Positions 1 through 64,000 of a DNA stretch of 64,000 bases are shown one piece after another (position 1 is the stretch's first letter; every line of letters begins with the position of its first letter). Source of the DNA: Eledone cirrhosa (Eukaryota); contig OZ024764.1 of assembly GCA_964016885.1 (NCBI GenBank), positions 2,790,001-2,854,000 on the forward strand, written 5' to 3'. Position numbers and translations under genes: made by a program. The notes beneath the pieces were generated by a model that did no database searches, had not been told where the DNA came from, and saw only the letters and a list, made by a program, of their open reading frames with translations.

Positions 1-3000
1 GAGTGACTACTTGAGTGAGACAGTGGGACTAGTGAGGAGTGACTCTACTTGAGTGAGACGGTGGGACTAGTGAGGAGTGACTCTACTTGAGTGAGACAGT
101 GGGACTAGTGAGGAGTGACTCTACTCGAGTGAGACAGTGGAACTAGTGAGGAGTGACTCTACTTGAGTGAGACAGTGGGACTAGTGAGGAGTGACTCTAC
201 TTGAGTGAGACGGTGAAACTAGTCAGGAGTGACTCTACTTGAGTGAGACGGTGAAACTAGTGAGGAGTGACTCTACTTGAGTGAGACAGTGGGACTAGTG
301 AGGAGTGACTCTACTTGAGTGAGACAGTGGGACTAGTGAGGAGTGACTCTACTTGAGTGAGACAGTGGGACTAGTGAGGAGTGACTCTACTTGAGTGAGA
401 CAGTGGGACTAGTGAGGAGTGACTCTACTTGAGTGAGACAGTGGAACTAGTGAAGAGTGACTCTACTTGAGTGAGACAGTGGGACTAGTGAGGAGTGACT
501 CTACTTGAGTGAGACGGTGGAACTAGTGAGGAGTGACTCTACTTGAGTGAGACAGTGGGACTAGTGAGGAGTGACTCTACTCGAGTGAGACAGTGGAACT
601 AGTGAGGAGTGACTCTACTTGAGTGAGACAGTGGGACTAGTGAGGAGTGACTCTACTTGAGTGAGACGGTGAAACTAGTCAGGAGTGACTCTACTTGAGT
701 GAGACGGTGAAACTAGTGAGGAGTGACTCTACTTGAGTGAGACAGTGGGACTAGTGAGGAGTGACTCTACTTGAGTGAGACAGTGGGACTAGTGAGGAGT
801 GACTCTACTTGAGTGAGACGGTGGGACTAGTGAGGAGTGAATCTACTTGAGTGAGACGGTGGGACTAGTGAGGAGTGACTCTACTTGAGTGAGACAGTGG
901 GACTAGTGAGGAGTGACTCTACTTGAGTGAGACAGTGGGACTAGTGAGGAGTGACTCTACTTGAGTGAGACAGTGGGACTAGTGAGGAGTGACTCTACTT
1001 GAGTGAGACAGTGGGACTAGTGAGGAGTGACTCTACTTGAGTGAGATGGTGGGACTAGTGAGGAGTGACTCTACTCGAGTGAGACAGTGGGACTAGTGAG
1101 GAGTGATTCTACTCGAGTGAGACAGTGGGACTAGTGAGGAGTGACTCTACTTGAGTGAGACAGTGGGACTAGTGAGGAGTGACTCTACTTGAGTGAGACG
1201 GTGGGACTAGTGAGGAGTGACTCTACTTGAGTGAGACGGTGGGACTAGTGAGGAGTGACTCTACTTGAGTGAGACTGTGGGACTAGTGAGGAGTGACTCT
1301 ACTTGAGTGAGACAGTGGGACTAGTGAGGAGTGACTCTACTTGAGTGAGACAGTGGGACTAGTGAGGAGTGACTCTACTTGAGTGAAACAGTGGGACTAG
1401 TGAGGAGTGACTCTACTTGAGTGAGATGGTGGGACTAGTGAGGAGTGACTCTACTCGAGTGAGACAGTGGGACTAGTGAGGAGTGACTCTACTTGAGTGA
1501 GACAGTGGAACTAGTGAGGAGTGACTCTACTTGAGTGAGACAGTGGGACTAGTGAGGAGTGACTCTACTTGAGTGAGACAGTGGGACTAGTGAGGAGTGA
1601 CTCTACTTGAGTGAGACAGTGGAACTAGTGAGGAGTGACTCTACTTGAGTGAGACAGTGGAACAAGTGAAGAGTGACTCTACTTGAGTGAGACAGTGGGA
1701 CTAGTGAGGAGTGACTCTACTTGAGTGAGACGGTGAAACTAGTGAGGAGTGACTCTACTTGAGTGAGACGGTGAAACTAGTGAGGAGTGACACTACTTGA
1801 GTGAGACAGTGGGACTAGTGAGGAGTGACTCTACTTGAATGAGACAGTGGGACTAGTGAGGAGTGACTCTACTTGAGTGAGACGGTGGGACTAGTGAGGA
1901 GTAACTCTACTTGAGTGAGACGGTGGGACTAGTGAGGAGTGACTCTACTTGAGTGAGACAGTGGGACTAGTGAGGAGTGACTCTACTTGAGTGAGACAGT
2001 GGGACTAGTGAGGAGTGACTCTACTTGAGTGAGACAGTGGGACTAGTGAGGAGTGACTCTACTTGAGTGAGACAGTGGAACTAGTGAGGAGTGACTCTAC
2101 TTGAGTGAGACAGTGGAACTAGTGAGGAGTGACTCTACTTGAGTGAGACAGTGGGAATAGTGAGGAGTGACTCTACTTGAGTGAGACGGTGAAACTAGTG
2201 AGGAGTGACTCTACTTGAGTGAGACAGTGGAACTAGTGAGGAGTGACTCTACTTGAGTGAGACAGTGGGAGTAGTGAGGAGTGACTCTACTTAAGTGAGA
2301 CGGTGAAACTAGTGAGGAGTGACTCTACTTGAGTGAGACAGTGGGACTAGTGAGGAGTGACTCTATTTGAGTGAGACAGTGGGACTAGTGTGGAGTGACT
2401 CTACTTGAGTGAGACGGTGAAACTAGTGAAGAGTGACTCTACTTGAGTGAGAGTGGGACTAGTGAGGAGTGACTCTACTTGAGTGAGACAGTGGGACTAG
2501 TGAGGAGTGACTCTACTTGAGTGAGACGGTGAAACTAGTGAGGAGTGACTCTACTTGAGTGAGACGGTGGGACTAGTGAGGAGTGACTCTACTTGAGTGA
2601 GACAGTGGAACTAGTGAGGAGTGACTCTACTTGAGTGAGACAGTGGGACTAGTGAGGAGTGACTCTACTTGAGTGAGACAGTGGGACTAGTGAGGAGTGA
2701 CTCTACTTAAGTGAGACGGTGAAACTAGTGAGGAGTGACTCTACTTGAGTGAGACAGTGGGACTAGTGAGGAGTGACTCTACTTGAGTGAGACAGTGGGA
2801 CTAGTGAGGAGTGACTCTACTTGAGTGAGACAGTGGGACTAGTGAGGAGTGACTCTACTTGAGTGAGACGGTGAAACTAGTGAGGAGTGACTCTACTTGA
2901 GTGAGACAGTGGAACTAGTGAGGAGTGACTCTACTTGAGTGAGACAGCGGGACTAGTGAGGAGTGACTCTACTTAAGTGAGACAGTGGGACTAGTGAGGA

Positions 3001-5506
3001 GTGACTCTACTTGAGTGAGACAGTGGGACTAGTGAGGAGTGACTCTACTTGAGTGAGACAGTGGGACTAGTGAGGAGTGACTCTACTTGAGTGAGACAGT
3101 GGAACTAGTGAGGAGTGACTCTACTTGAGTGAGACAGTGGGACTAGTGAGGAGTGACTCTACTTGAGTGAGACAGTGGGACTAGTGAGGAGTGACTCTAC
3201 TTGAGTGAGACAGTGGAACTAGTGAGGAGTGACTCTACTTGAGTGAGACAGTGGAACTAGTGAGGAGTGACTCTACTTGAGTGAGACAGTGGGACTAGTG
3301 AGGAGTGACTCTACTTGAGTGAGACAGTGGAACTAGTGAGGAGTGACTCTACTTGAGTGAGACAGTGGGACTAGTGAGGAGTGACTCTACTTGAGTGAGA
3401 CAGTGGGACTAGTGAGGAGTGACTCTACTTGAGTGAGACAGTGGGACTAGTGAGGAGTGACTCTACTTGAGTGAGACAGTGGGACTAGTGAGGAGTGACT
3501 CTACTTGAGTGAGACAGTGGAACTAGTGATGAGTGACTCTACTTGAGTGAGACAGTGGAACTAGTGAGGAGTGACTCTACTTGAGTGAGACGGTGGAACT
3601 AGTGAGGAGTGACTCTACTTGAGTGAGACAGTGGGACTAGTGAGGAGTGACTCTACTTGAGTGAGACAGTGGGACTAGTGAGGAGTGACTCTACTCGAGT
3701 GAGACAGTGGGACTAGTGAGGAGTGATTCTACTCGAGTGAGACAGTGGGACTAGTGAGGAGTGACTCTACTTGAGTGAGACAGTGGGACTAGTGAGGAGT
3801 GACTCTACTTGAGTGAGACGGTGGGACTAGTGAGGAGTGACTCTACTTGAGTGAGACTGTGGGACTAGTGAGGAGTGACTCTACTTGAGTGAGACAGTGG
3901 GACTAGTGAGGAGTGACTACTTGAGTGAGACAGTGGGACTAGTGAGGAGTGACTCTACTTGAGTGAGACAGTGGGACTAGTGAGGAGTGACTCTACTCGA
4001 GTGAGACAGTGGGACTAGTGAGGAGTGACTCTACTTGAGTGAGACGGTGAAACTAGTGAGGAGTGACTCTACTTGAGTGTGACAGTGGGACTAGTGAGGA
4101 GTGACTCTACTTGAGTGAGACAGTGGGACTAGTGAGGAGTGACTCTACTTGAGTGAGACAGTGGAACTAGTGAGGAGTGACTCTACTTGAGTGAGACAGT
4201 GGAACTAGTGAAGAGTGACTCTACTTGAGTGAGACAGTGGGACTAGTGAGGAGTGACTCTACTTGAGTGAGACAGTGGGACTAGTGAGGAGTGACTCTAC
4301 TTGAGTGAGACGGTGAAACTAGTGAGGAGTGACTCTACTTGAGTGAGACGGTGAAACTAATGAGGAGTGACACTACTTGAGTGAGACAGTGGGACTAGTG
4401 AGGAGTGACTCTACTTGAATGAGACAGTGGGACTAGTGAGGAGTGACTCTACTTGAGTGAGACGGTGGGACTAGTGAGGAGTAACTCTACTTGAGTGAGA
4501 CGGTGGGACTAGTGAGGAGTGACTCTACTTGAGTGAGACAGTGGGACTAGTGAGGAGTGACTCTACTTGAGTGAGACAGTGGGACTAGTGAGGAGTGACT
4601 CTACTTGAGTGAGACAGTGGGACTAGTGAGGAGTGACTCTACTTGAGTGAGACAGTGGAACTAGTGAGGAGTGACTCTACTTGAGTGAGACAGTGGAACT
4701 AGTGAGGAGTGACTCTACTTGAGTGAGACAGTGGGAATAGTGAGGAGTGACTCTACTTGAGTGAGACGGTGAAACTAGTGAGGAGTGACTCTACTTGAGT
4801 GAGACAGTGGAACTAGTGAGGAGTGACTCTACTTGAGTGAGACAGTGGGAGTAGTGAGGAGTGACTCTACTTAAGTGAGACGGTGAAACTAGTGAGGAGT
4901 GACTCTACTTGAGTGAGACAGTGGGACTAGTGAGGAGTGACTCTACTTGAGTGAGACAGTGGAACTAGTGAGGAGTGACTCTACTTGAGTGAGACAGTGG
5001 GACTAGTGAGGAGTGACTCTACTTGAGTGAGACAGTGGGACTAGTGAGGAGTGACTCTACTTGAGTGAGACAGTGGGACTAGTGAGGAGTGACTCTACTT
5101 GAGTGAGACAGTGGGACTAGTGAGGAGTGACTCTACTTGAGTGAGACAGTGGAACTAGTGATGAGTGACTCTACTTGAGTGAGACAGTGGAACTAGTGAG
5201 GAGTGACTCTACTTGAGTGAGACGGTGGAACTAGTGAGGAGTGACTCTACTTGAGTGAGACAGTGGAACTAGTGAGGAGTGACTCTACTTGAGTGAGACA
5301 GTGGGATTAGTGAGGAGTGACTCTACTTGAGTGAGACAGTGGGACTAGTGAGGAGTGACTCTACTTGAGTGAGACAGTGGGACTAGTGAGGAGTGACTCT
5401 ACTTGAGTGAGACGGTGGAACTAGTGAGGAGTGACTCTACTTGAGTGAGACAGTGGAACTAGTGAGGAGTGACTCTACTTGAGTGAGACAGTGGGACTAG
5501 TGAGGA
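1..5506 (+). repeat. 38-bp tandem satellite (about 145 copies, runs off window start)
   Basis: Unit GAGTGACTCTACTTGAGTGAGACAGTGGGACTAGTGAG; period 38 (e.g. 151 to 189); few variants (GGAA, GAAA, CGG). Confidence 0.98.
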
Positions 5507-5583
5507 CTGCAAAGGACCAACTGTTAAACAAAACGGATGAACTTGTTACCTCGTGTAAACACAGACAACCGTTGGGGTCCTGA
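5473..5583 (+). pseudogene. Remnant C-terminus of a Penelope-like GIY-YIG endonuclease, in frame with the last satellite unit
   Basis: Translates LYLSETVGLVRTAKDQLLNKTDELVTSCKHRQP. It aligns with LCLMELYHIITAPHELINSRAETAISCTHR of the Penelope-like element at about 17480-17570 (minus). Confidence 0.65.
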
Positions 5584-5602
5584 CTCTTTTCCTATATATA
5601 TA

Positions 5603-5880
5603 TCATCATTTTATGTCCACTTTCCCCTGCTTGCAAGGGTGGGACGGGTCCTATTCAGCACAGCATCTCTCCACTTGTCACGGTCCTTCGTCATCTCCTC
5701 CGTGAGTTTCAGCAATCTGGGGTCAGCTCTTACCACCTCCGCCCATGTTTTTTGTGGTCTACCTCTACCACGTCTTCCTTCTACTGGGATTTCTTGGCAC
5801 TTCGTTACCCATCAGTCATCCTCCATGTACATCACATGTCCATACCATCTCAGTCTCCTCTCCCTCACACCACAACTTAT
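5603..5880 (-). mobile_element. RTE-clade LINE 3' fragment (family I)
   Basis: Reverse complement of 11400-11670; ends in ...GCAGGGGAAAGTGGACATAAAATGATGA tail. Confidence 0.9.
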
Positions 5881-5917
5881 CCCTCTTATACATAGTTTTT
5901 ATATATATATATATATA

Positions 5918-6253
5918 CGGAGGCACATGGCTTAGTGGTTAGAGCAATGGACTTGCAATCAAAAGGTTGTGAGTTCAATTCTCAGACCGGGTGATATGTT
6001 GTTTCCTTGAGCAAGACACTTTATTTCACATTGCTCCAGTTTACTCAGCTGTAGAAATGAGATGATAGGGACTGGGGTCCCTATCATTCCACTGCAAAGT
6101 GGTCGTGGAGGTGCCACGGCAAAAAAGCACCCAGCACTCACTGTAAATGAGGTTGGTGTTAGGAAGGGAATCCAGCTGTAGAAATCAAGCCAGAATCAGT
6201 TCCCGTCCCACCCTTGCAAGCAGGGAAAAGCGGACGTAAAATGATGATGATGA
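5918..6253 (+). mobile_element. tRNA-derived CORE-type SINE with RTE 3' tail
   Basis: A box TGGCTTAGTGG, B box GTTCAATTC, CORE-like CCTTGAGCAAGACACTT...CAGTTTACTCAGCTGTAGAAATG. Tail CCCGTCCCACCCTTGCAAGCAGGGAAAAGCGGACGTAAAATGATG is identical to the RTE end at 11624-11670. Confidence 0.88.
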
Positions 6254-6454
6254 TATATCACAGAAAAAAAAAGAGAATCAGTGTTGCGACGAAAGGAATT
6301 TATTGGACATATTACAATCGTTTCTCTGGCGACCAGCTCGAGGCACGATCGATGTGGTGATCAAACCTGACTCTGAAATCGCAAGGTCCTCAGATACATC
6401 TCGATTCTACGAAGCAGATTTTCCTATTATATATATATATTTCCAATTATATAT

Positions 6455-6793
6455 ATCATCATCATCATTTCATTTTACGTCCGCTTTTCCCTGCTTGCAA
6501 GGGTGGGACGGGAACCGATTCTGGCTTGATTGCTACAGCTGGATGCCCTTCCTAACACCAACCTCATTTACAGTGAGTGCTGGGTACTTTTTTGCCGTGG
6601 CACCTCCACGACCACTTTGTAGTGGAATGATAGGGACCCCAGTCCCTATCATCTCATTTCTACAGCTGAGTAAACTGGAGCAATGTGAAATAAAGTGTCT
6701 TGCTCAAGGAAACAACACATCACCCGGTCTGAGAATTGAACTCACAACCTTTCGATTGCAAGGCCAATGCTCTAACCACTAAGCCATGTGCCT
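6455..6793 (-). mobile_element. Same CORE-type SINE, inverted copy
   Basis: Near reverse complement of 5918-6253. Confidence 0.88.
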
Positions 6794-6812
6794 TTATATA
6801 TATATATATATA

Positions 6813-7607
6813 CTAGCAAAAGAGCCCATTGTTGCCGGGCACACCTTTCGCCACTGTAAATAAAGACTCCCCCTCTCTCATCAACAGGGCTGTCTTTAAA
6901 TAGCCTCAGAACTCATATTTTAAGGGCAAGATTTAAACTATACGTTGACATGGTCTGGGAGCTCAATAACCTATGTATCAAATTTGAACAAAATCAGATG
7001 GAAACTGGAAATGCATCTCTTGCATACAGACAGACAGACATTTTGGTTTCTATCTATAGAGACTAGCAGAAAACCATCCGGGGGCGGTTTTCTGCTAGTC
7101 TATATATCTAAAACAGAGAATGTCTGTCTGTCTGTCAGCTCACTAAAACTTGAGAACCATCCAACCGATTGTTTTCAAACTTTAGACATGTAATACTTAT
7201 GGTCCTGTGAGTGTTTTGAGCAAAAATTATTTCAAATTTTAAATGCCCTAGGGACCGCATTAGGTGATTTAGCGTTCTCTCTCTATAATTCTTAGTCTTT
7301 CTTTTTAGATAGATACATAGATATAACGTTGCGCCCTTATAATATCTGTCTGTATGTCTGGCTGTCTGCATTACATCATTATGACGCGCACAGTGCGATT
7401 CCCTCGGCCTCAGTGACCAAAGTCAGTGGAGAGGGGAAGGTAATGTTTCTGTAGCACGTGTTTTAGCGTCTATTCACTCTCTCTCTCCCTCCCGCTATCC
7501 CCCTCTCGTAGTCTGTCTCTTTCTTTCACTCTCACTCTCTCTCTACGCACGTGTTTCCACTGTCAGACAGACAGACAGAGAAATTGCTGGTTATATATAT
7601 AAGTAGA
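6813..7607. mobile_element. Cluster of non-autonomous Helitron-like pieces
   Basis: Minus-strand CTAG|T end at 6813 with GCCC...GGGC hairpin (6824-6840). TC-starting 5' ends followed by (TCTG)n/(ACAG)n tracts at 7062 (-), 7099 (+) and about 7607 (-). Confidence 0.55.
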
Positions 7608-7649
7608 TTATTTGTCATTGCAACATCATATAAACAAACCCAAGTGCAG

Positions 7650-9700
7650 CAGGGTTCAGAGATTGAAGAGGTGGGAGAAGATTTCTCATATCTTGGCAGT
7701 TTTATGAACACTTAACAGGATGTGAACACCAGGACAGGCAAGGTATGGGGGGGCAGGTCTCCCTATCAAATGTCTATGTGTCTCTGATCAAAAGTGTGTC
7801 TATTCAAAGCAACAGTTGAGTCCTGTCTCGTCTAGAGATGTGAGTCACGGACACCCTGTCATTAATCCTCTATCGGGATGTTTTTGTCACCAGGGATGCT
7901 GAGAAAGATTTAGAACATATCCTGGAGTACACACAGCAAATAATTCACTCTCTCACATTGCTGCAATATACCCAGCTGAAAATGAGGGGTCAGTGGTGGC
8001 TGGGGGTGTTTAGGGGTCAATTCCAGGACTGGGTTGTCTGTTGTGTTGAGCAAAACACTGTCATTACACATTGCTGCAATATACCCAGCTTTTATGAACA
8101 CTTAACAGGATGTGAACACCAGGACAGGCAAGGTATGGGGGGGCAGGTCTCCCTATCAAATGTCTATGTGTCTCTGATCAAAAGTGTGTCTATTCAAAGC
8201 AACAGTTGAGTCCTGTCTCGTCTAGAGATGTGAGTCACGGACACCCTGTCATTAATCCTCTATCGGGATGTTTTTGTCACCAGGGATGCTGAGAAAGATT
8301 TAGAACATATCCTGGAGTACACACAGCAAATAATTCACTCTCTCACATTGCTGCAATATACCCAGCTGAAAATGAGGGGTCAGTGGTGGCTGGGGGTGTT
8401 TAGGGGTCAATTCCAGGACTGGGTTGTCTGTTGTGTTGAGCAAAACACTGTCATTACACATTGCTGCAATATACCCAGCTTTTATGAACACTTAACAGGA
8501 TGTGAACACCAGGACAGGCAAGGTATGGGGGGGCAGGTCTCCCTATCAAATGTCTATGTGTCTCTGATCAAAAGTGTGTCTATTCAAAGCAACAGTTGAG
8601 TCCTGTCTCGTCTAGAGATGTGAGTCACGGACACCCTGTCATTAATCCTCTATCGGGATGTTTTTGTCACCAGGGATGCTGAGAAAGATTTAGAACATAT
8701 CCTGGAGTACACACAGCAAATAATTCACTCTCTCACATTGCTGCAATATACCCAGCTGAAAATGAGGGGTCAGTGGTGGCTGGGGGTGTTTAGGGGTCAA
8801 TTCCAGGACTGGGTTGTCTGTTGTGTTGAGCAAAACACTGTCATTACACATTGCTGCAATATACCCAGCTTTTATGAACACTTAACAGGATGTGAACACC
8901 AGGACAGGCAAGGTATGGGGGGGCAGGTCTCCCTATCAAATGTCTATGTGTCTCTGATCAAAAGTGTGTCTATTCAAAGCAACAGTTGAGTCCTGTCTCG
9001 TCTAGAGATGTGAGTCACGGACACCCTGTCATTAATCCTCTATCGGGATGTTTTTGTCACCAGGGATGCTGAGAAAGATTTAGAACATATCCTGGAGTAC
9101 ACACAGCAAATAATTCACTCTCTCACATTGCTGCAATATACCCAGCTGAAAATGAGGGGTCAGTGGTGGCTGGGGGTGTTTAGGGGTCAATTCCAGGACT
9201 GGGTTGTCTGTTGTGTTGAGCAAAACACTGTCATTACACATTGCTGCAATATACCCAGCTTTTATGAACACTTAACAGGATGTGAACACCAGGACAGGCA
9301 AGGTATGGGGGGGGGGGGGGGGCAGGTCTCCCTATCAAATGTCTATGTGTCTCTGATCAAAAGTGTGTCTATTCAAAGCAACAGTTGAGTCCTGTCTCGT
9401 CTAGAGATGTGAGTCACGGACACCCTGTCATTAATCCTCTATCGGGATGTTTTTGTCACCAGGGATGCTGAGAAAGATTTAGAACATATCCTGGAGAACA
9501 CACAGCAAATAATTCACTCTCTGGCTCACATTTTCACATTTCTGACATCATAATGCAGTGGAGGCTGGCATTAGCCAAACATTTGAAACATCACAATGAA
9601 CCTTCTTCTTGTCGTGTCCACAAGAGAATGAGTTACTAGCTTGGCTAGATGTGGTTCAGCTCAACACATTGCTGTCCTTTCTCATTGAACTCTGCCAAGT
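7650..9700 (+). mobile_element. Old degenerate RTE-type LINE ORF2 C-terminal region, interrupted by the 390-bp array
   Basis: Decayed motifs IEEVGEDFSYLGS, FKATVESCLV*RCESRT, RMLRKI*NISW and IMQWRLALAKH occur in RTE order. Confidence 0.65.
7700..9523 (+). repeat. 390-bp tandem repeat, about 4.7 essentially identical copies
   Basis: Identical ORFs recur every 390 bp (7958, 8348, 8738, 9128); last copy has an expanded G run near 9307-9322. Confidence 0.97.
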
Positions 9701-10570
9701 CCAATACTGTACAGGGGTGTTCCAGCAGGGATGTTTCAATACTGTGCAGGGGTGTTCCAGCAGGGATGTTTCAATACTGTGCAGGGGTGTTCCAGCAGGG
9801 GTGTTCCAATGCTGTACAGGGGTGTTCCAGCAGGGATGTTTCAATACTGTGCAGGGGTGTTCCAGCAGGGGTGTTCCAATGCTGTACAGGGGTGTTCCAG
9901 CAGGGGTGTTCCAATACTGTACAGGGGTGTTCCAGCTGGGGTGTTTCAATACTGTGCAGGGGTGTTCCAATGCTGTGCAGGGGTGTTCCAGCAGGGATGT
10001 TTCAATACTGTGCAGGGGTGTTCCAATGCTGTGCAGGGGTGTTCCAGCTGGGATGTTTCAATACTGTGCAGGGGTGTTCCAATGCTGTACAGGGGTGTTC
10101 CAGCAGGGATGTTTCAATACTGTGCAGGGGTGTTCCAATGCTGTGCAGGGGTGTTCCAGCAGGGGTGTTCCAATACTGTGCAGGGGTGTTCCAATACTGT
10201 ACAGGGGTGTTCCAGCTGGGGTGTTTCAATACTGTGCAGGGGTGTTCCAATACTGTACAGGGGTGTTCCAGCTGGGGTGTTTCAATACTGTGCAGGGGTG
10301 TTCCAATACTGTGCAGGGGTGTTCCAGCTGGGGTGTTTCAATACTGTGCAGGGGTGTTCCAATGCTGTGCAGGGGTGTTCCAGCTGGGATGTTTCAATAC
10401 TGTGCAGGGGTGTTCCAATGCTGTGCAGGGGTGTTCCAGCTGGGATGTTTCAATACTGTGCAGGGGTGTTCCAGCTGGGATGTTTCAATACTGTGCAGGG
10501 GTGTTCCAATGCTGTGCAGGGGTGTTCCAGCTGGGATGTTCCAAACCTGTGCAGGGGTGTTCCAGCAGGG
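9701..10570 (+). repeat. Composite minisatellite of 21-bp (CAATACTGTGCAGGGGTGTTC) and about 13-bp (CAGCAGGGATGTT) modules
   Basis: Direct reading; modules are interleaved irregularly. Confidence 0.95.
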
Positions 10571-10689
10571 GACATATCAGGAGGTGCTCCCAAGTCAGTG
10601 GTTCAATGCCACAGTCACACACAACGTCCCCATCCTTTAAATATCCCCATTTTGCAAGAGCGACTTCCTAGTGTTGGTGAGTTAAATGA

Positions 10690-10985
10690 TAAATGCACCC
10701 GGTACACTCTGTAAAGTAATTGGTGATAGGAAGAGTCTTCAATGACAGAACACTTACCAAAGAAAGGGTTGGGAGGACCTTCCAGTTGTGTTAAAGACAT
10801 TACAACCTGTCCCGTGCTGTTGCACGCAGCAGAACATGAAATACTTTAATACCCCTTCTCTGGGGAGGTCAGTAGCCCCACTTCAGTACTAACTTGGTTT
10901 ATGTGGACCTGTCCAGCACTTCAACAACCTCCCTAAAGCTGGTGCCATGATCAAATGCACCTAGTACACTCTGTAAAGTGTGAGA
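10690..10985 (+). repeat. Old dispersed repeat related to the SINE/RTE 3' module; inverted relative at 52655-52960
   Basis: GTCAGTAGCCCCACTTCAGTACT...GGTTTATGTGGACCTGTCCAGC recurs reverse-complemented near 52657-52710. Confidence 0.6.
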
Positions 10986-11257
10986 TGCTACACAATCTTT
11001 GGCCAATCATGAGCATCTCCGGTTAAGGGCTCTATATATAGAACTGTTTTGAGAAGATGTGAAAGAGAGTTAAACAAAGACTTCATGATAAGTAGATAAT
11101 TGTCATATTCATTAAATAATATGTGTTAATTTAGTGATTAATTGAGGTCTTAATTAGTTAAAAATTCCTCAATTAGATTAAGTAGTCAGGTTAAAAAAAA
11201 TTACTTTTGTGATTGTTTTGAGGTTTTGTAATTAATATATATATATATTAATATATA

Positions 11258-11676
11258 TGTGCTGCATGGTAGTGAGACATGGGCAGCAACTGCAGAGAAA
11301 TGAGGCAAGCATGCTCCGTTGGATGTGCAGTGTCAATGTGCGTGAATGACCCAGCATGAATGTGTTGAAAGAGAAACTGTGTCTGAGAGGGATAGAATGT
11401 AGTGTGCGAGAGAAGAGACTGAGGTGGTATGGACATGTGATGCGCATGGAGGATGACCGCTGGGTGAAGAAGTGCCAGGAAATGCCAGTTGAAGGAAGAC
11501 ATTGTAGAGGTAGACCACGAAAAACATGGGCGGAGGTGGTGAGAACAGACCTCAGATTGCTGAAGCTCACGGTGGAGATGACGAAGGACCGTGACAAGTG
11601 GAGAGATGCTGTGTTGAATAAGACCCGTCCCACCCTTGCAAGCAGGGAAAAGCGGACGTAAAATGATGATGATGAT
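11258..11676 (+). mobile_element. RTE-clade LINE 3' fragment (family I); single-copy version of the 80-bp satellite source
   Basis: VLHGSETWA...MLRWMC...EKRLRWYGHVMRMEDDRWVKKC...GRPRKTW...DRDKWR, then a (GAT)n tail. Confidence 0.93.
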
Positions 11677-11876
11677 AATATATATATATTACTCTCAGCA
11701 GAAGTGACGGGATATGTAATTGTGACAACCGCTAATGAGCAAGAAATGGCCATCGGTTGCTTCCCTTTGTTTTTGCTGAGACCAAGTAAGTGACATAGCA
11801 AATGGTCTTCAAAATGTTTTAAAATAAACACAGTATATTATCAAATATACTATACATACATATATATATATATATA

Positions 11877-12067
11877 ATAATTGTTTCTACTTTTGACACA
11901 AGGCCAGCAATTACCCAGTACATTACTGGTACATTATTTTATCGACCCCATAAGGATGAAAGGCAAAGTTAACCTCGGCGGGATTTGAACTCAAACCTTA
12001 AAGGGCCGTAACTATGCTGAAAAGCATGGCGACCGACCCTCTACCGATACTGCCAATCCACCGCCCT

Positions 12068-12068
<1 letters not shown>
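11877..12068 (-). mobile_element. tRNA-derived SINE family 2
   Basis: Head GGGCGGTGGATTGGCAG...GAGTTCAAATCCC, body GCCTTTCATCCTTA(C/T)GGGGTCGATAAAATAA, end AAAAGTAGAAACAATTA; six copies or pieces in window. Confidence 0.85.
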
Positions 12069-12099
<31 letters not shown>

Positions 12100-12309
12100 A
12101 CCAAATATTAATATTGTTCATTCATTACTCAATGAATATAGTTTTACAATAGATTAAAAGCACTCTACAAGAAAATTTTTCTGGAGTTATTATTCAGAAT
12201 AACAATAAATGAAGACATTCACATAATCAAAATATACCTTCGAAATATATATAATAAAACATATATTTTGATTATGTGAATGTCTTGATTTATTATTATT
12301 CTGAATAAT

Positions 12310-12503
12310 ATAATTGTTTCTACTTTTGGCACAAGGCCAGCAATTACCCCAGTACATTACTGGTACTTTATTTTATCAACCTCGTAAGGATGAAAGGCAA
12401 AGTTAACCTCGGTGGGATTTGAACTCAGATCATAAAGGGAGGTAACTCTATACTGCAAAGCATGGCGTCCGACCCTCTACCGATACTGCCAATCCACCGC
12501 CCT
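12310..12503 (-). mobile_element. SINE family 2 copy
   Basis: Matches 11877-12068. Confidence 0.85.
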
Positions 12504-12661
12504 ACACAGATATGCATATGTGTGTGTGTGTGTGTGTGCGTGTGTGTGAGTGATGTCCGCTTTAACAAGTTTTCCTCGATGACTGAAAGAATTAAAATAA
12601 TTCAATAATCAAAGCTATCTATCAAATTAAAAATACAAGGAAATAATAGACCAAAATCTAC

Positions 12662-12785
12662 CTATATTTTCTTCAAAGTTCTGACTGCAGTTTTGCCGAA
12701 TCTGTTTGCAGCATTCCTGCACTATAGAAGTGCACCATCGCTGTGAGGTTGATAAGTGGACTGTTTCTTGACCAGATCGTAACAA
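12662..12785 (-). CDS. Candidate internal coding exon of an unidentified host gene
   Basis: Unique sequence bounded by TTTCTCAG| and AG|GTAGAT; 124-nt open frame LLRSGQETVHLSTSQRWCTSIVQECCKQIRQNCSQNFEENI. Confidence 0.35.
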
Positions 12786-12845
12786 CTGAGAAATTCTCAA
12801 TAGGTGGGGGGATACCTATCTATCTATCTATCTACCTATGAACCT

Positions 12846-14065
12846 ACCACCACCACCACCATTATCACCCACGCTAGCATGGGTTAGACGGTTTTGTTCC
12901 ATTTGATGCCGGAATGGTATGGAGATCGTATCTCGCTTGCACAGAAGTGTCTCAGGCAGGTTTTTTTTACAGCTGGATGCCCTTCCTAACACCAACCACA
13001 TTTACAGTGTGGACTGGGAGCCTTTTCACCGTGTCTCCTACATGACCACTTTACAGTGTGGACTGGGAGCCTTTTCACCGTGTCTCCTGCACGGCCACTT
13101 TACTGTGTGGAATGGGAGCCTTTTTACCGTGTCTCCTACATGACCACTTTACAGTGTGGACAGGGAGCCTTTTTACCGTGTCTCCTGCACGGCCACTTTA
13201 CTGTGTGGACTGGGAGCCTTTTTACCGTGTCTCCTACACGACCACTTTACAGTGTGGACTGGGAGCCTTTTTACCGTGTCTCCTACACTACCACTTTACA
13301 GTGTGGACTGGGAGCCTTTTTACCGTGTCTCCTACATAACCACTTTACAGTGTGGACTGGGAGCCTTTTTACCGTGTCTCCTACACGGCCACCTTACAGT
13401 GTGGACTGGGAGCCTTTTTACTGTGTCTCCTACACGACCACTTTACAGTGTGGACTGGGAGCCTTTTTACTGTGTCTCCTACATGACCACCTTACAGTGT
13501 GGACTGGGAGCCTTTTTACTGTGTCTCCTACATGACCACTTTACAGTGTGAACTGGGAGCCTTTTCACCGTGTCTCCTACATGACCACTTTACAGTGTGA
13601 ACTGGGAGCCTTTTTACTGTGTCTCCTACATGACCACTTTACAGTGTGAACTGGGAGCCTTTTCACCGTGTCTCCTACACAACCACTTTACAGTGTGGAC
13701 TGGGAGCCTTTTTACCGTGTCTCCTACATAACCACTTTACAGTGTGGACTGGGAGCCTTTTTACCGTGTCTCCTACACGGCCACCTTACAGTGTGGACTG
13801 GGAGCCTTTTTACCGTGTCTCCTACACGGCCACTTTACAGTGTGGACTGTTGTGTCATCGACACAGTGGATGGAACGGGAGAGGGAGGATGGGGTAGGGT
13901 GTGGCGGTGGGGTGTACATTGGGTTAAGAGGTGCCTACTGACTGTAGTTTGTATGCAATGGCAGTCGGGTCTTCTGTACAACTACATGGCACCAAAAGAC
14001 TCAATCCAGTGTCATTGTCTTAGAGGAGTGTAGGTGAGCAAGATCAGTTTTTATCACCTCATCCC

Positions 14066-14067
<2 letters not shown>
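12846..14067 (-). mobile_element. RTE LINE 3' end (long-UTR type) containing a 49-bp array
   Basis: Minus frame WDEVIKTDL...VVQKTR at 14067-13965, followed by UTR module GTTAGGAAGGGCATCCAGCTGT. Confidence 0.8.
13001..13848 (+). repeat. 49-bp minisatellite (about 17 copies)
   Basis: Unit TTACAGTGTGGACTGGGAGCCTTTTTACCGTGTCTCCTACACGACCACT. Confidence 0.95.
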
Positions 14068-14114
<47 letters not shown>

Positions 14115-14295
14115 ATATATTAATAAATGGAAACTATATTTATAAAACCATATTTATTTTATTATACATATTTCAAGGGCAACCAAGGCAAATTATGGTG
14201 CGCTTTCATCAGATAAAATACAGATTTGTTTTATAAATAAATATTGACATACCCGGAAAAAAGACAACCTTAACGGTTGGAGCTTCCTGGATATA

Positions 14296-14866
14296 TCATC
14301 ATCATCATCATTTAACGTCCATCTTCCACGCTTGCATGGGTTTGGATGTGAGTTTTCCCACTTGGGGCAAGAGTGGTTGTCTTGCTCATATAGGACTGTC
14401 TGGCAGGTTTTCTACGGCTGGATGCCCTTCCTAACACCAACCACGTTTACAGTGTGGACTGGGAGGTTTTTACCGTGTTACCTACACGGCCACATTACAG
14501 CGTGGACTGTGTGTTTTTTGTCGTGACACCTACACGGCCACATTACAGCGTGGACTGTGTGTTTTTTGTCGTGACACCTACACGGCCACATTACAGCGTG
14601 GACTGTGTGTTTTTTGTCGTGACACCTACACGGCCACATTACAGCGTGGACTGTGTGTTTTTTGTCGTGACACCTACACGGCCACATTACAGCGTGGACT
14701 GTGTTTTTTTGTCGTGACACCTACACGGCCACATTACAGCGTGGACTGTGTGTTTTTTGTCGTGACACCTACACGGCCACATTACAGCGTGGACTGTTTT
14801 TTTTTGTCGTGACACCTACACGGCCACATTACAGCGTGGACTGTGTGTTTTTTTGCCGTGACACCT
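14296..14866 (-). mobile_element. RTE 3' UTR fragment with a 48-bp array (14481-14866, about 8 copies)
   Basis: Matches 22488-22730; unit CCTACACGGCCACATTACAGCGTGGACTGTGTGTTTTTTGTCGTGACA. Confidence 0.85.
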
Positions 14867-15316
14867 ATATATATATATATATATATATAGTGCATGTTTC
14901 TCATCTTCTTTGACATGACATTTTAATTTTGTTAGTATTTGATGCTCCTAAACATTTTGTTAGTTGAGCTTTTACTGCTATTTCTAGCTGTCAATAAACC
15001 TATTCACACCACTGGCTTGACGGCGGGGTGCTGTGTATTTTACCAAACCACACATACTTTTCATCGTTATTCCCTGATTTGTTCTAAGGGTATAGTCACA
15101 GATAATTAAATCTTCTCCTATGCTGATGATCCCAGACTTGACATCCGTGATTCACAGATTAATGGTGAAATATATTTCTTTAAAGGAATATATACAAAGG
15201 GGATTAATCATTATTGCAAGGTAGCTATATTCTACATTTATATTCATAGTTCTCTTTAATTTTTAATATGTTACCGCCGTAACTATGTATGTTTACACTC
15301 TTTTCAAATTATCCCG

Positions 15317-15490
15317 AATTGGTAGAGGGTCGGACGCCATGCTTTCTAGCATAGTTACGTCCCTTTACGGTCTGAGTTCAAATCCCGTTGAGGTTAACTT
15401 TGCCTTTCATCCTTACGGGGTCGATAAAGTAAAGTACCAGTAATGCACTGGGGTAATTACTGGCCTTGTGCCAAAAGTAGAAACAATTTT
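15317..15490 (+). mobile_element. SINE family 2 copy (5'-truncated)
   Basis: Matches 48997-49185. Confidence 0.85.
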
Positions 15491-15491
15491 A

Positions 15492-15834
15492 TATCATCAT
15501 CATCATTTCATTTTACGTCCGCTTTTCCCTGCTTGCAAGGGTGGGACGGGAACTGATTCTGGCTTGATTTCTACAGCTGGATGCCCTTCCTAACACCAAC
15601 CTCATTTACAGTGAGTGCTGGGTGCTTTTTTGCCGTGGCACCTCCACGACCACTTTGCAGTGGAATAATAGGGACCCCAGTCCCTATCGTCTCATTTCTA
15701 CAGCTGAGTAAACTGGAGCAATGTGAAATAAAGTGTCTTGCTCAAGGACACAACACATCACCCGGTCTGAGAATTGAACTCACAACGTTTCGATTGCAAG
15801 GCCAATGCTCTAACCACTAAGCCATGTGCCTCCA

Positions 15835-15912
<78 letters not shown>

Positions 15913-16113
15913 TTTTTGCCGTGGCACCTCCACGACCACTTTGCAGTGGAATGATAGGGACCCCAGTCCCTATCATCTCATTTCTACAGCTGAGCGAACT
16001 GGAGCAATGTGAAATAAAGTGCCTTGCTCAAGCAAACAACACATCACCCAGTCTGAGAATTGAACTCACAACCTTTCGATTGCAAGGCCAACGCTCTAAC
16101 CACTAAGCCATGT
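15492..16113 (-). mobile_element. CORE-type SINE (15492-15833) plus partial second copy (15908-16113) separated by (TG)n
   Basis: Matches 6455-6793. Confidence 0.88.
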
Positions 16114-17026
16114 ATATATAGTTTACAAAACCTCAAAACCACATTAATTCCTTTACATTCTCATAAACTTTTAAGACTTAGCTGCCTAAAATAACACATC
16201 CTATAGAGAGGTTGTCATGCATGAACGACATCTGTACCTGATCAGCATAATTTACCATCCTGACCAGAATGATGCTGAATTCTTGGTCGCCTGCCCCAGG
16301 GATTTGACCAAACACGATTAAGCAAAATAAAAATGACAATGTCCCATTTGCCTTCAACACTGCAGGTGTTTATTCAGGAGTTTCCCTCTCTTAGAGAAGT
16401 GTTGTTACAACAGCTAAGGGGGTATCTTACTCCCAATGGGCTATCTGCATGCCTGGACACCAACCCAGGTATTTCCTGTCCCCTCGCATATATATACATG
16501 ATGGCTGCCCTGTCGTTATCGAGTATGGCCATTGTTAATAATAATTGTTAATAATTATCAATTAATTCTATCGTGCAATGCCTGTGCGTGAAGATATGTT
16601 TTAAAGTGAGGAAAGACTGTGCACTGAGCCAATCCCACTCTCTGAGAGACAGTAGCTATAACCTGAAAAGAAGAAAAGATCAACATCATCTGTAACTACT
16701 GAGTCGCAGGTTTTATATGGGAGTTATCCCAGTTTCCTGAGTTGCCTTCTCTTAGAAGAAGGCCCTGACAAAGGCTAGGGGTCCTTCACTCCCAGTGGTT
16801 TAACTGTGTGATCGGGTATCCAGCCCGACTATGTCCCCGCACATATACATACACATGTACCCATGTATATACACACATATGTACATGTGTATATACATAT
16901 TTACACATTTTGGGATGGGCGTTGACTCTTATGAGTTCTTCGGCCCTTTATCAGGTTTTGTTTTTGTGTCTGAAATCACCCTCCTCATCAAGTAAACACT
17001 TCCAAACGGTTGGTGTATCCCAAAAC

Positions 17027-17061
<35 letters not shown>

Positions 17062-17469
17062 GTGGGAAAGTGAAAAATCGGAGAATAGACCGTTAAAACA
17101 TGTTTATTTAAAATATCACCTACGTACGTTTCGCCCAGTTGGGCTTCTCAAGGGCATAAACAATCACAAGTGTTCCTTATATAGTTCGGAAAGAGTTTTG
17201 GGGGTTAAATCCACATCAAGATTCATTGCTCGCAAAAATATCTTGTTTTGATTTTGCAGCAGGTCAAGGGAGGTAACTCTGGCCGGTGTTAGGGCAGTCT
17301 TTCCCGGATAATTTTTTTTTTTTTTCCCGTTTGTCTGAGGCTGGGTCTGGTATGCAAGGATTGTTTTCTGGGTGTTATTTTGCTGCGCCTGCCCGCCGGG
17401 GTGTTAAGACTTGTTGCAGGGAGATCCAGTGTACTATTTCACTCTTCATTCTTAACCCATCTAAAGAAG

Positions 17470-19350
17470 GATATTTTTAAGCGATGTGTACAACTTATCG
17501 CTGTTTCAGCTCTGCTGTTGATGAGCTCGTGGGGTGCAGTTATGATGTGGTAGAGCTCCATGAGGCAAAGATCGCATTTCCTCTTGAAGTTGTACGGTGC
17601 AGCCCTGCCGACAATCTCCCAATGCGTGGAGAAGCTAATGTTTAAGTCCTTTAGTGATGTGATGTAGTCCGCGAGCGAGGTGGAGTGCCTTAGTTTTCTA
17701 TTTGTGAAAGAGTGGAGATGTGTTCAAAACCTAATTTTGAACGGGCCGGAGGTGGCCCCTATATAATGTTTAACGCTATTGTGGCTAGTAATAGTGCATC
17801 TATATATAACCCTATCGGTCAAGCAGTATCCTCTAAGGGGGCATCGTCCTCTGTCGCGGCAGTTGCAATTTCTGTCGCGGTTCCGTCTATTTCCCACGAT
17901 AAGGCTATCATTGTTGCTGCCTACGTTGCTAGCTGCGCTACCGCAGCTGTCGTCAGCACTATTACAACCCACAGCACGCGGGATGGTGCGATTGTTATTC
18001 CGCACGCCATGTTCTGCATGCTCCCCAGTCACTTCGCGGTCATTCTGGTTGCGTCTGCGGATGCCGTTGCCAACACTATTGGATGCTGTCAGGGAGTTGT
18101 TAAGGCCGATACAGTTATTGTCAGGTGTAGGTGCGTCTGCGTCGAGGTGCTGTGTCTTGGTGATCTTACTGTGGTTCGTTGTTCCTATGATGTCTGCTAG
18201 GTTAGGAGTAGTAGAGAAGGATATTTTTATATTGTTCCTATTAAGAATTTTTCTATACCTATGGTTGGGTGGGAAGTTCTTCTCTAAGGCTTCGAAGAAT
18301 ATCCGGGGTATGTTGGAGGCCACACTTCGAGAGTAGGGGGGTGGGTGGAACCATAGGACGTTACGGTGGCGATTACGTGTCCTTGTACTTTTGCTACGGG
18401 TGGTTCCATCTAAGTGATCGCTCTTATGTGTGTTAATGCGCTGTCGCCCGTTCGGTGCCCCTTTCACTTTATGCTCGGGTGCACTCTTTCTACCTCTTCC
18501 ATGTTTATGTACACGAAGATGTTGGTTGGAAGGCGTTGGTAGTAGGCCGTCGCCTTTGTTGGTTTTGTAATAGGGGAATAGTTTGAGTAATCTACAGTAT
18601 TCACCGTCGCCGGGGACGTGATCTTTGGTGCGGTTATCTATTCTATTATATCCGACTTTAACGAGGTCGCCGCGTGATCGGTTATAGGTATGGCTTACTA
18701 TAACGTTAGTTTTATGAGGGGGGTGGTTTCTAGAGCTAGCGTTAGGGATGTAGGAAATTCCTCGGTTAAAGCCGGCGCTTATCAGGGCCCTATTGTAGTA
18801 ATCTGCCGCTTGGTTGAAGATATCCTCATTGGCGGATAGCCTCGAGATTCTATGTGAGATACTATAGACTATGGAGTTGAGAGTCTGCTTAGGGTGGTTG
18901 GAGGCATAATTAATATAAGAGAGGCACTCTCCAGGCTTATGGTATGGCTTGTATAAGCCCGTACTCAACTCCAGGGTCACGTCCAGGAAGTTGACAACCC
19001 TGTGGTTGAGGTCCATAGTTACGGATAGGCCGTATGACTTAAAGAACCTGTGTATATGTTTGTTAAGGTTCTCTATCCTACGGGGGCTATGGTTCCTAAC
19101 GGTAAACAGGGCGTCGTCCCTATATACACCTCCTTGTAGGGCCGGTATTTCTTCCCTAAGCTTATGTAGGAGGTATATCCCAACCAGGTCAGTTGCTTGC
19201 GCTGAGTCGCTAGACCCCATCGTGACATCGAAGTTATCAGGACGGTTGGTTCTGGTCCAGTGGGAGCCTTCGAACTGGATAATGGTTCTACGTGCCGCTA
19301 GAATTATGTCTATTTCTTTTTTGGTGAGGCTAGTGTTAGATCTATGTTTC
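17470..19350 (-). pseudogene. Penelope-like reverse transcriptase + C-terminal GIY-YIG endonuclease (5'-truncated, one in-frame TGA at 17724-17726)
   Basis: FDVTMGSSDSAQ, YRDDAL, VNFLDVTL, YINYASNHP, WFHPPPYS, CNC...CPLRGYCL..VIYRC, YIGATSGPFKIRF. Frame continues after TGA as THLHSF...STSLADYI...CDLCLME...CTHR. Confidence 0.9.
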
Positions 19351-19354
19351 AAAA

Positions 19355-19820
19355 CATACCGAAACCCACCGCACAACACCTTACTGGACTTATTTTAAGA
19401 GGACCTGCTGAAAATGATCAAAAACGTTAAGCTCAGAAAGAAACACCAATGCAGCAATCCATTCTTAACGTCCCTTGATACTCTAATAACTAAGATCAAG
19501 AATGACCCGCACCTCTTCGTCACCTCCGACAAAACCAAAAAGCTGTACAAGATGGACGCGAGTGAGTATAAAAAAATTCATCTATAAGGAACTACACAAA
19601 GACTACAAAAAGACACCCTCTAGTACCCTGACATAAATAGAGTAGGGAAGGATATAGACACCAGCTTAGAAATAGAAAAGTACACTAACCCGTACGTCCC
19701 TCTGACGCCTAAATTCTCTCTTAAGGATCACAAATATGACTTTAATGAAATCCCCTCTATTAGACTTATATGCCCCTCTACATCAGATATAGGTAAGATT
19801 AGTAAAGTGATCCTTGACGG
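19355..19820 (+). pseudogene. N-terminal part of the Penelope-like ORF in opposite orientation (frameshifted)
   Basis: EDLLKMIKNVKLRK...FVTSDKTKKLYKM...YKK...LKDHKYDF..PSIRLICPSTSDIGKISKVILD (DKG-like motif and RT motifs 1-2). Confidence 0.8.
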
Positions 19821-19822
19821 GG

Positions 19823-19860
<38 letters not shown>

Positions 19861-20013
19861 ATCCGGGAAAGACTGCCCTAACACCGGCCAGAGTTACCTC
19901 CCTTGACCTGCTGCAAAATCAAAACAAGATATTTTTACGAGCAATGAATCTTGATGTGGATTTAACCCCCAAAACTCTTTCCGAACTATATAAGGAACAC
20001 TTGTGATTATTTA

Positions 20014-20056
20014 TGCCCTTGAGAAGCCCAACTGGGCGAAACGTACGTAGGTGATA
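20014..20056 (+). ncRNA. Hammerhead-like motif (U3-A8 variant) in Penelope pseudo-LTR; mirror copy at about 17115-17157 (-)
   Basis: TTGAGAA-GCCCA ac TGGGC-GAAAC gtac GTA; palindromic stem III; stem I weak. Confidence 0.6.
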
Positions 20057-20486
20057 TTTTAAATAAACATGTTTTAACGGTCTATTCTCCGATTTTTCAC
20101 TTTCCCACGTGCTTACGCTCTGCTAACTCTCTAGCCCACTAAATATTAACACTTCGAATATTTAATACTGCCGGCACTAGTATCGAGCACCTTTGGCATA
20201 CGCTACTTGGCAAATAACTATATGTATCACCTATCCCTCCTTTTTCTCTCTTTCTCGATACGTAAATACTATATATATATATATATATATACTAGTGTAT
20301 CCTGTTGTACCAGCTGGTTTCCGTTATTTAAATGCTTTCGTCATCAATGTGACCTCCACCCATAACGGATTTGCTTTAGGATGTAAACAGAAACTCGGTC
20401 AACAATCTTTACAGTTTTATACAACGTTACAAATTGTTTATAATTCTTATGGAATAAACATATAAACACAAATAATATATACAGTT

Positions 20487-20518
<32 letters not shown>

Positions 20519-20522
<4 letters not shown>

Positions 20523-20858
20523 TCATCATCTCATTTTACGTCCACTTTTCCCTGCTTGCAAGGATGGGACGGGAACTGATTCTGGCTTGATTTCTACAGC
20601 TGGATGCCCTTCCTAACATCAAGCTCATTTACAGTGAGTGCTGGGTGCTTTTTTTTTCCGTGGCGCCTACACGACCACTTTACAGTGGAATGATAGGGAC
20701 CCCAGTCCCTATCATCTCATTTCTACAGCTGAGTAAACTGGAGCAATGTGAAATAAAGTGTCTTGCTCAAGGAAACAACACATCACCCGGTCTGAGAATT
20801 GAACTCACAACCTTTCGATTGCAAGGCCAATGCTCTAACCACTAAGCCATGTGCCTCC
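20519..20858 (-). mobile_element. CORE-type SINE copy
   Basis: Matches 6455-6793. Confidence 0.88.
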
Positions 20859-21032
20859 ATCTATATATGCAAAGGTTCTATTTAAATTGTTGGGATACAA
20901 CAAGCAAATATTTTTATAACTGATATAAAGCACTCAACAAGTATTTGGAGTAAATATCCTGATGTCTTCCAAAAGTAACGGTTGCATTTTGAAAGGGTAT
21001 GTTAAAATGTATTTATAAAACTGGTATATATT

Positions 21033-21099
21033 GTATTTTGTCTGATGAAAGCATACCATAATTTAACATGGTATCCTTGAAATATGTATAATAAAATAG
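21033..21099 (+). ncRNA. Type I hammerhead ribozyme motif, AT-rich family
   Basis: TATTTTGT-CTGATGA-AAGCATACC..GGTATCCTT-GAAA-TATGTATA-ATAAAATA. Confidence 0.7.
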
Positions 21100-21136
21100 A
21101 TATAGTTCTATAAATATAGTTTCCATTTGTTAATAT

Positions 21137-21184
<48 letters not shown>

Positions 21185-21263
21185 TGAGATTCTACAGGAC
21201 TAGAACTGTTTCATTCTTTAGAAATCATCAAGAATCTGGGTATCTGGGTATTTTTTGATACCC

Positions 21264-21314
21264 AGATTCCTGATGATGTCTAAAGAATGAAACAGTTCTA
21301 GTCCTGTAGAATCT
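21264..21314 (+). ncRNA. Type I hammerhead ribozyme motif (family A) inside fold-back 21178-21323
   Basis: AGATTC-CTGATGA-stem II-GAAACAG ttctagtc CTGTA-GAATCT; stem I AGATTC/GAATCT; GUA cleavage triplet. Confidence 0.7.
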
Positions 21315-22127
21315 CATCTATATTAAAATTTTTTTTTACTCTGCTATGTATTGAGTACCTTACTTACTGTGGTTACCTCCGATTCAACCCGGAATAACGT
21401 ATATATATATATATATATATTAATGTGGTCTACCCTTCATGGTAGGGTCTGTTTTGTAGACAGAACTCAATGAAATCTATAGAAAGGTTTTGTGTTCCGC
21501 TGAGTTAATTCCTTCGATACAGAGTCAGATATTTGGTATGAATTTAACAATGAAAATAATAACAACAAAGCCAGGTTATTTTACCTATTATGTGAAATAA
21601 CTTGACTTTGTTGTTGTTATTTTCAATGTTGCTGGCCTTGTGCCAAAAGTAGAAACAATTATTTTCAATGTTAAATTAATATCTCCCTCTCTATAACACA
21701 CACACACACACACACACATAACACACACAACACACACACACACATATATACAATATATTAACAAATGGAAACTATATTTATAAAACCATATTTATTTTAT
21801 TATACATATTTCAAGGGCCACCAAGGCAAATTATGGTGCGCTTTCATCAGATAAAATACAATACAGATTTGTTTTATAAATAAATATTGACATACCCTGA
21901 AAAAAAGACAACCTTAACGGTTGGAGCTTCCTGGATAGTGGGGATATTACATTTATTGAGGGTGATAGAAAGTTATGAGTGAGTATGCAAATGAGTGTCC
22001 GAAAGGTTGAAAAGATAACGGTTTATTTAAATTAAATTATATATATATACAAATGGAAGTACAGCATAATCAAAGCTCTGGCTGCAGCTAAGCTAACGAA
22101 TGCAATCGGAATGTGCAACTCAGCACT

Positions 22128-22410
22128 CATCATCATCATCATCATCACCGTTTTAAGTCCGTTCTTCCACGCTAGCATGGGTTAGACGGGTTGTCCTGTT
22201 GTGGGCAGTGTCTGGTCGGCTGACCATGCCTTGCTCATACAGGAACCGATACTGGCTTGGTTTCTACAGCTGGATGCCCTTCCTAACACCAACCTCATTT
22301 ACAGTGTGGGCTGGGTGCTTCTTTGCCATGGCACCTCCACGACCACCTTGCAGTGGGGGAGTATGGGGGCATATTGTCTATATGCTTCAGCTTGTACCCA
22401 TGTACCCATG
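22128..22410 (-). mobile_element. RTE 3' UTR fragment (family II)
   Basis: Reverse complement of 55937-56250. Confidence 0.85.
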
Positions 22411-22487
22411 TACCCAATAAGGTATTTTACCTTAGACTAATAACATTACGTCTAGACAGCTTTGCAAATTGAGAATATATATATATA

Positions 22488-23064
22488 TCATCATCATCGT
22501 TTAACGTCCATATTCCACGCTTGCATGGGTTTGGACGGGAGTTTTCCCACTTGAGGAAAGAGTGGTTGTCTTGCTCGTATAGGACTGTCTGGCGGGTTAT
22601 CTACGGCTGGATGCCTTTCTTAACAACAGCCACGTTTACAGTGTGGGGCTGGGAGGTTTTTACCGTGTTACCTACACGGCCACATTACAGCGTGGACTGT
22701 GTGTTTTTTTGTCGTGACACCTACACGACCTCGTTTGTTTAGGGCTGGATGTTGTGGTACCAACATAACTTTACATTTAAGGGGGTGGTGTGGATGGGGT
22801 GGGGGTGGTGGGACGGGGGTGTATTTTGTTAGAGGTGCCTACTGACTGTAGTAGGTTTTACTTTGTACTTAGGTAAGGCGGGTCTTCTGTATTACTGTGT
22901 AGCGGTCCAGTGACAGTGTCTTGGAGAAGTGTAAGTGTGTGAGGTCGGAATTTATCAAGTCGTCCCAGGTTTTTCTGGGTCTGCCTACTCCGTGGCTACC
23001 GTCTATTTTTATTGCCCTGCACTTTTTTATACAGCTGTCGTCTTTCATGCGCATCACGTGACCG
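22488..23064 (-). mobile_element. RTE LINE 3' end
   Basis: YGHVMRMKDDSCIKKCR...GRPRKTW, then UTR and (GAT)n. Confidence 0.9.
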
Positions 23065-23169
23065 TATATATATATATATATATATATATATAACGAAGGA
23101 AATGTGGTAAGGAACCAGGTGGACCATAACGCACCAAAGTACTCAATACTTAGGGTAGTAGAGTGGGTA

Positions 23170-23297
23170 ATAGGAACGAGTAGGACCCCGACAGCTGAGC
23201 TCAAGCCGTTTCGACGGCTAATTCTGGACTCAATCAGTCCAGAATTAGCCGTCGAAACGGCTTGAGCTCAGCCGTCGGGGTCCTACTCGTTCCTATA
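23170..23297. repeat. Near-perfect 60-bp-arm fold-back with hammerhead 3' half (family B)
   Basis: Arms about CAATC; contains GAAAC GGC TTGAGCTCA GCC GTC. Relatives near 25675-25840, 48605-48740 and 49247-49450. Confidence 0.8.
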
Positions 23298-23558
23298 TAT
23301 ATATATATATATATAACGGAGGGATTGTAACGTCAAGTTTCTCCTGAGTCAGGCCCGATCGATACAGATCGAACCGTGAGCTGATCAATCGCGAAACGCG
23401 CGTCGCACCTCAATAAACGTAATGAAAATTTAACACCTTGTCTATAGATATATATATATATATATAAGCAAAGGGATATTTAATTTGTTGGTAATTCAAC
23501 AAATATATATATTTATAACTGATTCGAAGCACTCAACAGATTTTCTGGAGTATAATAT

Positions 23559-23908
23559 CAATGATATTAATATATGGAAACTATATTTATAAAACCATAT
23601 TTATTCTATTATATATATTTCAAGGGTACCAAAATTTTGGTACGCTCTCATCAGATAAAATACAAACTTTGTTTTATAAATATTGACATATCCAGGAACG
23701 TGAGCTTCACGGTTCAAGTTTTTCCTTTATAGTCTATCCAGGAAAAACTTGAACCATTAAGATCTCATTCCTGGATATGTCAATATTTATAAAACAAAGT
23801 TGGTATTTTATCTGATGAGAGCGTACCAAAATGTTGGTACCCTTGAAATATATATAATAGAATAAATATGGTTTTATAAATATAGTTTCCATTTATTAAT
23901 AATATCAT

Positions 23909-23911
<3 letters not shown>
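23559..23911. repeat. Fold-back of AT-family hammerhead element (core CTGATGA at 23812)
   Basis: About 170-bp arms; GAGCGTACCAA/TTGGTACCCTT stem II followed by GAAA. Confidence 0.85.
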
Positions 23912-23944
<33 letters not shown>

Positions 23945-24033
23945 GTTATATTTAAATTGTTGGGATACAACAAGCAAATATTTTTATAACTGATATAAAG
24001 CACTCAACAAATTATTGGAGTAAAAATACGATA

Positions 24034-24382
24034 TATTACCAAATGGAAACTATATTTATAAAACCACATTTATTTCATTATACATATTTCAAGGACACCA
24101 AGTTAAATTATGGTGTGCTTTCATCAGATAAAATATAATATAGATCAGTTTTATAAATAAATATTGACATACCCTTAAAGAATGCGACCATTACTGTTAG
24201 ACTATCCGGGAGCTTCCAACAGAAATGGTCGCATTCTTTAAGGGTATGTCAATATTTATTTATAAAACTGATCTATATTATATTTTATCTGATGAAAGCA
24301 CACCATAATTTTACGTGGTGTCCTTGAAATATGTATAATGAAATAAATATGGTTTTATAAATATAGTTTCCATTTGTTAATC
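24034..24382. repeat. Second fold-back of AT-family hammerhead element (core CTGATGA at 24289)
   Basis: About 165-bp arms; AAGCACACCA/TGGTGTCCTT stem II followed by GAAA. Confidence 0.85.
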
Positions 24383-24709
24383 GTATATATATATAGAGAG
24401 AGAGAGAGAACTATATCTACAAAGCTAAAATGTATGAAGAGAATTATATGATGTAGTTATACGAAGTAGTTTCAGAATTAATTCAATGTGTGTGTGTGTG
24501 TCTGTGTGTGTCTGTGTCTCTGTGTGTGTCTGTGTCTCTGTGTGTGTGTGTTATATTGGTCTGAAGAAACGAAGATTTAGAGAGAAACGGTTGTAAGTTA
24601 GACTTAAACTCACAGGGAATATAATTAAATATAGAGGGAAACATTAGCTTTTAAATCATTTTAACTCATAATGATTTCAAAGTTAATTAAGTCATCTACG
24701 TATTTAATT

Positions 24710-25595
24710 ATGTGTGTGTGCGTGTATATATACATACAAATATATTTGTGTGTATATATAAATATATATGTGTATATTTATAAATATATATGTGTGTGTA
24801 TATATACATATATATGTGTATATTTATACATATATATGTGTATATTTATAAATATATATGTGTATATTTATAAATATATATGTGTGTGTATATATACAAA
24901 TATATATGTGTGTGTATATATACATATATATGTGTATATTTATACATGTATATGTGTATATTTATAAATATATGTGTATATTTATAAATATATATGTGTA
25001 TATTTATAAATATATATGTGCGTATATATACATATATATGTGTATATTTATAAATATATATGTGTGTGTATATACATATATATGTGTATATTTATAAATA
25101 TATATGTGTGTGTGTGTATATACATATATATGTGTATATTTATAAATATATATGTGTGTGTGTGTATATACATATATATGTGTATATTTATAAATATATA
25201 TGTGTGTGTATACAAGTGGAAGCTTAGTAAAATCGATGCTTTGGCTGTGGCCAAGCAAAATCGACCTACAATAAGGAATGAGTAGCAAAGCACTCAATAA
25301 GGGTAGGTCCTGGGAGAAATAACATTACGTTTAAATAGCTTGACAAATTGAACATTGCGGTAGGCAAAACCCAACCATACTGTACCAAAAACAACGAATT
25401 AACTAATCAGGTATATATATATATATATATACATATATATAAATACGTGTGTGTGTGTGTGTGTGGGAGTCCCGGGTACCCAATACATACCAGAGTATAT
25501 ACAAGATGAAATGGCTTCTGGAAGACTAGAACCGTCTGGTGATTTCCTTTGAATGAAATAGATCTAGTCCTGTAGAAGATATTTCTATATTAAAT

Positions 25596-25654
<59 letters not shown>

Positions 25655-25837
25655 GAAATATATATATATACAGGAAAAGAAGCAGGGCCCTGAGGCTGAG
25701 CTCCGGCCATTCGGCAGCTAACGGCCGGAGCTCAGCTGTGGGGTCCTGACTCTTTACCTATTACCCACTCTACTACCCTAAGTATTGAGTATTCTGGGGC
25801 GTTATGGTCTACCTTGTTCCTTACCACATCTTCTTTG

Positions 25838-25889
<52 letters not shown>

Positions 25890-26322
25890 ATAAAGAACTG
25901 AACGTACATTCTATATATCTATAATAGAATAATCGAGTATCGGAAAATCAGCTCACGAATTAACGATAAACAATATCCGATATGAGTGGCAGAGGGCTCA
26001 ATATATATATATGTTTATCCCAGGCTCAATCGGGGGTAACCACAGTAAGTAAGGTACTCAATACATAGTAGAATATAAATATTTAATATAGAAATGGCTT
26101 CTACAGGACTAGAACTGTTTCATTCGGGAGAAATCATCATATATATATATATATATATATATATGTAGGAGGTGAGTTTTATTGTAGTACAATAAAGCAA
26201 TGCAGATATCGGATAAGAAGCACTCTACAGTTTGTGGGACTGGAGTATGCATAATATAAGATCAAAAGATGGTTAAATATATATATAAAATATATGGAAC
26301 TCCTTTAACCATCTTTTGATCT

Positions 26323-26353
<31 letters not shown>

Positions 26354-26576
26354 CTTAACTACGTATTTAAACATCACATATATTTCAAATTTTTATTTAT
26401 ATATATATATATATATATGTATATGTATGTATATATATATGTATGTATATATATATATGTATGTATATATATATATATGTATGTATATATATATTTATCT
26501 ACGTATTTAAACATCACATATATTTCAAATTTTTATTTATATATATGTGTGTATATATATATATATATGTATATAC

Positions 26577-26626
<50 letters not shown>

Positions 26627-26633
26627 GTGTATG

Positions 26634-26704
<71 letters not shown>

Positions 26705-26773
26705 ATATATATATATATATGTATGTATATATATATATATATATGTATGTATATATATATATATATATGTATG

Positions 26774-26865
<92 letters not shown>

Positions 26866-27012
26866 AGCAACTTTTAAAGTAGTTTAAAGACTTACGATAC
26901 TTTTTCCCAGCGAAATACAGAATGTCTGCGAAAGCTTAACTGATCGACGTGGTTTATCCTTCAACAGGTTGGTTGTGTGTGTGTGTGTATATATATAGTG
27001 AGGGGGTGTGTC

Positions 27013-27048
<36 letters not shown>

Positions 27049-27062
27049 GTGACGGTGTGTGG

Positions 27063-27098
<36 letters not shown>

Positions 27099-27355
27099 AT
27101 GTTTATTTTCGAATGATGACACAACCAAAGTGGTTTTAGAAGTGGTGTGGTCGTGATGTGGTGGTGGTGGTGTGGTGGTGGTGATGTGGTGTGGTGATTG
27201 TGTAATGGTGGTGGTGGTGGTGTGGTGGTGATATGGTGGTGGTGTGGTGATGTGGTGGTGATGATGTGGTCGTGGTGGGTTCGTAGTGGTGGTATTGGTG
27301 GTGATGGCTGTTACTAAATGTACACTCCTTTTACACACACACACACACACATATA

Positions 27356-27420
<65 letters not shown>
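24710..27420. repeat. Microsatellite and low-complexity zone: (TA)n, (TG)n, TA/TG compound repeats, (GGT)n
   Basis: Direct reading; interspersed with short Penelope-type end fragments. Confidence 0.95.
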
Positions 27421-27421
<1 letters not shown>

Positions 27422-27594
27422 AAACAAACCAGGATTTTTTCATTCTGAGGATTGAAAGCAAAACCTTTTGCTTTTAAGAAACCACTGGTAAATGGAATAA
27501 TTGCCTTATGTTGTTTATTACATAATAATAATTAAGCTCTGTTGCCTACATAGAGCACTCTTTTTTCCTGGACTTTTCCGACGGAATTACTTCA

Positions 27595-27654
<60 letters not shown>

Positions 27655-28419
27655 TAAATATAACGGTGATGAATTAGTTTTGCGACGTTTTTGATATGAA
27701 ATCGTGTGTTGAAACAAATATTGTTATACTTGGGGAGGGTCATATTCGTGTAATTTTGCCAGAATTAATAACAGAACACACTCACTGTTTGGTTGGTTTT
27801 CGCTTCTGTGTCCTTTATATCAGTAATCTAATTTATTCAGTCCTCAATGTTGCCATTGACTGACCAACGATCAAAAATAATACAGATACAATATAGACAC
27901 ACACATATATATATAGTTTGTCAAAGTTCTTTCGTTGCACCTCTGCAACATCGTCAGTGGTGCTATTGTTTCCTCTATAAATATAAATGATCGAGAATCG
28001 TATTTCGGCCTATGAAATAACGAAAAACAACCTCCGAGATGTGTGGCAAGTGCTCAATGGTTCAGAGGAACCAGAGCTACAACATACGTTAAAAGCCAAA
28101 CACACTGAGACGATGGTTAAACAATCATCCGTACAACCAAAAAACGATCAAGTAATTCGGGTCAAACAAATAAAAATATATGTGATTGAAAATATATGTG
28201 ATTGAAAAAAAAAATATATATATATATATTTACATAACCAAAAGTTAAACAAGGTTCATTGATTAATCAATGAATATAGTTTTACAATAGATTTGAAGCA
28301 CTCAACAACTGTTTTCTGGAGTTATTAATATTAATTCAAAATATTAATAAATATAGACATTATATATTTGACATAATATATTTGATCACATGAATGTCTA
28401 TATTTATTAATATTTTGAA

Positions 28420-28476
<57 letters not shown>

Positions 28477-28723
28477 AATTAGTATATCTACTAACATATA
28501 TATACAGAATATATATATATCATCCACTGAATTATTTTTGTATAAGTTACCTGGGTCCACGCATTGCCTGGAAACTTAGCTGAGAATTGACTTCCCTGAT
28601 GACGAAAGGCTTCTCCATATGTTTCTTCGGGAACTATGTTTATTCCCTTTCAAAAACTAATTAGTTGGAGTGAAATTTTAGTAAGTAAGTTAATTTTTAT
28701 AATTTTCTTATTTTACGTCTTTC

Positions 28724-28787
<64 letters not shown>

Positions 28788-28895
28788 TGGTTACACAACA
28801 GTTAGTTCACCATACCGAGAACAATTGTTTCACCTTCGCGGATCTTCAGCTCGGGATGTATATGGTTATAGGAACAGGAAGGACAACCGTACGAA

Positions 28896-28906
28896 CGCGC
28901 ATGCGC
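28896..28906. promoter_or_regulatory. NRF1-type palindrome GCGCATGCGC in unique, CpG-richer sequence
   Basis: Motif match only. Confidence 0.3.
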
Positions 28907-29390
28907 AGAAACTCGGTCACTTCACACAGGCAATAGTAGACTGCGTGCGGGGGGGGGGGGTAAAGGAGATAACTGCAAAAGTCTGGAAAGTTTTTTGGTT
29001 GAAAATAAAATAAAAAAATTAAAAAATAAAATTACAAAGAATCAGTCCGGAGCCTTGTAGTTATGTAATAGATGTTTGGTGACGTGTGGACAACGTGTGA
29101 AAAATTCATTCCTCGTGTTTAGGTAATCACTATTGCGTAATCTCTTTAGGATAGTTATTCGTTATATATATATATATAGTAATAATAATAAATGTGAAGA
29201 CTGAAATCCAAAGAGGGCTCGATAAGGATAAATATTTATATCAAATATATAAGAACCCTAGAGCAAATATTTATTCAAGTTTAAGCAAAGAATCGCTGCT
29301 TTCACCCTTAACATGATCTAAACTCATAGCAGCAATCTTTGCTTAAACTTTAGTCTGTTATTTTAATATATATATATATAAAAAAAAAAG

Positions 29391-29444
<54 letters not shown>

Positions 29445-29447
<3 letters not shown>

Positions 29448-30528
29448 TCATCATCTTCGTTTAACGTCCATTTTCCCCGCTAGCATGGGTTAGACGGGGG
29501 TTGTACCACTTGAGGCAAGGCTGGTCGGGTGACCGTGTCTCGCTCATATAGGACTATCTGGCAGGTTTTCTACAGCTGGATGCCCTTCCTAACACCAACC
29601 ATATTTACAGTGTGGAACTGGGAACTTTTTACCGTGTTATCTACACGGCCACATTACAGCGTGGACTGTGTGTTTTTTTGTCGTGACACCTACATGGCCA
29701 CATTACAGCGTGGACTGTGTGTTTTTGTCGTGTTACCTACACGATCTCGATCTCATTATCTCGTGCTGTTGGTGGGAGTGGGAGGATAACGTAGGGGTAG
29801 TGGATTGGGGTGTATATTTGGTTAAGAGGTGCCTACTGACTGTAGGTTTCGCTTTGTACATAGGCAAGGCGGGTCTTCTGTATTACTGCAGAGTGCCAAA
29901 GATCTCGGTCCAGAGACATTGTCTTAGAGAGATGTAAGTGTGTAAGGTCGGAATTTATCAGATCATCCCAGGTTTTTCTGGGTCTACCTACTCCGTAACC
30001 ACCATCAATTGATCGCCCTGCACTTTTTTATACAGCTGTCGTCCTTCATGCGCATCACGTGACCATACCAACGTTGTCTTCTCTCAAGTAAACAGCATCT
30101 GATCCCTCTTATTCCTAATTTCTCACTTAGTTCATTTATGCTTTGCCGTTCACGTATATTACTATTACACATCCAACAGAGCATGCATGCTTCGTTCCTT
30201 TCCAGTCCACACAGGTCCTCTGCACGTAATGCCCATGTCTCACTGCCATATACCATTGCTGTTCGTATACAGGCATCATACAATCTACCTTTCATTTTTA
30301 GAGAGAAACCTTTTGTGGCCAACAGCGGTATAAGCTCTCTGAACTTTTTCCATCCCGTTGTGACTCTGGCTACTGTACTTTCAGAGCACCCTCCACCACT
30401 GTTGATTTCGTCACCCAGGTAACGGAAAGTGTCTACTATTTCTATAGAACCATCTGGGCAATAGAAGTAGCTAGTATCCTGTGGACACTTGCTACTTATT
30501 GCACCTGAGCATTGTCCACATATAAAGT
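29445..30528 (-). mobile_element. RTE LINE, 5'-truncated
   Basis: KGRLYDACIRTAMVYGSETWAL...RRQRWYGHVMRM, UTR and (GAT)n tail. Confidence 0.93.
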
Positions 30529-31017
30529 CTACGTTCTTAGATAGTTTACCTGTGATCCCTCTACATCTTTTATGTACCCATACTTTGCATTTGGGACATA
30601 AAATGTTTCAGTGGCATAGTGGTAGGGGCTAGAGGGGGTGGAGATCCTGGCCTTAGGTTCAATCCTGGTCGAGAGGTACGTGTAATCTGTTCCAGTTTTT
30701 ATTTTACATCCCATAGAAAAAAACTGAAAGGGTTTACCAGTAACCTTACTCCTGACCAGGATCGAACTTCAGACCAAGATCAGCACCATCTATGATTCCT
30801 CCACCTAGGCCACTGAGACAACTACAAAAGTATAATGAAAATTAAGAATTATAAAACTACTTTCAAAATCAAAGTTTAAAAGTTGTGATGTCATTCATGG
30901 CTTTCCTAGTCATATTTAGGGTCGACTTGTCAATCTTCTGGCTCTTTGGTAACAACCTTATTATTCCTATGTGTGTTTAACTGTGGAATTAATTCAATTT
31001 GATTATTCTAAAAAAAC

Positions 31018-31087
<70 letters not shown>

Positions 31088-31383
31088 CAAGATGTATGGT
31101 AGGTCGTATGTGAATCGCGATGATCACGCCTGACCTACCAAATATGTGACGGTAGCTAGTTAAGCTCTATGCGTATAAGCAGAGCAGAAATATTAATGAA
31201 AAAGAACAAAGGAACTATTATGACATTATAACAAGTTTATTGCCGACAACTAATATAAAAGAGCCCCCTTAGAATATAGACCCCAAATATACAAGCGGAG
31301 CTGCTGATGTATACCACAATTTCAAACTGCTAATCTTGAGTGAAACGTTGATGTAAATAATGAACTTACAATCACTTGTTATA

Positions 31384-31430
31384 TGCCTTGAAAAGTCCCA
31401 CCATATGGTCGGACGAAACGGCAGTCGGCA
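31384..31430 (+). ncRNA. Type I hammerhead ribozyme motif, U3-A8 core variant
   Basis: TGCC-TTGAAAA-GTCC..GGAC-GAAAC ggca GTC-GGCA; stems I, II and III all pair; GUC triplet. Confidence 0.72.
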
Positions 31431-31444
31431 ATAAACTCGTTATA

Positions 31445-32600
31445 ATAATAATAATAATGAAATTATTGTGTAAAGTGCTCAGGTGCACTACAACTCGTCA
31501 ATATAGTACATAGAATAATACACAAATGTCAGGGAAGTACATGTTTGTATGTGTTAGCTGTAGTGTTGGCGGATCTCGTGAAGCATGGAGGCCTTAAAGG
31601 ATGCAGTGTCTCGACAGCTAACAACTGATGCAGGTAGTTTGTTCCATGCTTCAGCAACTCTGAGCGTGAAAAAATGTTTCCGAAAGTCATGGGAACTGTG
31701 CTGTTTTCTTACTTTGTGGGCATGTCCACGTGTGTTAGACACATGGAAATCGAAAAGGCACTCAGGGTTGTTGTTGGCAACATGGTTAACAATTTTGTGG
31801 GTGTTTACCAAGTCAGTTGCCAGGCGTCGGAGCTTCAATGAATCCATGCCCAGGGAAGCAAGGCGCTCAGAGTATGGTAGATGCCTGATGGAGGGTATTC
31901 GCTTGGTTGCACGTCTCTGAACAGTTTCCAGGCGGTCAATGTCCTGAGCAAGATAGGGGTTCCAGACCGGTGATGCAAATTCTAAGTGTGGTCGCACCAT
32001 AGCTGTATACAGCCTTAAATAGATATCTGGAGAGCGGCTGACAAAGGTCTTGCTGAGTGATGCTAAGACACCCTCGGCCCTCTTGACAATTTTAGAGACG
32101 TGCCTCGTCCAACGCAAATCGCTGCTGACCGTAATGCCCAGGTCACGTTCACAGGAAGACTTCTTGATATTAGTGCTGTGGAAGGAGTATGTGGACGCTG
32201 GGTTTTTACTCCCAAAATGCATGGTGGTGCACTTGTCCACAACTAGCTTGAGTTGCCAGTCTGAGATCCACTGTTGCACTGTGTCCAGGTCAGACTGCAA
32301 GCAAGATCTATAGTGTTCAGGATCTGTCCTTTTTATCTCAAGGTACAGCTTGATGTCGTCTGCGTACTTTAGTACTGTGGCATTCCTTAAGTTGGCATCT
32401 ATGTCATTAATATATGCCACAAACAAAAGGGGGCCAAGAACAGATCCCTGAGGTACACCAGATGACATCTCATATGGTGAGGAATGCTGTCCCAGAACCG
32501 TGACTACCTCTCTTCGACTGAGAATGAAGGACTTCAACCAGTTAAAAAGATCATCCTTCACACCCATTGCAGAGAGTTTTGCCATAAGCCTTTGTCATAA
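31445..32600 (-). mobile_element. CR1-group LINE, 5'-truncated, with intact 343-aa RT/C-terminal frame (31554-32585)
   Basis: SGVPQGSVLGPLLF..YINDI, YADD, ERDLG, VRPHLEFASPVW, LE.VQRRATK, TRGH, FF..RV...WN.LP; (ATT)n tail. Confidence 0.93.
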
Positions 32601-32636
32601 TAGCCTTTGTCATAATAGTTCCTTTGTTCTTTTTCA

Positions 32637-32696
<60 letters not shown>

Positions 32697-32794
32697 CATA
32701 TATAAGGAACGATCGACTTTCGTTAAATCGGACCGAGGGAACAATGTTTCCGTTGGTCTTTCCAATTGCTAATACTATCTATCGGTCGCAACTC

Positions 32795-32898
32795 CAGGTA
32801 GAAGGAGCAACGTGAAATAAAGTGTCTTGCTCAAGGACATAACGCATCACCTGGTCCAGGAATCGAACTCACAACCATACAATTGCGAATCCAATTCT
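32795..32898 (-). mobile_element. CORE-type SINE head, related subfamily
   Basis: GTGAAATAAAGTGTCTTGCTCAAGGAC...CTCTAACCACTCAGCCAC. Confidence 0.7.
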
Positions 32899-32945
32899 CT
32901 AACCACTCAGCCACACGCCAGGTTGCCCAATGGCAAATGGGCCCC

Positions 32946-35900
32946 ATGTGGTTAGAATGTCTGAGGAAAGAATCTCTGAATTGAGAGATCACAGCTCTGA
33001 TACTACAGACATGTGGTTAGAATGTCTGAGGAAAGAATCTCTGAATTAAGAGATCACAGCTCTGAAACTACAGACATGTGGTTAGAATGTCTGAGGAAAG
33101 AATCTCTAAATTGAGAGATCACAACTCTGATACTACAGACATGTGGTTAGAATGTCTCAGGAAAGAATCTCTAAATTGAGAGATCACAGCTCTGATACTA
33201 CAGACATGTGGTTAGATTGTCTCAGGAAAGAAACTCGGAATTGAGAGACCACAGCTCTGATACTACAGATATGTGGTTAGAATGTCTCAGGAAAGAATCT
33301 CTAAATTGAGAGATCACAGCTCTGATACTACAGACATGTGGTTAGAATGTCTCAGGAAAGAATCTCTAAATTGAGAGATCACAGCTCTGATATTACAGAC
33401 ATGTGGTTAGAATGTCTCAGGAAATAACCTCTGAATTGAGAGACCACAGCTCTGATACTACAGACATGTGGTTAGAATGTCTGAGGAAAGAATCTCTGAA
33501 TTGAGAGATCACAGTTCTGATACTACAGACATGTGGTTAGATTGTCTCAGGAAAGAATCTCTAAATTGAGAGATCACAGCTCTGATATTACAGACATGTG
33601 GTTAGAATGTCTCAGGAAAGAACCTCTGAATTGAGAGACCACAGCTCTGATATTACAGACATGTGGTTAGAATGTCTCAGGAAAGAATCTCTAAATTGAG
33701 AGATCACAGCTCTGATACTACAGATATGTGGTTAGAATGTCTCAGGAAAGAATCTCTAAATTGAGAGATCACAGCTCTGATATTACAGACATGTGGTTAG
33801 AATGTCTCAGGAAAGAACCTCTGAATTGAGAGACCATGTTCTGATACTACAGACATGTGGTTAGAATGTCTGAGGTAAGAATCTCTGAATTGAGAGATCA
33901 CAGCTCTGATACTACAGACATGTGGTTAGAATGTCTCAGGAAATAATCTCTGAATTGAGAGATCACAGCTCTGATACTACAGACATGTGGTTAGAATGTC
34001 TCAGGTAAGAATCTCTAAATTGAGAAATCACAGCTGTGATACTACAGACATGTGGTTAGAATGTCTCAGGTAAGAATCTCTAAATTGAGAGATCACAGCT
34101 CTGATACTACAGACATGTGGTTAGAATGTCTCAGGTAAGAATCTCTAAATTGAGAGATCACAGCTTGATACTACAGACATGTGGTTAGAATGTCTGAGAA
34201 AAGAACCTCTGAATTGAGAGACCACAGCTCTGATACTACAGACATGTGGTTAGAATGTCTCAGGTAAGAATCTCTAAATTGAGAGATCACAGCTCTGATA
34301 CTACAGACATATGGTTAGAATGTCTCAGGAAAGAATCTCTGAATTGAGAGATCACAGCTCTGATACTACAGACATGTGGTTAGAATGTCTCAGGTAAGAA
34401 TCTCTAAATTGAGAGATCACAGCTCTGATACTACAGACATATGGTTAGAATGTCTGAGAAAAGAACCTCTGAATTGAGAGACCACAGCTCTGATACTACA
34501 GACATGTGGTTAGAATGTCTCAGGTAAGAATCTCTAAATTGAGAGATCACAGCTATGATACTACAGACATGTGGTTAGAATGTCTCAGGAAAGAATCTCT
34601 GAATTGAGAGACCATGCTCTGATACTACAGACATGTGGTTAGAATGTCTGAGGTAAGAATCTCTGAATTGAGAGATCACAGCTCTGATACTACAGACATG
34701 TGGTTAGAATGTCTCAGGAAATAATCTCTGAATTGAGAGATCACAGCTCTGATACTACAGACATGTGGTTAGAATGTCTCAGGTAAGAATCTCTAAATTG
34801 AGAAATCACAGCTGTGATACTACAGACATGTGGTTAGAATGTCTCAGGTAAGAATCTCTAAATTGAGAGATCACAGCTCTGATACTACAGACATGTGGTT
34901 AGAATATCTCAGGTAAGAATCTCTAAATTGAGAGATCACAGCTTGATACTACAGACATGTGGTTAGAATGTCTGAGAAAAGAACCTCTGAATTGAGAGAC
35001 CACAGCTCTGATACTACAGACATGTGGTTAGAATGTCTCAGGTAAGAATCTCTAAATTGAGAGATCACAGCTCTGATACTACAGACATATGGTTAGAATG
35101 TCTCAGGAAAGAATCTCTGAATTGAGAGATCACAGCTCTGATACTACAGACATGTGGTTAGAATGTCTCAGGTAAGAATCTCTAAATTGAGAGATCACAG
35201 CTTGATACTACAGACATGTGGTTAGAATGTCTGAGAAAAGAACCTCTGAATTGAGAGACCACAGCTCTGATACTACAGACATGTGGTTAGAATGTCTCAG
35301 GTAAGAATCTCTAAATTGAGAGATCACAGCTCTGATACTACAGACATATGGTTAGAATGTCTCAGGAAAGAATCTCTGAATTGAGAGATCACAGCTCTGA
35401 TACTACAGACATGTGGTTAGAATGTCTCAGGTAAGAATCTCTAAATTGAGAGATCACAGCTCTGATACTACAGACATGTGGTTAGAATGTCTGAGAAAAG
35501 AACCTCTGAATTGAGAGATCACAGCTCTGATACTACAGACATGTGGTTAGAATGTCTCAGGTAAGAATCTCTAAATTGAGAGATCACAGCTTGATACTAC
35601 AGACATGTGGTTAGAATGTCTGAGAAAAGAACCTCTGAATTGAGAGACCACAGCTCTGATACTACAGACATGTGGTTAGAATGTCTCAGGTAAGAATCTC
35701 TAAATTGAGAGATCACAGCTCTGATACTACAGACATATGGTTAGAATGTCTGAGGAAAGAATCTCTGAATTGAGAGATCACAGCTCTGATACTACAGACA
35801 TGTGGTTAGAATGTCTCAGGTAAGAATCTCTAAATTGAGAGATCACAGCTTGATACTACAGACATGTGGTTAGAATGTCTGAGAAAAGAACCTCTGAATT

Positions 35901-36347
35901 GAGAGACCACAGCTCTGATACTACAGACATGTGGTTAGAATGTCTCAGGTAAGAATCTCTAAATTGAGAGATCACAGCTCTGATACTACAGACATATGGT
36001 TAGAATGTCTCAGGAAAGAATCTCTGAATTGAGAGATCACAGCTCTGATACTACAGACATGTGGTTAGAATGTCTGAGAAAAGAACCTCTGAATTGAGAG
36101 ACCACAGCTCTGATACTACAGACATGTGGTTAGAATGTCTCAGGTAAGAATCTCTAAATTGAGAGATCACAGCTCTGATACTACAGACATATGGTTAGAA
36201 TGTCTCAGGAAAGAATCTCTGAATTGAGAGATCACAGCTCTGATACTACAGACATGTGGTTAGAATGTCTCAGGTAAGAATCTCTAAATTGAGAGATCAC
36301 AGCTATGATACTACAGACATGTGGTTAGAATGTCTGAGGAAAGAATT
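32946..36347 (+). repeat. 65-bp satellite (about 52 copies) derived from RTE ORF2
   Basis: Unit CTCTGAATTGAGAGATCACAGCTCTGATACTACAGACATGTGGTTAGAATGTCTCAGGAAAGAAT; period 65 (33010 to 33075). Confidence 0.97.
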
Positions 36348-36586
36348 GCCGGACAAATTTTACAGGTAAAACCAGCCGGCAGGAAACGTGGGGTTAGACC
36401 CTAAGCAAGATGGTTGGATAGGATCTATGAGCTTGGCTGGTCACACTTGGGGATCCAGCCGGATCAGTTGGAGATGGCTGCTTCTGACAGGACCCACTGG
36501 AGGGAGTTTTTAAGGACTCTCTCCCTATGGCCTTCTCTGGAAGAAGAAGAAGAAGAAGAAGAAGAAGAAGAAGAAGAAGAAGAAGA
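36318..36586 (+). mobile_element. RTE LINE 3' end (family III) continuing from the last 65-bp unit, with (GAA)n tail
   Basis: HVVRMSEERIAGQILQVKPAGRKRGVRP*ARWLD...AASDRTHWR. Confidence 0.82.
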
Positions 36587-36596
36587 TTTTTTTTTA

Positions 36597-39500
36597 GATC
36601 CGTTGGATGTGCAATGTGAATGTGTGTGAACGACCCAGCATGAATGTGTTGAGATAGAAACTGTGTCTGAGAGGGATAGAGTGTAGTGTACGGGAGAGGA
36701 GACTGCGTTGGTATGGACATGTGATGTGTTGAGAGAGAAACTGTGTCTGAGAGGGATAGAATGTAGTGTACGGGAGAGGAGACTGAGATGGTATGGACAT
36801 GTGATGTGTTGAGAGAGAAACTGTGTCTGAGAGGGATAGAATGTAGTGTGTGGGAGAGGAGACTGAGATGGTATGGACATGTGATGTGTTGAGAGAGAAA
36901 CTGTGTCTGAGAGGGATAGAATGTAGTGTGTGGGAGAGGAGACTGAGATGGTATGGACATGTGATGTGTTGAGAGAGAAACTGTGTCTGAGAGGGATAGA
37001 ATGTAGTGTGTGGGAGAGGAGACTGAGATGGTATGGACATGTGATGTGTTGAGAGAGAAACTGTGTCTGAGAGGGATAGAATGTAGTGTGTGGGAGAGGA
37101 GACTGAGATGGTATGGACATGTGATGTGTTGAGAGAGAAACTGTGTCTGAGAGGGATAGAATGTAGTGTGTGGGAGAGGAGACTGAGATGGTATGGACAT
37201 GTGATGTGTTGAGAGAGAAACTGTGTCTGAGAGGGATAGAATGTAGTGTGTGGGAGAGGAGACTGAGATGGTATGGACATGTGATGTGTTGAGAGAGAAA
37301 CTGTGTCTGAGAGGGATAGAATGTAGTGTGTGGGAGAGGAGACTGAGATGGTATGGACATGTGATGTGTTGAGAGAGAAACTGTGTCTGAGAGGGATAGA
37401 ATGTAGTGTGTGGGAGAGGAGACTGAGATGGTATGGACATGTGATGTGTTGAGAGAGAAACTGTGTCTGAGAGGGATAGAATGTAGTGTGTGGGAGAGGA
37501 GACTGAGATGGTATGGACATGTGATGTGTTGAGAGAGAAACTGTGTCTGAGAGAGATAGAATGTAGTGTACGGGAGAGAAGACTGAGGTGGTATGGACAT
37601 GTGATGTGTTGAGAGAGAAACTGTGTCTGAGAGGGATAGAATGTAGTGTGTGGGAGAGGAGACTGAGATGGTATGGACATGTGATGTGTTGAGAGAGAAA
37701 CTGTGTCTGAGAGGGATAGAATGTAGTGTGTGGGAGAGGAGACTGAGATGGTATGGACATGTGATGTGTTGAGAGAGAAACTGTGTCTGAGAGGGATAGA
37801 ATGTAGTGTGTGGGAGAGGAGACTGAGATGGTATGGACATGTGATGTGTTGAGAGAGAAACTGTGTCTGAGAGGGATAGAATGTAGTGTGTGGGAGAGGA
37901 GACTGAGATGGTATGGACATGTGATGTGTTGAGAGAGAAACTGTGTCTGAGAGGGATAGAATGTAGTGTGTGGGAGAGGAGACTGAGATGGTATGGACAT
38001 GTGATGTGTTGAGAGAGAAACTGTGTCTGAGAGAGATAGAATGTAGTGTACGGGAGAGAAGACTGAGGTGGTATGGACATGTGATGTGTTGAGAGAGAAA
38101 CTGTGTCTGAGAGGGATAGAATGTAGTGTGTGGGAGAGGAGACTGAGATGGTATGGACATGTGATGTGTTGAGAGAGAAACTGTGTCTGAGAGGGATAGA
38201 ATGTAGTGTGTGGGAGAGGAGACTGAGATGGTATGGACATGTGATGTGTTGAGAGAGAAACTGTGTCTGAGAGAGATAGAATGTAGTGTACGGGAGAGAA
38301 GACTGAGGTGGTATGGACATGTGATGTGTTGAGAGAGAAACTGTGTCTGAGAGGGATAGAATGTAGTGTGTGGGAGAGGAGACTGAGATGGTATGGACAT
38401 GTGATGTGTTGAGAGAGAAACTGTGTCTGAGAGGGATAGAATGTAGTGTGTGGGAGAGGAGACTGAGATGGTATGGACATGTGATGTGTTGAGAGAGAAA
38501 CTGTGTCTGAGAGAGATAGAATGTAGTGTACGGGAGAGAAGACTGAGGTGGTATGGACATGTGATGTGTTGAGAGAGAAACTGTTTAAGAGGGATAGAAT
38601 GTAGTGTACGGGAGAGGAGACTGAGGTGGTATGGACATGTGATGGGCTGAGAGAGAAACTGTGTCTGAGAGAGATAGAATGTAGTGTACGGGAGAGGAGA
38701 CTGAGGTGGTATGGACATGTGATGTGTTGAGAGAGAAACTGTGTCTGAGAGAGATAGAATGTAGTGTACGGGAGAGGAGACTGAGGTGGTATGGACATGT
38801 GATGTGTTGAGAGAGAAACTGTTTAAGAGGGATAGAATGTAGTGTACGGGAGAGGAGACTGAGGTGGTATGGACATGTGATGGGCTGAGAGAGAAACTGT
38901 TTAAGAGGGATAGAATGTAGTGTACGGGAGAGGAGACTGAGGTGGTATGGACATGTGATGTGTTGAGAGAGAAACTGTGTCTGAGAGAGATAGAATGTAG
39001 TGTACGGGAGAGGAGACTGAGGTGGTATGGACATGTGATGTGTTGAGAGAGAAACTGTGTCTGAGAGAGATAGAATGTAGTGTACGGGAGAGGAGACTGA
39101 GGTGGTATGGACATGTGATGTGTTGAGAGAGAAACTGTTTAAGAGGGATAGAATGTAGTGTACGGGAGAGGAGACTGAGGTGGTATGGACATGTGATGGG
39201 CTGAGAGAGAAACTGTTTAAGAGGGATAGAATGTAGTGTACGGGAGAGGAGACTGAGGTGGTATGGACATGTGATGTGTTGAGAGAGAAACTGTGTCTGA
39301 GAGGGATAGAATGTAGTGTACGGGAGAGGAGACTGAGGTGGTATGGACATGTGATGTGTTGAGAGAGAAACTGTGTCTGAGAGGGATAGAATGTAGTGTA
39401 CGGGAGAGGAGACTGAGGTGGTATGGACATGTGATGTGTTGAGAGAGAAACTGTGTCTGAGAGGGATAGAATGTAGTGTACGGGAGAGAAGACTGAGGTG

Positions 39501-42500
39501 GTATGGACATGTGATGTGTTGAGAGAGAAACTGTGTCTGAGAGGGATAGAATGTAGTGTACGGGAGAGGAGACTGAGGTGGTATGGACATGTGATGTGTT
39601 GAGAGAGAAACTGTGTCTGAGAGGGATAGAATGTAGTGTGTGGGAGAGGAGACTGAGGTGGTATGGACATGTGATGTGTTGAGAGAGAAACTGTGTCTGA
39701 GAGGGATAGAATGTAGTGTGTGGGAGAGGAGACTGAGGTGGTATGGACATGTGATGTGTTGAGAGAGAAACTGTGTCTGAGAGGGATAGAATGTAGTGTA
39801 CGGGAGAGGAGACTGCGGTGGTATGGACATGTGATATGTTGAGAGAGAAACTGTGTCTGAGAGGGATAGAATGTAGTGTGTGGGAGAGGAGACTGAGGTG
39901 GTATGGACATGTGATGTGTTGAGAGAGAAACTGTGTCTGAGAGGGATAGAATGTAGTGTGTGGGAGAGGAGACTGAGGTGGTATGGACATGTGATGTGTT
40001 GAGAGAGAAACTGTGTCTGAGAGGGATAGAATGTAGTGTACGGGAGAGGAGACTGCGGTGGTATGGACATGTGATATGTTGAGAGAGAAACTGTGTCTGA
40101 GAGGGATAGAATGTAGTGTGTGGGAGAGGAGACTGCGGTGGTATGGACATGTGATGTGTTGAGAGAGAAACTGTGTCTGAGAGGGATAGAATGTAGTGTA
40201 CGGGAGAGGAGACTGAGGTGGTATGGACATGTGATGTGTTGAGAGAGAAACTGTGTCTGAGAGGGATAGAATGTAGTGTACGGGAGAGAAGACTGAGGTG
40301 GTATGGACATGTGATGTGTTGAGAGAGAAACTGTGTCTGAGAGGGATAGAATGTAGTGTACGGGAGAGGAGACTGAGGTGGTATGGACATGTGATGTGTT
40401 GAGAGAGAAACTGTGTCTGAGAGGGATAGAATGTAGTGTGTGGGAGAGGAGACTGAGGTGGTATGGACATGTGATGTGTTGAGAGAGAAACTGTGTCTGA
40501 GAGGGATAGAATGTAGTGTGTGGGAGAGGAGACTGAGGTGGTATGGACATGTGATGTGTTGAGAGAGAAACTGTGTCTGAGAGGGATAGAATGTAGTGTG
40601 TGGGAGAGGAGACTGAGGTGGTATGGACATGTGATGTGTTGAGAGAGAAACTGTGTCTGAGAGGGATAGAATGTAGTGTACGGGAGAGGAGACTGCGGTG
40701 GTATGGACATGTGATATGTTGAGAGAGAAACTGTGTCTGAGAGGGATAGAATGTAGTGTGTGGGAGAGGAGACTGAGGTGGTATGGACATGTGATGTGTT
40801 GAGAGAGAAACTGTGTCTGAGAGGGATAGAATGTAGTGTACGGGAGAGGAGACTGAGGTGGTATGGACATGTGATGTGTTGAGAGAGAAACTGTGTCTGA
40901 GAGGGATAGAATGTAGTGTACGGGAGAGAAGACTGAGGTGGTATGGACATGTGATGTGTTGAGAGAGAAACTGTGTCTGAGAGGGATAGAATGTAGTGTA
41001 CGGGAGAGGAGACTGAGGTGGTATGGACATGTGATGTGTTGAGAGAGAAACTGTGTCTGAGAGGGATAGAATGTAGTGTACGGGAGAGGAGACTGAGGTG
41101 GTATGGAGATGTGATGTGTTGAGAGAGAAACTGTGTCTGAGAGGGATAGAATGTAGTGTACGGGAGAGAAGACTGAGGTGGTATGGACATGTGATGTGTT
41201 GAGAGAGAAACTGTGTCTGAGAGGGATAGAATGTAGTGTACGGGAGAGGAGACTGAGGTGGTATGGACATGTGATGTGTTGAGAGAGAAACTGTGTCTGA
41301 GAGGGATAGAATGTAGTGTACGGGAGAGGAGACTGAGGTGGTATGGACATGTGATGTGTTGAGAGAGAAACTGTGTCTGAGAGGGATAGAATGTAGTGTA
41401 CGGGAGAGAAGACTGAGGTGGTATGGACATGTGATGTGTTGAGAGAGAAACTGTGTCTGAGAGGGATAGAATGTAGTGTACGGGAGAGGAGACTGAGGTG
41501 GTATGGACATGTGATGGGCTGAGAGAGAAACTGTGTCTGAGAGAGATAGAATGTAGTGTACGGGAGAGGAGACTGAGGTGGTATGGACATGTGATGTGTT
41601 GAGAGAGAAACTGTGTCTGAGAGAGATAGAATGTAGTGTACGGGAGAGGAGACTGAGGTGGTATGGACATGTGATGTGTTGAGAGAGAAACTGTTTAAGA
41701 GGGATAGAATGTAGTGTACGGGAGAGGAGACTGAGGTGGTATGGACATGTGATGGGCTGAGAGAGAAACTGTTTAAGAGGGATAGAATGTAGTGTACGGG
41801 AGAGGAGACTGAGGTGGTATGGACATGTGATGTGTTGAGAGAGAAACTGTGTCTGAGAGAGATAGAATGTAGTGTACGGGAGTGGAGACTGAGGTGGTAT
41901 GGACATGTGATGTGTTGAGAGAGAAACTGTGTCTGAGAGAGATAGAATGTAGTGTACGGGAGAGGAGACTGAGGTGGTATGGACATGTGATGTGTTGAGA
42001 GAGAAACTGTTTAAGAGGGATAGAATGTAGTGTACGGGAGAGGAGACTGAGGTGGTATGGACATGTGATGGGCTGAGAGAGAAACTGTTTAAGAGGGATA
42101 GAATGTAGTGTACGGGAGAGGAGACTGAGGTGGTATGGACATGTGATGTGTTGAGAGAGAAACTGTGTCTGAGAGGGATAGAATGTAGTGTACGGGAGAG
42201 GAGACTGAGGTGGTATGGACATGTGATGTGTTGAGAGAGAAACTGTGTCTGAGAGGGATAGAATGTAGTGTACGGGAGAGGAGACTGAGGTGGTATGGAC
42301 ATGTGATGTGTTGAGAGAGAAACTGTGTCTGAGAGGGATAGAATGTAGTGTACGGGAGAGAAGACTGAGGTGGTATGGACATGTGATGTGTTGAGAGAGA
42401 AACTGTGTCTGAGAGGGATAGAATGTAGTGTACGGGAGAGGAGACTGAGGTGGTATGGACATGTGATGTGTTGAGAGAGAAACTGTGTCTGAGAGGGATA

Positions 42501-44471
42501 GAATGTAGTGTGTGGGAGAGGAGACTGAGGTGGTATGGACATGTGATGTGTTGAGAGAGAAACTGTGTCTGAGAGGGATAGAATGTAGTGTGTGGGAGAG
42601 GAGACTGAGGTGGTATGGACATGTGATGTGTTGAGAGAGAAACTGTGTCTGAGAGGGATAGAATGTAGTGTACGGGAGAGGAGACTGCGGTGGTATGGAC
42701 ATGTGATATGTTGAGAGAGAAACTGTGTCTGAGAGGGATAGAATGTAGTGTGTGGGAGAGGAGACTGAGGTGGTATGGACATGTGATGTGTTGAGAGAGA
42801 AACTGTGTCTGAGAGGGATAGAATGTAGTGTGTGGGAGAGGAGACTGAGGTGGTATGGACATGTGATGTGTTGAGAGAGAAACTGTGTCTGAGAGGGATA
42901 GAATGTAGTGTACGGGAGAGGAGACTGCGGTGGTATGGACATGTGATATGTTGAGAGAGAAACTGTGTCTGAGAGGGATAGAATGTAGTGTGTGGGAGAG
43001 GAGACTGAGGTGGTATGGACATGTGATGTGTTGAGAGAGAAACTGTGTCTGAGAGGGATAGAATGTAGTGTACGGGAGAGGAGACTGAGGTGGTATGGAC
43101 ATGTGATGTGTTGAGAGAGAAACTGTGTCTGAGAGGGATAGAATGTAGTGTACGGGAGAGAAGACTGAGGTGGTATGGACATGTGATGTGTTGAGAGAGA
43201 AACTGTGTCTGAGAGGGATAGAATGTAGTGTACGGGAGAGGAGACTGAGGTGGTATGGACATGTGATGTGTTGAGAGAGAAACTGTGTCTGAGAGGGATA
43301 GAATGTAGTGTGTGGGAGAGGAGACTGAGGTGGTATGGACATGTGATGTGTTGAGAGAGAAACTGTGTCTGAGAGGGATAGAATGTAGTGTGTGGGAGAG
43401 GAGACTGAGGTGGTATGGACATGTGATGTGTTGAGAGAGAAACTGTGTCTGAGAGGGATAGAATGTAGTGTGTGGGAGAGGAGACTGAGGTGGTATGGAC
43501 ATGTGATGTGTTGAGAGAGAAACTGTGTCTGAGAGGGATAGAATGTAGTGTACGGGAGAGGAGACTGCGGTGGTATGGACATGTGATATGTTGAGAGAGA
43601 AACTGTGTCTGAGAGGGATAGAATGTAGTGTGTGGGAGAGGAGACTGAGGTGGTATGGACATGTGATGTGTTGAGAGAGAAACTGTGTCTGAGAGGGATA
43701 GAATGTAGTGTACGGGAGAGGAGACTGAGGTGGTATGGACATGTGATGTGTTGAGAGAGAAACTGTGTCTGAGAGGGATAGAATGTAGTGTACGGGAGAG
43801 AAGACTGAGGTGGTATGGACATGTGATGTGTTGAGAGAGAAACTGTGTCTGAGAGGGATAGAATGTAGTGTACGGGAGAGGAGACTGAGGTGGTATGGAC
43901 ATGTGATGTGTTGAGAGAGAAACTGTGTCTGAGAGGGATAGAATGTAGTGTACGGGAGAGGAGACTGAGGTGGTATGGAGATGTGATGTGTTGAGAGAGA
44001 AACTGTGTCTGAGAGGGATAGAATGTAGTGTACGGGAGAGAAGACTGAGGTGGTATGGACATGTGATGTGTTGAGAGAGAAACTGTGTCTGAGAGGGATA
44101 GAATGTAGTGTACGGGAGAGGAGACTGAGGTGGTATGGAGATGTGATGTGTTGAGAGAGAAACTGTGTCTGAGAGGGATAGAATGTAGTGTGCGGGAGAG
44201 GAGACTGAGGTGGTATAGACATGTGATGCGCATGGAGGATGACCGATGGGTGAAGAAGTGCCAGGAAATGCCAGTTGAAGGAAGACATTGTAGAGGTAGA
44301 CCACGAAAAACATGGGCGGAGGTGGTGAGAACAGACCTCAGATCGCTGAAGCTCACAGTGGAGATGACAAAGGACGGTGACAAGTGGAGAGATGCTGTGC
44401 TGAATAGGACCCGTCCCACCCTTGCAAGCAGGGAAAAGCGGACGTATGATGATGATGATGATGATGATGAT
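36597..44471 (+). mobile_element. RTE family I 3' fragment expanded internally by the 80-bp array
   Basis: Left flank CCGTTGGATGTGCAATGTGAATG...GACCCAGCATGAATG and right flank ATGCGCATGGAGGATGACC...(GAT)n both match 11316-11676. Confidence 0.93.
36645..44228 (+). repeat. 80-bp satellite (about 95 copies; some 78-bp variants)
   Basis: Unit ATGTGTTGAGAGAGAAACTGTGTCTGAGAGGGATAGAATGTAGTGTACGGGAGAGGAGACTGAGGTGGTATGGACATGTG. Confidence 0.98.
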
Positions 44472-44614
44472 AAACACTTTAAAACAGTTTTTCTTTAAAT
44501 CAGAACCTGCGATGGTTTTAGGCGGTATTGCATGAAAAGGTTTAAATTAACAGTGAAAGGGAGATAAATCTGATATTTCTTTACTTTATCTATGTGTAGA
44601 TTCTTTCGGGCTCT

Positions 44615-45095
44615 ACCAGCTTTCCTGGCTGGCCGCCTTCCCCCTCATGCTGCTCTGAACACGGTCATAAGGCATGGCATGGATGCTGCAGGCTTTACCT
44701 CCCAGCTCCAGCCAGTGGGGCTGGACCGAGGGGACCGCAAAAGGCCAGGCGTCATGACCATCTACCCTTCGTCTGGAATGCCACATACGGTGACACTTTC
44801 TCCAGCGGCAACCTGGTGTAGTGTGCGACTTACCCAGGCTCTGTTGCAGTTCGGGTTGAAGAGACCAAACTCTGCAAGTACCGACCGCTCTCCGACAGGT
44901 ATACGGTCGTGCCCCAAGCAGTGGAGACTTTTGGTGTCCTTGGCCCTAGGGCTACCTCCCTACTTACCATCATAGGTGCTGAGCTGGCGAGATGGAATGA
45001 CTCTTCCAGAGCATCTCCCTTACCATCCTCCGGGGAAAGGCCTTCTCTATTCTGTGGGACCCCATTTGCTCATAATACAGAGAGATGGCGAGAGC
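44615..45095 (+). mobile_element. Degenerate CRE-like non-LTR retrotransposon C-terminus (restriction-like endonuclease)
   Basis: GRLPPHAALNTVIRHG..AGFTSQLQPVGLDRGDRKRPGVMT...AVETFGVLGP. Confidence 0.7.
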
Positions 45096-45199
45096 GGGAG
45101 AGATGTTTACTTCTATTTATTCGATATGACAGTATCTAATTAGAATTTTAGCTGCAAAAAGAGTGAATTTTATTAAGTCTTGCACTAAACAAATCAGTC

Positions 45200-46210
45200 A
45201 CATACACATGTCACCGCCCCAGTCTCTCCCGCTCTCCCCATCTCTCATGTACACCAGGTCCCAACACAGAGGAACCAAACTACCACTGCCACCGCCTCTG
45301 ACTCTCCCTCTCTCTCACTATTATGAGCAAATAGTGGCCCACACGCCGGCCACCCCACTTCTCCGGCAGACAGAATAGAGAAGGTGTTTCCCCGGAGGAC
45401 AGCGAGGGAGATGCGCTGGAAGAGCCATTCCAGCTCCCGAGGGTCACTCCTACGGGTAGCCAATGCTGTACCGGTGGTGGTAAGTAAAGAGGTGGGCCTA
45501 GGGCCAAGGACACCAGAAGTCTCCACTGCTACAGGTAGCCAACTCTGTGGTGAGTAGGGAGGTGGTCATGGGGCCAAAGACATCAGAAGTCTCCATTGTT
45601 AGGGGCTCGACTGCAAACTTGTTGGAGAGTGACCGATACTTGGCGAGTTTACACTCCTCAGCCCGAAGTGCAGCAGAGCCTGGGTTAGTCGTACACTACA
45701 TCAGGTTGCCGCTGGAGAAAGTGTCGCTGCATGTGTATCCCGGATGAGGGGTCTATCACCGCGGAACTGGAAGATGGTCATGCCGCGAGGCCTTTTGAAG
45801 TCCCCTCGGTCCAGCCCCAACGGCTCGAATTGGGAGGGGAAGACTGCAGCATCCAAGCCATGCTTTATGACCTCGTTGAGTGCAGTATGGCGTGGAAGGC
45901 GGGTGGAGGCCAAAAGAGTCCACGGCGGAACCGCATCAACATTTGTGTGGCTCGCAGATCCGGAGGCCGAGTCTCTGGAAAACCCCGATGTGCAGGCTAT
46001 CGTTGTCCAACTGCGTGTCAGTTGCAAAGGAGGGTAAGGCATAGAGCTAGGCACCGCTGTGGGGCCGAGCGAAAACATGCGAGGCGGTGCTGGTTGAGCT
46101 AGTCTGTCCGAGGCATATCATGTTCTGAGGGGATTTGACATCAACAGGGGGAAAGAGAAGAAGGGACGTCTACTGGGCTGAGTCTGAGCCGGTTCCAAGT
46201 CTCTCAGGTG
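45200..46210 (-). mobile_element. Second CRE-like fragment, tail-to-tail with the first
   Basis: PRHTALNEVIKHGLDAAVFPSQFEPLGLDRGDFKRP...ETSGVLGP...WLFQRISLAVLRGN. Confidence 0.72.
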
Positions 46211-46259
46211 GCCTCACGTTTCTCGACCACAATGGCTACCATTGTCTTTTGGAGACCCG

Positions 46260-46580
46260 CTAAGCGTCAACCTCCCTCCTACCTTCATGGTGTTGTATCC
46301 TCTCACTGTCCCTCCCCTTGCGTTTACTTAGCGTCAATCTCCCTCCTACCTTGATCCTATTATCACCTCTTACTTTCCCTCCCTCTACGTTGCCTTAGCA
46401 TCAACCTGCCTCCTACCCTTACGCTGTTGTCTCCTCTCACTTCCCTCCCTTTATGTTTATCAACCTCGCTCCTACCTTCATCCTGTTATTACCTCTCACT
46501 TCCCCTCTAATTGTTGGCCTAGCTTCAACCTCCCTCCTACCTTCATTCTGTTGCTTCTCTTACTTTCCCTCCCTTTGTTA
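46260..46580 (+). repeat. Degenerate pyrimidine-rich tandem repeat (about 60-70 bp, 5 copies)
   Basis: Recurring TCAACCTCCCTCCTACCTT...CCTCTCACTTCCCT. Confidence 0.75.
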
Positions 46581-47339
46581 GCTTTGCTAAAATATGACGC
46601 TCCATCTTGAATAAAAATATTTTTATCAAATGTTTTATACGTGTACCACAATACAGCGAAAAAAAAAAAATCATATTTGATCTCCCAATGAGATGAAACA
46701 GAACAAAAAATATTAGGAAAATATATAAATTTATTTAAAAAGATGAACTGACATTAGGGATAGAATTCGTAATAAAGAATAGAAGATAATTGTAAATAAT
46801 AATGCTTTTAAAAATTAGTGCATGATAATAATAAAAATATATTCGTCTCGCATCACGATGAAACAGAATAAAAGATAGGAAAATATATAAACTTATTTAA
46901 AAGGATGAGCAAACATTAGATTAGAATTCGTAACAAAGCATAGAAAAATATTGTAAATAATTATTTTTCCCTTTTTTTAATTAGTGGATGATAACGATAA
47001 TAAAAATATTTATTTTGTATTAACTGAAAATAGTAATAAAGATATGAAGTGAATATATAAGAATTATATAAAAATAATTTTAAAACGAATAATGGGAGAG
47101 AGTATATGTTAATATATGTTAATTATGGAGTTTCCAAAATGGAATCGGAAAAAATACATTTAAAATAATTCGTAATTTTTTCCTTTTTTTTTCTTATGTA
47201 AAGACATATTTAAAATAATATATCGAGAATACCAAAATAAAAAATTAAGAAATTAAGAAAAAAAAACAAAAAGGAAAGAAGCATAATTTAAAATACTAAA
47301 ATATTTTAGTACGAAACTACAGCTGTGAAAAGTGTGGCT

Positions 47340-47480
47340 AGCTTAGCTAATTAACAATGGCATCTCGTTAGAATATTGAGAAGAAAAGGGGCCGGAAAAA
47401 CATAGAGTAAAGACGACATATATATTATATATACATGTATATATAAATATATATATTCATCATTTAGATGTTAGGTAAGT
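47340..47480 (+). promoter_or_regulatory. Candidate promoter or non-coding first exon ending at consensus donor AG|GTAAGT (47475)
   Basis: YY1-like AACAATGGC, ETS-like CCGGAA and a perfect donor lie upstream of the acceptor at 53938. Confidence 0.3.
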
Positions 47481-47663
47481 ATAAGACACAACACATACGT
47501 ATTTCTTTCAATGTCTAAAGTGATTGCTTAAAATAACGTTGTTCCCGTTGATCTGATGAGTTTCAGAAACTCTTTATATATAAATAAATAAATATATATA
47601 TCCTGGGTTCGATCGGGGTTAACCACAGTTTGTAAGGTATTCAATACATAACAGAGTGTGAAT

Positions 47664-47798
47664 ATTTAATATATAAATGGCTTATACAGGACTAGAACTG
47701 TTTCATTTGAAGGAAATCATCGGGAAAGGACTTTTCCCGATGATTTTCTTCGAATGAAACAGTTCTAGTCCTGTAGAAGCCATTTATATATTAAATAT
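47664..47798. repeat. Fold-back of hammerhead family A (core mutated to CCGATGA)
   Basis: Arms match 21178-21323; further copies at about 25540-25580, 26090-26140 and 49598-49702. Confidence 0.8.
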
Positions 47799-47904
47799 GT
47801 ATATATGTGTGCATCTATCCATCTGTATATATGTATATTATTTATATATATAAATATTATATATATATATAAATAATATATATATATATAAATAATATAT
47901 ATAT

Positions 47905-47937
<33 letters not shown>

Positions 47938-48046
47938 TAAATATATATATATATACACACAGATTTCATTATTCTGTAAATACTCCGTCATTCCAATGTG
48001 GAAAAAGTATGTTAAGTTCTTGAATGGAATTGCATAATATTTTATA

Positions 48047-48104
<58 letters not shown>

Positions 48105-48996
48105 AACAAATGCGCATAATAAAATACATGGAACTCTTTTAACCATCTTTTGTTCTTATATATTATGTATACTCCAGTCCTACACTGTAGAGTGCTTCTT
48201 ATCCGATATCTGCATTGCTTTATTGTACTACAATAAAAACTCACCTCCTACACACATATATATATATATATACACACATATATATATATAAGTATTTCAT
48301 ATATCCATAATAAAGATTTCTGATGAGCGATATCAGACGTTTCTGCTAGAATGGAATAATTATATTGCGTTGTTTATTATTACATAATTAATATAAAAAA
48401 TGTATGTATATAACTAAGGAATAGTTTATCACTCGACATGGCTGTATACAATATATGTAATGTGAGTTTTTCGAAAATTATTAATAATATTCGATTCGTT
48501 TGCAATTATGCAAACACCTTCTTTAAAGCCATGTCAGTTGAATGACCCCATCATTCTGGCTTTTGTGTTAGCATATAAAGAGAACTGCATATATATATAT
48601 ATATGAATTAGCCGTCGAAACGGCTTGAGCTCAGCCGTCGGGGTCTTACTGGTTCCTATTACCCACTCTACTACCCTAATTATTGAGTACTTTGGTGCGT
48701 TATGGTCCACCTGGTTCCTTACCACATTTCCTTCGTTACATATATATATATATATATATAAATGAAGTAATTCCATCGGAAAAGTCCAGGAAAAAAGAGT
48801 GCTCTATGTATGCAACAGAGCTTAATTATTATTAGGTTTTTAGAATCCATAGAAATTATTATTAGGTTTTTAGAATCCATATTCAATAAACAAACCAGGA
48901 TTTTTCATTCTGAGGATTGAAAGCAAAACCTTTTGCTTTTAAGAAACCACTGGTAAATGGAATAATTGCCTTATGTTGTTTATTATATATGTATAT

Positions 48997-49185
48997 GGGC
49001 GGTGGATTGGCAGTATCAGTAGAGGGTCGGACGCCATGCTTTCCAGCATAGTTACGTCCCTTTACGATCTGAGTTCAAATCCCGCCGAGGTTGACTTTGC
49101 CTTTCATCCTTACGGGGTCGATAAAATAAAGTACCAGTAATGCACTGGGTAATTGCTGGCCTTGTGCCTAAAGTAGAAACAATTA
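48997..49185 (+). mobile_element. SINE family 2, full length
   Basis: GGGCGGTGGATTGGCAG...GAGTTCAAATCCC...AAAGTAGAAACAATTA. Confidence 0.87.
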
Positions 49186-50475
49186 TATATATATATATAT
49201 ATAGATACATACACACACACGCATATATATATATATATATATATATAGGAAAAAGTATGACCCCAATGGCAGAGCTCAAGCCGTTTCGACGGCTATTTCT
49301 GGACTATTTGTAGTCCACAAATATCCGTTGAAACGGCTTGAGCTCTGCCGTCGGGGTCATACCTTTTCCTATTTCCCACTCTACTACCCTAAGTATAGAG
49401 TACTCTGGTGCGTTATGGTCCATCTGGTTCCTTACCACAATTCCTTTGTTATACATATATATACATACGTACCCCTCTCTCTCTCTCTATATATATATAA
49501 TTAAAAGTGGATTCCCGATGGGGATCGGGGAAATAATCACAGCTAAAAAAAGGTACTCAATACGTTGACAGACTGTAGATATCTTTATTTTGGTAGAGAA
49601 ATGACTTCTACAGGTCTAGAACTGTTTCATTCGTATGAATCAGGACTTTCCTGATGATTTCATAGGAATCAAACAGTTCCAATCTTGTAGAAGTCATTTC
49701 TATACAATATATATATATATGTAATAAACAACATAAGATAATTATTTCATTTACCAGTGGTTTCTTGAAAGCAAATATATCTGTTTTCAGTCGTCAGAAT
49801 GAATAAAACATGGTGTTTTTATTAAATAATCCATATTTAATAAAAACACCATGTTTTATTCATTCTGACAACTGAAAATAGATATATCTGCTTTCAAGAA
49901 ACCACTGGTAAATGAAATAATTATCTTATGTTGTTTACTACATAACTAATAAGCTCTGTAGCCTACATAGAGCACTCTTTTTTCCTGTACCTTTCCGATG
50001 GAATTATTTTATATATATATATATATAAAGAAATTAAAAGATGGTTAAAAGAGTACCATATATTTTATTATGCGCATTTCGAATACAAAATCATCCTGGG
50101 ACAAAAATTGTATTCTCATCAGATAAAATAAGGTAACATGATATGAGGCATAATAGCTCTTGTTTACAGGAAAGTGCTAAGTCAACCTATGATACTATAG
50201 TAAGAAATAGATAGGAAAATAGAAGATATATAGAATATATATATATATATATATGTAAAAGTTCTATTTAAATTGTTGGGGTACAACAAGCAAATATTTT
50301 TATAACTGCTATAAAGCACTCAACAAATATTTGGAGTAAAAATATGATATTAACTATCCGGGAGCTTCCAACAGAAATGGTTGCATTCTTTAAGGGTGTG
50401 TCAATATTTATTTATAAAACTGCTCTATATTATATTTTATCTGATGAAAGCACACCATAATTTAACTTGGTGTCC

Positions 50476-52005
50476 TTGCTCATACAGGAACTGATTTGGC
50501 TTGATTTCTACAGCTGGATGCCCTTCCTAACACCAACCTCATTTACTGTGAGTGCTGGGTGCTTTTTCGTGGCGCCTACACGTCCACTTTACAGTGTGGG
50601 CTGGGTGCTTTTTTGCCGTGGCACATCCACGACCACTTTACAGTGGGAGGGTGTGGGGGCATATTGTCTATATGCTTCAGCTTGTACCCATGGGAGGTCG
50701 GGTACTCTGTATTACTGCGTGACGCCAAAGGTCATGGTCGTGTGTCATCGCCTTTGAGAGGTGTAATTGGGTAAGGTTGGCTTTTATCACCTCATCCCAG
50801 GTCATCTTAGGTCTCCCCACTCCGCGGTTTCCATTGACTTCTAGTGCTCTGCACCTTTTTATGCAGCTGTCATCCTTCATACGCATCACATGTCCATACC
50901 AACGCAACCACCTCTCCTGCACACAGCATTTGATTCCTCTTATGCTCAGTCTCTCTCTCAATTCATTTATGCTTTGTCGTTCGCGTATATTACTATTACA
51001 CATCCATCGGAGCATGCAGGCTTCGTTTCTCTCTAATCTAAGTAAGTCTTCCACCTTCAGCGCCCAGGTCTCACTACCATGCAACATCGCTGTTCGGATA
51101 CACGCATCATACAGTCTGCCTTTCATTTTGAGAGAGAAGCCTTTTGCAGCTAGCAGTGGTAGTAGTTCCCTAAACTTCTTCCATCCCGTTCTTACCCTAG
51201 TTATTGTACTTTCTGAACACCCACCTCCGCTGCTAATTCGGTCACCTAGGTAGCAGAAGCTGTCTACTGTTTCTACAGAGCCCTCCCAGAGATTGGTGGT
51301 ACTTGTTTCCTGTGGCTGCTTGCTGTCTCAGCACAGCTGCTGCATGTGAAGCCTACATTCTTAATTAAGCTTCCTGAGATCCCGCTACATTTCTTGTGTA
51401 CCCATTGTTTGCATTTGGGGCAGAGAATGGAGTTCCTACCTACACCTTTCCTACATACTGAGCAAGGCCATTTCCCTGAGGGGATCTGAGTTCTGTCTTC
51501 TCATCTACTTACAAGGACCTTAGTCTTTGTCATGTTGACTTTGAGACCCTTTCTTTCTAGTCCCTGCTTCCAAGTTTGGAATTTCTTCTCTAGTTCTACC
51601 ATAGATTCAGCTATAAGTGCGAGGTCATCAGCATACAGGAGTTTCCATGGGCATCCGGTCTTAAACTCCTCCGTTATTGCCTGCAGGACTATGATGAACA
51701 GGCGGGGGCTAAGAACAGAGCCCTGGTGGACCCCAACCTGTACTCTAAATTCCTCGCTATACTCATTGCTAATCCTAACTTTGCTGACTGCTCCCCTATA
51801 CATGGCTTGTACCGCTTTCACAAGCCATTCATCTACTCCTAGTTTTCTAAGAGCCCACCAGATTACAGCACGTGGAACTCTGTCAAAGGCTTTCTCAAGA
51901 TCGACGAATGCCAGGTAGAGTGGCTTACTTTTAGCTAGGTACTTTTCCTGTAACTGCCTCACAAGGAAGAGGGCATCAGTGGTGCCTCTTCCTGGTACAA
52001 ACTCT
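50476..52005 (-). mobile_element. RTE LINE (family II) with RT domain, disrupted
   Basis: FVPGRGTTDALF..FVDLEKAFDRV..GVHQGSVLSP..LYADDL..KTKVL; C-terminal RWLRWYGHVMRM. Confidence 0.95.
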
Positions 52006-52084
52006 AGCAACCCACCACAATTATTTCTACTGAATCTCATACTTAGAGATTATAATATTATCAATGACTTGCTGTAGCTTATAG

Positions 52085-52400
52085 TGTAGGTTACCATAGG
52101 GTAGGTTACCTGACGGTAGTTACGATCGTTTAGGCTACCGTAGGTTAGGTTACCATAGGGTAGGATACTGTAGGTTAGGTTACCATAGGGTAGGTTAGCA
52201 TAGGTTAGGTTACCACAGGGTAGGTTAACATAGGTTAGGTTACCACAGAGTAGGTTAGCATAGGTTAGGTTACCATAGGGTAGGATATCATAGGTTAGGT
52301 TACCATAGGTTAAGTTACCATAGGTTAGGTTACCATAGGTTAAGTTACCATAGGTTAGGTTACCATAGGGTAGGTTACCATAGGTCTGTTAAGGTTAGGC
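52085..52400 (+). repeat. 30-bp (3x10) repeat TAGGTTAGGTTACCATAGGGTAGGTTACCA
   Basis: Direct reading. Confidence 0.9.
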
Positions 52401-52489
52401 GAGGCTGGTTCACTCAATGAGTTAGAACTCACTTGCAACTGAAGTGTTTTAGAAGTGTCTTAGCCTTTAGTGTGCCACTAAATTCTTTG

Positions 52490-52627
52490 AATTATTTCCC
52501 CTGCAACTACCTTATTTTTTAGGGGTCATCTTATCTGGCGAATATGGGCCTAAACCTGAATTACACCTCAGTATTTTAGGGGTAGACCTATGCGCCGGAT
52601 CGACTTGTATGCTGGCATATACGGTAG
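52490..52627 (-). mobile_element. Tc1/mariner (Tc2/pogo-like) terminal fragment
   Basis: Minus strand begins TA|CCGTATATGCCAGCATACAAGTCGA, resembling Tc2-type TIRs; recalled similarity only. Confidence 0.45.
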
Positions 52628-52959
52628 TTACTTATATACATGAATATAAACAAGGGCTGGACAGGTCCACATAAACCAACTGAGTACTGAAGTGGGGCTA
52701 CTGACTCCACCAGAGAAAGGGGTGGTTGCATTAAAGTATTTCATGTTCTACTGAGTGCAACAGCACAGGAGAGGTCATGTCTTTGATACAACTGAAGGGT
52801 CTTCCCAGCCCTTTGTTTTGCAAGATATCTATAGCTGGATGCCCTTCCTATCACCAACCACTTTACAGACTGTACTGGGTGTTTAACATATAGATCACCA
52901 ACACTAGAGAGGTTGTCATATCTTTGACACAACTGAAGGGTCCTTTGTTTTGCAACATA

Positions 52960-53870
52960 TCATCATCATCATCGTTTAATGTCCATCTTCCACGCTAGCA
53001 TGGGTTAGACGGGAGTTGTCCCACTTGAGGCAAGTTGGATCGGGTGACCGTGTCTCGCTCATATAGGACTATCTGGCAGGTTTTCCACGGCTGGATGCCA
53101 TTCCTAACACCAACAACATTTACAGTGTGGACTGGGAACTTTTTACCGTGTCTCCTACACAGCCACATTACAGTGTGGACTGTGTGTTTTTTTGTCATGA
53201 CACCTACATGACCACTTTACAGTGGACTGGGAACATTTTACCTTGTCTCCTACACAACCACATTACAGTGTGGACTGTGTGTTTTTTTGTCATGACACCT
53301 ACATGACCACTTTACAGTGTGGACTGGGAACTTTTTACCGTGTCTCCTACACAACCACTTTACAGTGTGGACTGTGTTTTTTTGTCATGACACCTACATG
53401 ACCACTTTACAGTGTGGACTGGGAACCTTTTACCGTGTCTCCTACATAACCACATTACAGCGTGGACTGTGTGTTTTTTTGTCATGACACCTACATGACC
53501 ACTTTACAGTGTGGACTGGGAACTTTTTATCGTGTCTCCTACACAGCCACATTACAGCGTGGACTGTGTGTTTTTTTGTCATGATACCTACATGACCACT
53601 TTACAGTGTGGACTGGGAACCTTTTACCGTGTCTCCTACATAACCACATTACAGCGTAGACTGTGTTTTTGTCGTGACCCCTACACAACCTCTTTAGTTT
53701 GGACTGGATGTTGTGGAACCAACATAACTTTGTAGAGAAAGGGTGGTGTTGGAGGGAGTGGAAGGATGGGGTAGTGGATTGGGGTGTATATTTGGTTTGG
53801 AGGGGCCTACTGACTGTAGGTTAACTTTGTACATAAGGAAGGTGGGTCTTCTGTATTACAGCATTGCGCC
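52960..53870 (-). mobile_element. RTE 3' UTR with alternating two-monomer array (53120-53690)
   Basis: Matches 29445-29890; the GGGAAC-type and TGTGTT-type about 49-bp units alternate. Confidence 0.88.
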
Positions 53871-54046
53871 AATATACGTCTGTATATATATTTAAAAAAA
53901 ATTTTTTTAATTAAAATCTTTTTCTTTATTCATTTCAGATTTTTAATTCAACCTAATTGCTGTAATTTTATTTAATATTTAAAAATACAAAACAAAACCA
54001 CATAGAAATAAAAAAAGGGGTTACCAAAGACAGAAAAGTTGAAAAT

Positions 54047-54157
54047 ATGCCAAGCAAACGTAAACGTCCCACTCAGAATGTAGACAACAAGAGTGAAGAT
54101 TCGGATCTATCAACTCATGTTTCCAATAAGAAGAAGAGAAAGGCTCCGTATGATCCT
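54047..54157 (+). CDS. PBRM1: First coding exon of a host gene, polybromo-1 (BAF180)-like N-terminus; exon 53939-54157
   Basis: Polypyrimidine acceptor TTTTTCTTTATTCATTTCAG|, AAAATATG start, MPSKRKRPTQ...KKKRKAPYDP, phase-0 donor |GTGAGT. Resembles recalled PBRM1 starts (MGSKRRR...RKRRR..VDP; fly ...KKRRLDP). The exon call is stronger than the gene identity. Confidence 0.55.
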
Positions 54158-54189
54158 GTGAGTAACTCCTTTATTTCTCTTAACCCTTT

Positions 54190-54398
54190 CATCAACGTTT
54201 TACGTCCATTTTTCCATGCTAGCATGGGTTAGACAGGTTGTCCTGTTGTGGGGCAGTGCTAGGTCAGGTGACCATGTCTTGTTCATACAGAACTAATTTA
54301 GACTTCGTTTCTACAGCTGGATGTCCTTCTTAACACCAACCTCATTTACAATGAGTACTGGGTGCTTTTTGCCATGACACCGACACAACCACTTTACA
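54190..54398 (-). mobile_element. Diverged RTE family II 3' UTR end
   Basis: Reverse complement similarity to 56040-56240. Confidence 0.8.
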
Positions 54399-55157
54399 TA
54401 GCTCTGATACTACAGACATGTGGTTAGAATGTCTGAGGAAAGAATCTCTGAATTGAGAGATCACAGCTCTGATACTACAGACATGTGGTTAGAATGTCTC
54501 AGGAAAGAATCTCTGAATTTAGAGATGACAGCTCTGATACTACACACATGTGATTAGAATGTCTCAGGAAAGAATCTCTGAATTGAGAGATCACAGCTCT
54601 GATACTACAGACATGAGGTTAGAATGTCTCAGGAAAGAATTTCCAAATTGAGAGATCACAGCTCTGAAACTACAGACATGTGATAAGAATGTCTCAGGAA
54701 AGAATCTCTGAATTGAGAGATCACAGCTCTGATACTACAGACATGTGGTTAGAATGTCTCAGGAAAGAATCTCTGAATTGAGAGATCACAGCTCTGATAC
54801 TACATGTGATTAGAATGTCTCAGGAAGGAATCTCTGAATTGAGAGATCACAGCTCTGATACTACAGGCATGTGCTTAGAATGTCTCACAAAAGAATCTCT
54901 GAATTGAGAGATCACAGCTCTGATACTACAGACATGTGGTTAGAATGTCTCAGGAAAGAATCTCTGAATTGAGAGATCACAGCTCTGATACTACACACAT
55001 GTGGTTAGAATGTCTCAGGTAAGAATCTCTGAAGTGAGAGATCACAGCTCTGATACTACAGACATGTGGTTAGAATGTCTCAGGAAAGAATCTTTGAATT
55101 GAGAGATCACAGCTCTGATACTACAAACATGTGGTTAGAATGTCCCAGGAAAGAATC
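54399..55157 (+). repeat. Second array of the 65-bp satellite (about 11.5 copies)
   Basis: Same unit as 32946-36347 with different variants. Confidence 0.96.
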
Positions 55158-56251
55158 TTGCTCAGTATGTAGGAAAGGTGTAGGTAGGAACTCCAGTCTC
55201 TGTCCCAAATGCAAACAATGGGTACACAAGAGATCTAGCGGGATCTCAAGAAGCTTAATTAAGAATGTAGGCTTCACATGCAGCAGCTGTGCTGGGACAG
55301 CAAGCAGCAAACAGCCACAGGAAACAAGTACCACTAATCTCTGGGAGGGCTCTGTAGAAACAGTAGACAGCTTCTGCTACCTAGGTGACCAAATTAGCAG
55401 CGGAGGTGGGTGTTCAGAAAATACAATAACTAGGGTAAGAACGGGATGGAAGAAGTTCAGGAAACTCCTGCCACTGCTAGCTGCAAATGGCTTCTCCCTC
55501 AGAATGAAAGGCAGACTGTATGATGCGTGTATCCGAACAGCAATGTTGCATGGTAGTGAGACCTGGGCACTGAAGGTGGAAGACTTACGTAGATTAGAAA
55601 GAAACGAAGCCTGCATGCTCCGATGGATGTGTAATAGTAATAATCGCAAACGACAAAGCATAAATGGATTGAGAGAGAGACTGAGCATAAGAGGAATCAA
55701 ATGCTGTGTGCAAGAGAGGCGGTTGCGTTGGTATGGACATGTGATGCGTATGAAGGATGACAGCTGCATAAAAAGGTGCAGAACACTAGAAGTCAATGGA
55801 AATCGCGGAGTGGGGAGACCCAAGAAGACCTGGGATGAGGTGATAAAAGCTGACCTTATCCAATTACACCTCTCAAAGGTGATGACACACGACCGTGACC
55901 TCTGGCGTCACGCAGTAATACAGAGTACCCGACCTCCCATGGGTACAAGCTGAAGCATATTGACAATATGCCCCCACACCCTCCCAGTGCAAGGTGGTCG
56001 TGGAGGTGCCATGGCAAAAAAGCACCCAGCCCACACTGTAAAGTGGACATGTAGGCGCCACGGAAAAAGCACCCAGTACTCGCTGCAAATGAGGTTGGTG
56101 TTAGGAAGGGCATCCAGCTGTAGAAATAAAGCCAAAATCAGTTCCTGTATGAGCAAGGTATGGTCAGCTGACCAGACACTGCCCGCAACAGGACAACCCG
56201 TCTAACCCATGCTAGCGTGGAAGAACGGACGTAAAACGGTGATGATAATGA
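55158..56251 (+). mobile_element. RTE LINE family II 3' part
   Basis: CSVCRKGVGRNS...FCYLGD...HGSETWAL...RRLRWYGHVMRM, UTR and (GAT)n; near-identical to 50480-51466 inverted. Confidence 0.95.
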
Positions 56252-56254
56252 TAC

Positions 56255-58762
56255 TAGAGTAATGTAAATGTTATGTGAGATATTATGTGAGGTAAAGCCT
56301 TTACTGTGAAAATATAATAGTATATATAGAGTAATGTAAATGTTATGTGAGGTAAAGCCTTTACTGTGAAAATACAATAGTATATATAGAGTAATGTAAA
56401 TGTTATGTGAGATATTATGTGAGGTAAAGCCTTTACTGTGACAATACAATAGTATATATAGAGTAATGTAAATGTTATGTGAGATATTATGTGAGGTAAA
56501 GCCTTTACTGTGACAATACAATAGTATATATAGAGTAATGTAAATGTTATGTGAGATATTATGTGAGGTAAAGCCTTTACTGTGAAAATACAATAGTATA
56601 TATAGAGTAATGTAAATGTTATGTGAGATATTATATGAGGTAAAGCCTTTACTGTGAAAATACAATAGTATATATAGAGTAATGTAAATGTTATGTGAGG
56701 TAAAGCCTTTACTGTGAAAATACAATAGTATATATAGAGTAATGTAAATGTTATGTGAGATATTATGTGAGGTAAAGCCTTTACTGTGACAATACAATAG
56801 TATATATAGAGTAATGTAAATGTTATGTGAGATATTATGTGAGGTAAAGCCTTTACTGTGACAATACAATAGTATATATAGAGTAATGTAAATGTTATGT
56901 GAGATATTATGTGAGGTAAAGCCTTTACTGTGACAATACAATAGTATATATAGAGTAATGTAAATGTTATGTGAGATATTATGTGAGGTAAAGCCTTTAC
57001 TGTGACAATACAATAGTATATATAGAGTAATGTAAATGTTATGTGAGATATTATGTGAGGTAAAGCCTTTACTGTGAAAATACAATAGTATATAGAGAGT
57101 AATGTAAATGTTATGTGAGGTAAAGCCTTTACTGTGAAAATACAATAGTATATAGAGAGTAATGTAAATGTTATGTGAGGTAAAGCCTTTACTGTGAAAA
57201 TACAATAGTATATAGAGAGTAATGTAAATGTTATGTGAGATATTATGTGAGGTAAAGCCTTTACTGTGAAAATACAATAGTATATAGAGAGTAATGTAAA
57301 TGTTATGTGAGGTAAAGCCTTTACTGTGAAAATACAATAGTATATATAGAGTAATGTAAATGTTATGTGAGATATTATGTGAGGTAAAGCCTTTACTGTG
57401 AAAATACAATAGTATATAGAGAGTAATGTAAATGTTATGTGAGGTAAAGCCTTTACTGTGAAAATACAATAGTATATATAGAGTAATGTAAATGTTATGT
57501 GAGGTAAAGCCTTTACTGTGAAAATACAATAGTATATATAGAGTAATGTAAATGTTATGTGAGATATTATGTGAGGTAAAGCCTTTACTGTGAAAATACA
57601 ATAGTATATAGAGAGTAATGTAAATATTATGTGAGGTAAAGCCTTTACTGTGAAAATACAATAGTATATAGAGAGTAATGTAAATGTTATGTGAGGTAAA
57701 GCCTTTACTGTGAAAATACAATAGTATATATAGAGTAATGTAGATGTTATGTGAGATATTATGTGAGGTAAAGCCTTTACTGTGAAAATACAATAGTATA
57801 TAGAGAGTAATGTAAATGTTATGTGAGGTAAAGCCTTTACTGTGAAAATACAATAGTATATAGAGAGTAATGTAAATGTTATGAGATATTATGTGAGGTA
57901 AAGCCTTTACTGTGAAAATACAATAGTATATAGAGAGTAATGTAAATGTTATGTGAGGTAAAGCTTTTACTGTGAAAATACAATAGTATATAGAGAGTAA
58001 TGTAAATGTTATGTGAGATATTATGTGAGGTAAAGCCTTTACTGTGAAAATACAATAGTATATATAGAGTAATGTAAATGTTATGTGAGATATTATGTGA
58101 GGTAAAGCCTTTACTGTGACAATACAATAGTATATATAGAGTAATGTAAATGTTATGTGAGATATTATGTGAGGTAAAGCCTTTACTGTGAAAATACAAT
58201 AGTATATATAGAGTAATGTAGATGTTATGTGAGATATTATGTGAGGTAAAGCCTTTACTGTGAAAATACAATAGTATATAGAGAGTAATGTAAATGTTAT
58301 GTGAGGTAAAGCCTTTACTGTGAAAATACAATAGTATATAGAGAGTAATGTAAATGTTATGTGAGGTAAAGCCTTTACTGTGAAAATACAATAGTATATA
58401 GAGAGTAATGTAAATGTTATGTGAGGTAAAGCCTTTACTGTGAAAATACAATAGTATATAGAGAGTAATGTAAATGTTATGTGAGATATTATGTGAGGTA
58501 AAGCCTTTACTGTGACAATACAATAGTATATATAGAGTAATGTAAATGTTATGTGAGATATTATGTGAGGTAAAGCCTTTACTGTGACAATACAATAGTA
58601 TATATAGAGTAATGTAAATGTTATGTGAGATATTATGTGAGGTAAAGCCTTTACTGTGAAAATACAATAGTATATAGAGAGTAATGTAAATGTTATGTGA
58701 GATATTGTGAGGTAAAGACTTTACTGTGACAATACAATAGTATATATAGAGTACTGTAAATG
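56255..58762 (+). repeat. AT-rich 60/72-bp satellite (about 37 copies)
   Basis: Unit AGAGTAATGTAAATGTTATGTGAG[ATATTATGTGAG]GTAAAGCCTTTACTGTGAAAATACAATAGTATATAT; the 12-bp segment is optional. Confidence 0.97.
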
Positions 58763-58789
58763 CTAAAGGGTTAATATGGTACTTAGTAC

Positions 58790-61660
58790 ATGAGGTCTTA
58801 GTCTTGGGTTCTTCCGCCACATCAAGCAGTAAATAGTCGCCAATGATCACGACCAGTGGAGGCTTTATTACGTCTGTCCCAAGTAATGTTGGCTTTCGTC
58901 ACGTCATATTGGACTGTTTGCCGCCAGGTGATCCTGGGGCAACCCCACCTCCGTTTGCTGTCGGGTGTAGTCTAGTTCATCGTTGTTTTCAAGTGTCGTT
59001 CGTTGTGCAGGGGCAGAATATAGCCAGCCAGGCAACAGCAGCACTTCGTGACCACCCTCTGCTAGACAGCCAGGTGACACCAGAGCTCTGTGACCACCCT
59101 CTGTAGACAGCCAGGTGACACCAGAGCTCTGTGACCACCCTCTGCTAGTCAGCCAGGTGACACCAGAGCTCTGTGACCACCCTCTGCTAGACAGCCAGGT
59201 GACACCAGAGCTCTGTGACCACCCTCTGCTAGTCAGCCAGGTGACACCACAGCTCTGTGACCACCCTCTGCTAGACAGTCACGTGACACCAGAGCTCTGT
59301 GACCACCCTCTGCTAGACAGCCAGGTGACACCAGAGCTCTGTGACCACCCTCTGCTAGACAGCCAGGTGACACCAGAGCTCTGTGACCACCCTCTGCTAG
59401 ACAGCCAGGTGACACCAGAGCTCTGTGACCACCCTCTGCTAGACAGCCAGGTGACACCAGAGCTCTGTGACCACCCTCTGCTAGACAGCCAGGTGACACC
59501 AGAGCTCTGTGACCACCCTCTGCTAGACAGCCAGGTGACACCAGAGCTCTGTGACCACCCTCTGCTAGACAGCCAGGTGACACCAGCGCTCTGTGACCAC
59601 CCTCTGCTAGACAGCCAGGTGACACCAGAGCTCTGTGACCACCCTCTGCTAGACAGCCAGGTGACACCAGAGCTCTGTGACCACCCTCTGCTAGACAGCC
59701 AGGTGACACCAGAGCTCTGTGACCACCCTCTGTAGTCAGCCAGGTGACACCAGAGCTCTGTGACCACCCTCTGCTAGACAGCCAGGTGACACCAGAGCTC
59801 TGTGACCACCCTCTGCTAGACAGCCAGGTGACACCAGAGCTCTGTGACCACCCTCTGCTAGGCAGTCACGTGACACCAGAGCTCTGTGACCACCCTCTGC
59901 TAGTCAGCCAGGTGACACCACAGCTCTGTGACCACCCTCTGCTAGACAGTCACGTGACACCAGAGCTCTGTGACCACCCTCTGCTAGACAGCCAGGTGAC
60001 ACCAGAGCTCTGTGACCACCCTCTGCTAGTCAGCCAGGTGACACCACAGCTCTGTGACCACCCTCTGCTAGACAGTCACGTGACACCAGAGCTCTGTGAC
60101 CACCCTCTGCTAGACAGCCAGGTGACACCAGAGCTCTGTGACCACCCTCTGCTAGACAGCCAGGTGACACCAGAGCTCTGTGACCACCCTCTGCTAGACA
60201 GCCAGGTGACACCAGAGCTCTGTGACCACCCTCTGCTAGACAGCCAGGTGACACCAGAGCTCTGTGACCACCCTCTGCTAGACAGCCAGGTGACACCAGC
60301 GCTCTGTGACCACCCTCTGCTAGACAGCCAGGTGACACCAGAGCTCTGTGACCACCCTCTGCTAGACAGCCAGGTGACACCAGAGCTCTGTGACCACCCT
60401 CTGCTAGACAGTCACGTGACACCAGCGCTCTGTGACCACCCTCTGCTAGACAGCCAGGTGACACCAGCGCTCTGTGACCACCCTCTGCTAGACAGCCAGG
60501 TGACACCAGAGCTCTGTGACCACCCTCTGCTAGACAGTCACGTGACACCAGAGCTCTGTGACCACCCTCTGCTAGTCAGCCAGGTGACACCAGCGCTCTG
60601 TGACCACCCTCTGCTAGACAGCCAGGTGACACCAGAGCTCTGTGACCACCCTCTGCTAGACAGCCAGGTGACACCAGAGCTCTGTGACCACCCTCTGCTA
60701 GACAGTCACGTGACACCAGAGCTCTGTGACCACCCTCTGCTAGACAGCCAGGTGACACCAGCGCTCTGTGACCACCCTCTGCTAGACAGCCAGGTGACAC
60801 CAGAGCTCTGTGACCACCCTCTGCTAGACAGCCAGGTGACACCAGAGCTCTGTGACCACCCTCTGCTAGACAGCCAGGTGACACCAGAGCTCTGTGACCA
60901 CCCTCTGCTAGACAGCCAGGTGACACCAGAGCTCTGTGACCACCCTCTGCTAGTCGGCCAGGTGACACCAGAGCTCTGTGACCACCCTCTGCTAGACAGC
61001 CAGGTGACACCAGAGCTCTGCTAGACAGCCAGGTGACACCAGAGCTCTGTGACCACCCTCTGTAGACAGCCAGGTGACACCAGAGCTCTGTGACCACCCT
61101 CTGCTAGTCAGCCAGGTGACACCAGAGCTCTGTGACCACCCTCTGCTAGTCAGCCAGGTGACACCAGAGCTCTGTGACCACCCTCTGCTAGTCAGCCAGG
61201 TGACACCACAGCTCTGTGACCACCCTCTGCTAGACAGCCAGGTGACACCAGAGCTCGGTGACCACCCTCTGCTAGTCAGCCAGGTGAACCAGAGCTCTGT
61301 GACCACCCTCTGCTAGTCAGCCAGGTGACACCAGAGCTCTGTGACCACCCTCTGCTAGTCAGCCAGGTGACACCACAGCTCTGTGACCACCCTCTGCTAG
61401 ACAGCCAGGTGACACCAGAGCTCGGTGACCACCCTCTGCTAGTCAGCCAGGTGACACCAGAGCTCTGTGACCACCCTCTGCTAGACAGCCAGGTGACACC
61501 AGAGCTCTGTGACCACCCTCTGTAGCGTCCACAACTCAGCTCTCCCCAGGATTTCCTTGTTTCACACTCAGTTACGCCAGGACACACGAAGGATCCTTCG
61601 CAGGCCCCACTGGTGGAATGTGTTCAGCCCTCACTCTATCTTTTATGTGCTCCGCGTGTG
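58790..61660 (-). mobile_element. Old RTE-type LINE 3' region (family IV) interrupted by the 42-bp array
   Basis: Upstream flank LNTFHQWGLRRILRVSWRN*V*NKEILGRAELWTLQRVVT; downstream flank LAGYILPLHNERHLKT...KRRWGCPRITWRQT...GRDHWR. Confidence 0.8.
59048..61524 (+). repeat. 42-bp satellite (about 59 copies)
   Basis: Unit GTGACCACCCTCTGCTAGACAGCCAGGTGACACCAGAGCTCT. Confidence 0.98.
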
Positions 61661-61946
61661 ACTCCTTTGCCGATCTGACAGTTGATGTCAGATAGAGAGG
61701 GGATGTGGTTTATTTAAGATTGAAATCATCAGGGAAGTCCTGATGATTGCAACGGGAAGTTGTTAAACATTTGGTCATTCTGTAGCTAAAGTTGTGTTAT
61801 GTAGTAGTGGTTGGTGAGTGTTAATTAGTTACAGCCCAACAGTCGAGCTCCTACGTCTGTAACTCTTTAAAAATTTACAGATATACCCACAATGCATTTC
61901 CTATCTCAGTCATATTATTACAATAAGGGGTTCCCTTATTCCAATG

Positions 61947-62137
61947 GCTGTGGAATGGCAGTATCGGTAGAGGGTCGGACGCCATGCTTTGACGCATAGA
62001 GTTACGCCCCTTGCCATTCTGAGTTCAAATCCCGCCGAGGTTAACTTTGTCTTTCATCCTTACGGGGTCGATAAAATAAAGTACCAGTAATGCACTGGGA
62101 AATTTGGTGGCCTTGTGCCAAAAGTAGAAACAATTAT
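61947..62137 (+). mobile_element. SINE family 2 copy at the edge of the 73-bp array
   Basis: Matches 48997-49185. Confidence 0.85.
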
Positions 62138-64000
62138 TACAATAAGAGGTTCCCTTTCCAATCACAAGATCCTGGGTTCTAACCCCTACATTACTTCTCA
62201 GTCATATTATTACAATAAGAGGTTCCCTTTCCAATCACAAGGTCCTGGGTTCTAACCCCTACATTACTTCTGTCATATTATTACAATAAGAGGTTCCCTT
62301 TCCAATCACAAGGTCCTGTGTTCTAACCCCTATATTACTTCTCAGTCATATTATTACAATAAGAGGTTCCCTTTCCAATCACAAGGTCCTGTGTTCTAAC
62401 CCCTACATTACTTCTCAGTCATATTATTACAATAAGAGGTTCCCTTTCCAATCACAAGGTCCTGGGTTCTAACCCCTACATTACTTCTCAGTCATATTAT
62501 TACAATAAGAGGTTCCCTTTCCAGTCACAAGGTCCTGGGTTCTAACCCCTACATTACTTCTGTCATATTATTACAATAAGAGGTTCCCTTTCCAATCACA
62601 AGGTCCTGTGTTCTAACCCCTACATTACTTCTCAGTCTTATTATTACAATAAGAGGTTCCCTTTCCAATCACAAGGTCCTGGGTTCTAACCCCTACATTA
62701 CTTCTCAGTCTTATTATTACAATAAGAGGTTCCCTTTCCAATCACAAGATCCTGGGTTCTAACCCCTATATTACTTCTCAGTCATATTATTACAATAAGA
62801 GGTTCCCTTTCCAATCACAAGGTCCTGGGTTCTAACCCCTACATTACTTCTCAGTCATATTATTACAATAAGAGGTTCCCTTTCCAATCACAAGGTCCTG
62901 GGTTCTAACCCCTACATTACTTCTGTCATATTATTACAATAAGAGGTTCCCTTTCCAATCACAAGGTCCTGTGTTCTAACCCCTATATTACTTCTCAGTC
63001 ATATTATTACAATAAGAGGTTCCCTTTCCAATCACAAGGTCCTGTGTTCTAACCCCTACATTACTTCTCAGTCATATTATTACAATAAGAGGTTCCCTTT
63101 CCAATCACAAGGTCCTGGGTTCTAACCCCTACATTACTTCTCAGTCATATTATTACAATAAGAGGTTCCCTTTCCAGTCACAAGGTCCTGGGTTCTAACC
63201 CCTACATTACTTCTGTCATATTATTACAATAAGAGGTTCCCTTTCCAATCACAAGGTCCTGTGTTCTAACCCCTACATTACTTCTCAGTCTTATTATTAC
63301 AATAAGAGGTTCCCTTTCCAATCACAAGGTCCTGGGTTCTAACCCCTACATTACTTCTCAGTCTTATTATTACAATAAGAGGTTCCCTTTCCAATCACAA
63401 GATCCTGGGTTCTAACCCCTATATTACTTCTCAGTCATATTATTACAATAAGAGGTTCCCTTTCCAATCACAAGGTCCTGGGTTCTAACCCCTACATTAC
63501 TTCTCAGTCATATTATTACAATAAGAGGTTCCCTTTCCAATCACAAGGTCCTGTGTTCTAACCCCTACATTACTTCTCAGTCTTATTATTACAATAAGAG
63601 GTTCCCTTTCCAATCACAAGGTCCTGGGTTCTAACCCCTACATTACTTCTCAGTCTTATTATTACAATAAGAGGTTCCCTTTCCAATCACAAGATCCTGG
63701 GTTCTAACCCCTATATTACTTCTCAGTCTTATTATTACAATAAGAGGTTCCCTTTCCAATCACAAGGTCCTGTGTTCTAACCCCTACATTACTTCTCAGT
63801 CATATTATTACAATAAGAGGTTCCCTTTCCAATCACAAGGTCCTGGGTTCTAACCCCTACATTACTTCTCAGTCATATTATTACAATAAGAGGTTCCCTT
63901 TCCAGTCACAAGGTCCTGGGTTCTAACCCCTACATTACTTCTCAGTCATATTATTACAATAAGAGGTTCCCTTTCCAGTCACAAGGTCCTGGGTTCTAAC
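62133..64000 (+). repeat. 73-bp satellite (71-bp variants; runs off window end)
   Basis: Unit ATTATTACAATAAGAGGTTCCCTTTCCAATCACAAGGTCCTGGGTTCTAACCCCTACATTACTTCTCAGTCAT; period 73 (62141 to 62214). Confidence 0.97.

What the first reader, a model, noticed from the sequence alone, without database searches (positions are those of the whole stretch)
1..64000. Satellite nursery: most arrays still sit inside or next to the transposon they came from
Seen: 38-bp from Penelope-like endonuclease; 390-bp from RTE+SINE; 49/48-bp from RTE 3' UTR; 65/80/42-bp from RTE ORF2; 60/72-bp next to a TTAACCCTT end; 73-bp containing a tRNA-like B box. Known: TE-derived satellites are documented case by case. Inference: about ten independent kb-scale arrays in 64 kb, some apparently intronic, point to a locus- or genome-wide mechanism that amplifies any 40-80 bp segment bounded by short microhomology.
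Basis: partly seen in the sequence, partly recalled or inferred. Interest (0 to 1): 0.72.

Follow-up and report, generated by a model that had tools for sequence, protein, structure and literature searches.

The report
Octopus transposon-born minisatellite cluster
In an octopus-type genome, twelve tandem-repeat arrays cover 45% of a 64-kb stretch around the start of the polybromo-1 gene, and most sit inside the transposon fragment they match, likely grown there by a known route (a short segment between tiny direct repeats is duplicated, then re-duplicated), so the density is striking but the mechanism is probably ordinary.

Summary
The arrays are real in the sequence: 12 arrays, 28.6 kb, 44.7% of the window. 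Seven are 1 kb or longer; they trace to nine distinct unit origins. Ten of 12 touch their parent transposon on at least one side (RTE ORFs, a Penelope C-terminus, an RTE 3' UTR, a TTAA-ended MITE end). Three corrections: the 49/48/97-bp arrays expand one family-borne repeat; the second 65-bp array lies outside its parent; the 60/72-bp tandem form probably occurs at other loci. Seven of nine readable junctions have 3-9 bp microhomology (chance 6% each), but 875 such segments lie unamplified in 6 kb, so 'any segment' fails. Shared variants and nested block duplications fit stepwise growth, not one rolling-circle burst. Reads from two other animals carry the 60/72-bp tandem joints. Four arrays lie in the intron after the first coding exon of polybromo-1, whose orthologues are on 17- and 21-Mb scaffolds in two Octopus species. 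Verdict: TE-derived minisatellites of the Haber-Louis/Jurka-Gentles kind, at unusual density, possibly a small-chromosome or subtelomeric trait. Density across the genome and full array lengths were not tested.

The parts
7..5506 (+). 38-bp array, about 145 units, at the C-terminal end of a Penelope-like ORF remnant (flank to 5568); left end outside window
7700..9522 (+). 390-bp array, 4.7 units; composite unit of about 254 bp RTE ORF plus about 136 bp SINE piece, inside an RTE remnant (about 7632-9636)
9700..10570 (-).
   Evidence: family name RTE-X is recalled, not from a call
11250..11680 (+). unexpanded RTE copy holding the 80-bp unit once (control for the 80-bp array)
12995..13849 (+). 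49-bp array, 17 units, in RTE/SINE 3' UTR family
14447..14867 (+). 48-bp array, 8-9 units, same family; right flank is (TA)n
32945..36346 (+). 65-bp array, 52 units; right flank continues a parent RTE C-terminus to about 36536; left flank gave no RTE match
36644..44228 (+). 80-bp array, 95 units, inside an RTE ORF (36598-44460), both flanks parent
53119..53670 (+). 97-bp (49+48) array, same 3' UTR family
54047..54157 (+). first coding exon of polybromo-1 (PBRM1); GT donor at 54158; no further exon found up to 64000
54180..54189 (+). TTAACCCTTT end, facing its inverted partner at 58765-58774
   Evidence: 2 matches; 0 of 100 shuffles reach 2
54400..55158 (+). second 65-bp array, 11.7 units, between a 3' UTR-family copy and a 5'-truncated RTE of another family; neither flank is its parent
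56254..58762 (-). 60/72-bp array (14 x 60, 20 x 72, 2 x 70), terminal segment of a high-copy TTAA-ended MITE
58765..58774 (-). TTAACCCTTT end of the MITE adjoining the 60/72-bp array
59048..61522 (-). 42-bp array, about 59 units, inside a minus-strand RTE remnant (about 58825-61702)
62133..64000 (+). 73-bp array, at least 25 units, with a 9-unit block duplicated; parent undetermined; preceded by a SINE flanked by a duplicated stretch of about 31 bp of the unit

Best explanation
These are twelve tandem arrays whose units mostly match the transposon fragment they sit in, and they likely arose in place: a 14-80 bp segment between two 3-9 bp direct repeats was probably duplicated once by slippage or template switching, then likely lengthened stepwise by unequal exchange in ever larger blocks. 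Shown: units match parents, 7 of 9 readable junctions have microhomology, variants are shared and blocks are nested. Inferred: the enzymatic route; that the high density reflects a small-chromosome or subtelomeric, recombination-active setting with weak selection against intronic DNA; that the second 65-bp array and the SINE piece in the 390-bp unit were copied in from elsewhere during repair or reverse transcription. No function is proposed; the arrays are likely neutral VNTRs.
For: Parent on at least one side for 10 of 12 arrays. Microhomology by script: 3 bp (80-mer, also in the unexpanded paralogue), 4 bp (42-mer), 4 and 7 bp (21- and 14-mer), 9 bp in one and 3 bp in two of four single-unit 49-mer copies examined, one not scorable; 3 and 3 bp read by eye for the MITE units from loose ends. 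Null P(3 bp or more)=0.0595; 7 of 9 gives P 9e-8, 5e-5 at a null of 0.15. Variant occurrences in shared variants: 271 of 275 (80-mer), 135 of 148 (38-mer), 243 of 249 (first 65-mer), 35 of 35 (73-mer); repeated blocks of 13, 15, 4 and 9 units exceed all 200 shuffles, the 42-mer block 2 of 200. Four 41-bp units in the 42-mer array and one AAATA-type junction at 57620 match the predicted founding junctions. Orthologues on 17.06-Mb and 21.16-Mb scaffolds against a mean of about 93 Mb (2.8 Gb, 30 chromosomes). Satellites are 3.12% of O. vulgaris. Published model: PMC3389668, PMC6947457.
Against: Both junctions of the 390-bp unit have only 0-1 bp exact microhomology (read by eye). Junctions of the 38-, 65- and 73-bp units could not be read. 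Three arrays (49a, 48, second 65) show no repeated block, and the second 65-bp array has mostly private variants (5 of 26 shared). Junction positions were chosen by hand, so the binomial is optimistic. In human, short flanking repeats explained only 300 of 7,276 TE-derived repeats and most had two units (PMC3389668), so arrays of 50-145 units at this density need a stronger expansion force than that paper describes. 82% of the window is repeat-covered, so mere adjacency to a TE is weak evidence. The window's chromosomal position is unknown.
Confidence: 0.65

Rival explanations
1. Units loop out as extrachromosomal circles, amplify by rolling circle and reinsert in place or nearby.
For: The 390-bp unit is composite, nearly invariant (99%) and holds a circularly permuted SINE piece; the second 65-bp array has foreign flanks on both sides and shares 2 of 11 units exactly with the first array 18 kb away.
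Against: One burst from a monomer circle predicts identical units with private mutations; five arrays instead show shared variants and nested blocks. Circles of 14-80 bp are below the usual bendable size (own knowledge).
Confidence: 0.12
2. The RTE reverse transcriptase makes the repeats by template slippage or jumping during insertion, so arrays are born at integration.
For: Nine of 12 arrays derive wholly or partly from RTE- or LINE-type sequence; the second 65-bp array sits at the 5' truncation point of an RTE copy; younger human TEs carry more repeats (PMC3389668).
Against: A DNA-transposon end and a Penelope remnant are amplified the same way; nested blocks need later DNA-level events. 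It could explain only the first duplication.
Confidence: 0.1
3. The units are widespread satellite families, or TE-borne internal repeats, that were carried or inserted here.
For: True in part: the 49-bp repeat is a family trait with 1-17 units; go-back joints of the 60/72-bp unit reach contig depth 1374 and 1508 against about 10 for the unique spacer, more than 36 units explain; the second 65-bp array is outside its parent.
Against: The 80-, 42- and 35-bp arrays interrupt their parent with collinear flanks; the 42-bp unit has depth 121-136 and 350-363 against 9-16 for the spacer, and no reads over it in the two RAD runs, which fits one locus of tens of copies. Depth is no copy number by the tool's own warning.
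Confidence: 0.08
4. The arrays are over-expanded by the assembler.
For: Some internal blocks are exact copies (731 bp in the 73-mer, 1131 bp in the 80-mer). No listed read or contig spans an array. The 42-bp depth ratio in run X1 (about 13) is below the 58 assembled units.
Against: Structured shared variants; head-to-tail joints in raw reads of two other samples (back 72: 97 reads, 16 starts and 59 reads, 14 starts; back 60: 50 and 81 reads), though these may come from other loci; 42-bp unit depth well above single copy.
Confidence: 0.05

Closest known systems
TE-derived minisatellites of human (Ahmed and Liang 2012, PMC3389668; Haber-Louis 1998 and Jurka-Gentles 2006 models as cited there and in PMC6947457)
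   Same: Units are internal TE segments, single-locus and multi-locus classes, birth between short direct repeats, local stepwise expansion, family-borne repeats (LTR12, L1PA) like the 49-bp family here.
   Different: There 0.32% of the genome, mostly two or three units, no positional hotspots seen, flanking repeats of 5-20 bp; here up to 145 units, 45% of 64 kb, and mostly 3-4 bp microhomology.
Retrotransposon-derived satellites of Lathyrus sativus (Vondrak 2020, PMC7004042, abstract seen)
   Same: Short arrays inside dispersed retroelements expand into long arrays in favourable chromosome regions.
   Different: One LTR lineage's built-in repeats in pericentromeres; here several non-LTR, Penelope and MITE families, mostly with no pre-existing repeat, partly in a host-gene intron.
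Composite 'TE graveyard' satellite monomers (Satovic-Vuksic 2025, PMC12628747, passages seen)
   Same: Degraded remnants of several TEs tandemised as one unit, as in the 390-bp RTE+SINE unit.
   Different: Proposed as a hypothesis for heterochromatin; here the composite unit still sits in its RTE parent next to a gene.
Human subtelomeric VNTR enrichment (Linthorst 2020, PMC7608644, abstract seen)
   Same: Dense, often intronic minisatellites in one chromosomal compartment (21-fold enriched).
   Different: Those are GC above 60%; here GC is 27-60%, and the window's chromosomal position is unknown.

Membership tests
TE-derived minisatellite (Ahmed and Liang criteria) | Unit of 20 bp or more in head-to-tail array | tested here: met
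   the 35/56-bp array is built from 14- and 21-bp subunits
TE-derived minisatellite (Ahmed and Liang criteria) | Unit similar to, or overlapping by a full period, a TE | tested here: met
   11 of 12 arrays by unit (the 35/56-bp parent rests on a weak Atlas lead); 73-bp inconclusive
Haber-Louis birth model | Founding segment bounded by short direct repeats of 5-10 bp | tested here: inconclusive
   7 of 9 junctions have 3 bp or more, but only 2 of 9 reach 5 bp or more (7 and 9 bp)
Haber-Louis birth model | Later stepwise local expansion | tested here: met
   shared variants and nested blocks in 5 of 8 arrays analysed
VNTR | Copy number varies between alleles | not testable with these tools
Classical satellite DNA | Very long heterochromatic arrays of a genome-wide family | tested here: not met
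   arrays 0.4-7.6 kb (two cut by window ends), four in a gene intron; 42-bp unit at tens-fold depth
RTE-clade LINE (parents of 80, 65, 42, 390) | Homology to APE-RT ORF C-terminus | tested here: met
   profile of relatives bearing PF00078 and PF03372; the clade name RTE is recalled, no tree was built
Penelope-like element (parent of 38) | RT followed by C-terminal GIY-YIG endonuclease | tested here: inconclusive
   32 residues match the C-terminus of a profile built from relatives of the 17469-19860 element (E 4e-5); no Pfam GIY-YIG hit; family name recalled
piggyBac-type MITE (parent of 60/72) | TTAA target site and CCC-starting inverted ends, high copy, diverse flanks | tested here: met
   superfamily label recalled
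piggyBac-type MITE (parent of 60/72) | Linked autonomous transposase | not tested
   no genome held
eccDNA rolling-circle array | Free circles of the unit | not testable with these tools
   needs circle-enriched sequencing

The most novel reading that the evidence does not exclude
The smallest octopus chromosomes are a compartment where dead transposon fragments, even inside introns of conserved genes such as polybromo-1, are converted into private kilobase arrays at a far higher rate than in the rest of the genome, with arrays also copied between nearby loci. That would make them a natural series of satellite births with parents still attached, and would explain why these chromosomes assemble poorly.
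Probability: 0.3. Interest if true: 0.62.

Novelty: new member of a known kind. Interest (0 to 1): 0.38.

Why it matters
How minisatellites and satellites start is still partly open (PMC3389668 could assign only 6% of human TE-derived repeats to a model). Here several founding junctions can be read against intact parents within one window, which makes the microhomology model directly countable genome-wide. If the density is a trait of small octopus chromosomes, it bears on cephalopod intron expansion, assembly gaps and marker design. If it is one subtelomeric patch, it is an ordinary example.

Tried and rejected
No whole genome held, so density along the chromosome was not measured. Pfam gave no family for the short retroelement pieces, not even the clear RTE control, so it is uninformative. 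tblastn of 120 RTE relatives did not lift the 35/56-bp flanks, the 42-bp right flank or the 390-bp right flank above shuffled controls, and the 390-bp left piece only marginally (27.7 against 26.6 bits); a C-terminal profile did better. Long ORFs across arrays are by-products of stop-poor units. No tRNA gene. Atlas gave no hit for the exon peptide. No RNA holder listed. Candidate exons at 11692, 15110 and 16190 gave no Pfam hit and stay unassigned. Searches listed no paper on TE-derived minisatellites in octopus; four cephalopod genome papers and one repeat annotation, read in passages or parts, did not treat them; the library lacks most subscription papers. Look-ups of earlier findings by place and sequence were empty.
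Full report
Setting. The window is animal DNA; 82% is covered by repeats. The exon at 54047-54157 matches residues 1-37 of polybromo-1 of Octopus sinensis (33 of 38 identical including one intron codon, E 6e-16), so this is an octopod other than O. sinensis (inference). The exon ends at a GT donor and no further polybromo-1 exon was found up to 64000, so the second 65-bp, the 60/72-bp, the 42-bp and the 73-bp arrays lie in an intron of at least 9.8 kb. The orthologues are on scaffolds of 17.06 Mb (O. sinensis) and 21.16 Mb (O. vulgaris); O. vulgaris has 2.8 Gb in 30 chromosome-scale scaffolds (PMC13282606). That this locus is on a small chromosome in our species is an inference.

Observation. 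Twelve arrays of 400 bp or more cover 28,620 bp, 44.7%; seven are 1 kb or longer. I left out of this count the 67-bp (326 bp), 15-bp (299 bp) and two short 49-bp arrays, and all microsatellite-like tracts. For scale, satellites are 3.12% and simple repeats 7.45% of O. vulgaris (supplement of PMC13282606); species and methods differ, so the roughly 14-fold contrast is only indicative.

Parents. 80-bp: both flanks continue one RTE ORF, and two unexpanded paralogues in the window hold the unit once. 42-bp: flanks hit profile positions 145-166 and 193-241, collinear around the unit (6 of 200 and 0 of 200 shuffles). 390-bp: left flank plus unit 0 of 200, right flank 34 of 200 at the expected downstream position; the unit also holds a SINE piece. 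38-bp: last unit plus flank match the end of a Penelope-type profile, E 4e-5. 49/48/97-bp: one repeat inside a 3' UTR family with 0 to 17 units over 13 copies. 60/72-bp: about 17,000 contigs per run and about 15,000 reads per run lie on this unit; their loose ends run from the unit straight into CTAAAGGGTTAA and then into varied flanks, so the unit is the end of a very high-copy MITE; an inverted TTAACCCTTT lies 4.6 kb away. First 65-bp array: parent on the right only. Second 65-bp array: neither flank is the parent; 2 of its 11 units are identical to units of the first array, the rest differ by 1-5 bases. 73-bp: parent undetermined. Tally: 10 of 12 touch the parent on at least one side, 1 does not, 1 is undetermined; nine distinct origins. 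The clade names RTE, Penelope, piggyBac and RTE-X are recalled labels.

Founding junctions. Exact microhomology between the two breakpoints: 3 bp (80), 4 bp (42), 4 and 7 bp (21- and 14-bp subunits), up to 9 bp (49) by script; 3 and 3 bp for the MITE units by eye; 0-1 bp at both junctions of the 390-bp unit by eye. Random pairs reach 3 bp with P 0.0595; 7 of 9 gives P 9e-8, or 5e-5 with a null of 0.15. Breakpoints were picked by hand. Microhomology is not sufficient: 875 segments of 38-80 bp bounded by 4 bp or more lie unamplified in 6,080 bp of TE DNA.

Growth. Eight arrays were split into units. In the 38-, 80-, first 65- and 73-bp arrays nearly all variant occurrences are shared among units, and repeated multi-unit blocks beat all 200 shuffles; the 42-bp array 2 of 200. 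The 49-, 48- and second 65-bp arrays show no such block. This fits repeated duplication in blocks of growing size and not a single burst from a monomer circle. It also argues against random read error, though exact internal blocks of 731 and 1131 bp could be recent duplications or assembler over-expansion.

Reads. One stretch only (58615-59135) was laid, on 4 of 6 listed runs. X1 and X2 are one sample and may be the assembly's source; X4 and X5 are two other samples of another study. Head-to-tail joints going back 72 and 60 bases stand in both X4 and X5. One go-back joint has contig depth above 1300 against about 10 for the unique spacer, so the 60/72-bp tandem form probably exists elsewhere too. 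The 42-bp unit has depth 121-136 (X1) and 350-363 (X2), and no RAD reads, which fits one locus of tens of copies. Contig depth is no copy number, and no listed piece spans an array, so lengths are unverified.

Comparison. [quoted passage not shown] Ahmed and Liang found 23% of human minisatellites TE-derived, mostly short. Region-specific expansion is known from Lathyrus (PMC7004042, abstract) and human subtelomeres (PMC7608644, abstract). Composite monomers and microhomology-mediated joining are discussed in PMC12628747 and PMC9659126 (passages). I found no report for octopus in searches; PMC9115989, PMC10700109, PMC13652810 and PMC9795677 were seen in passages (one section), PMC13282606 in parts 1-2 of 3 plus its supplement. 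Supplements of the other genome papers were not read and may hold per-chromosome repeat tables.

Verdict. A real, unusually dense cluster of TE-born minisatellites: a new member of a known kind. Best explanation 0.65. The open and testable point is whether small octopus chromosomes are like this throughout (0.3). Interest 0.38.

Noticed in passing
window 54047-54157 (+): First coding exon of polybromo-1; a possible non-coding first exon ends at a GTAAGT donor near 47474, which would put the 97-bp and 15-bp arrays in intron 1.
   Followed up: partly
window 17300-19860: Penelope-like element with a 5' part inverted (19345-19860 on +) and inverted terminal copies at 17060-17320 and 19860-20110; the 556-aa ORF has a long low-complexity insert.
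   Followed up: partly
window 54180-58774: Inverted TTAACCCTTT ends enclose a 3' UTR-family copy, the second 65-bp array, a truncated RTE and the 60/72-bp array: possibly one MITE swollen to 4.6 kb by nested events.
   Followed up: partly
window 44600-46600: GC-rich element with a long imperfect inverted repeat (about 44600-45060 against 45370-45900) followed by a diverged 67-bp array of five units; no family assigned.
   Followed up: no
window 52087-52650: 15-bp array of TAGG-rich units (20 copies, 80% matches) next to an element end; telomere-like or Helitron-like by recall only.
   Followed up: no
window 11692-11790, 15110-15256, 16190-16318 (+): Exon-like open frames with plausible splice signals in unique DNA; no Pfam hit; may belong to an upstream host gene.
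   Followed up: partly
window 61914-62162: SINE flanked by a duplicated stretch of about 31 bp that is part of the 73-bp unit; may be a long target-site duplication just before the array.
   Followed up: partly
window 31554-32594 (-): Reverse transcriptase fragment (PF00078, E 2e-20) of a different LINE family, with no array in it.
   Followed up: partly
window 6060-6790, 15490-15830, 20515-20860: Chimeric short elements joining the RTE 3' UTR (one 49-bp unit) to a tRNA-type SINE head; two copies lie inverted around 6260-6430.
   Followed up: partly

Follow-up and report, generated by a model that had tools for sequence, protein, structure and literature searches.

Tandem repeats that are tied to transposable elements have been described in several systems. 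In SVA and LTR12, many copies contain a VNTR at one fixed internal site; this VNTR was carried by master copies and moved with them by transposition. In the human genome, a survey of TE-derived tandem repeats describes minisatellites born within TE copies, finds regions of AluS and LTR12 (the tandem repeat of the latter also being treated there) to be spanned by more repeats, records 185 multilocus clusters, and assigns a mechanism to only 6 % of the TE-derived repeats (PMC3389668). The sSat repeats of squamate reptiles are reported as tandem units drawn from a single part of a retroposon, whose sequence is kept at one or both ends (PMC10702118). One sSat unit is present at many loci, where units are more alike than the element copies (89 vs 64 %); a few variants dominate, subtelomeric regions are preferred and the spread is ascribed to 'concerted evolution', leaving the route open in that account (PMC10702118). 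Finally, in the Drosophila simulans clade an Rsp-like satellite has entered 1.688 clusters, with a rare microhomology junction present at many loci, and the authors attribute its dissemination either to interlocus gene conversion or to eccDNA re-integration via homology to an abundant dispersed repeat (PMC7403614).

How one minisatellite unit reaches hundreds of dispersed loci has been poorly explained so far. A literature search, which drew mostly on sources other than subscription journals and supplements, returned no paper on LINE-hosted minisatellites that spread between paralogues, nor on a hotspot at an RTE motif. Here we describe LINE-hosted arrays that probably spread in this way, starting from a window of 64,000 nt of the Eledone cirrhosa genome (contig OZ024764.1). 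In this system one can read off the insertion, the subfamily and the flanks of each host, and thousands of uninvaded paralogues serve as controls, so that the step from a single copy to the first duplication is directly testable.

Arrays and host LINEs in the window

Using TRF and a translation check, we confirmed that the window contains three arrays with the translations quoted in the original prediction. The 65-bp array (32946–36346, + strand; TRF start 32945; 52.4 copies by TRF) repeats the motif region of a LINE family here termed C, and is in register with LINE sequence only on its 3′ side, where the 3′ end of the host (36347–36586, +) closes with a (GAA)n tail at 36540–36586. Directly behind this tail a family A copy is inserted: a 5′ remnant of ∼45 nt (36600–36643, +), the 80-bp array (36644–44228, +; 95 copies by TRF) and the 3′ end of the host (44229–44471, +) with its (GAT)n tail at 44446–44471, such that in-register LINE sequence is found at both ends. 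The 80-bp unit is purine-rich. The 42-bp array (59048–61522, − strand; ∼59 copies by TRF) lies within a family D copy and is in register with both its 5′ flank (61523–61690, −) and its 3′ flank (58795–59047, −). The claim that each of the three arrays is in frame with a LINE on at least one flank was thus borne out. The window additionally holds a family A copy with a single unit and no array (11290–11643, +), representing the uninvaded state, and the 3′ part of a family B LINE (55159–55953, +), in which the motif is single and unduplicated and which serves as an internal control. Between a SINE-like tail and this family B LINE there is an orphan 65-bp array of 11.7 copies (54400–55158, +), for which no cognate LINE flank was found at either side.

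The three arrays derive from three RTE-type LINE families (A, C and D), and in each the repeated part is the homologous R-x-x-R-x-x-GH stretch, as had been proposed; the hosts align at the motif with 22–25 % protein identity and have no mutual blastn match. The statement that all three units carry the same RTE motif stands for the homologous stretch but not for the complete motif, as the 42-bp unit, the source of which is LQRVVTERRCRLAG, ends at the G of GH and lacks the H. Six families align (18–63 % identity) over a C-terminal series of LY-SE-TW, RxLRxxGH, GRP and DR-xWR without a zinc knuckle. This series is that of the RTE C-terminus, and it is from this motif set, together with the label used in the original prediction, that we take the host families to belong to the RTE clade. 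Families A and B are 63 % identical across the C-terminal 140 aa. An RVT_1 domain (E-value 2.7e-32) is carried by the family B ORF, it being in this family that the RT domain is seen, whilst C, D, E and F are known from their 3′ parts; the 5′ end of ORF L014 is open. The 3′ ends are short, with simple-repeat tails of (GAT)n or (GAA)n, and the 5′ ends are variable. All array units are LINE ORF sequence rather than SINE-derived.

Tandem copies are in excess at the motif

Genome-wide counts revealed that 3.5 % of family A copies (the remaining 96.5 % being single-unit), ∼21 % of family C copies and 1.8 % of copies of family E, an out-of-sample family not used in forming the idea, are tandem at the motif. 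At control words located 85–170 nt downstream, by comparison, only 0.08–0.14 % of copies are tandem; tandem loci are 15–150-fold commoner at the motif in these three families. Control words were run for families A, C, E and B. The peak anticipated after normalization for copy number is therefore present in A and C and is repeated in E, but is absent from family B, where the same DNA word is tandem in 3 of 9301 copies, all of them singleton duplications, compared with three at −110. For family F the raw count of tandem loci at the motif, which is not normalized by copy number, was 0. As control words have equal or higher copy numbers, we rejected a pure coverage explanation for families A, C and E. 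The two-sided homology (coverage) profile forms a plateau from 0 to +120 with no peak at the motif, and does not predict the tandem excess; it also weighs against the reading of the arrays preferred below.

Neither DNA words nor RNA folding explained this position. None of the four words GGACATG, GGACATGTG, CATGTG and ACATGT was enriched among 116 satellite unit clusters (p 0.11–0.38; GGACATG p 0.14), and the DNA-word hypothesis was rejected. Folding of 80-nt windows in five families gave no shared RNA fold signal at the motif (z −1.4 to +1.4), and a family C word 125 nt upstream has ∼11 distinct junction types, about as varied as the motif (not normalized), and neither result supports the suggestion that an RNA structure is the cause. 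The shared position is most simply viewed as a founder effect in the central part of short 3′ fragments, which would be statistically sufficient. Against this, units placed at random would cover the motif with a probability of 0.1–0.45, whereas all family C types with three or more recurrences cover it. The encoded protein sequence probably plays no part in array position, and a nicking or break site at the motif is possible.

The same junctions recur in separate insertions

The 80-bp junction of the window was found in at least 157 separate insertions genome-wide (window copy included), with hosts that span the oldest to the youngest subfamily. For the 65-bp unit one fixed junction is present in 18 of the 94 listed family C loci, and for the 41/42-bp unit in four loci (the window array and three others), of which two 41-bp ones in family D, L354 and L356, are possibly copies of each other. 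As such, the three arrays are members of multi-locus junction families, and their proposed origin by independent local births is not supported. The original prediction as a whole is partly supported.

Truncations and flanks differ among the 30 loci of family A and the 20 of family C that were compared, and segmental duplication was therefore rejected as a source of their common junctions. No two of the 30 80-bp array entries examined are truncated at the same 5′ point (49–829 nt); two pairs were flagged for common upstream sequence, one of which extends past the reference whilst the other is (AT)n. Family C hosts that share a junction have a 3′ flank identity of 0.79–0.82, similar to single copies (0.79), compared with 0.82–0.99 for the unit region between loci. 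Junctions use only 0–3 bp of microhomology. That of the 80-bp unit is a 3-mer, in a stretch of 430 nt of the natural copy that holds 235 longer direct matches.

The neighbouring units of a two-unit array often belong to different subfamily haplotypes. Across 10 such family A arrays, 20 of the 28 inter-unit differences fall on the 11 subfamily-diagnostic sites among 80 (P 6e-12), and 8 of 13 old-subfamily hosts show the young-type base at internal junctions. Similarly, the CA allele adjoining the family C junction is present in 17 of 20 scorable arrays vs 7 of 26 single copies. This haplotype discordance shows ectopic exchange, which could post-date the duplication. No locus was seen in both the single and the duplicated state, so that gain after insertion is something we infer; contigs from four public runs were swamped by paralogues, and none spanned the locus.

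Arrays are clustered and avoid the largest chromosomes

None of the 157 80-bp entries is located on the four largest chromosomes (C1–C4), although family A single copies occur at ∼1 per Mb on C1; the expectation for C1–C4 was extrapolated, and a strict test limited to the initial 103 Mb of C1 gave a P of only 0.026. Among the 91 family C copies of C1, one is duplicated, vs ∼21 % overall, and for family E, 1 of 50 arrays of recurrent type is on C1–C4. Array-bearing copies therefore do not follow the insertion pattern of their families, which insert freely on large chromosomes. Random 200 kb samples from large chromosomes contained too few arrays to support a census. On subtelomeric location the picture is mixed: several of the large-chromosome cases are near contig ends (C1:1.47 Mb, C2:409–414 Mb, C7:93.9 Mb), yet arrays span much of C25.

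Moreover, junction types are clustered locally. Same-chromosome pairs of the same type numbered 141 vs 63 ± 8 expected in family C (94 loci) and 98 vs 61 ± 9 in family E (49 loci). On C27, all nine family E loci at 0.7–11.6 Mb are of the 81-bp type and all five at 17–21 Mb are of the 96-bp type, and on C20 rare unit variants are common to loci 0.4–1.4 Mb apart.

Probable origin and spread of the arrays

We consider it likely that these arrays are multi-locus minisatellites in register within separate LINE insertions, the junction of which moves to single-unit paralogues by ectopic recombination after insertion. A rare duplication with 0–3 bp of microhomology would arise once, in one LINE copy. 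A broken single-unit copy could then be repaired on a nearby array by ectopic gene conversion, in which synthesis crosses the junction before the copy rejoins its own far end, or else a circle shed by an array could integrate into a single-unit copy; either route would leave at least two units that keep the register of the host on both sides. Unequal exchange would subsequently expand and homogenize the array, giving the observed sizes of 2 to >500 units. Some arrays would land outside LINEs by microhomology, becoming orphans. New unit sizes would stem from deletions that span an old junction. More doubtful is a stronger version, wherein the GH-motif DNA would be a recombination-initiation site (a break or protein-binding site) of distant RTE families that is active on small chromosomes, and tandem junctions born there would behave like homing elements that lack a protein, passing through thousands of LINE copies and giving rise to satellites in a third of small-chromosome DNA.

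An unlikely alternative to movement between paralogues is that recurrent breaks or stalled forks at this site, on highly recombining small chromosomes, lead to the same few junctions re-forming locally. Junction types per copy do exceed those at downstream words in family C (14 types at the motif, from 94 listed loci and 982 copies, vs 5 among 3505) and family E (8 among 3011 vs 3 among 4153), 13 of the 14 family C types end ≤ 33 nt beyond the word, and GGACATG is common to families A, C and E as well as to a 47-bp array elsewhere in family A. Furthermore, several family C arrays (L295, L303, L307, L370, L377 and L378) carry host-private changes in both copies, up to ∼10–20 nt from the junction, which under paralogue transfer necessitates a short donor patch or later homogenization, and which fits local re-birth as well. 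Against recurrent birth stand the 0–3 bp microhomology and the clustering of types by chromosome segment, the lack of enrichment of the word, the varied types 125 nt upstream of it in family C, and the near-absence of tandem copies in family B despite an identical word. In addition, most junction types of families C and E are nested, and can be derived from one older duplication.

Rather improbable is the retrotransposition of LINEs that were already duplicated, with arrays expanding in place afterwards. Such master copies would fit arrays that are in register with tails and with 5′ truncations of the ordinary-insertion type, and as four of the six recurrent family C units (123, 111, 99 and 93 bp) and both main family E units (96 and 81 bp) are multiples of three, a duplicated master could have kept its frame. 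The 80-bp junction, however, is out of frame and is found in hosts of every subfamily age; array-bearing copies are absent or nearly so from C1–C4, where the same families insert freely; and junction types cluster in chromosome segments. Subfamily sites also suggest that array-bearing and single hosts are intermixed.

Repeated slippage of the reverse transcriptase at this point of the RNA during TPRT, as originally proposed, is very improbable and already largely refuted: the homologous position in four families and the confinement of most family A rare variants to one unit (31 vs 5 shared), as for copies of insertion age, agree with it, but under this model arrays should be distributed genome-wide, units should be identical when born and the active family B should be affected, none of which holds, and neither the lack of a common fold nor the post-insertion private changes in both copies of several old family C arrays accord with it.

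The system suggests that the first duplication in a copy is often a transfer between paralogues and not a new mutation. It would also map neighbourhoods of ectopic exchange on small chromosomes, and carries the warning that in-frame flanks are no proof of local birth. We claim no function for the arrays.

Comparison with known systems

Of the known systems, the sSat repeats and the Rsp-like spread come closest. As in SVA and LTR12, a tandem repeat is found here at a fixed internal position of many copies; the difference is that almost all family A copies are single-unit and that array-bearing copies depart from the insertion pattern. In the human survey, hotspots lie within one family and stem partly from built-in repeats moved by transposition, and that account describes no genomic hotspot, whereas the chromosomal bias seen here is extreme (PMC3389668). 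The Rsp-like satellite shares with our arrays a junction that recurs at many loci; there, however, a foreign satellite enters the clusters of another satellite, whilst here the host's own duplication is spread and what receives it is a transposon copy with a single unit (PMC7403614). As expected of interlocus exchange, our arrays have identical junctions at distant loci and discordant neighbouring units. With sSat, the arrays have in common that units come from one region of an element, with element sequence at an end, that one unit is present at many loci, more alike than its hosts, and that a few variants dominate (PMC10702118). They differ in that sSat hosts are SINEs and ours are coding LINE 3′ ends (PMC10702118). 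Here, moreover, the prevailing units of four unrelated families coincide at a single homologous position, and transfer between paralogues is indicated by the chromosome-local clusters of junctions and by two-unit arrays of discordant haplotypes. The arrays described here thus work like sSat, but are not sSat.

Tandem arrays of the window and their LINE hosts

TRF recovered the three arrays built from the R-x-x-R-x-x-GH motif in the C-terminal coding end of LINE ORF2, with unit matches of 92–97 % and at the places given in the original prediction, which is confirmed on this point. The 80-bp array (36644–44228, + strand) lies within a single copy of the family labelled A, flanked 5′ by ∼45 nt of LINE and 3′ by what remains of the ORF, followed by a (GAT)n tail, whilst the 42-bp array (59048–61522, − strand; family D) has LINE flanks in register on both sides. 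Single copies of family D carry the source sequence LQRVVTERRCRLAGHIL, and the 42-bp unit stops at G. The 65-bp array (32946–36346, + strand) has a non-LINE 5′ side and runs on into the 3′ end of family C with its (GAA)n tail; a second 65-bp array (54400–55158) is without a cognate LINE flank. Beyond the window by 15 kb, on the same contig (C25, ∼2,869,600–2,915,900; loci L072–L077), we observed a heterogeneous 46-kb array of 80-bp units with higher-order structure, where in-register family A flanks persist at both ends.

Families A, C and D share 22–25 % protein identity in alignment at the motif and have no mutual blastn match. Family B is an abundant relative of A, and families E and F were found later. 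The hosts are presumed to be RTE elements, a name taken from their C-terminal motifs and the label of the original prediction; the RT domain was confirmed against a domain library for family B, whose ORF (L014) bears a PHD-finger-like cysteine cluster directly after that domain (Pfam PHD, E-value 6.6 × 10−6). Additionally, a predicted 556-aa ORF (window 17724–19394, − strand) appears to resemble a reverse transcriptase of the Penelope type, behind which lies a putative GIY-YIG-like start.

Satellite content of small chromosomes

The genome spans 3.0 Gb, with largest contigs of 379–443 Mb; the window occupies positions 2,790,001–2,854,000 of C25, a contig of 29 Mb. A census of 1.064 Mb from four small contigs (C20 and C25–C27), a sample that takes in the window and its neighbours, identified 337 arrays constituting 35 % of bases. 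Among LINE-ORF unit lineages, five extend across or up to the motif (65/99/123, 80 with 139/141, 96/81, 42 and 50 bp) and four miss it (47, 142, 136 and 49/147 bp). Tandem copies in the small-chromosome sample numbered 4/19 for family A, 4/4 for C, 2/7 for E and 0/4 for B. The other top census families appear, on our own reading of their sequences, to have SINE-like, CR1-like and 3′ UTR sources.

The commonest satellite (78 of 337 arrays; window 12995–13849, 14447–14867, 53119–53670 and 55953–56240) has a 48/49-bp unit resembling a two-copy repeat built into the family B 3′ UTR, and this family B tail occurs on many short elements as well. Second commonest is a 72/60-bp AT-rich satellite (29 arrays; window 56282–58761). 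A 61-bp satellite (seven census arrays; L061:3881–4372, L065, L222), with source-like sequence at window 31580–31640, matches the part of a CR1-like LINE that encodes its C-terminal end, which suggests that such spreading also takes place in a further clade. A recurrent 62-bp array lies in register within three copies of one interspersed element (L236, L238, L211), and 84-bp arrays (L211:3627, L243:6378; seven in the census) encode C2H2 zinc-finger repeats, so that zinc-finger gene clusters on C25 and C27 are interspersed with these satellites.

Positional excess of duplications

For genome-wide counts, an 11-nt word repeated within 10–130 nt was paired with an anchor word lying a set distance away in the LINE, such that each array was counted about once; the word-plus-anchor count served as denominator. 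Family A (with B) gave 249 matches at the motif, the 80-bp junction (the boundary between adjacent units) being present in 84 of the 100 matches listed. Anchoring on the 5′ side gave 157 array entries against 4338 single-unit copies (3.5 %), this pattern having a geometry unlike that of the controls, which yielded 5 loci in 6309 at both 85 and 170 nt downstream of the motif word and 2 loci (raw count) 110 nt upstream. Family C gave 224 matches, an estimated ∼205–210 loci, as the 100 matches listed represented 94 loci, out of 982 copies (about 21 %); there were 5 loci in 3505 at +90 and 13 at −125 (a raw count, including one non-duplication). Family E, which was first met in the census and so serves as an out-of-sample test, was tandem in 55/3011 at the motif and 5/4153 at +92, where two of the five were not true duplications (Fisher P = 6 × 10−16), with 7 loci (raw count) at −87. 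For family D, the same 41/42-bp junction was found at three further loci among 40 scored candidates. Family B showed no excess for the identical word (3 singletons in 9301 copies at the motif; 3 at −110), and family F had no tandem copies at the motif, its recurrent 136-bp unit lying further downstream. The proposed peak at a homologous position is therefore real in three of the five families with genome-wide counts, and absent from B and F.

Shared junctions in separate insertions

Most loci belong to a few junction types: 123 bp (32 loci), 99 (21), 65 (18), 111 (8), 70 (5) and 93 bp (2) plus eight singletons among 94 family C loci, and 96 (32), 81 (15) and 83 bp (3) plus five singletons in family E. 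The array hosts are separate insertions. All 30 of the 80-bp entries fetched differed in 5′ truncation, hosts of 80-bp arrays span the family A subfamilies from oldest to youngest, and family C hosts show the same 3′ flank divergence as single copies. Junctions carry just 0–3 bp of microhomology, though longer matches lie nearby. As a comparison case, a 33-bp family E duplication at a natural 9-bp direct repeat (five loci on C6, C20, C23 and C24) likely represents true microhomology-driven recurrence. Of two occurrences of a 38-bp unit at the motif (L031, C1:557.9 kb; L047, C1:6.958 Mb), one lies in a family A host of old age and the other is an orphan in a larger repeated block.

The array units look imported. 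In ten two-unit family A arrays, 20 of 28 between-unit differences fall at 11 subfamily-diagnostic sites; in two mosaic arrays (L105, L202) the subfamily type changes along the array; and a derived allele next to the family C junction occurs in 17/20 arrays vs 7/26 single copies. Counting against importation, 6 of 47 family C arrays, read by eye, share host-private changes in both copies near the junction, which would need a short donor patch or later homogenization.

Furthermore, arrays do not track the LINE insertion pattern. On the four largest contigs (C1–C4) we found none of the 157 5′-anchored 80-bp arrays and one of 50 recurrent family E arrays; 1 of 91 family C copies on C1 was duplicated, and an unanchored pattern picked up one 80-bp array near the C1 end. 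Junction types cluster by permutation (family C, P = 5 × 10−5; family E, P = 9 × 10−4): C18 holds six of the eight 111-bp loci, a 170-kb stretch of C20 holds four of the five 70-bp loci, and C27 falls into an 81-bp and a 96-bp zone.

Proposed origin and spread of the arrays

We consider it rather probable that the motif excess reflects a few junctions spread among paralogues, in place of independent births by reverse-transcriptase slippage. A rare duplication would arise; a broken, nearby single-unit paralogue would then be repaired across the donor's junction and re-anneal at home or, alternatively, a circle of units would integrate by homology; and unequal exchange would enlarge arrays, up to the 46-kb example. 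Orphan arrays and nested unit sizes would be by-products, and each of the nested sizes (96 to 81; 123 to 99, 93, 70 and 65 bp) could have come from a deletion spanning a single older junction.

In A, C, D and E the motif is 215–240 nt away from the tail (vs about 500 nt in B, whose dominant satellite, of 48/49 bp, comes from its built-in repeat, 150–250 nt from the tail). As to why the winners of four families overlap the motif, founder effects would be enough: a random unit in this zone covers it with probability 0.1–0.45, the motif is missed in two families, and of the four, three were picked after the fact. There may nevertheless be a real break site at the motif, as the number of distinct types per copy there is several-fold that seen downstream and family C breakpoints cluster just behind it. 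The slippage births of the original prediction were not borne out: the genomic distribution, family B and RNA folding all speak against them.

Regarding such junction spread among paralogues, a literature search found no report of it in LINE coding ends, nor across families at one homologous site. Tandem-repeat hotspots inside transposable elements have been reported for Alu and LTR12 (PMC3389668), and the word 'satellite' is absent from the main text of a recent Octopus vulgaris repeat annotation (PMC13282606). Squamate SINE-derived satellites have the same anatomy, with a single unit shared by many loci, retained element ends and a chromosome-end bias, their route of spread being left unresolved there (PMC10702118). 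The Drosophila Rsp-like model invokes the same process, whereby homology to an abundant repeat carries a rare junction to new loci (PMC7403614).
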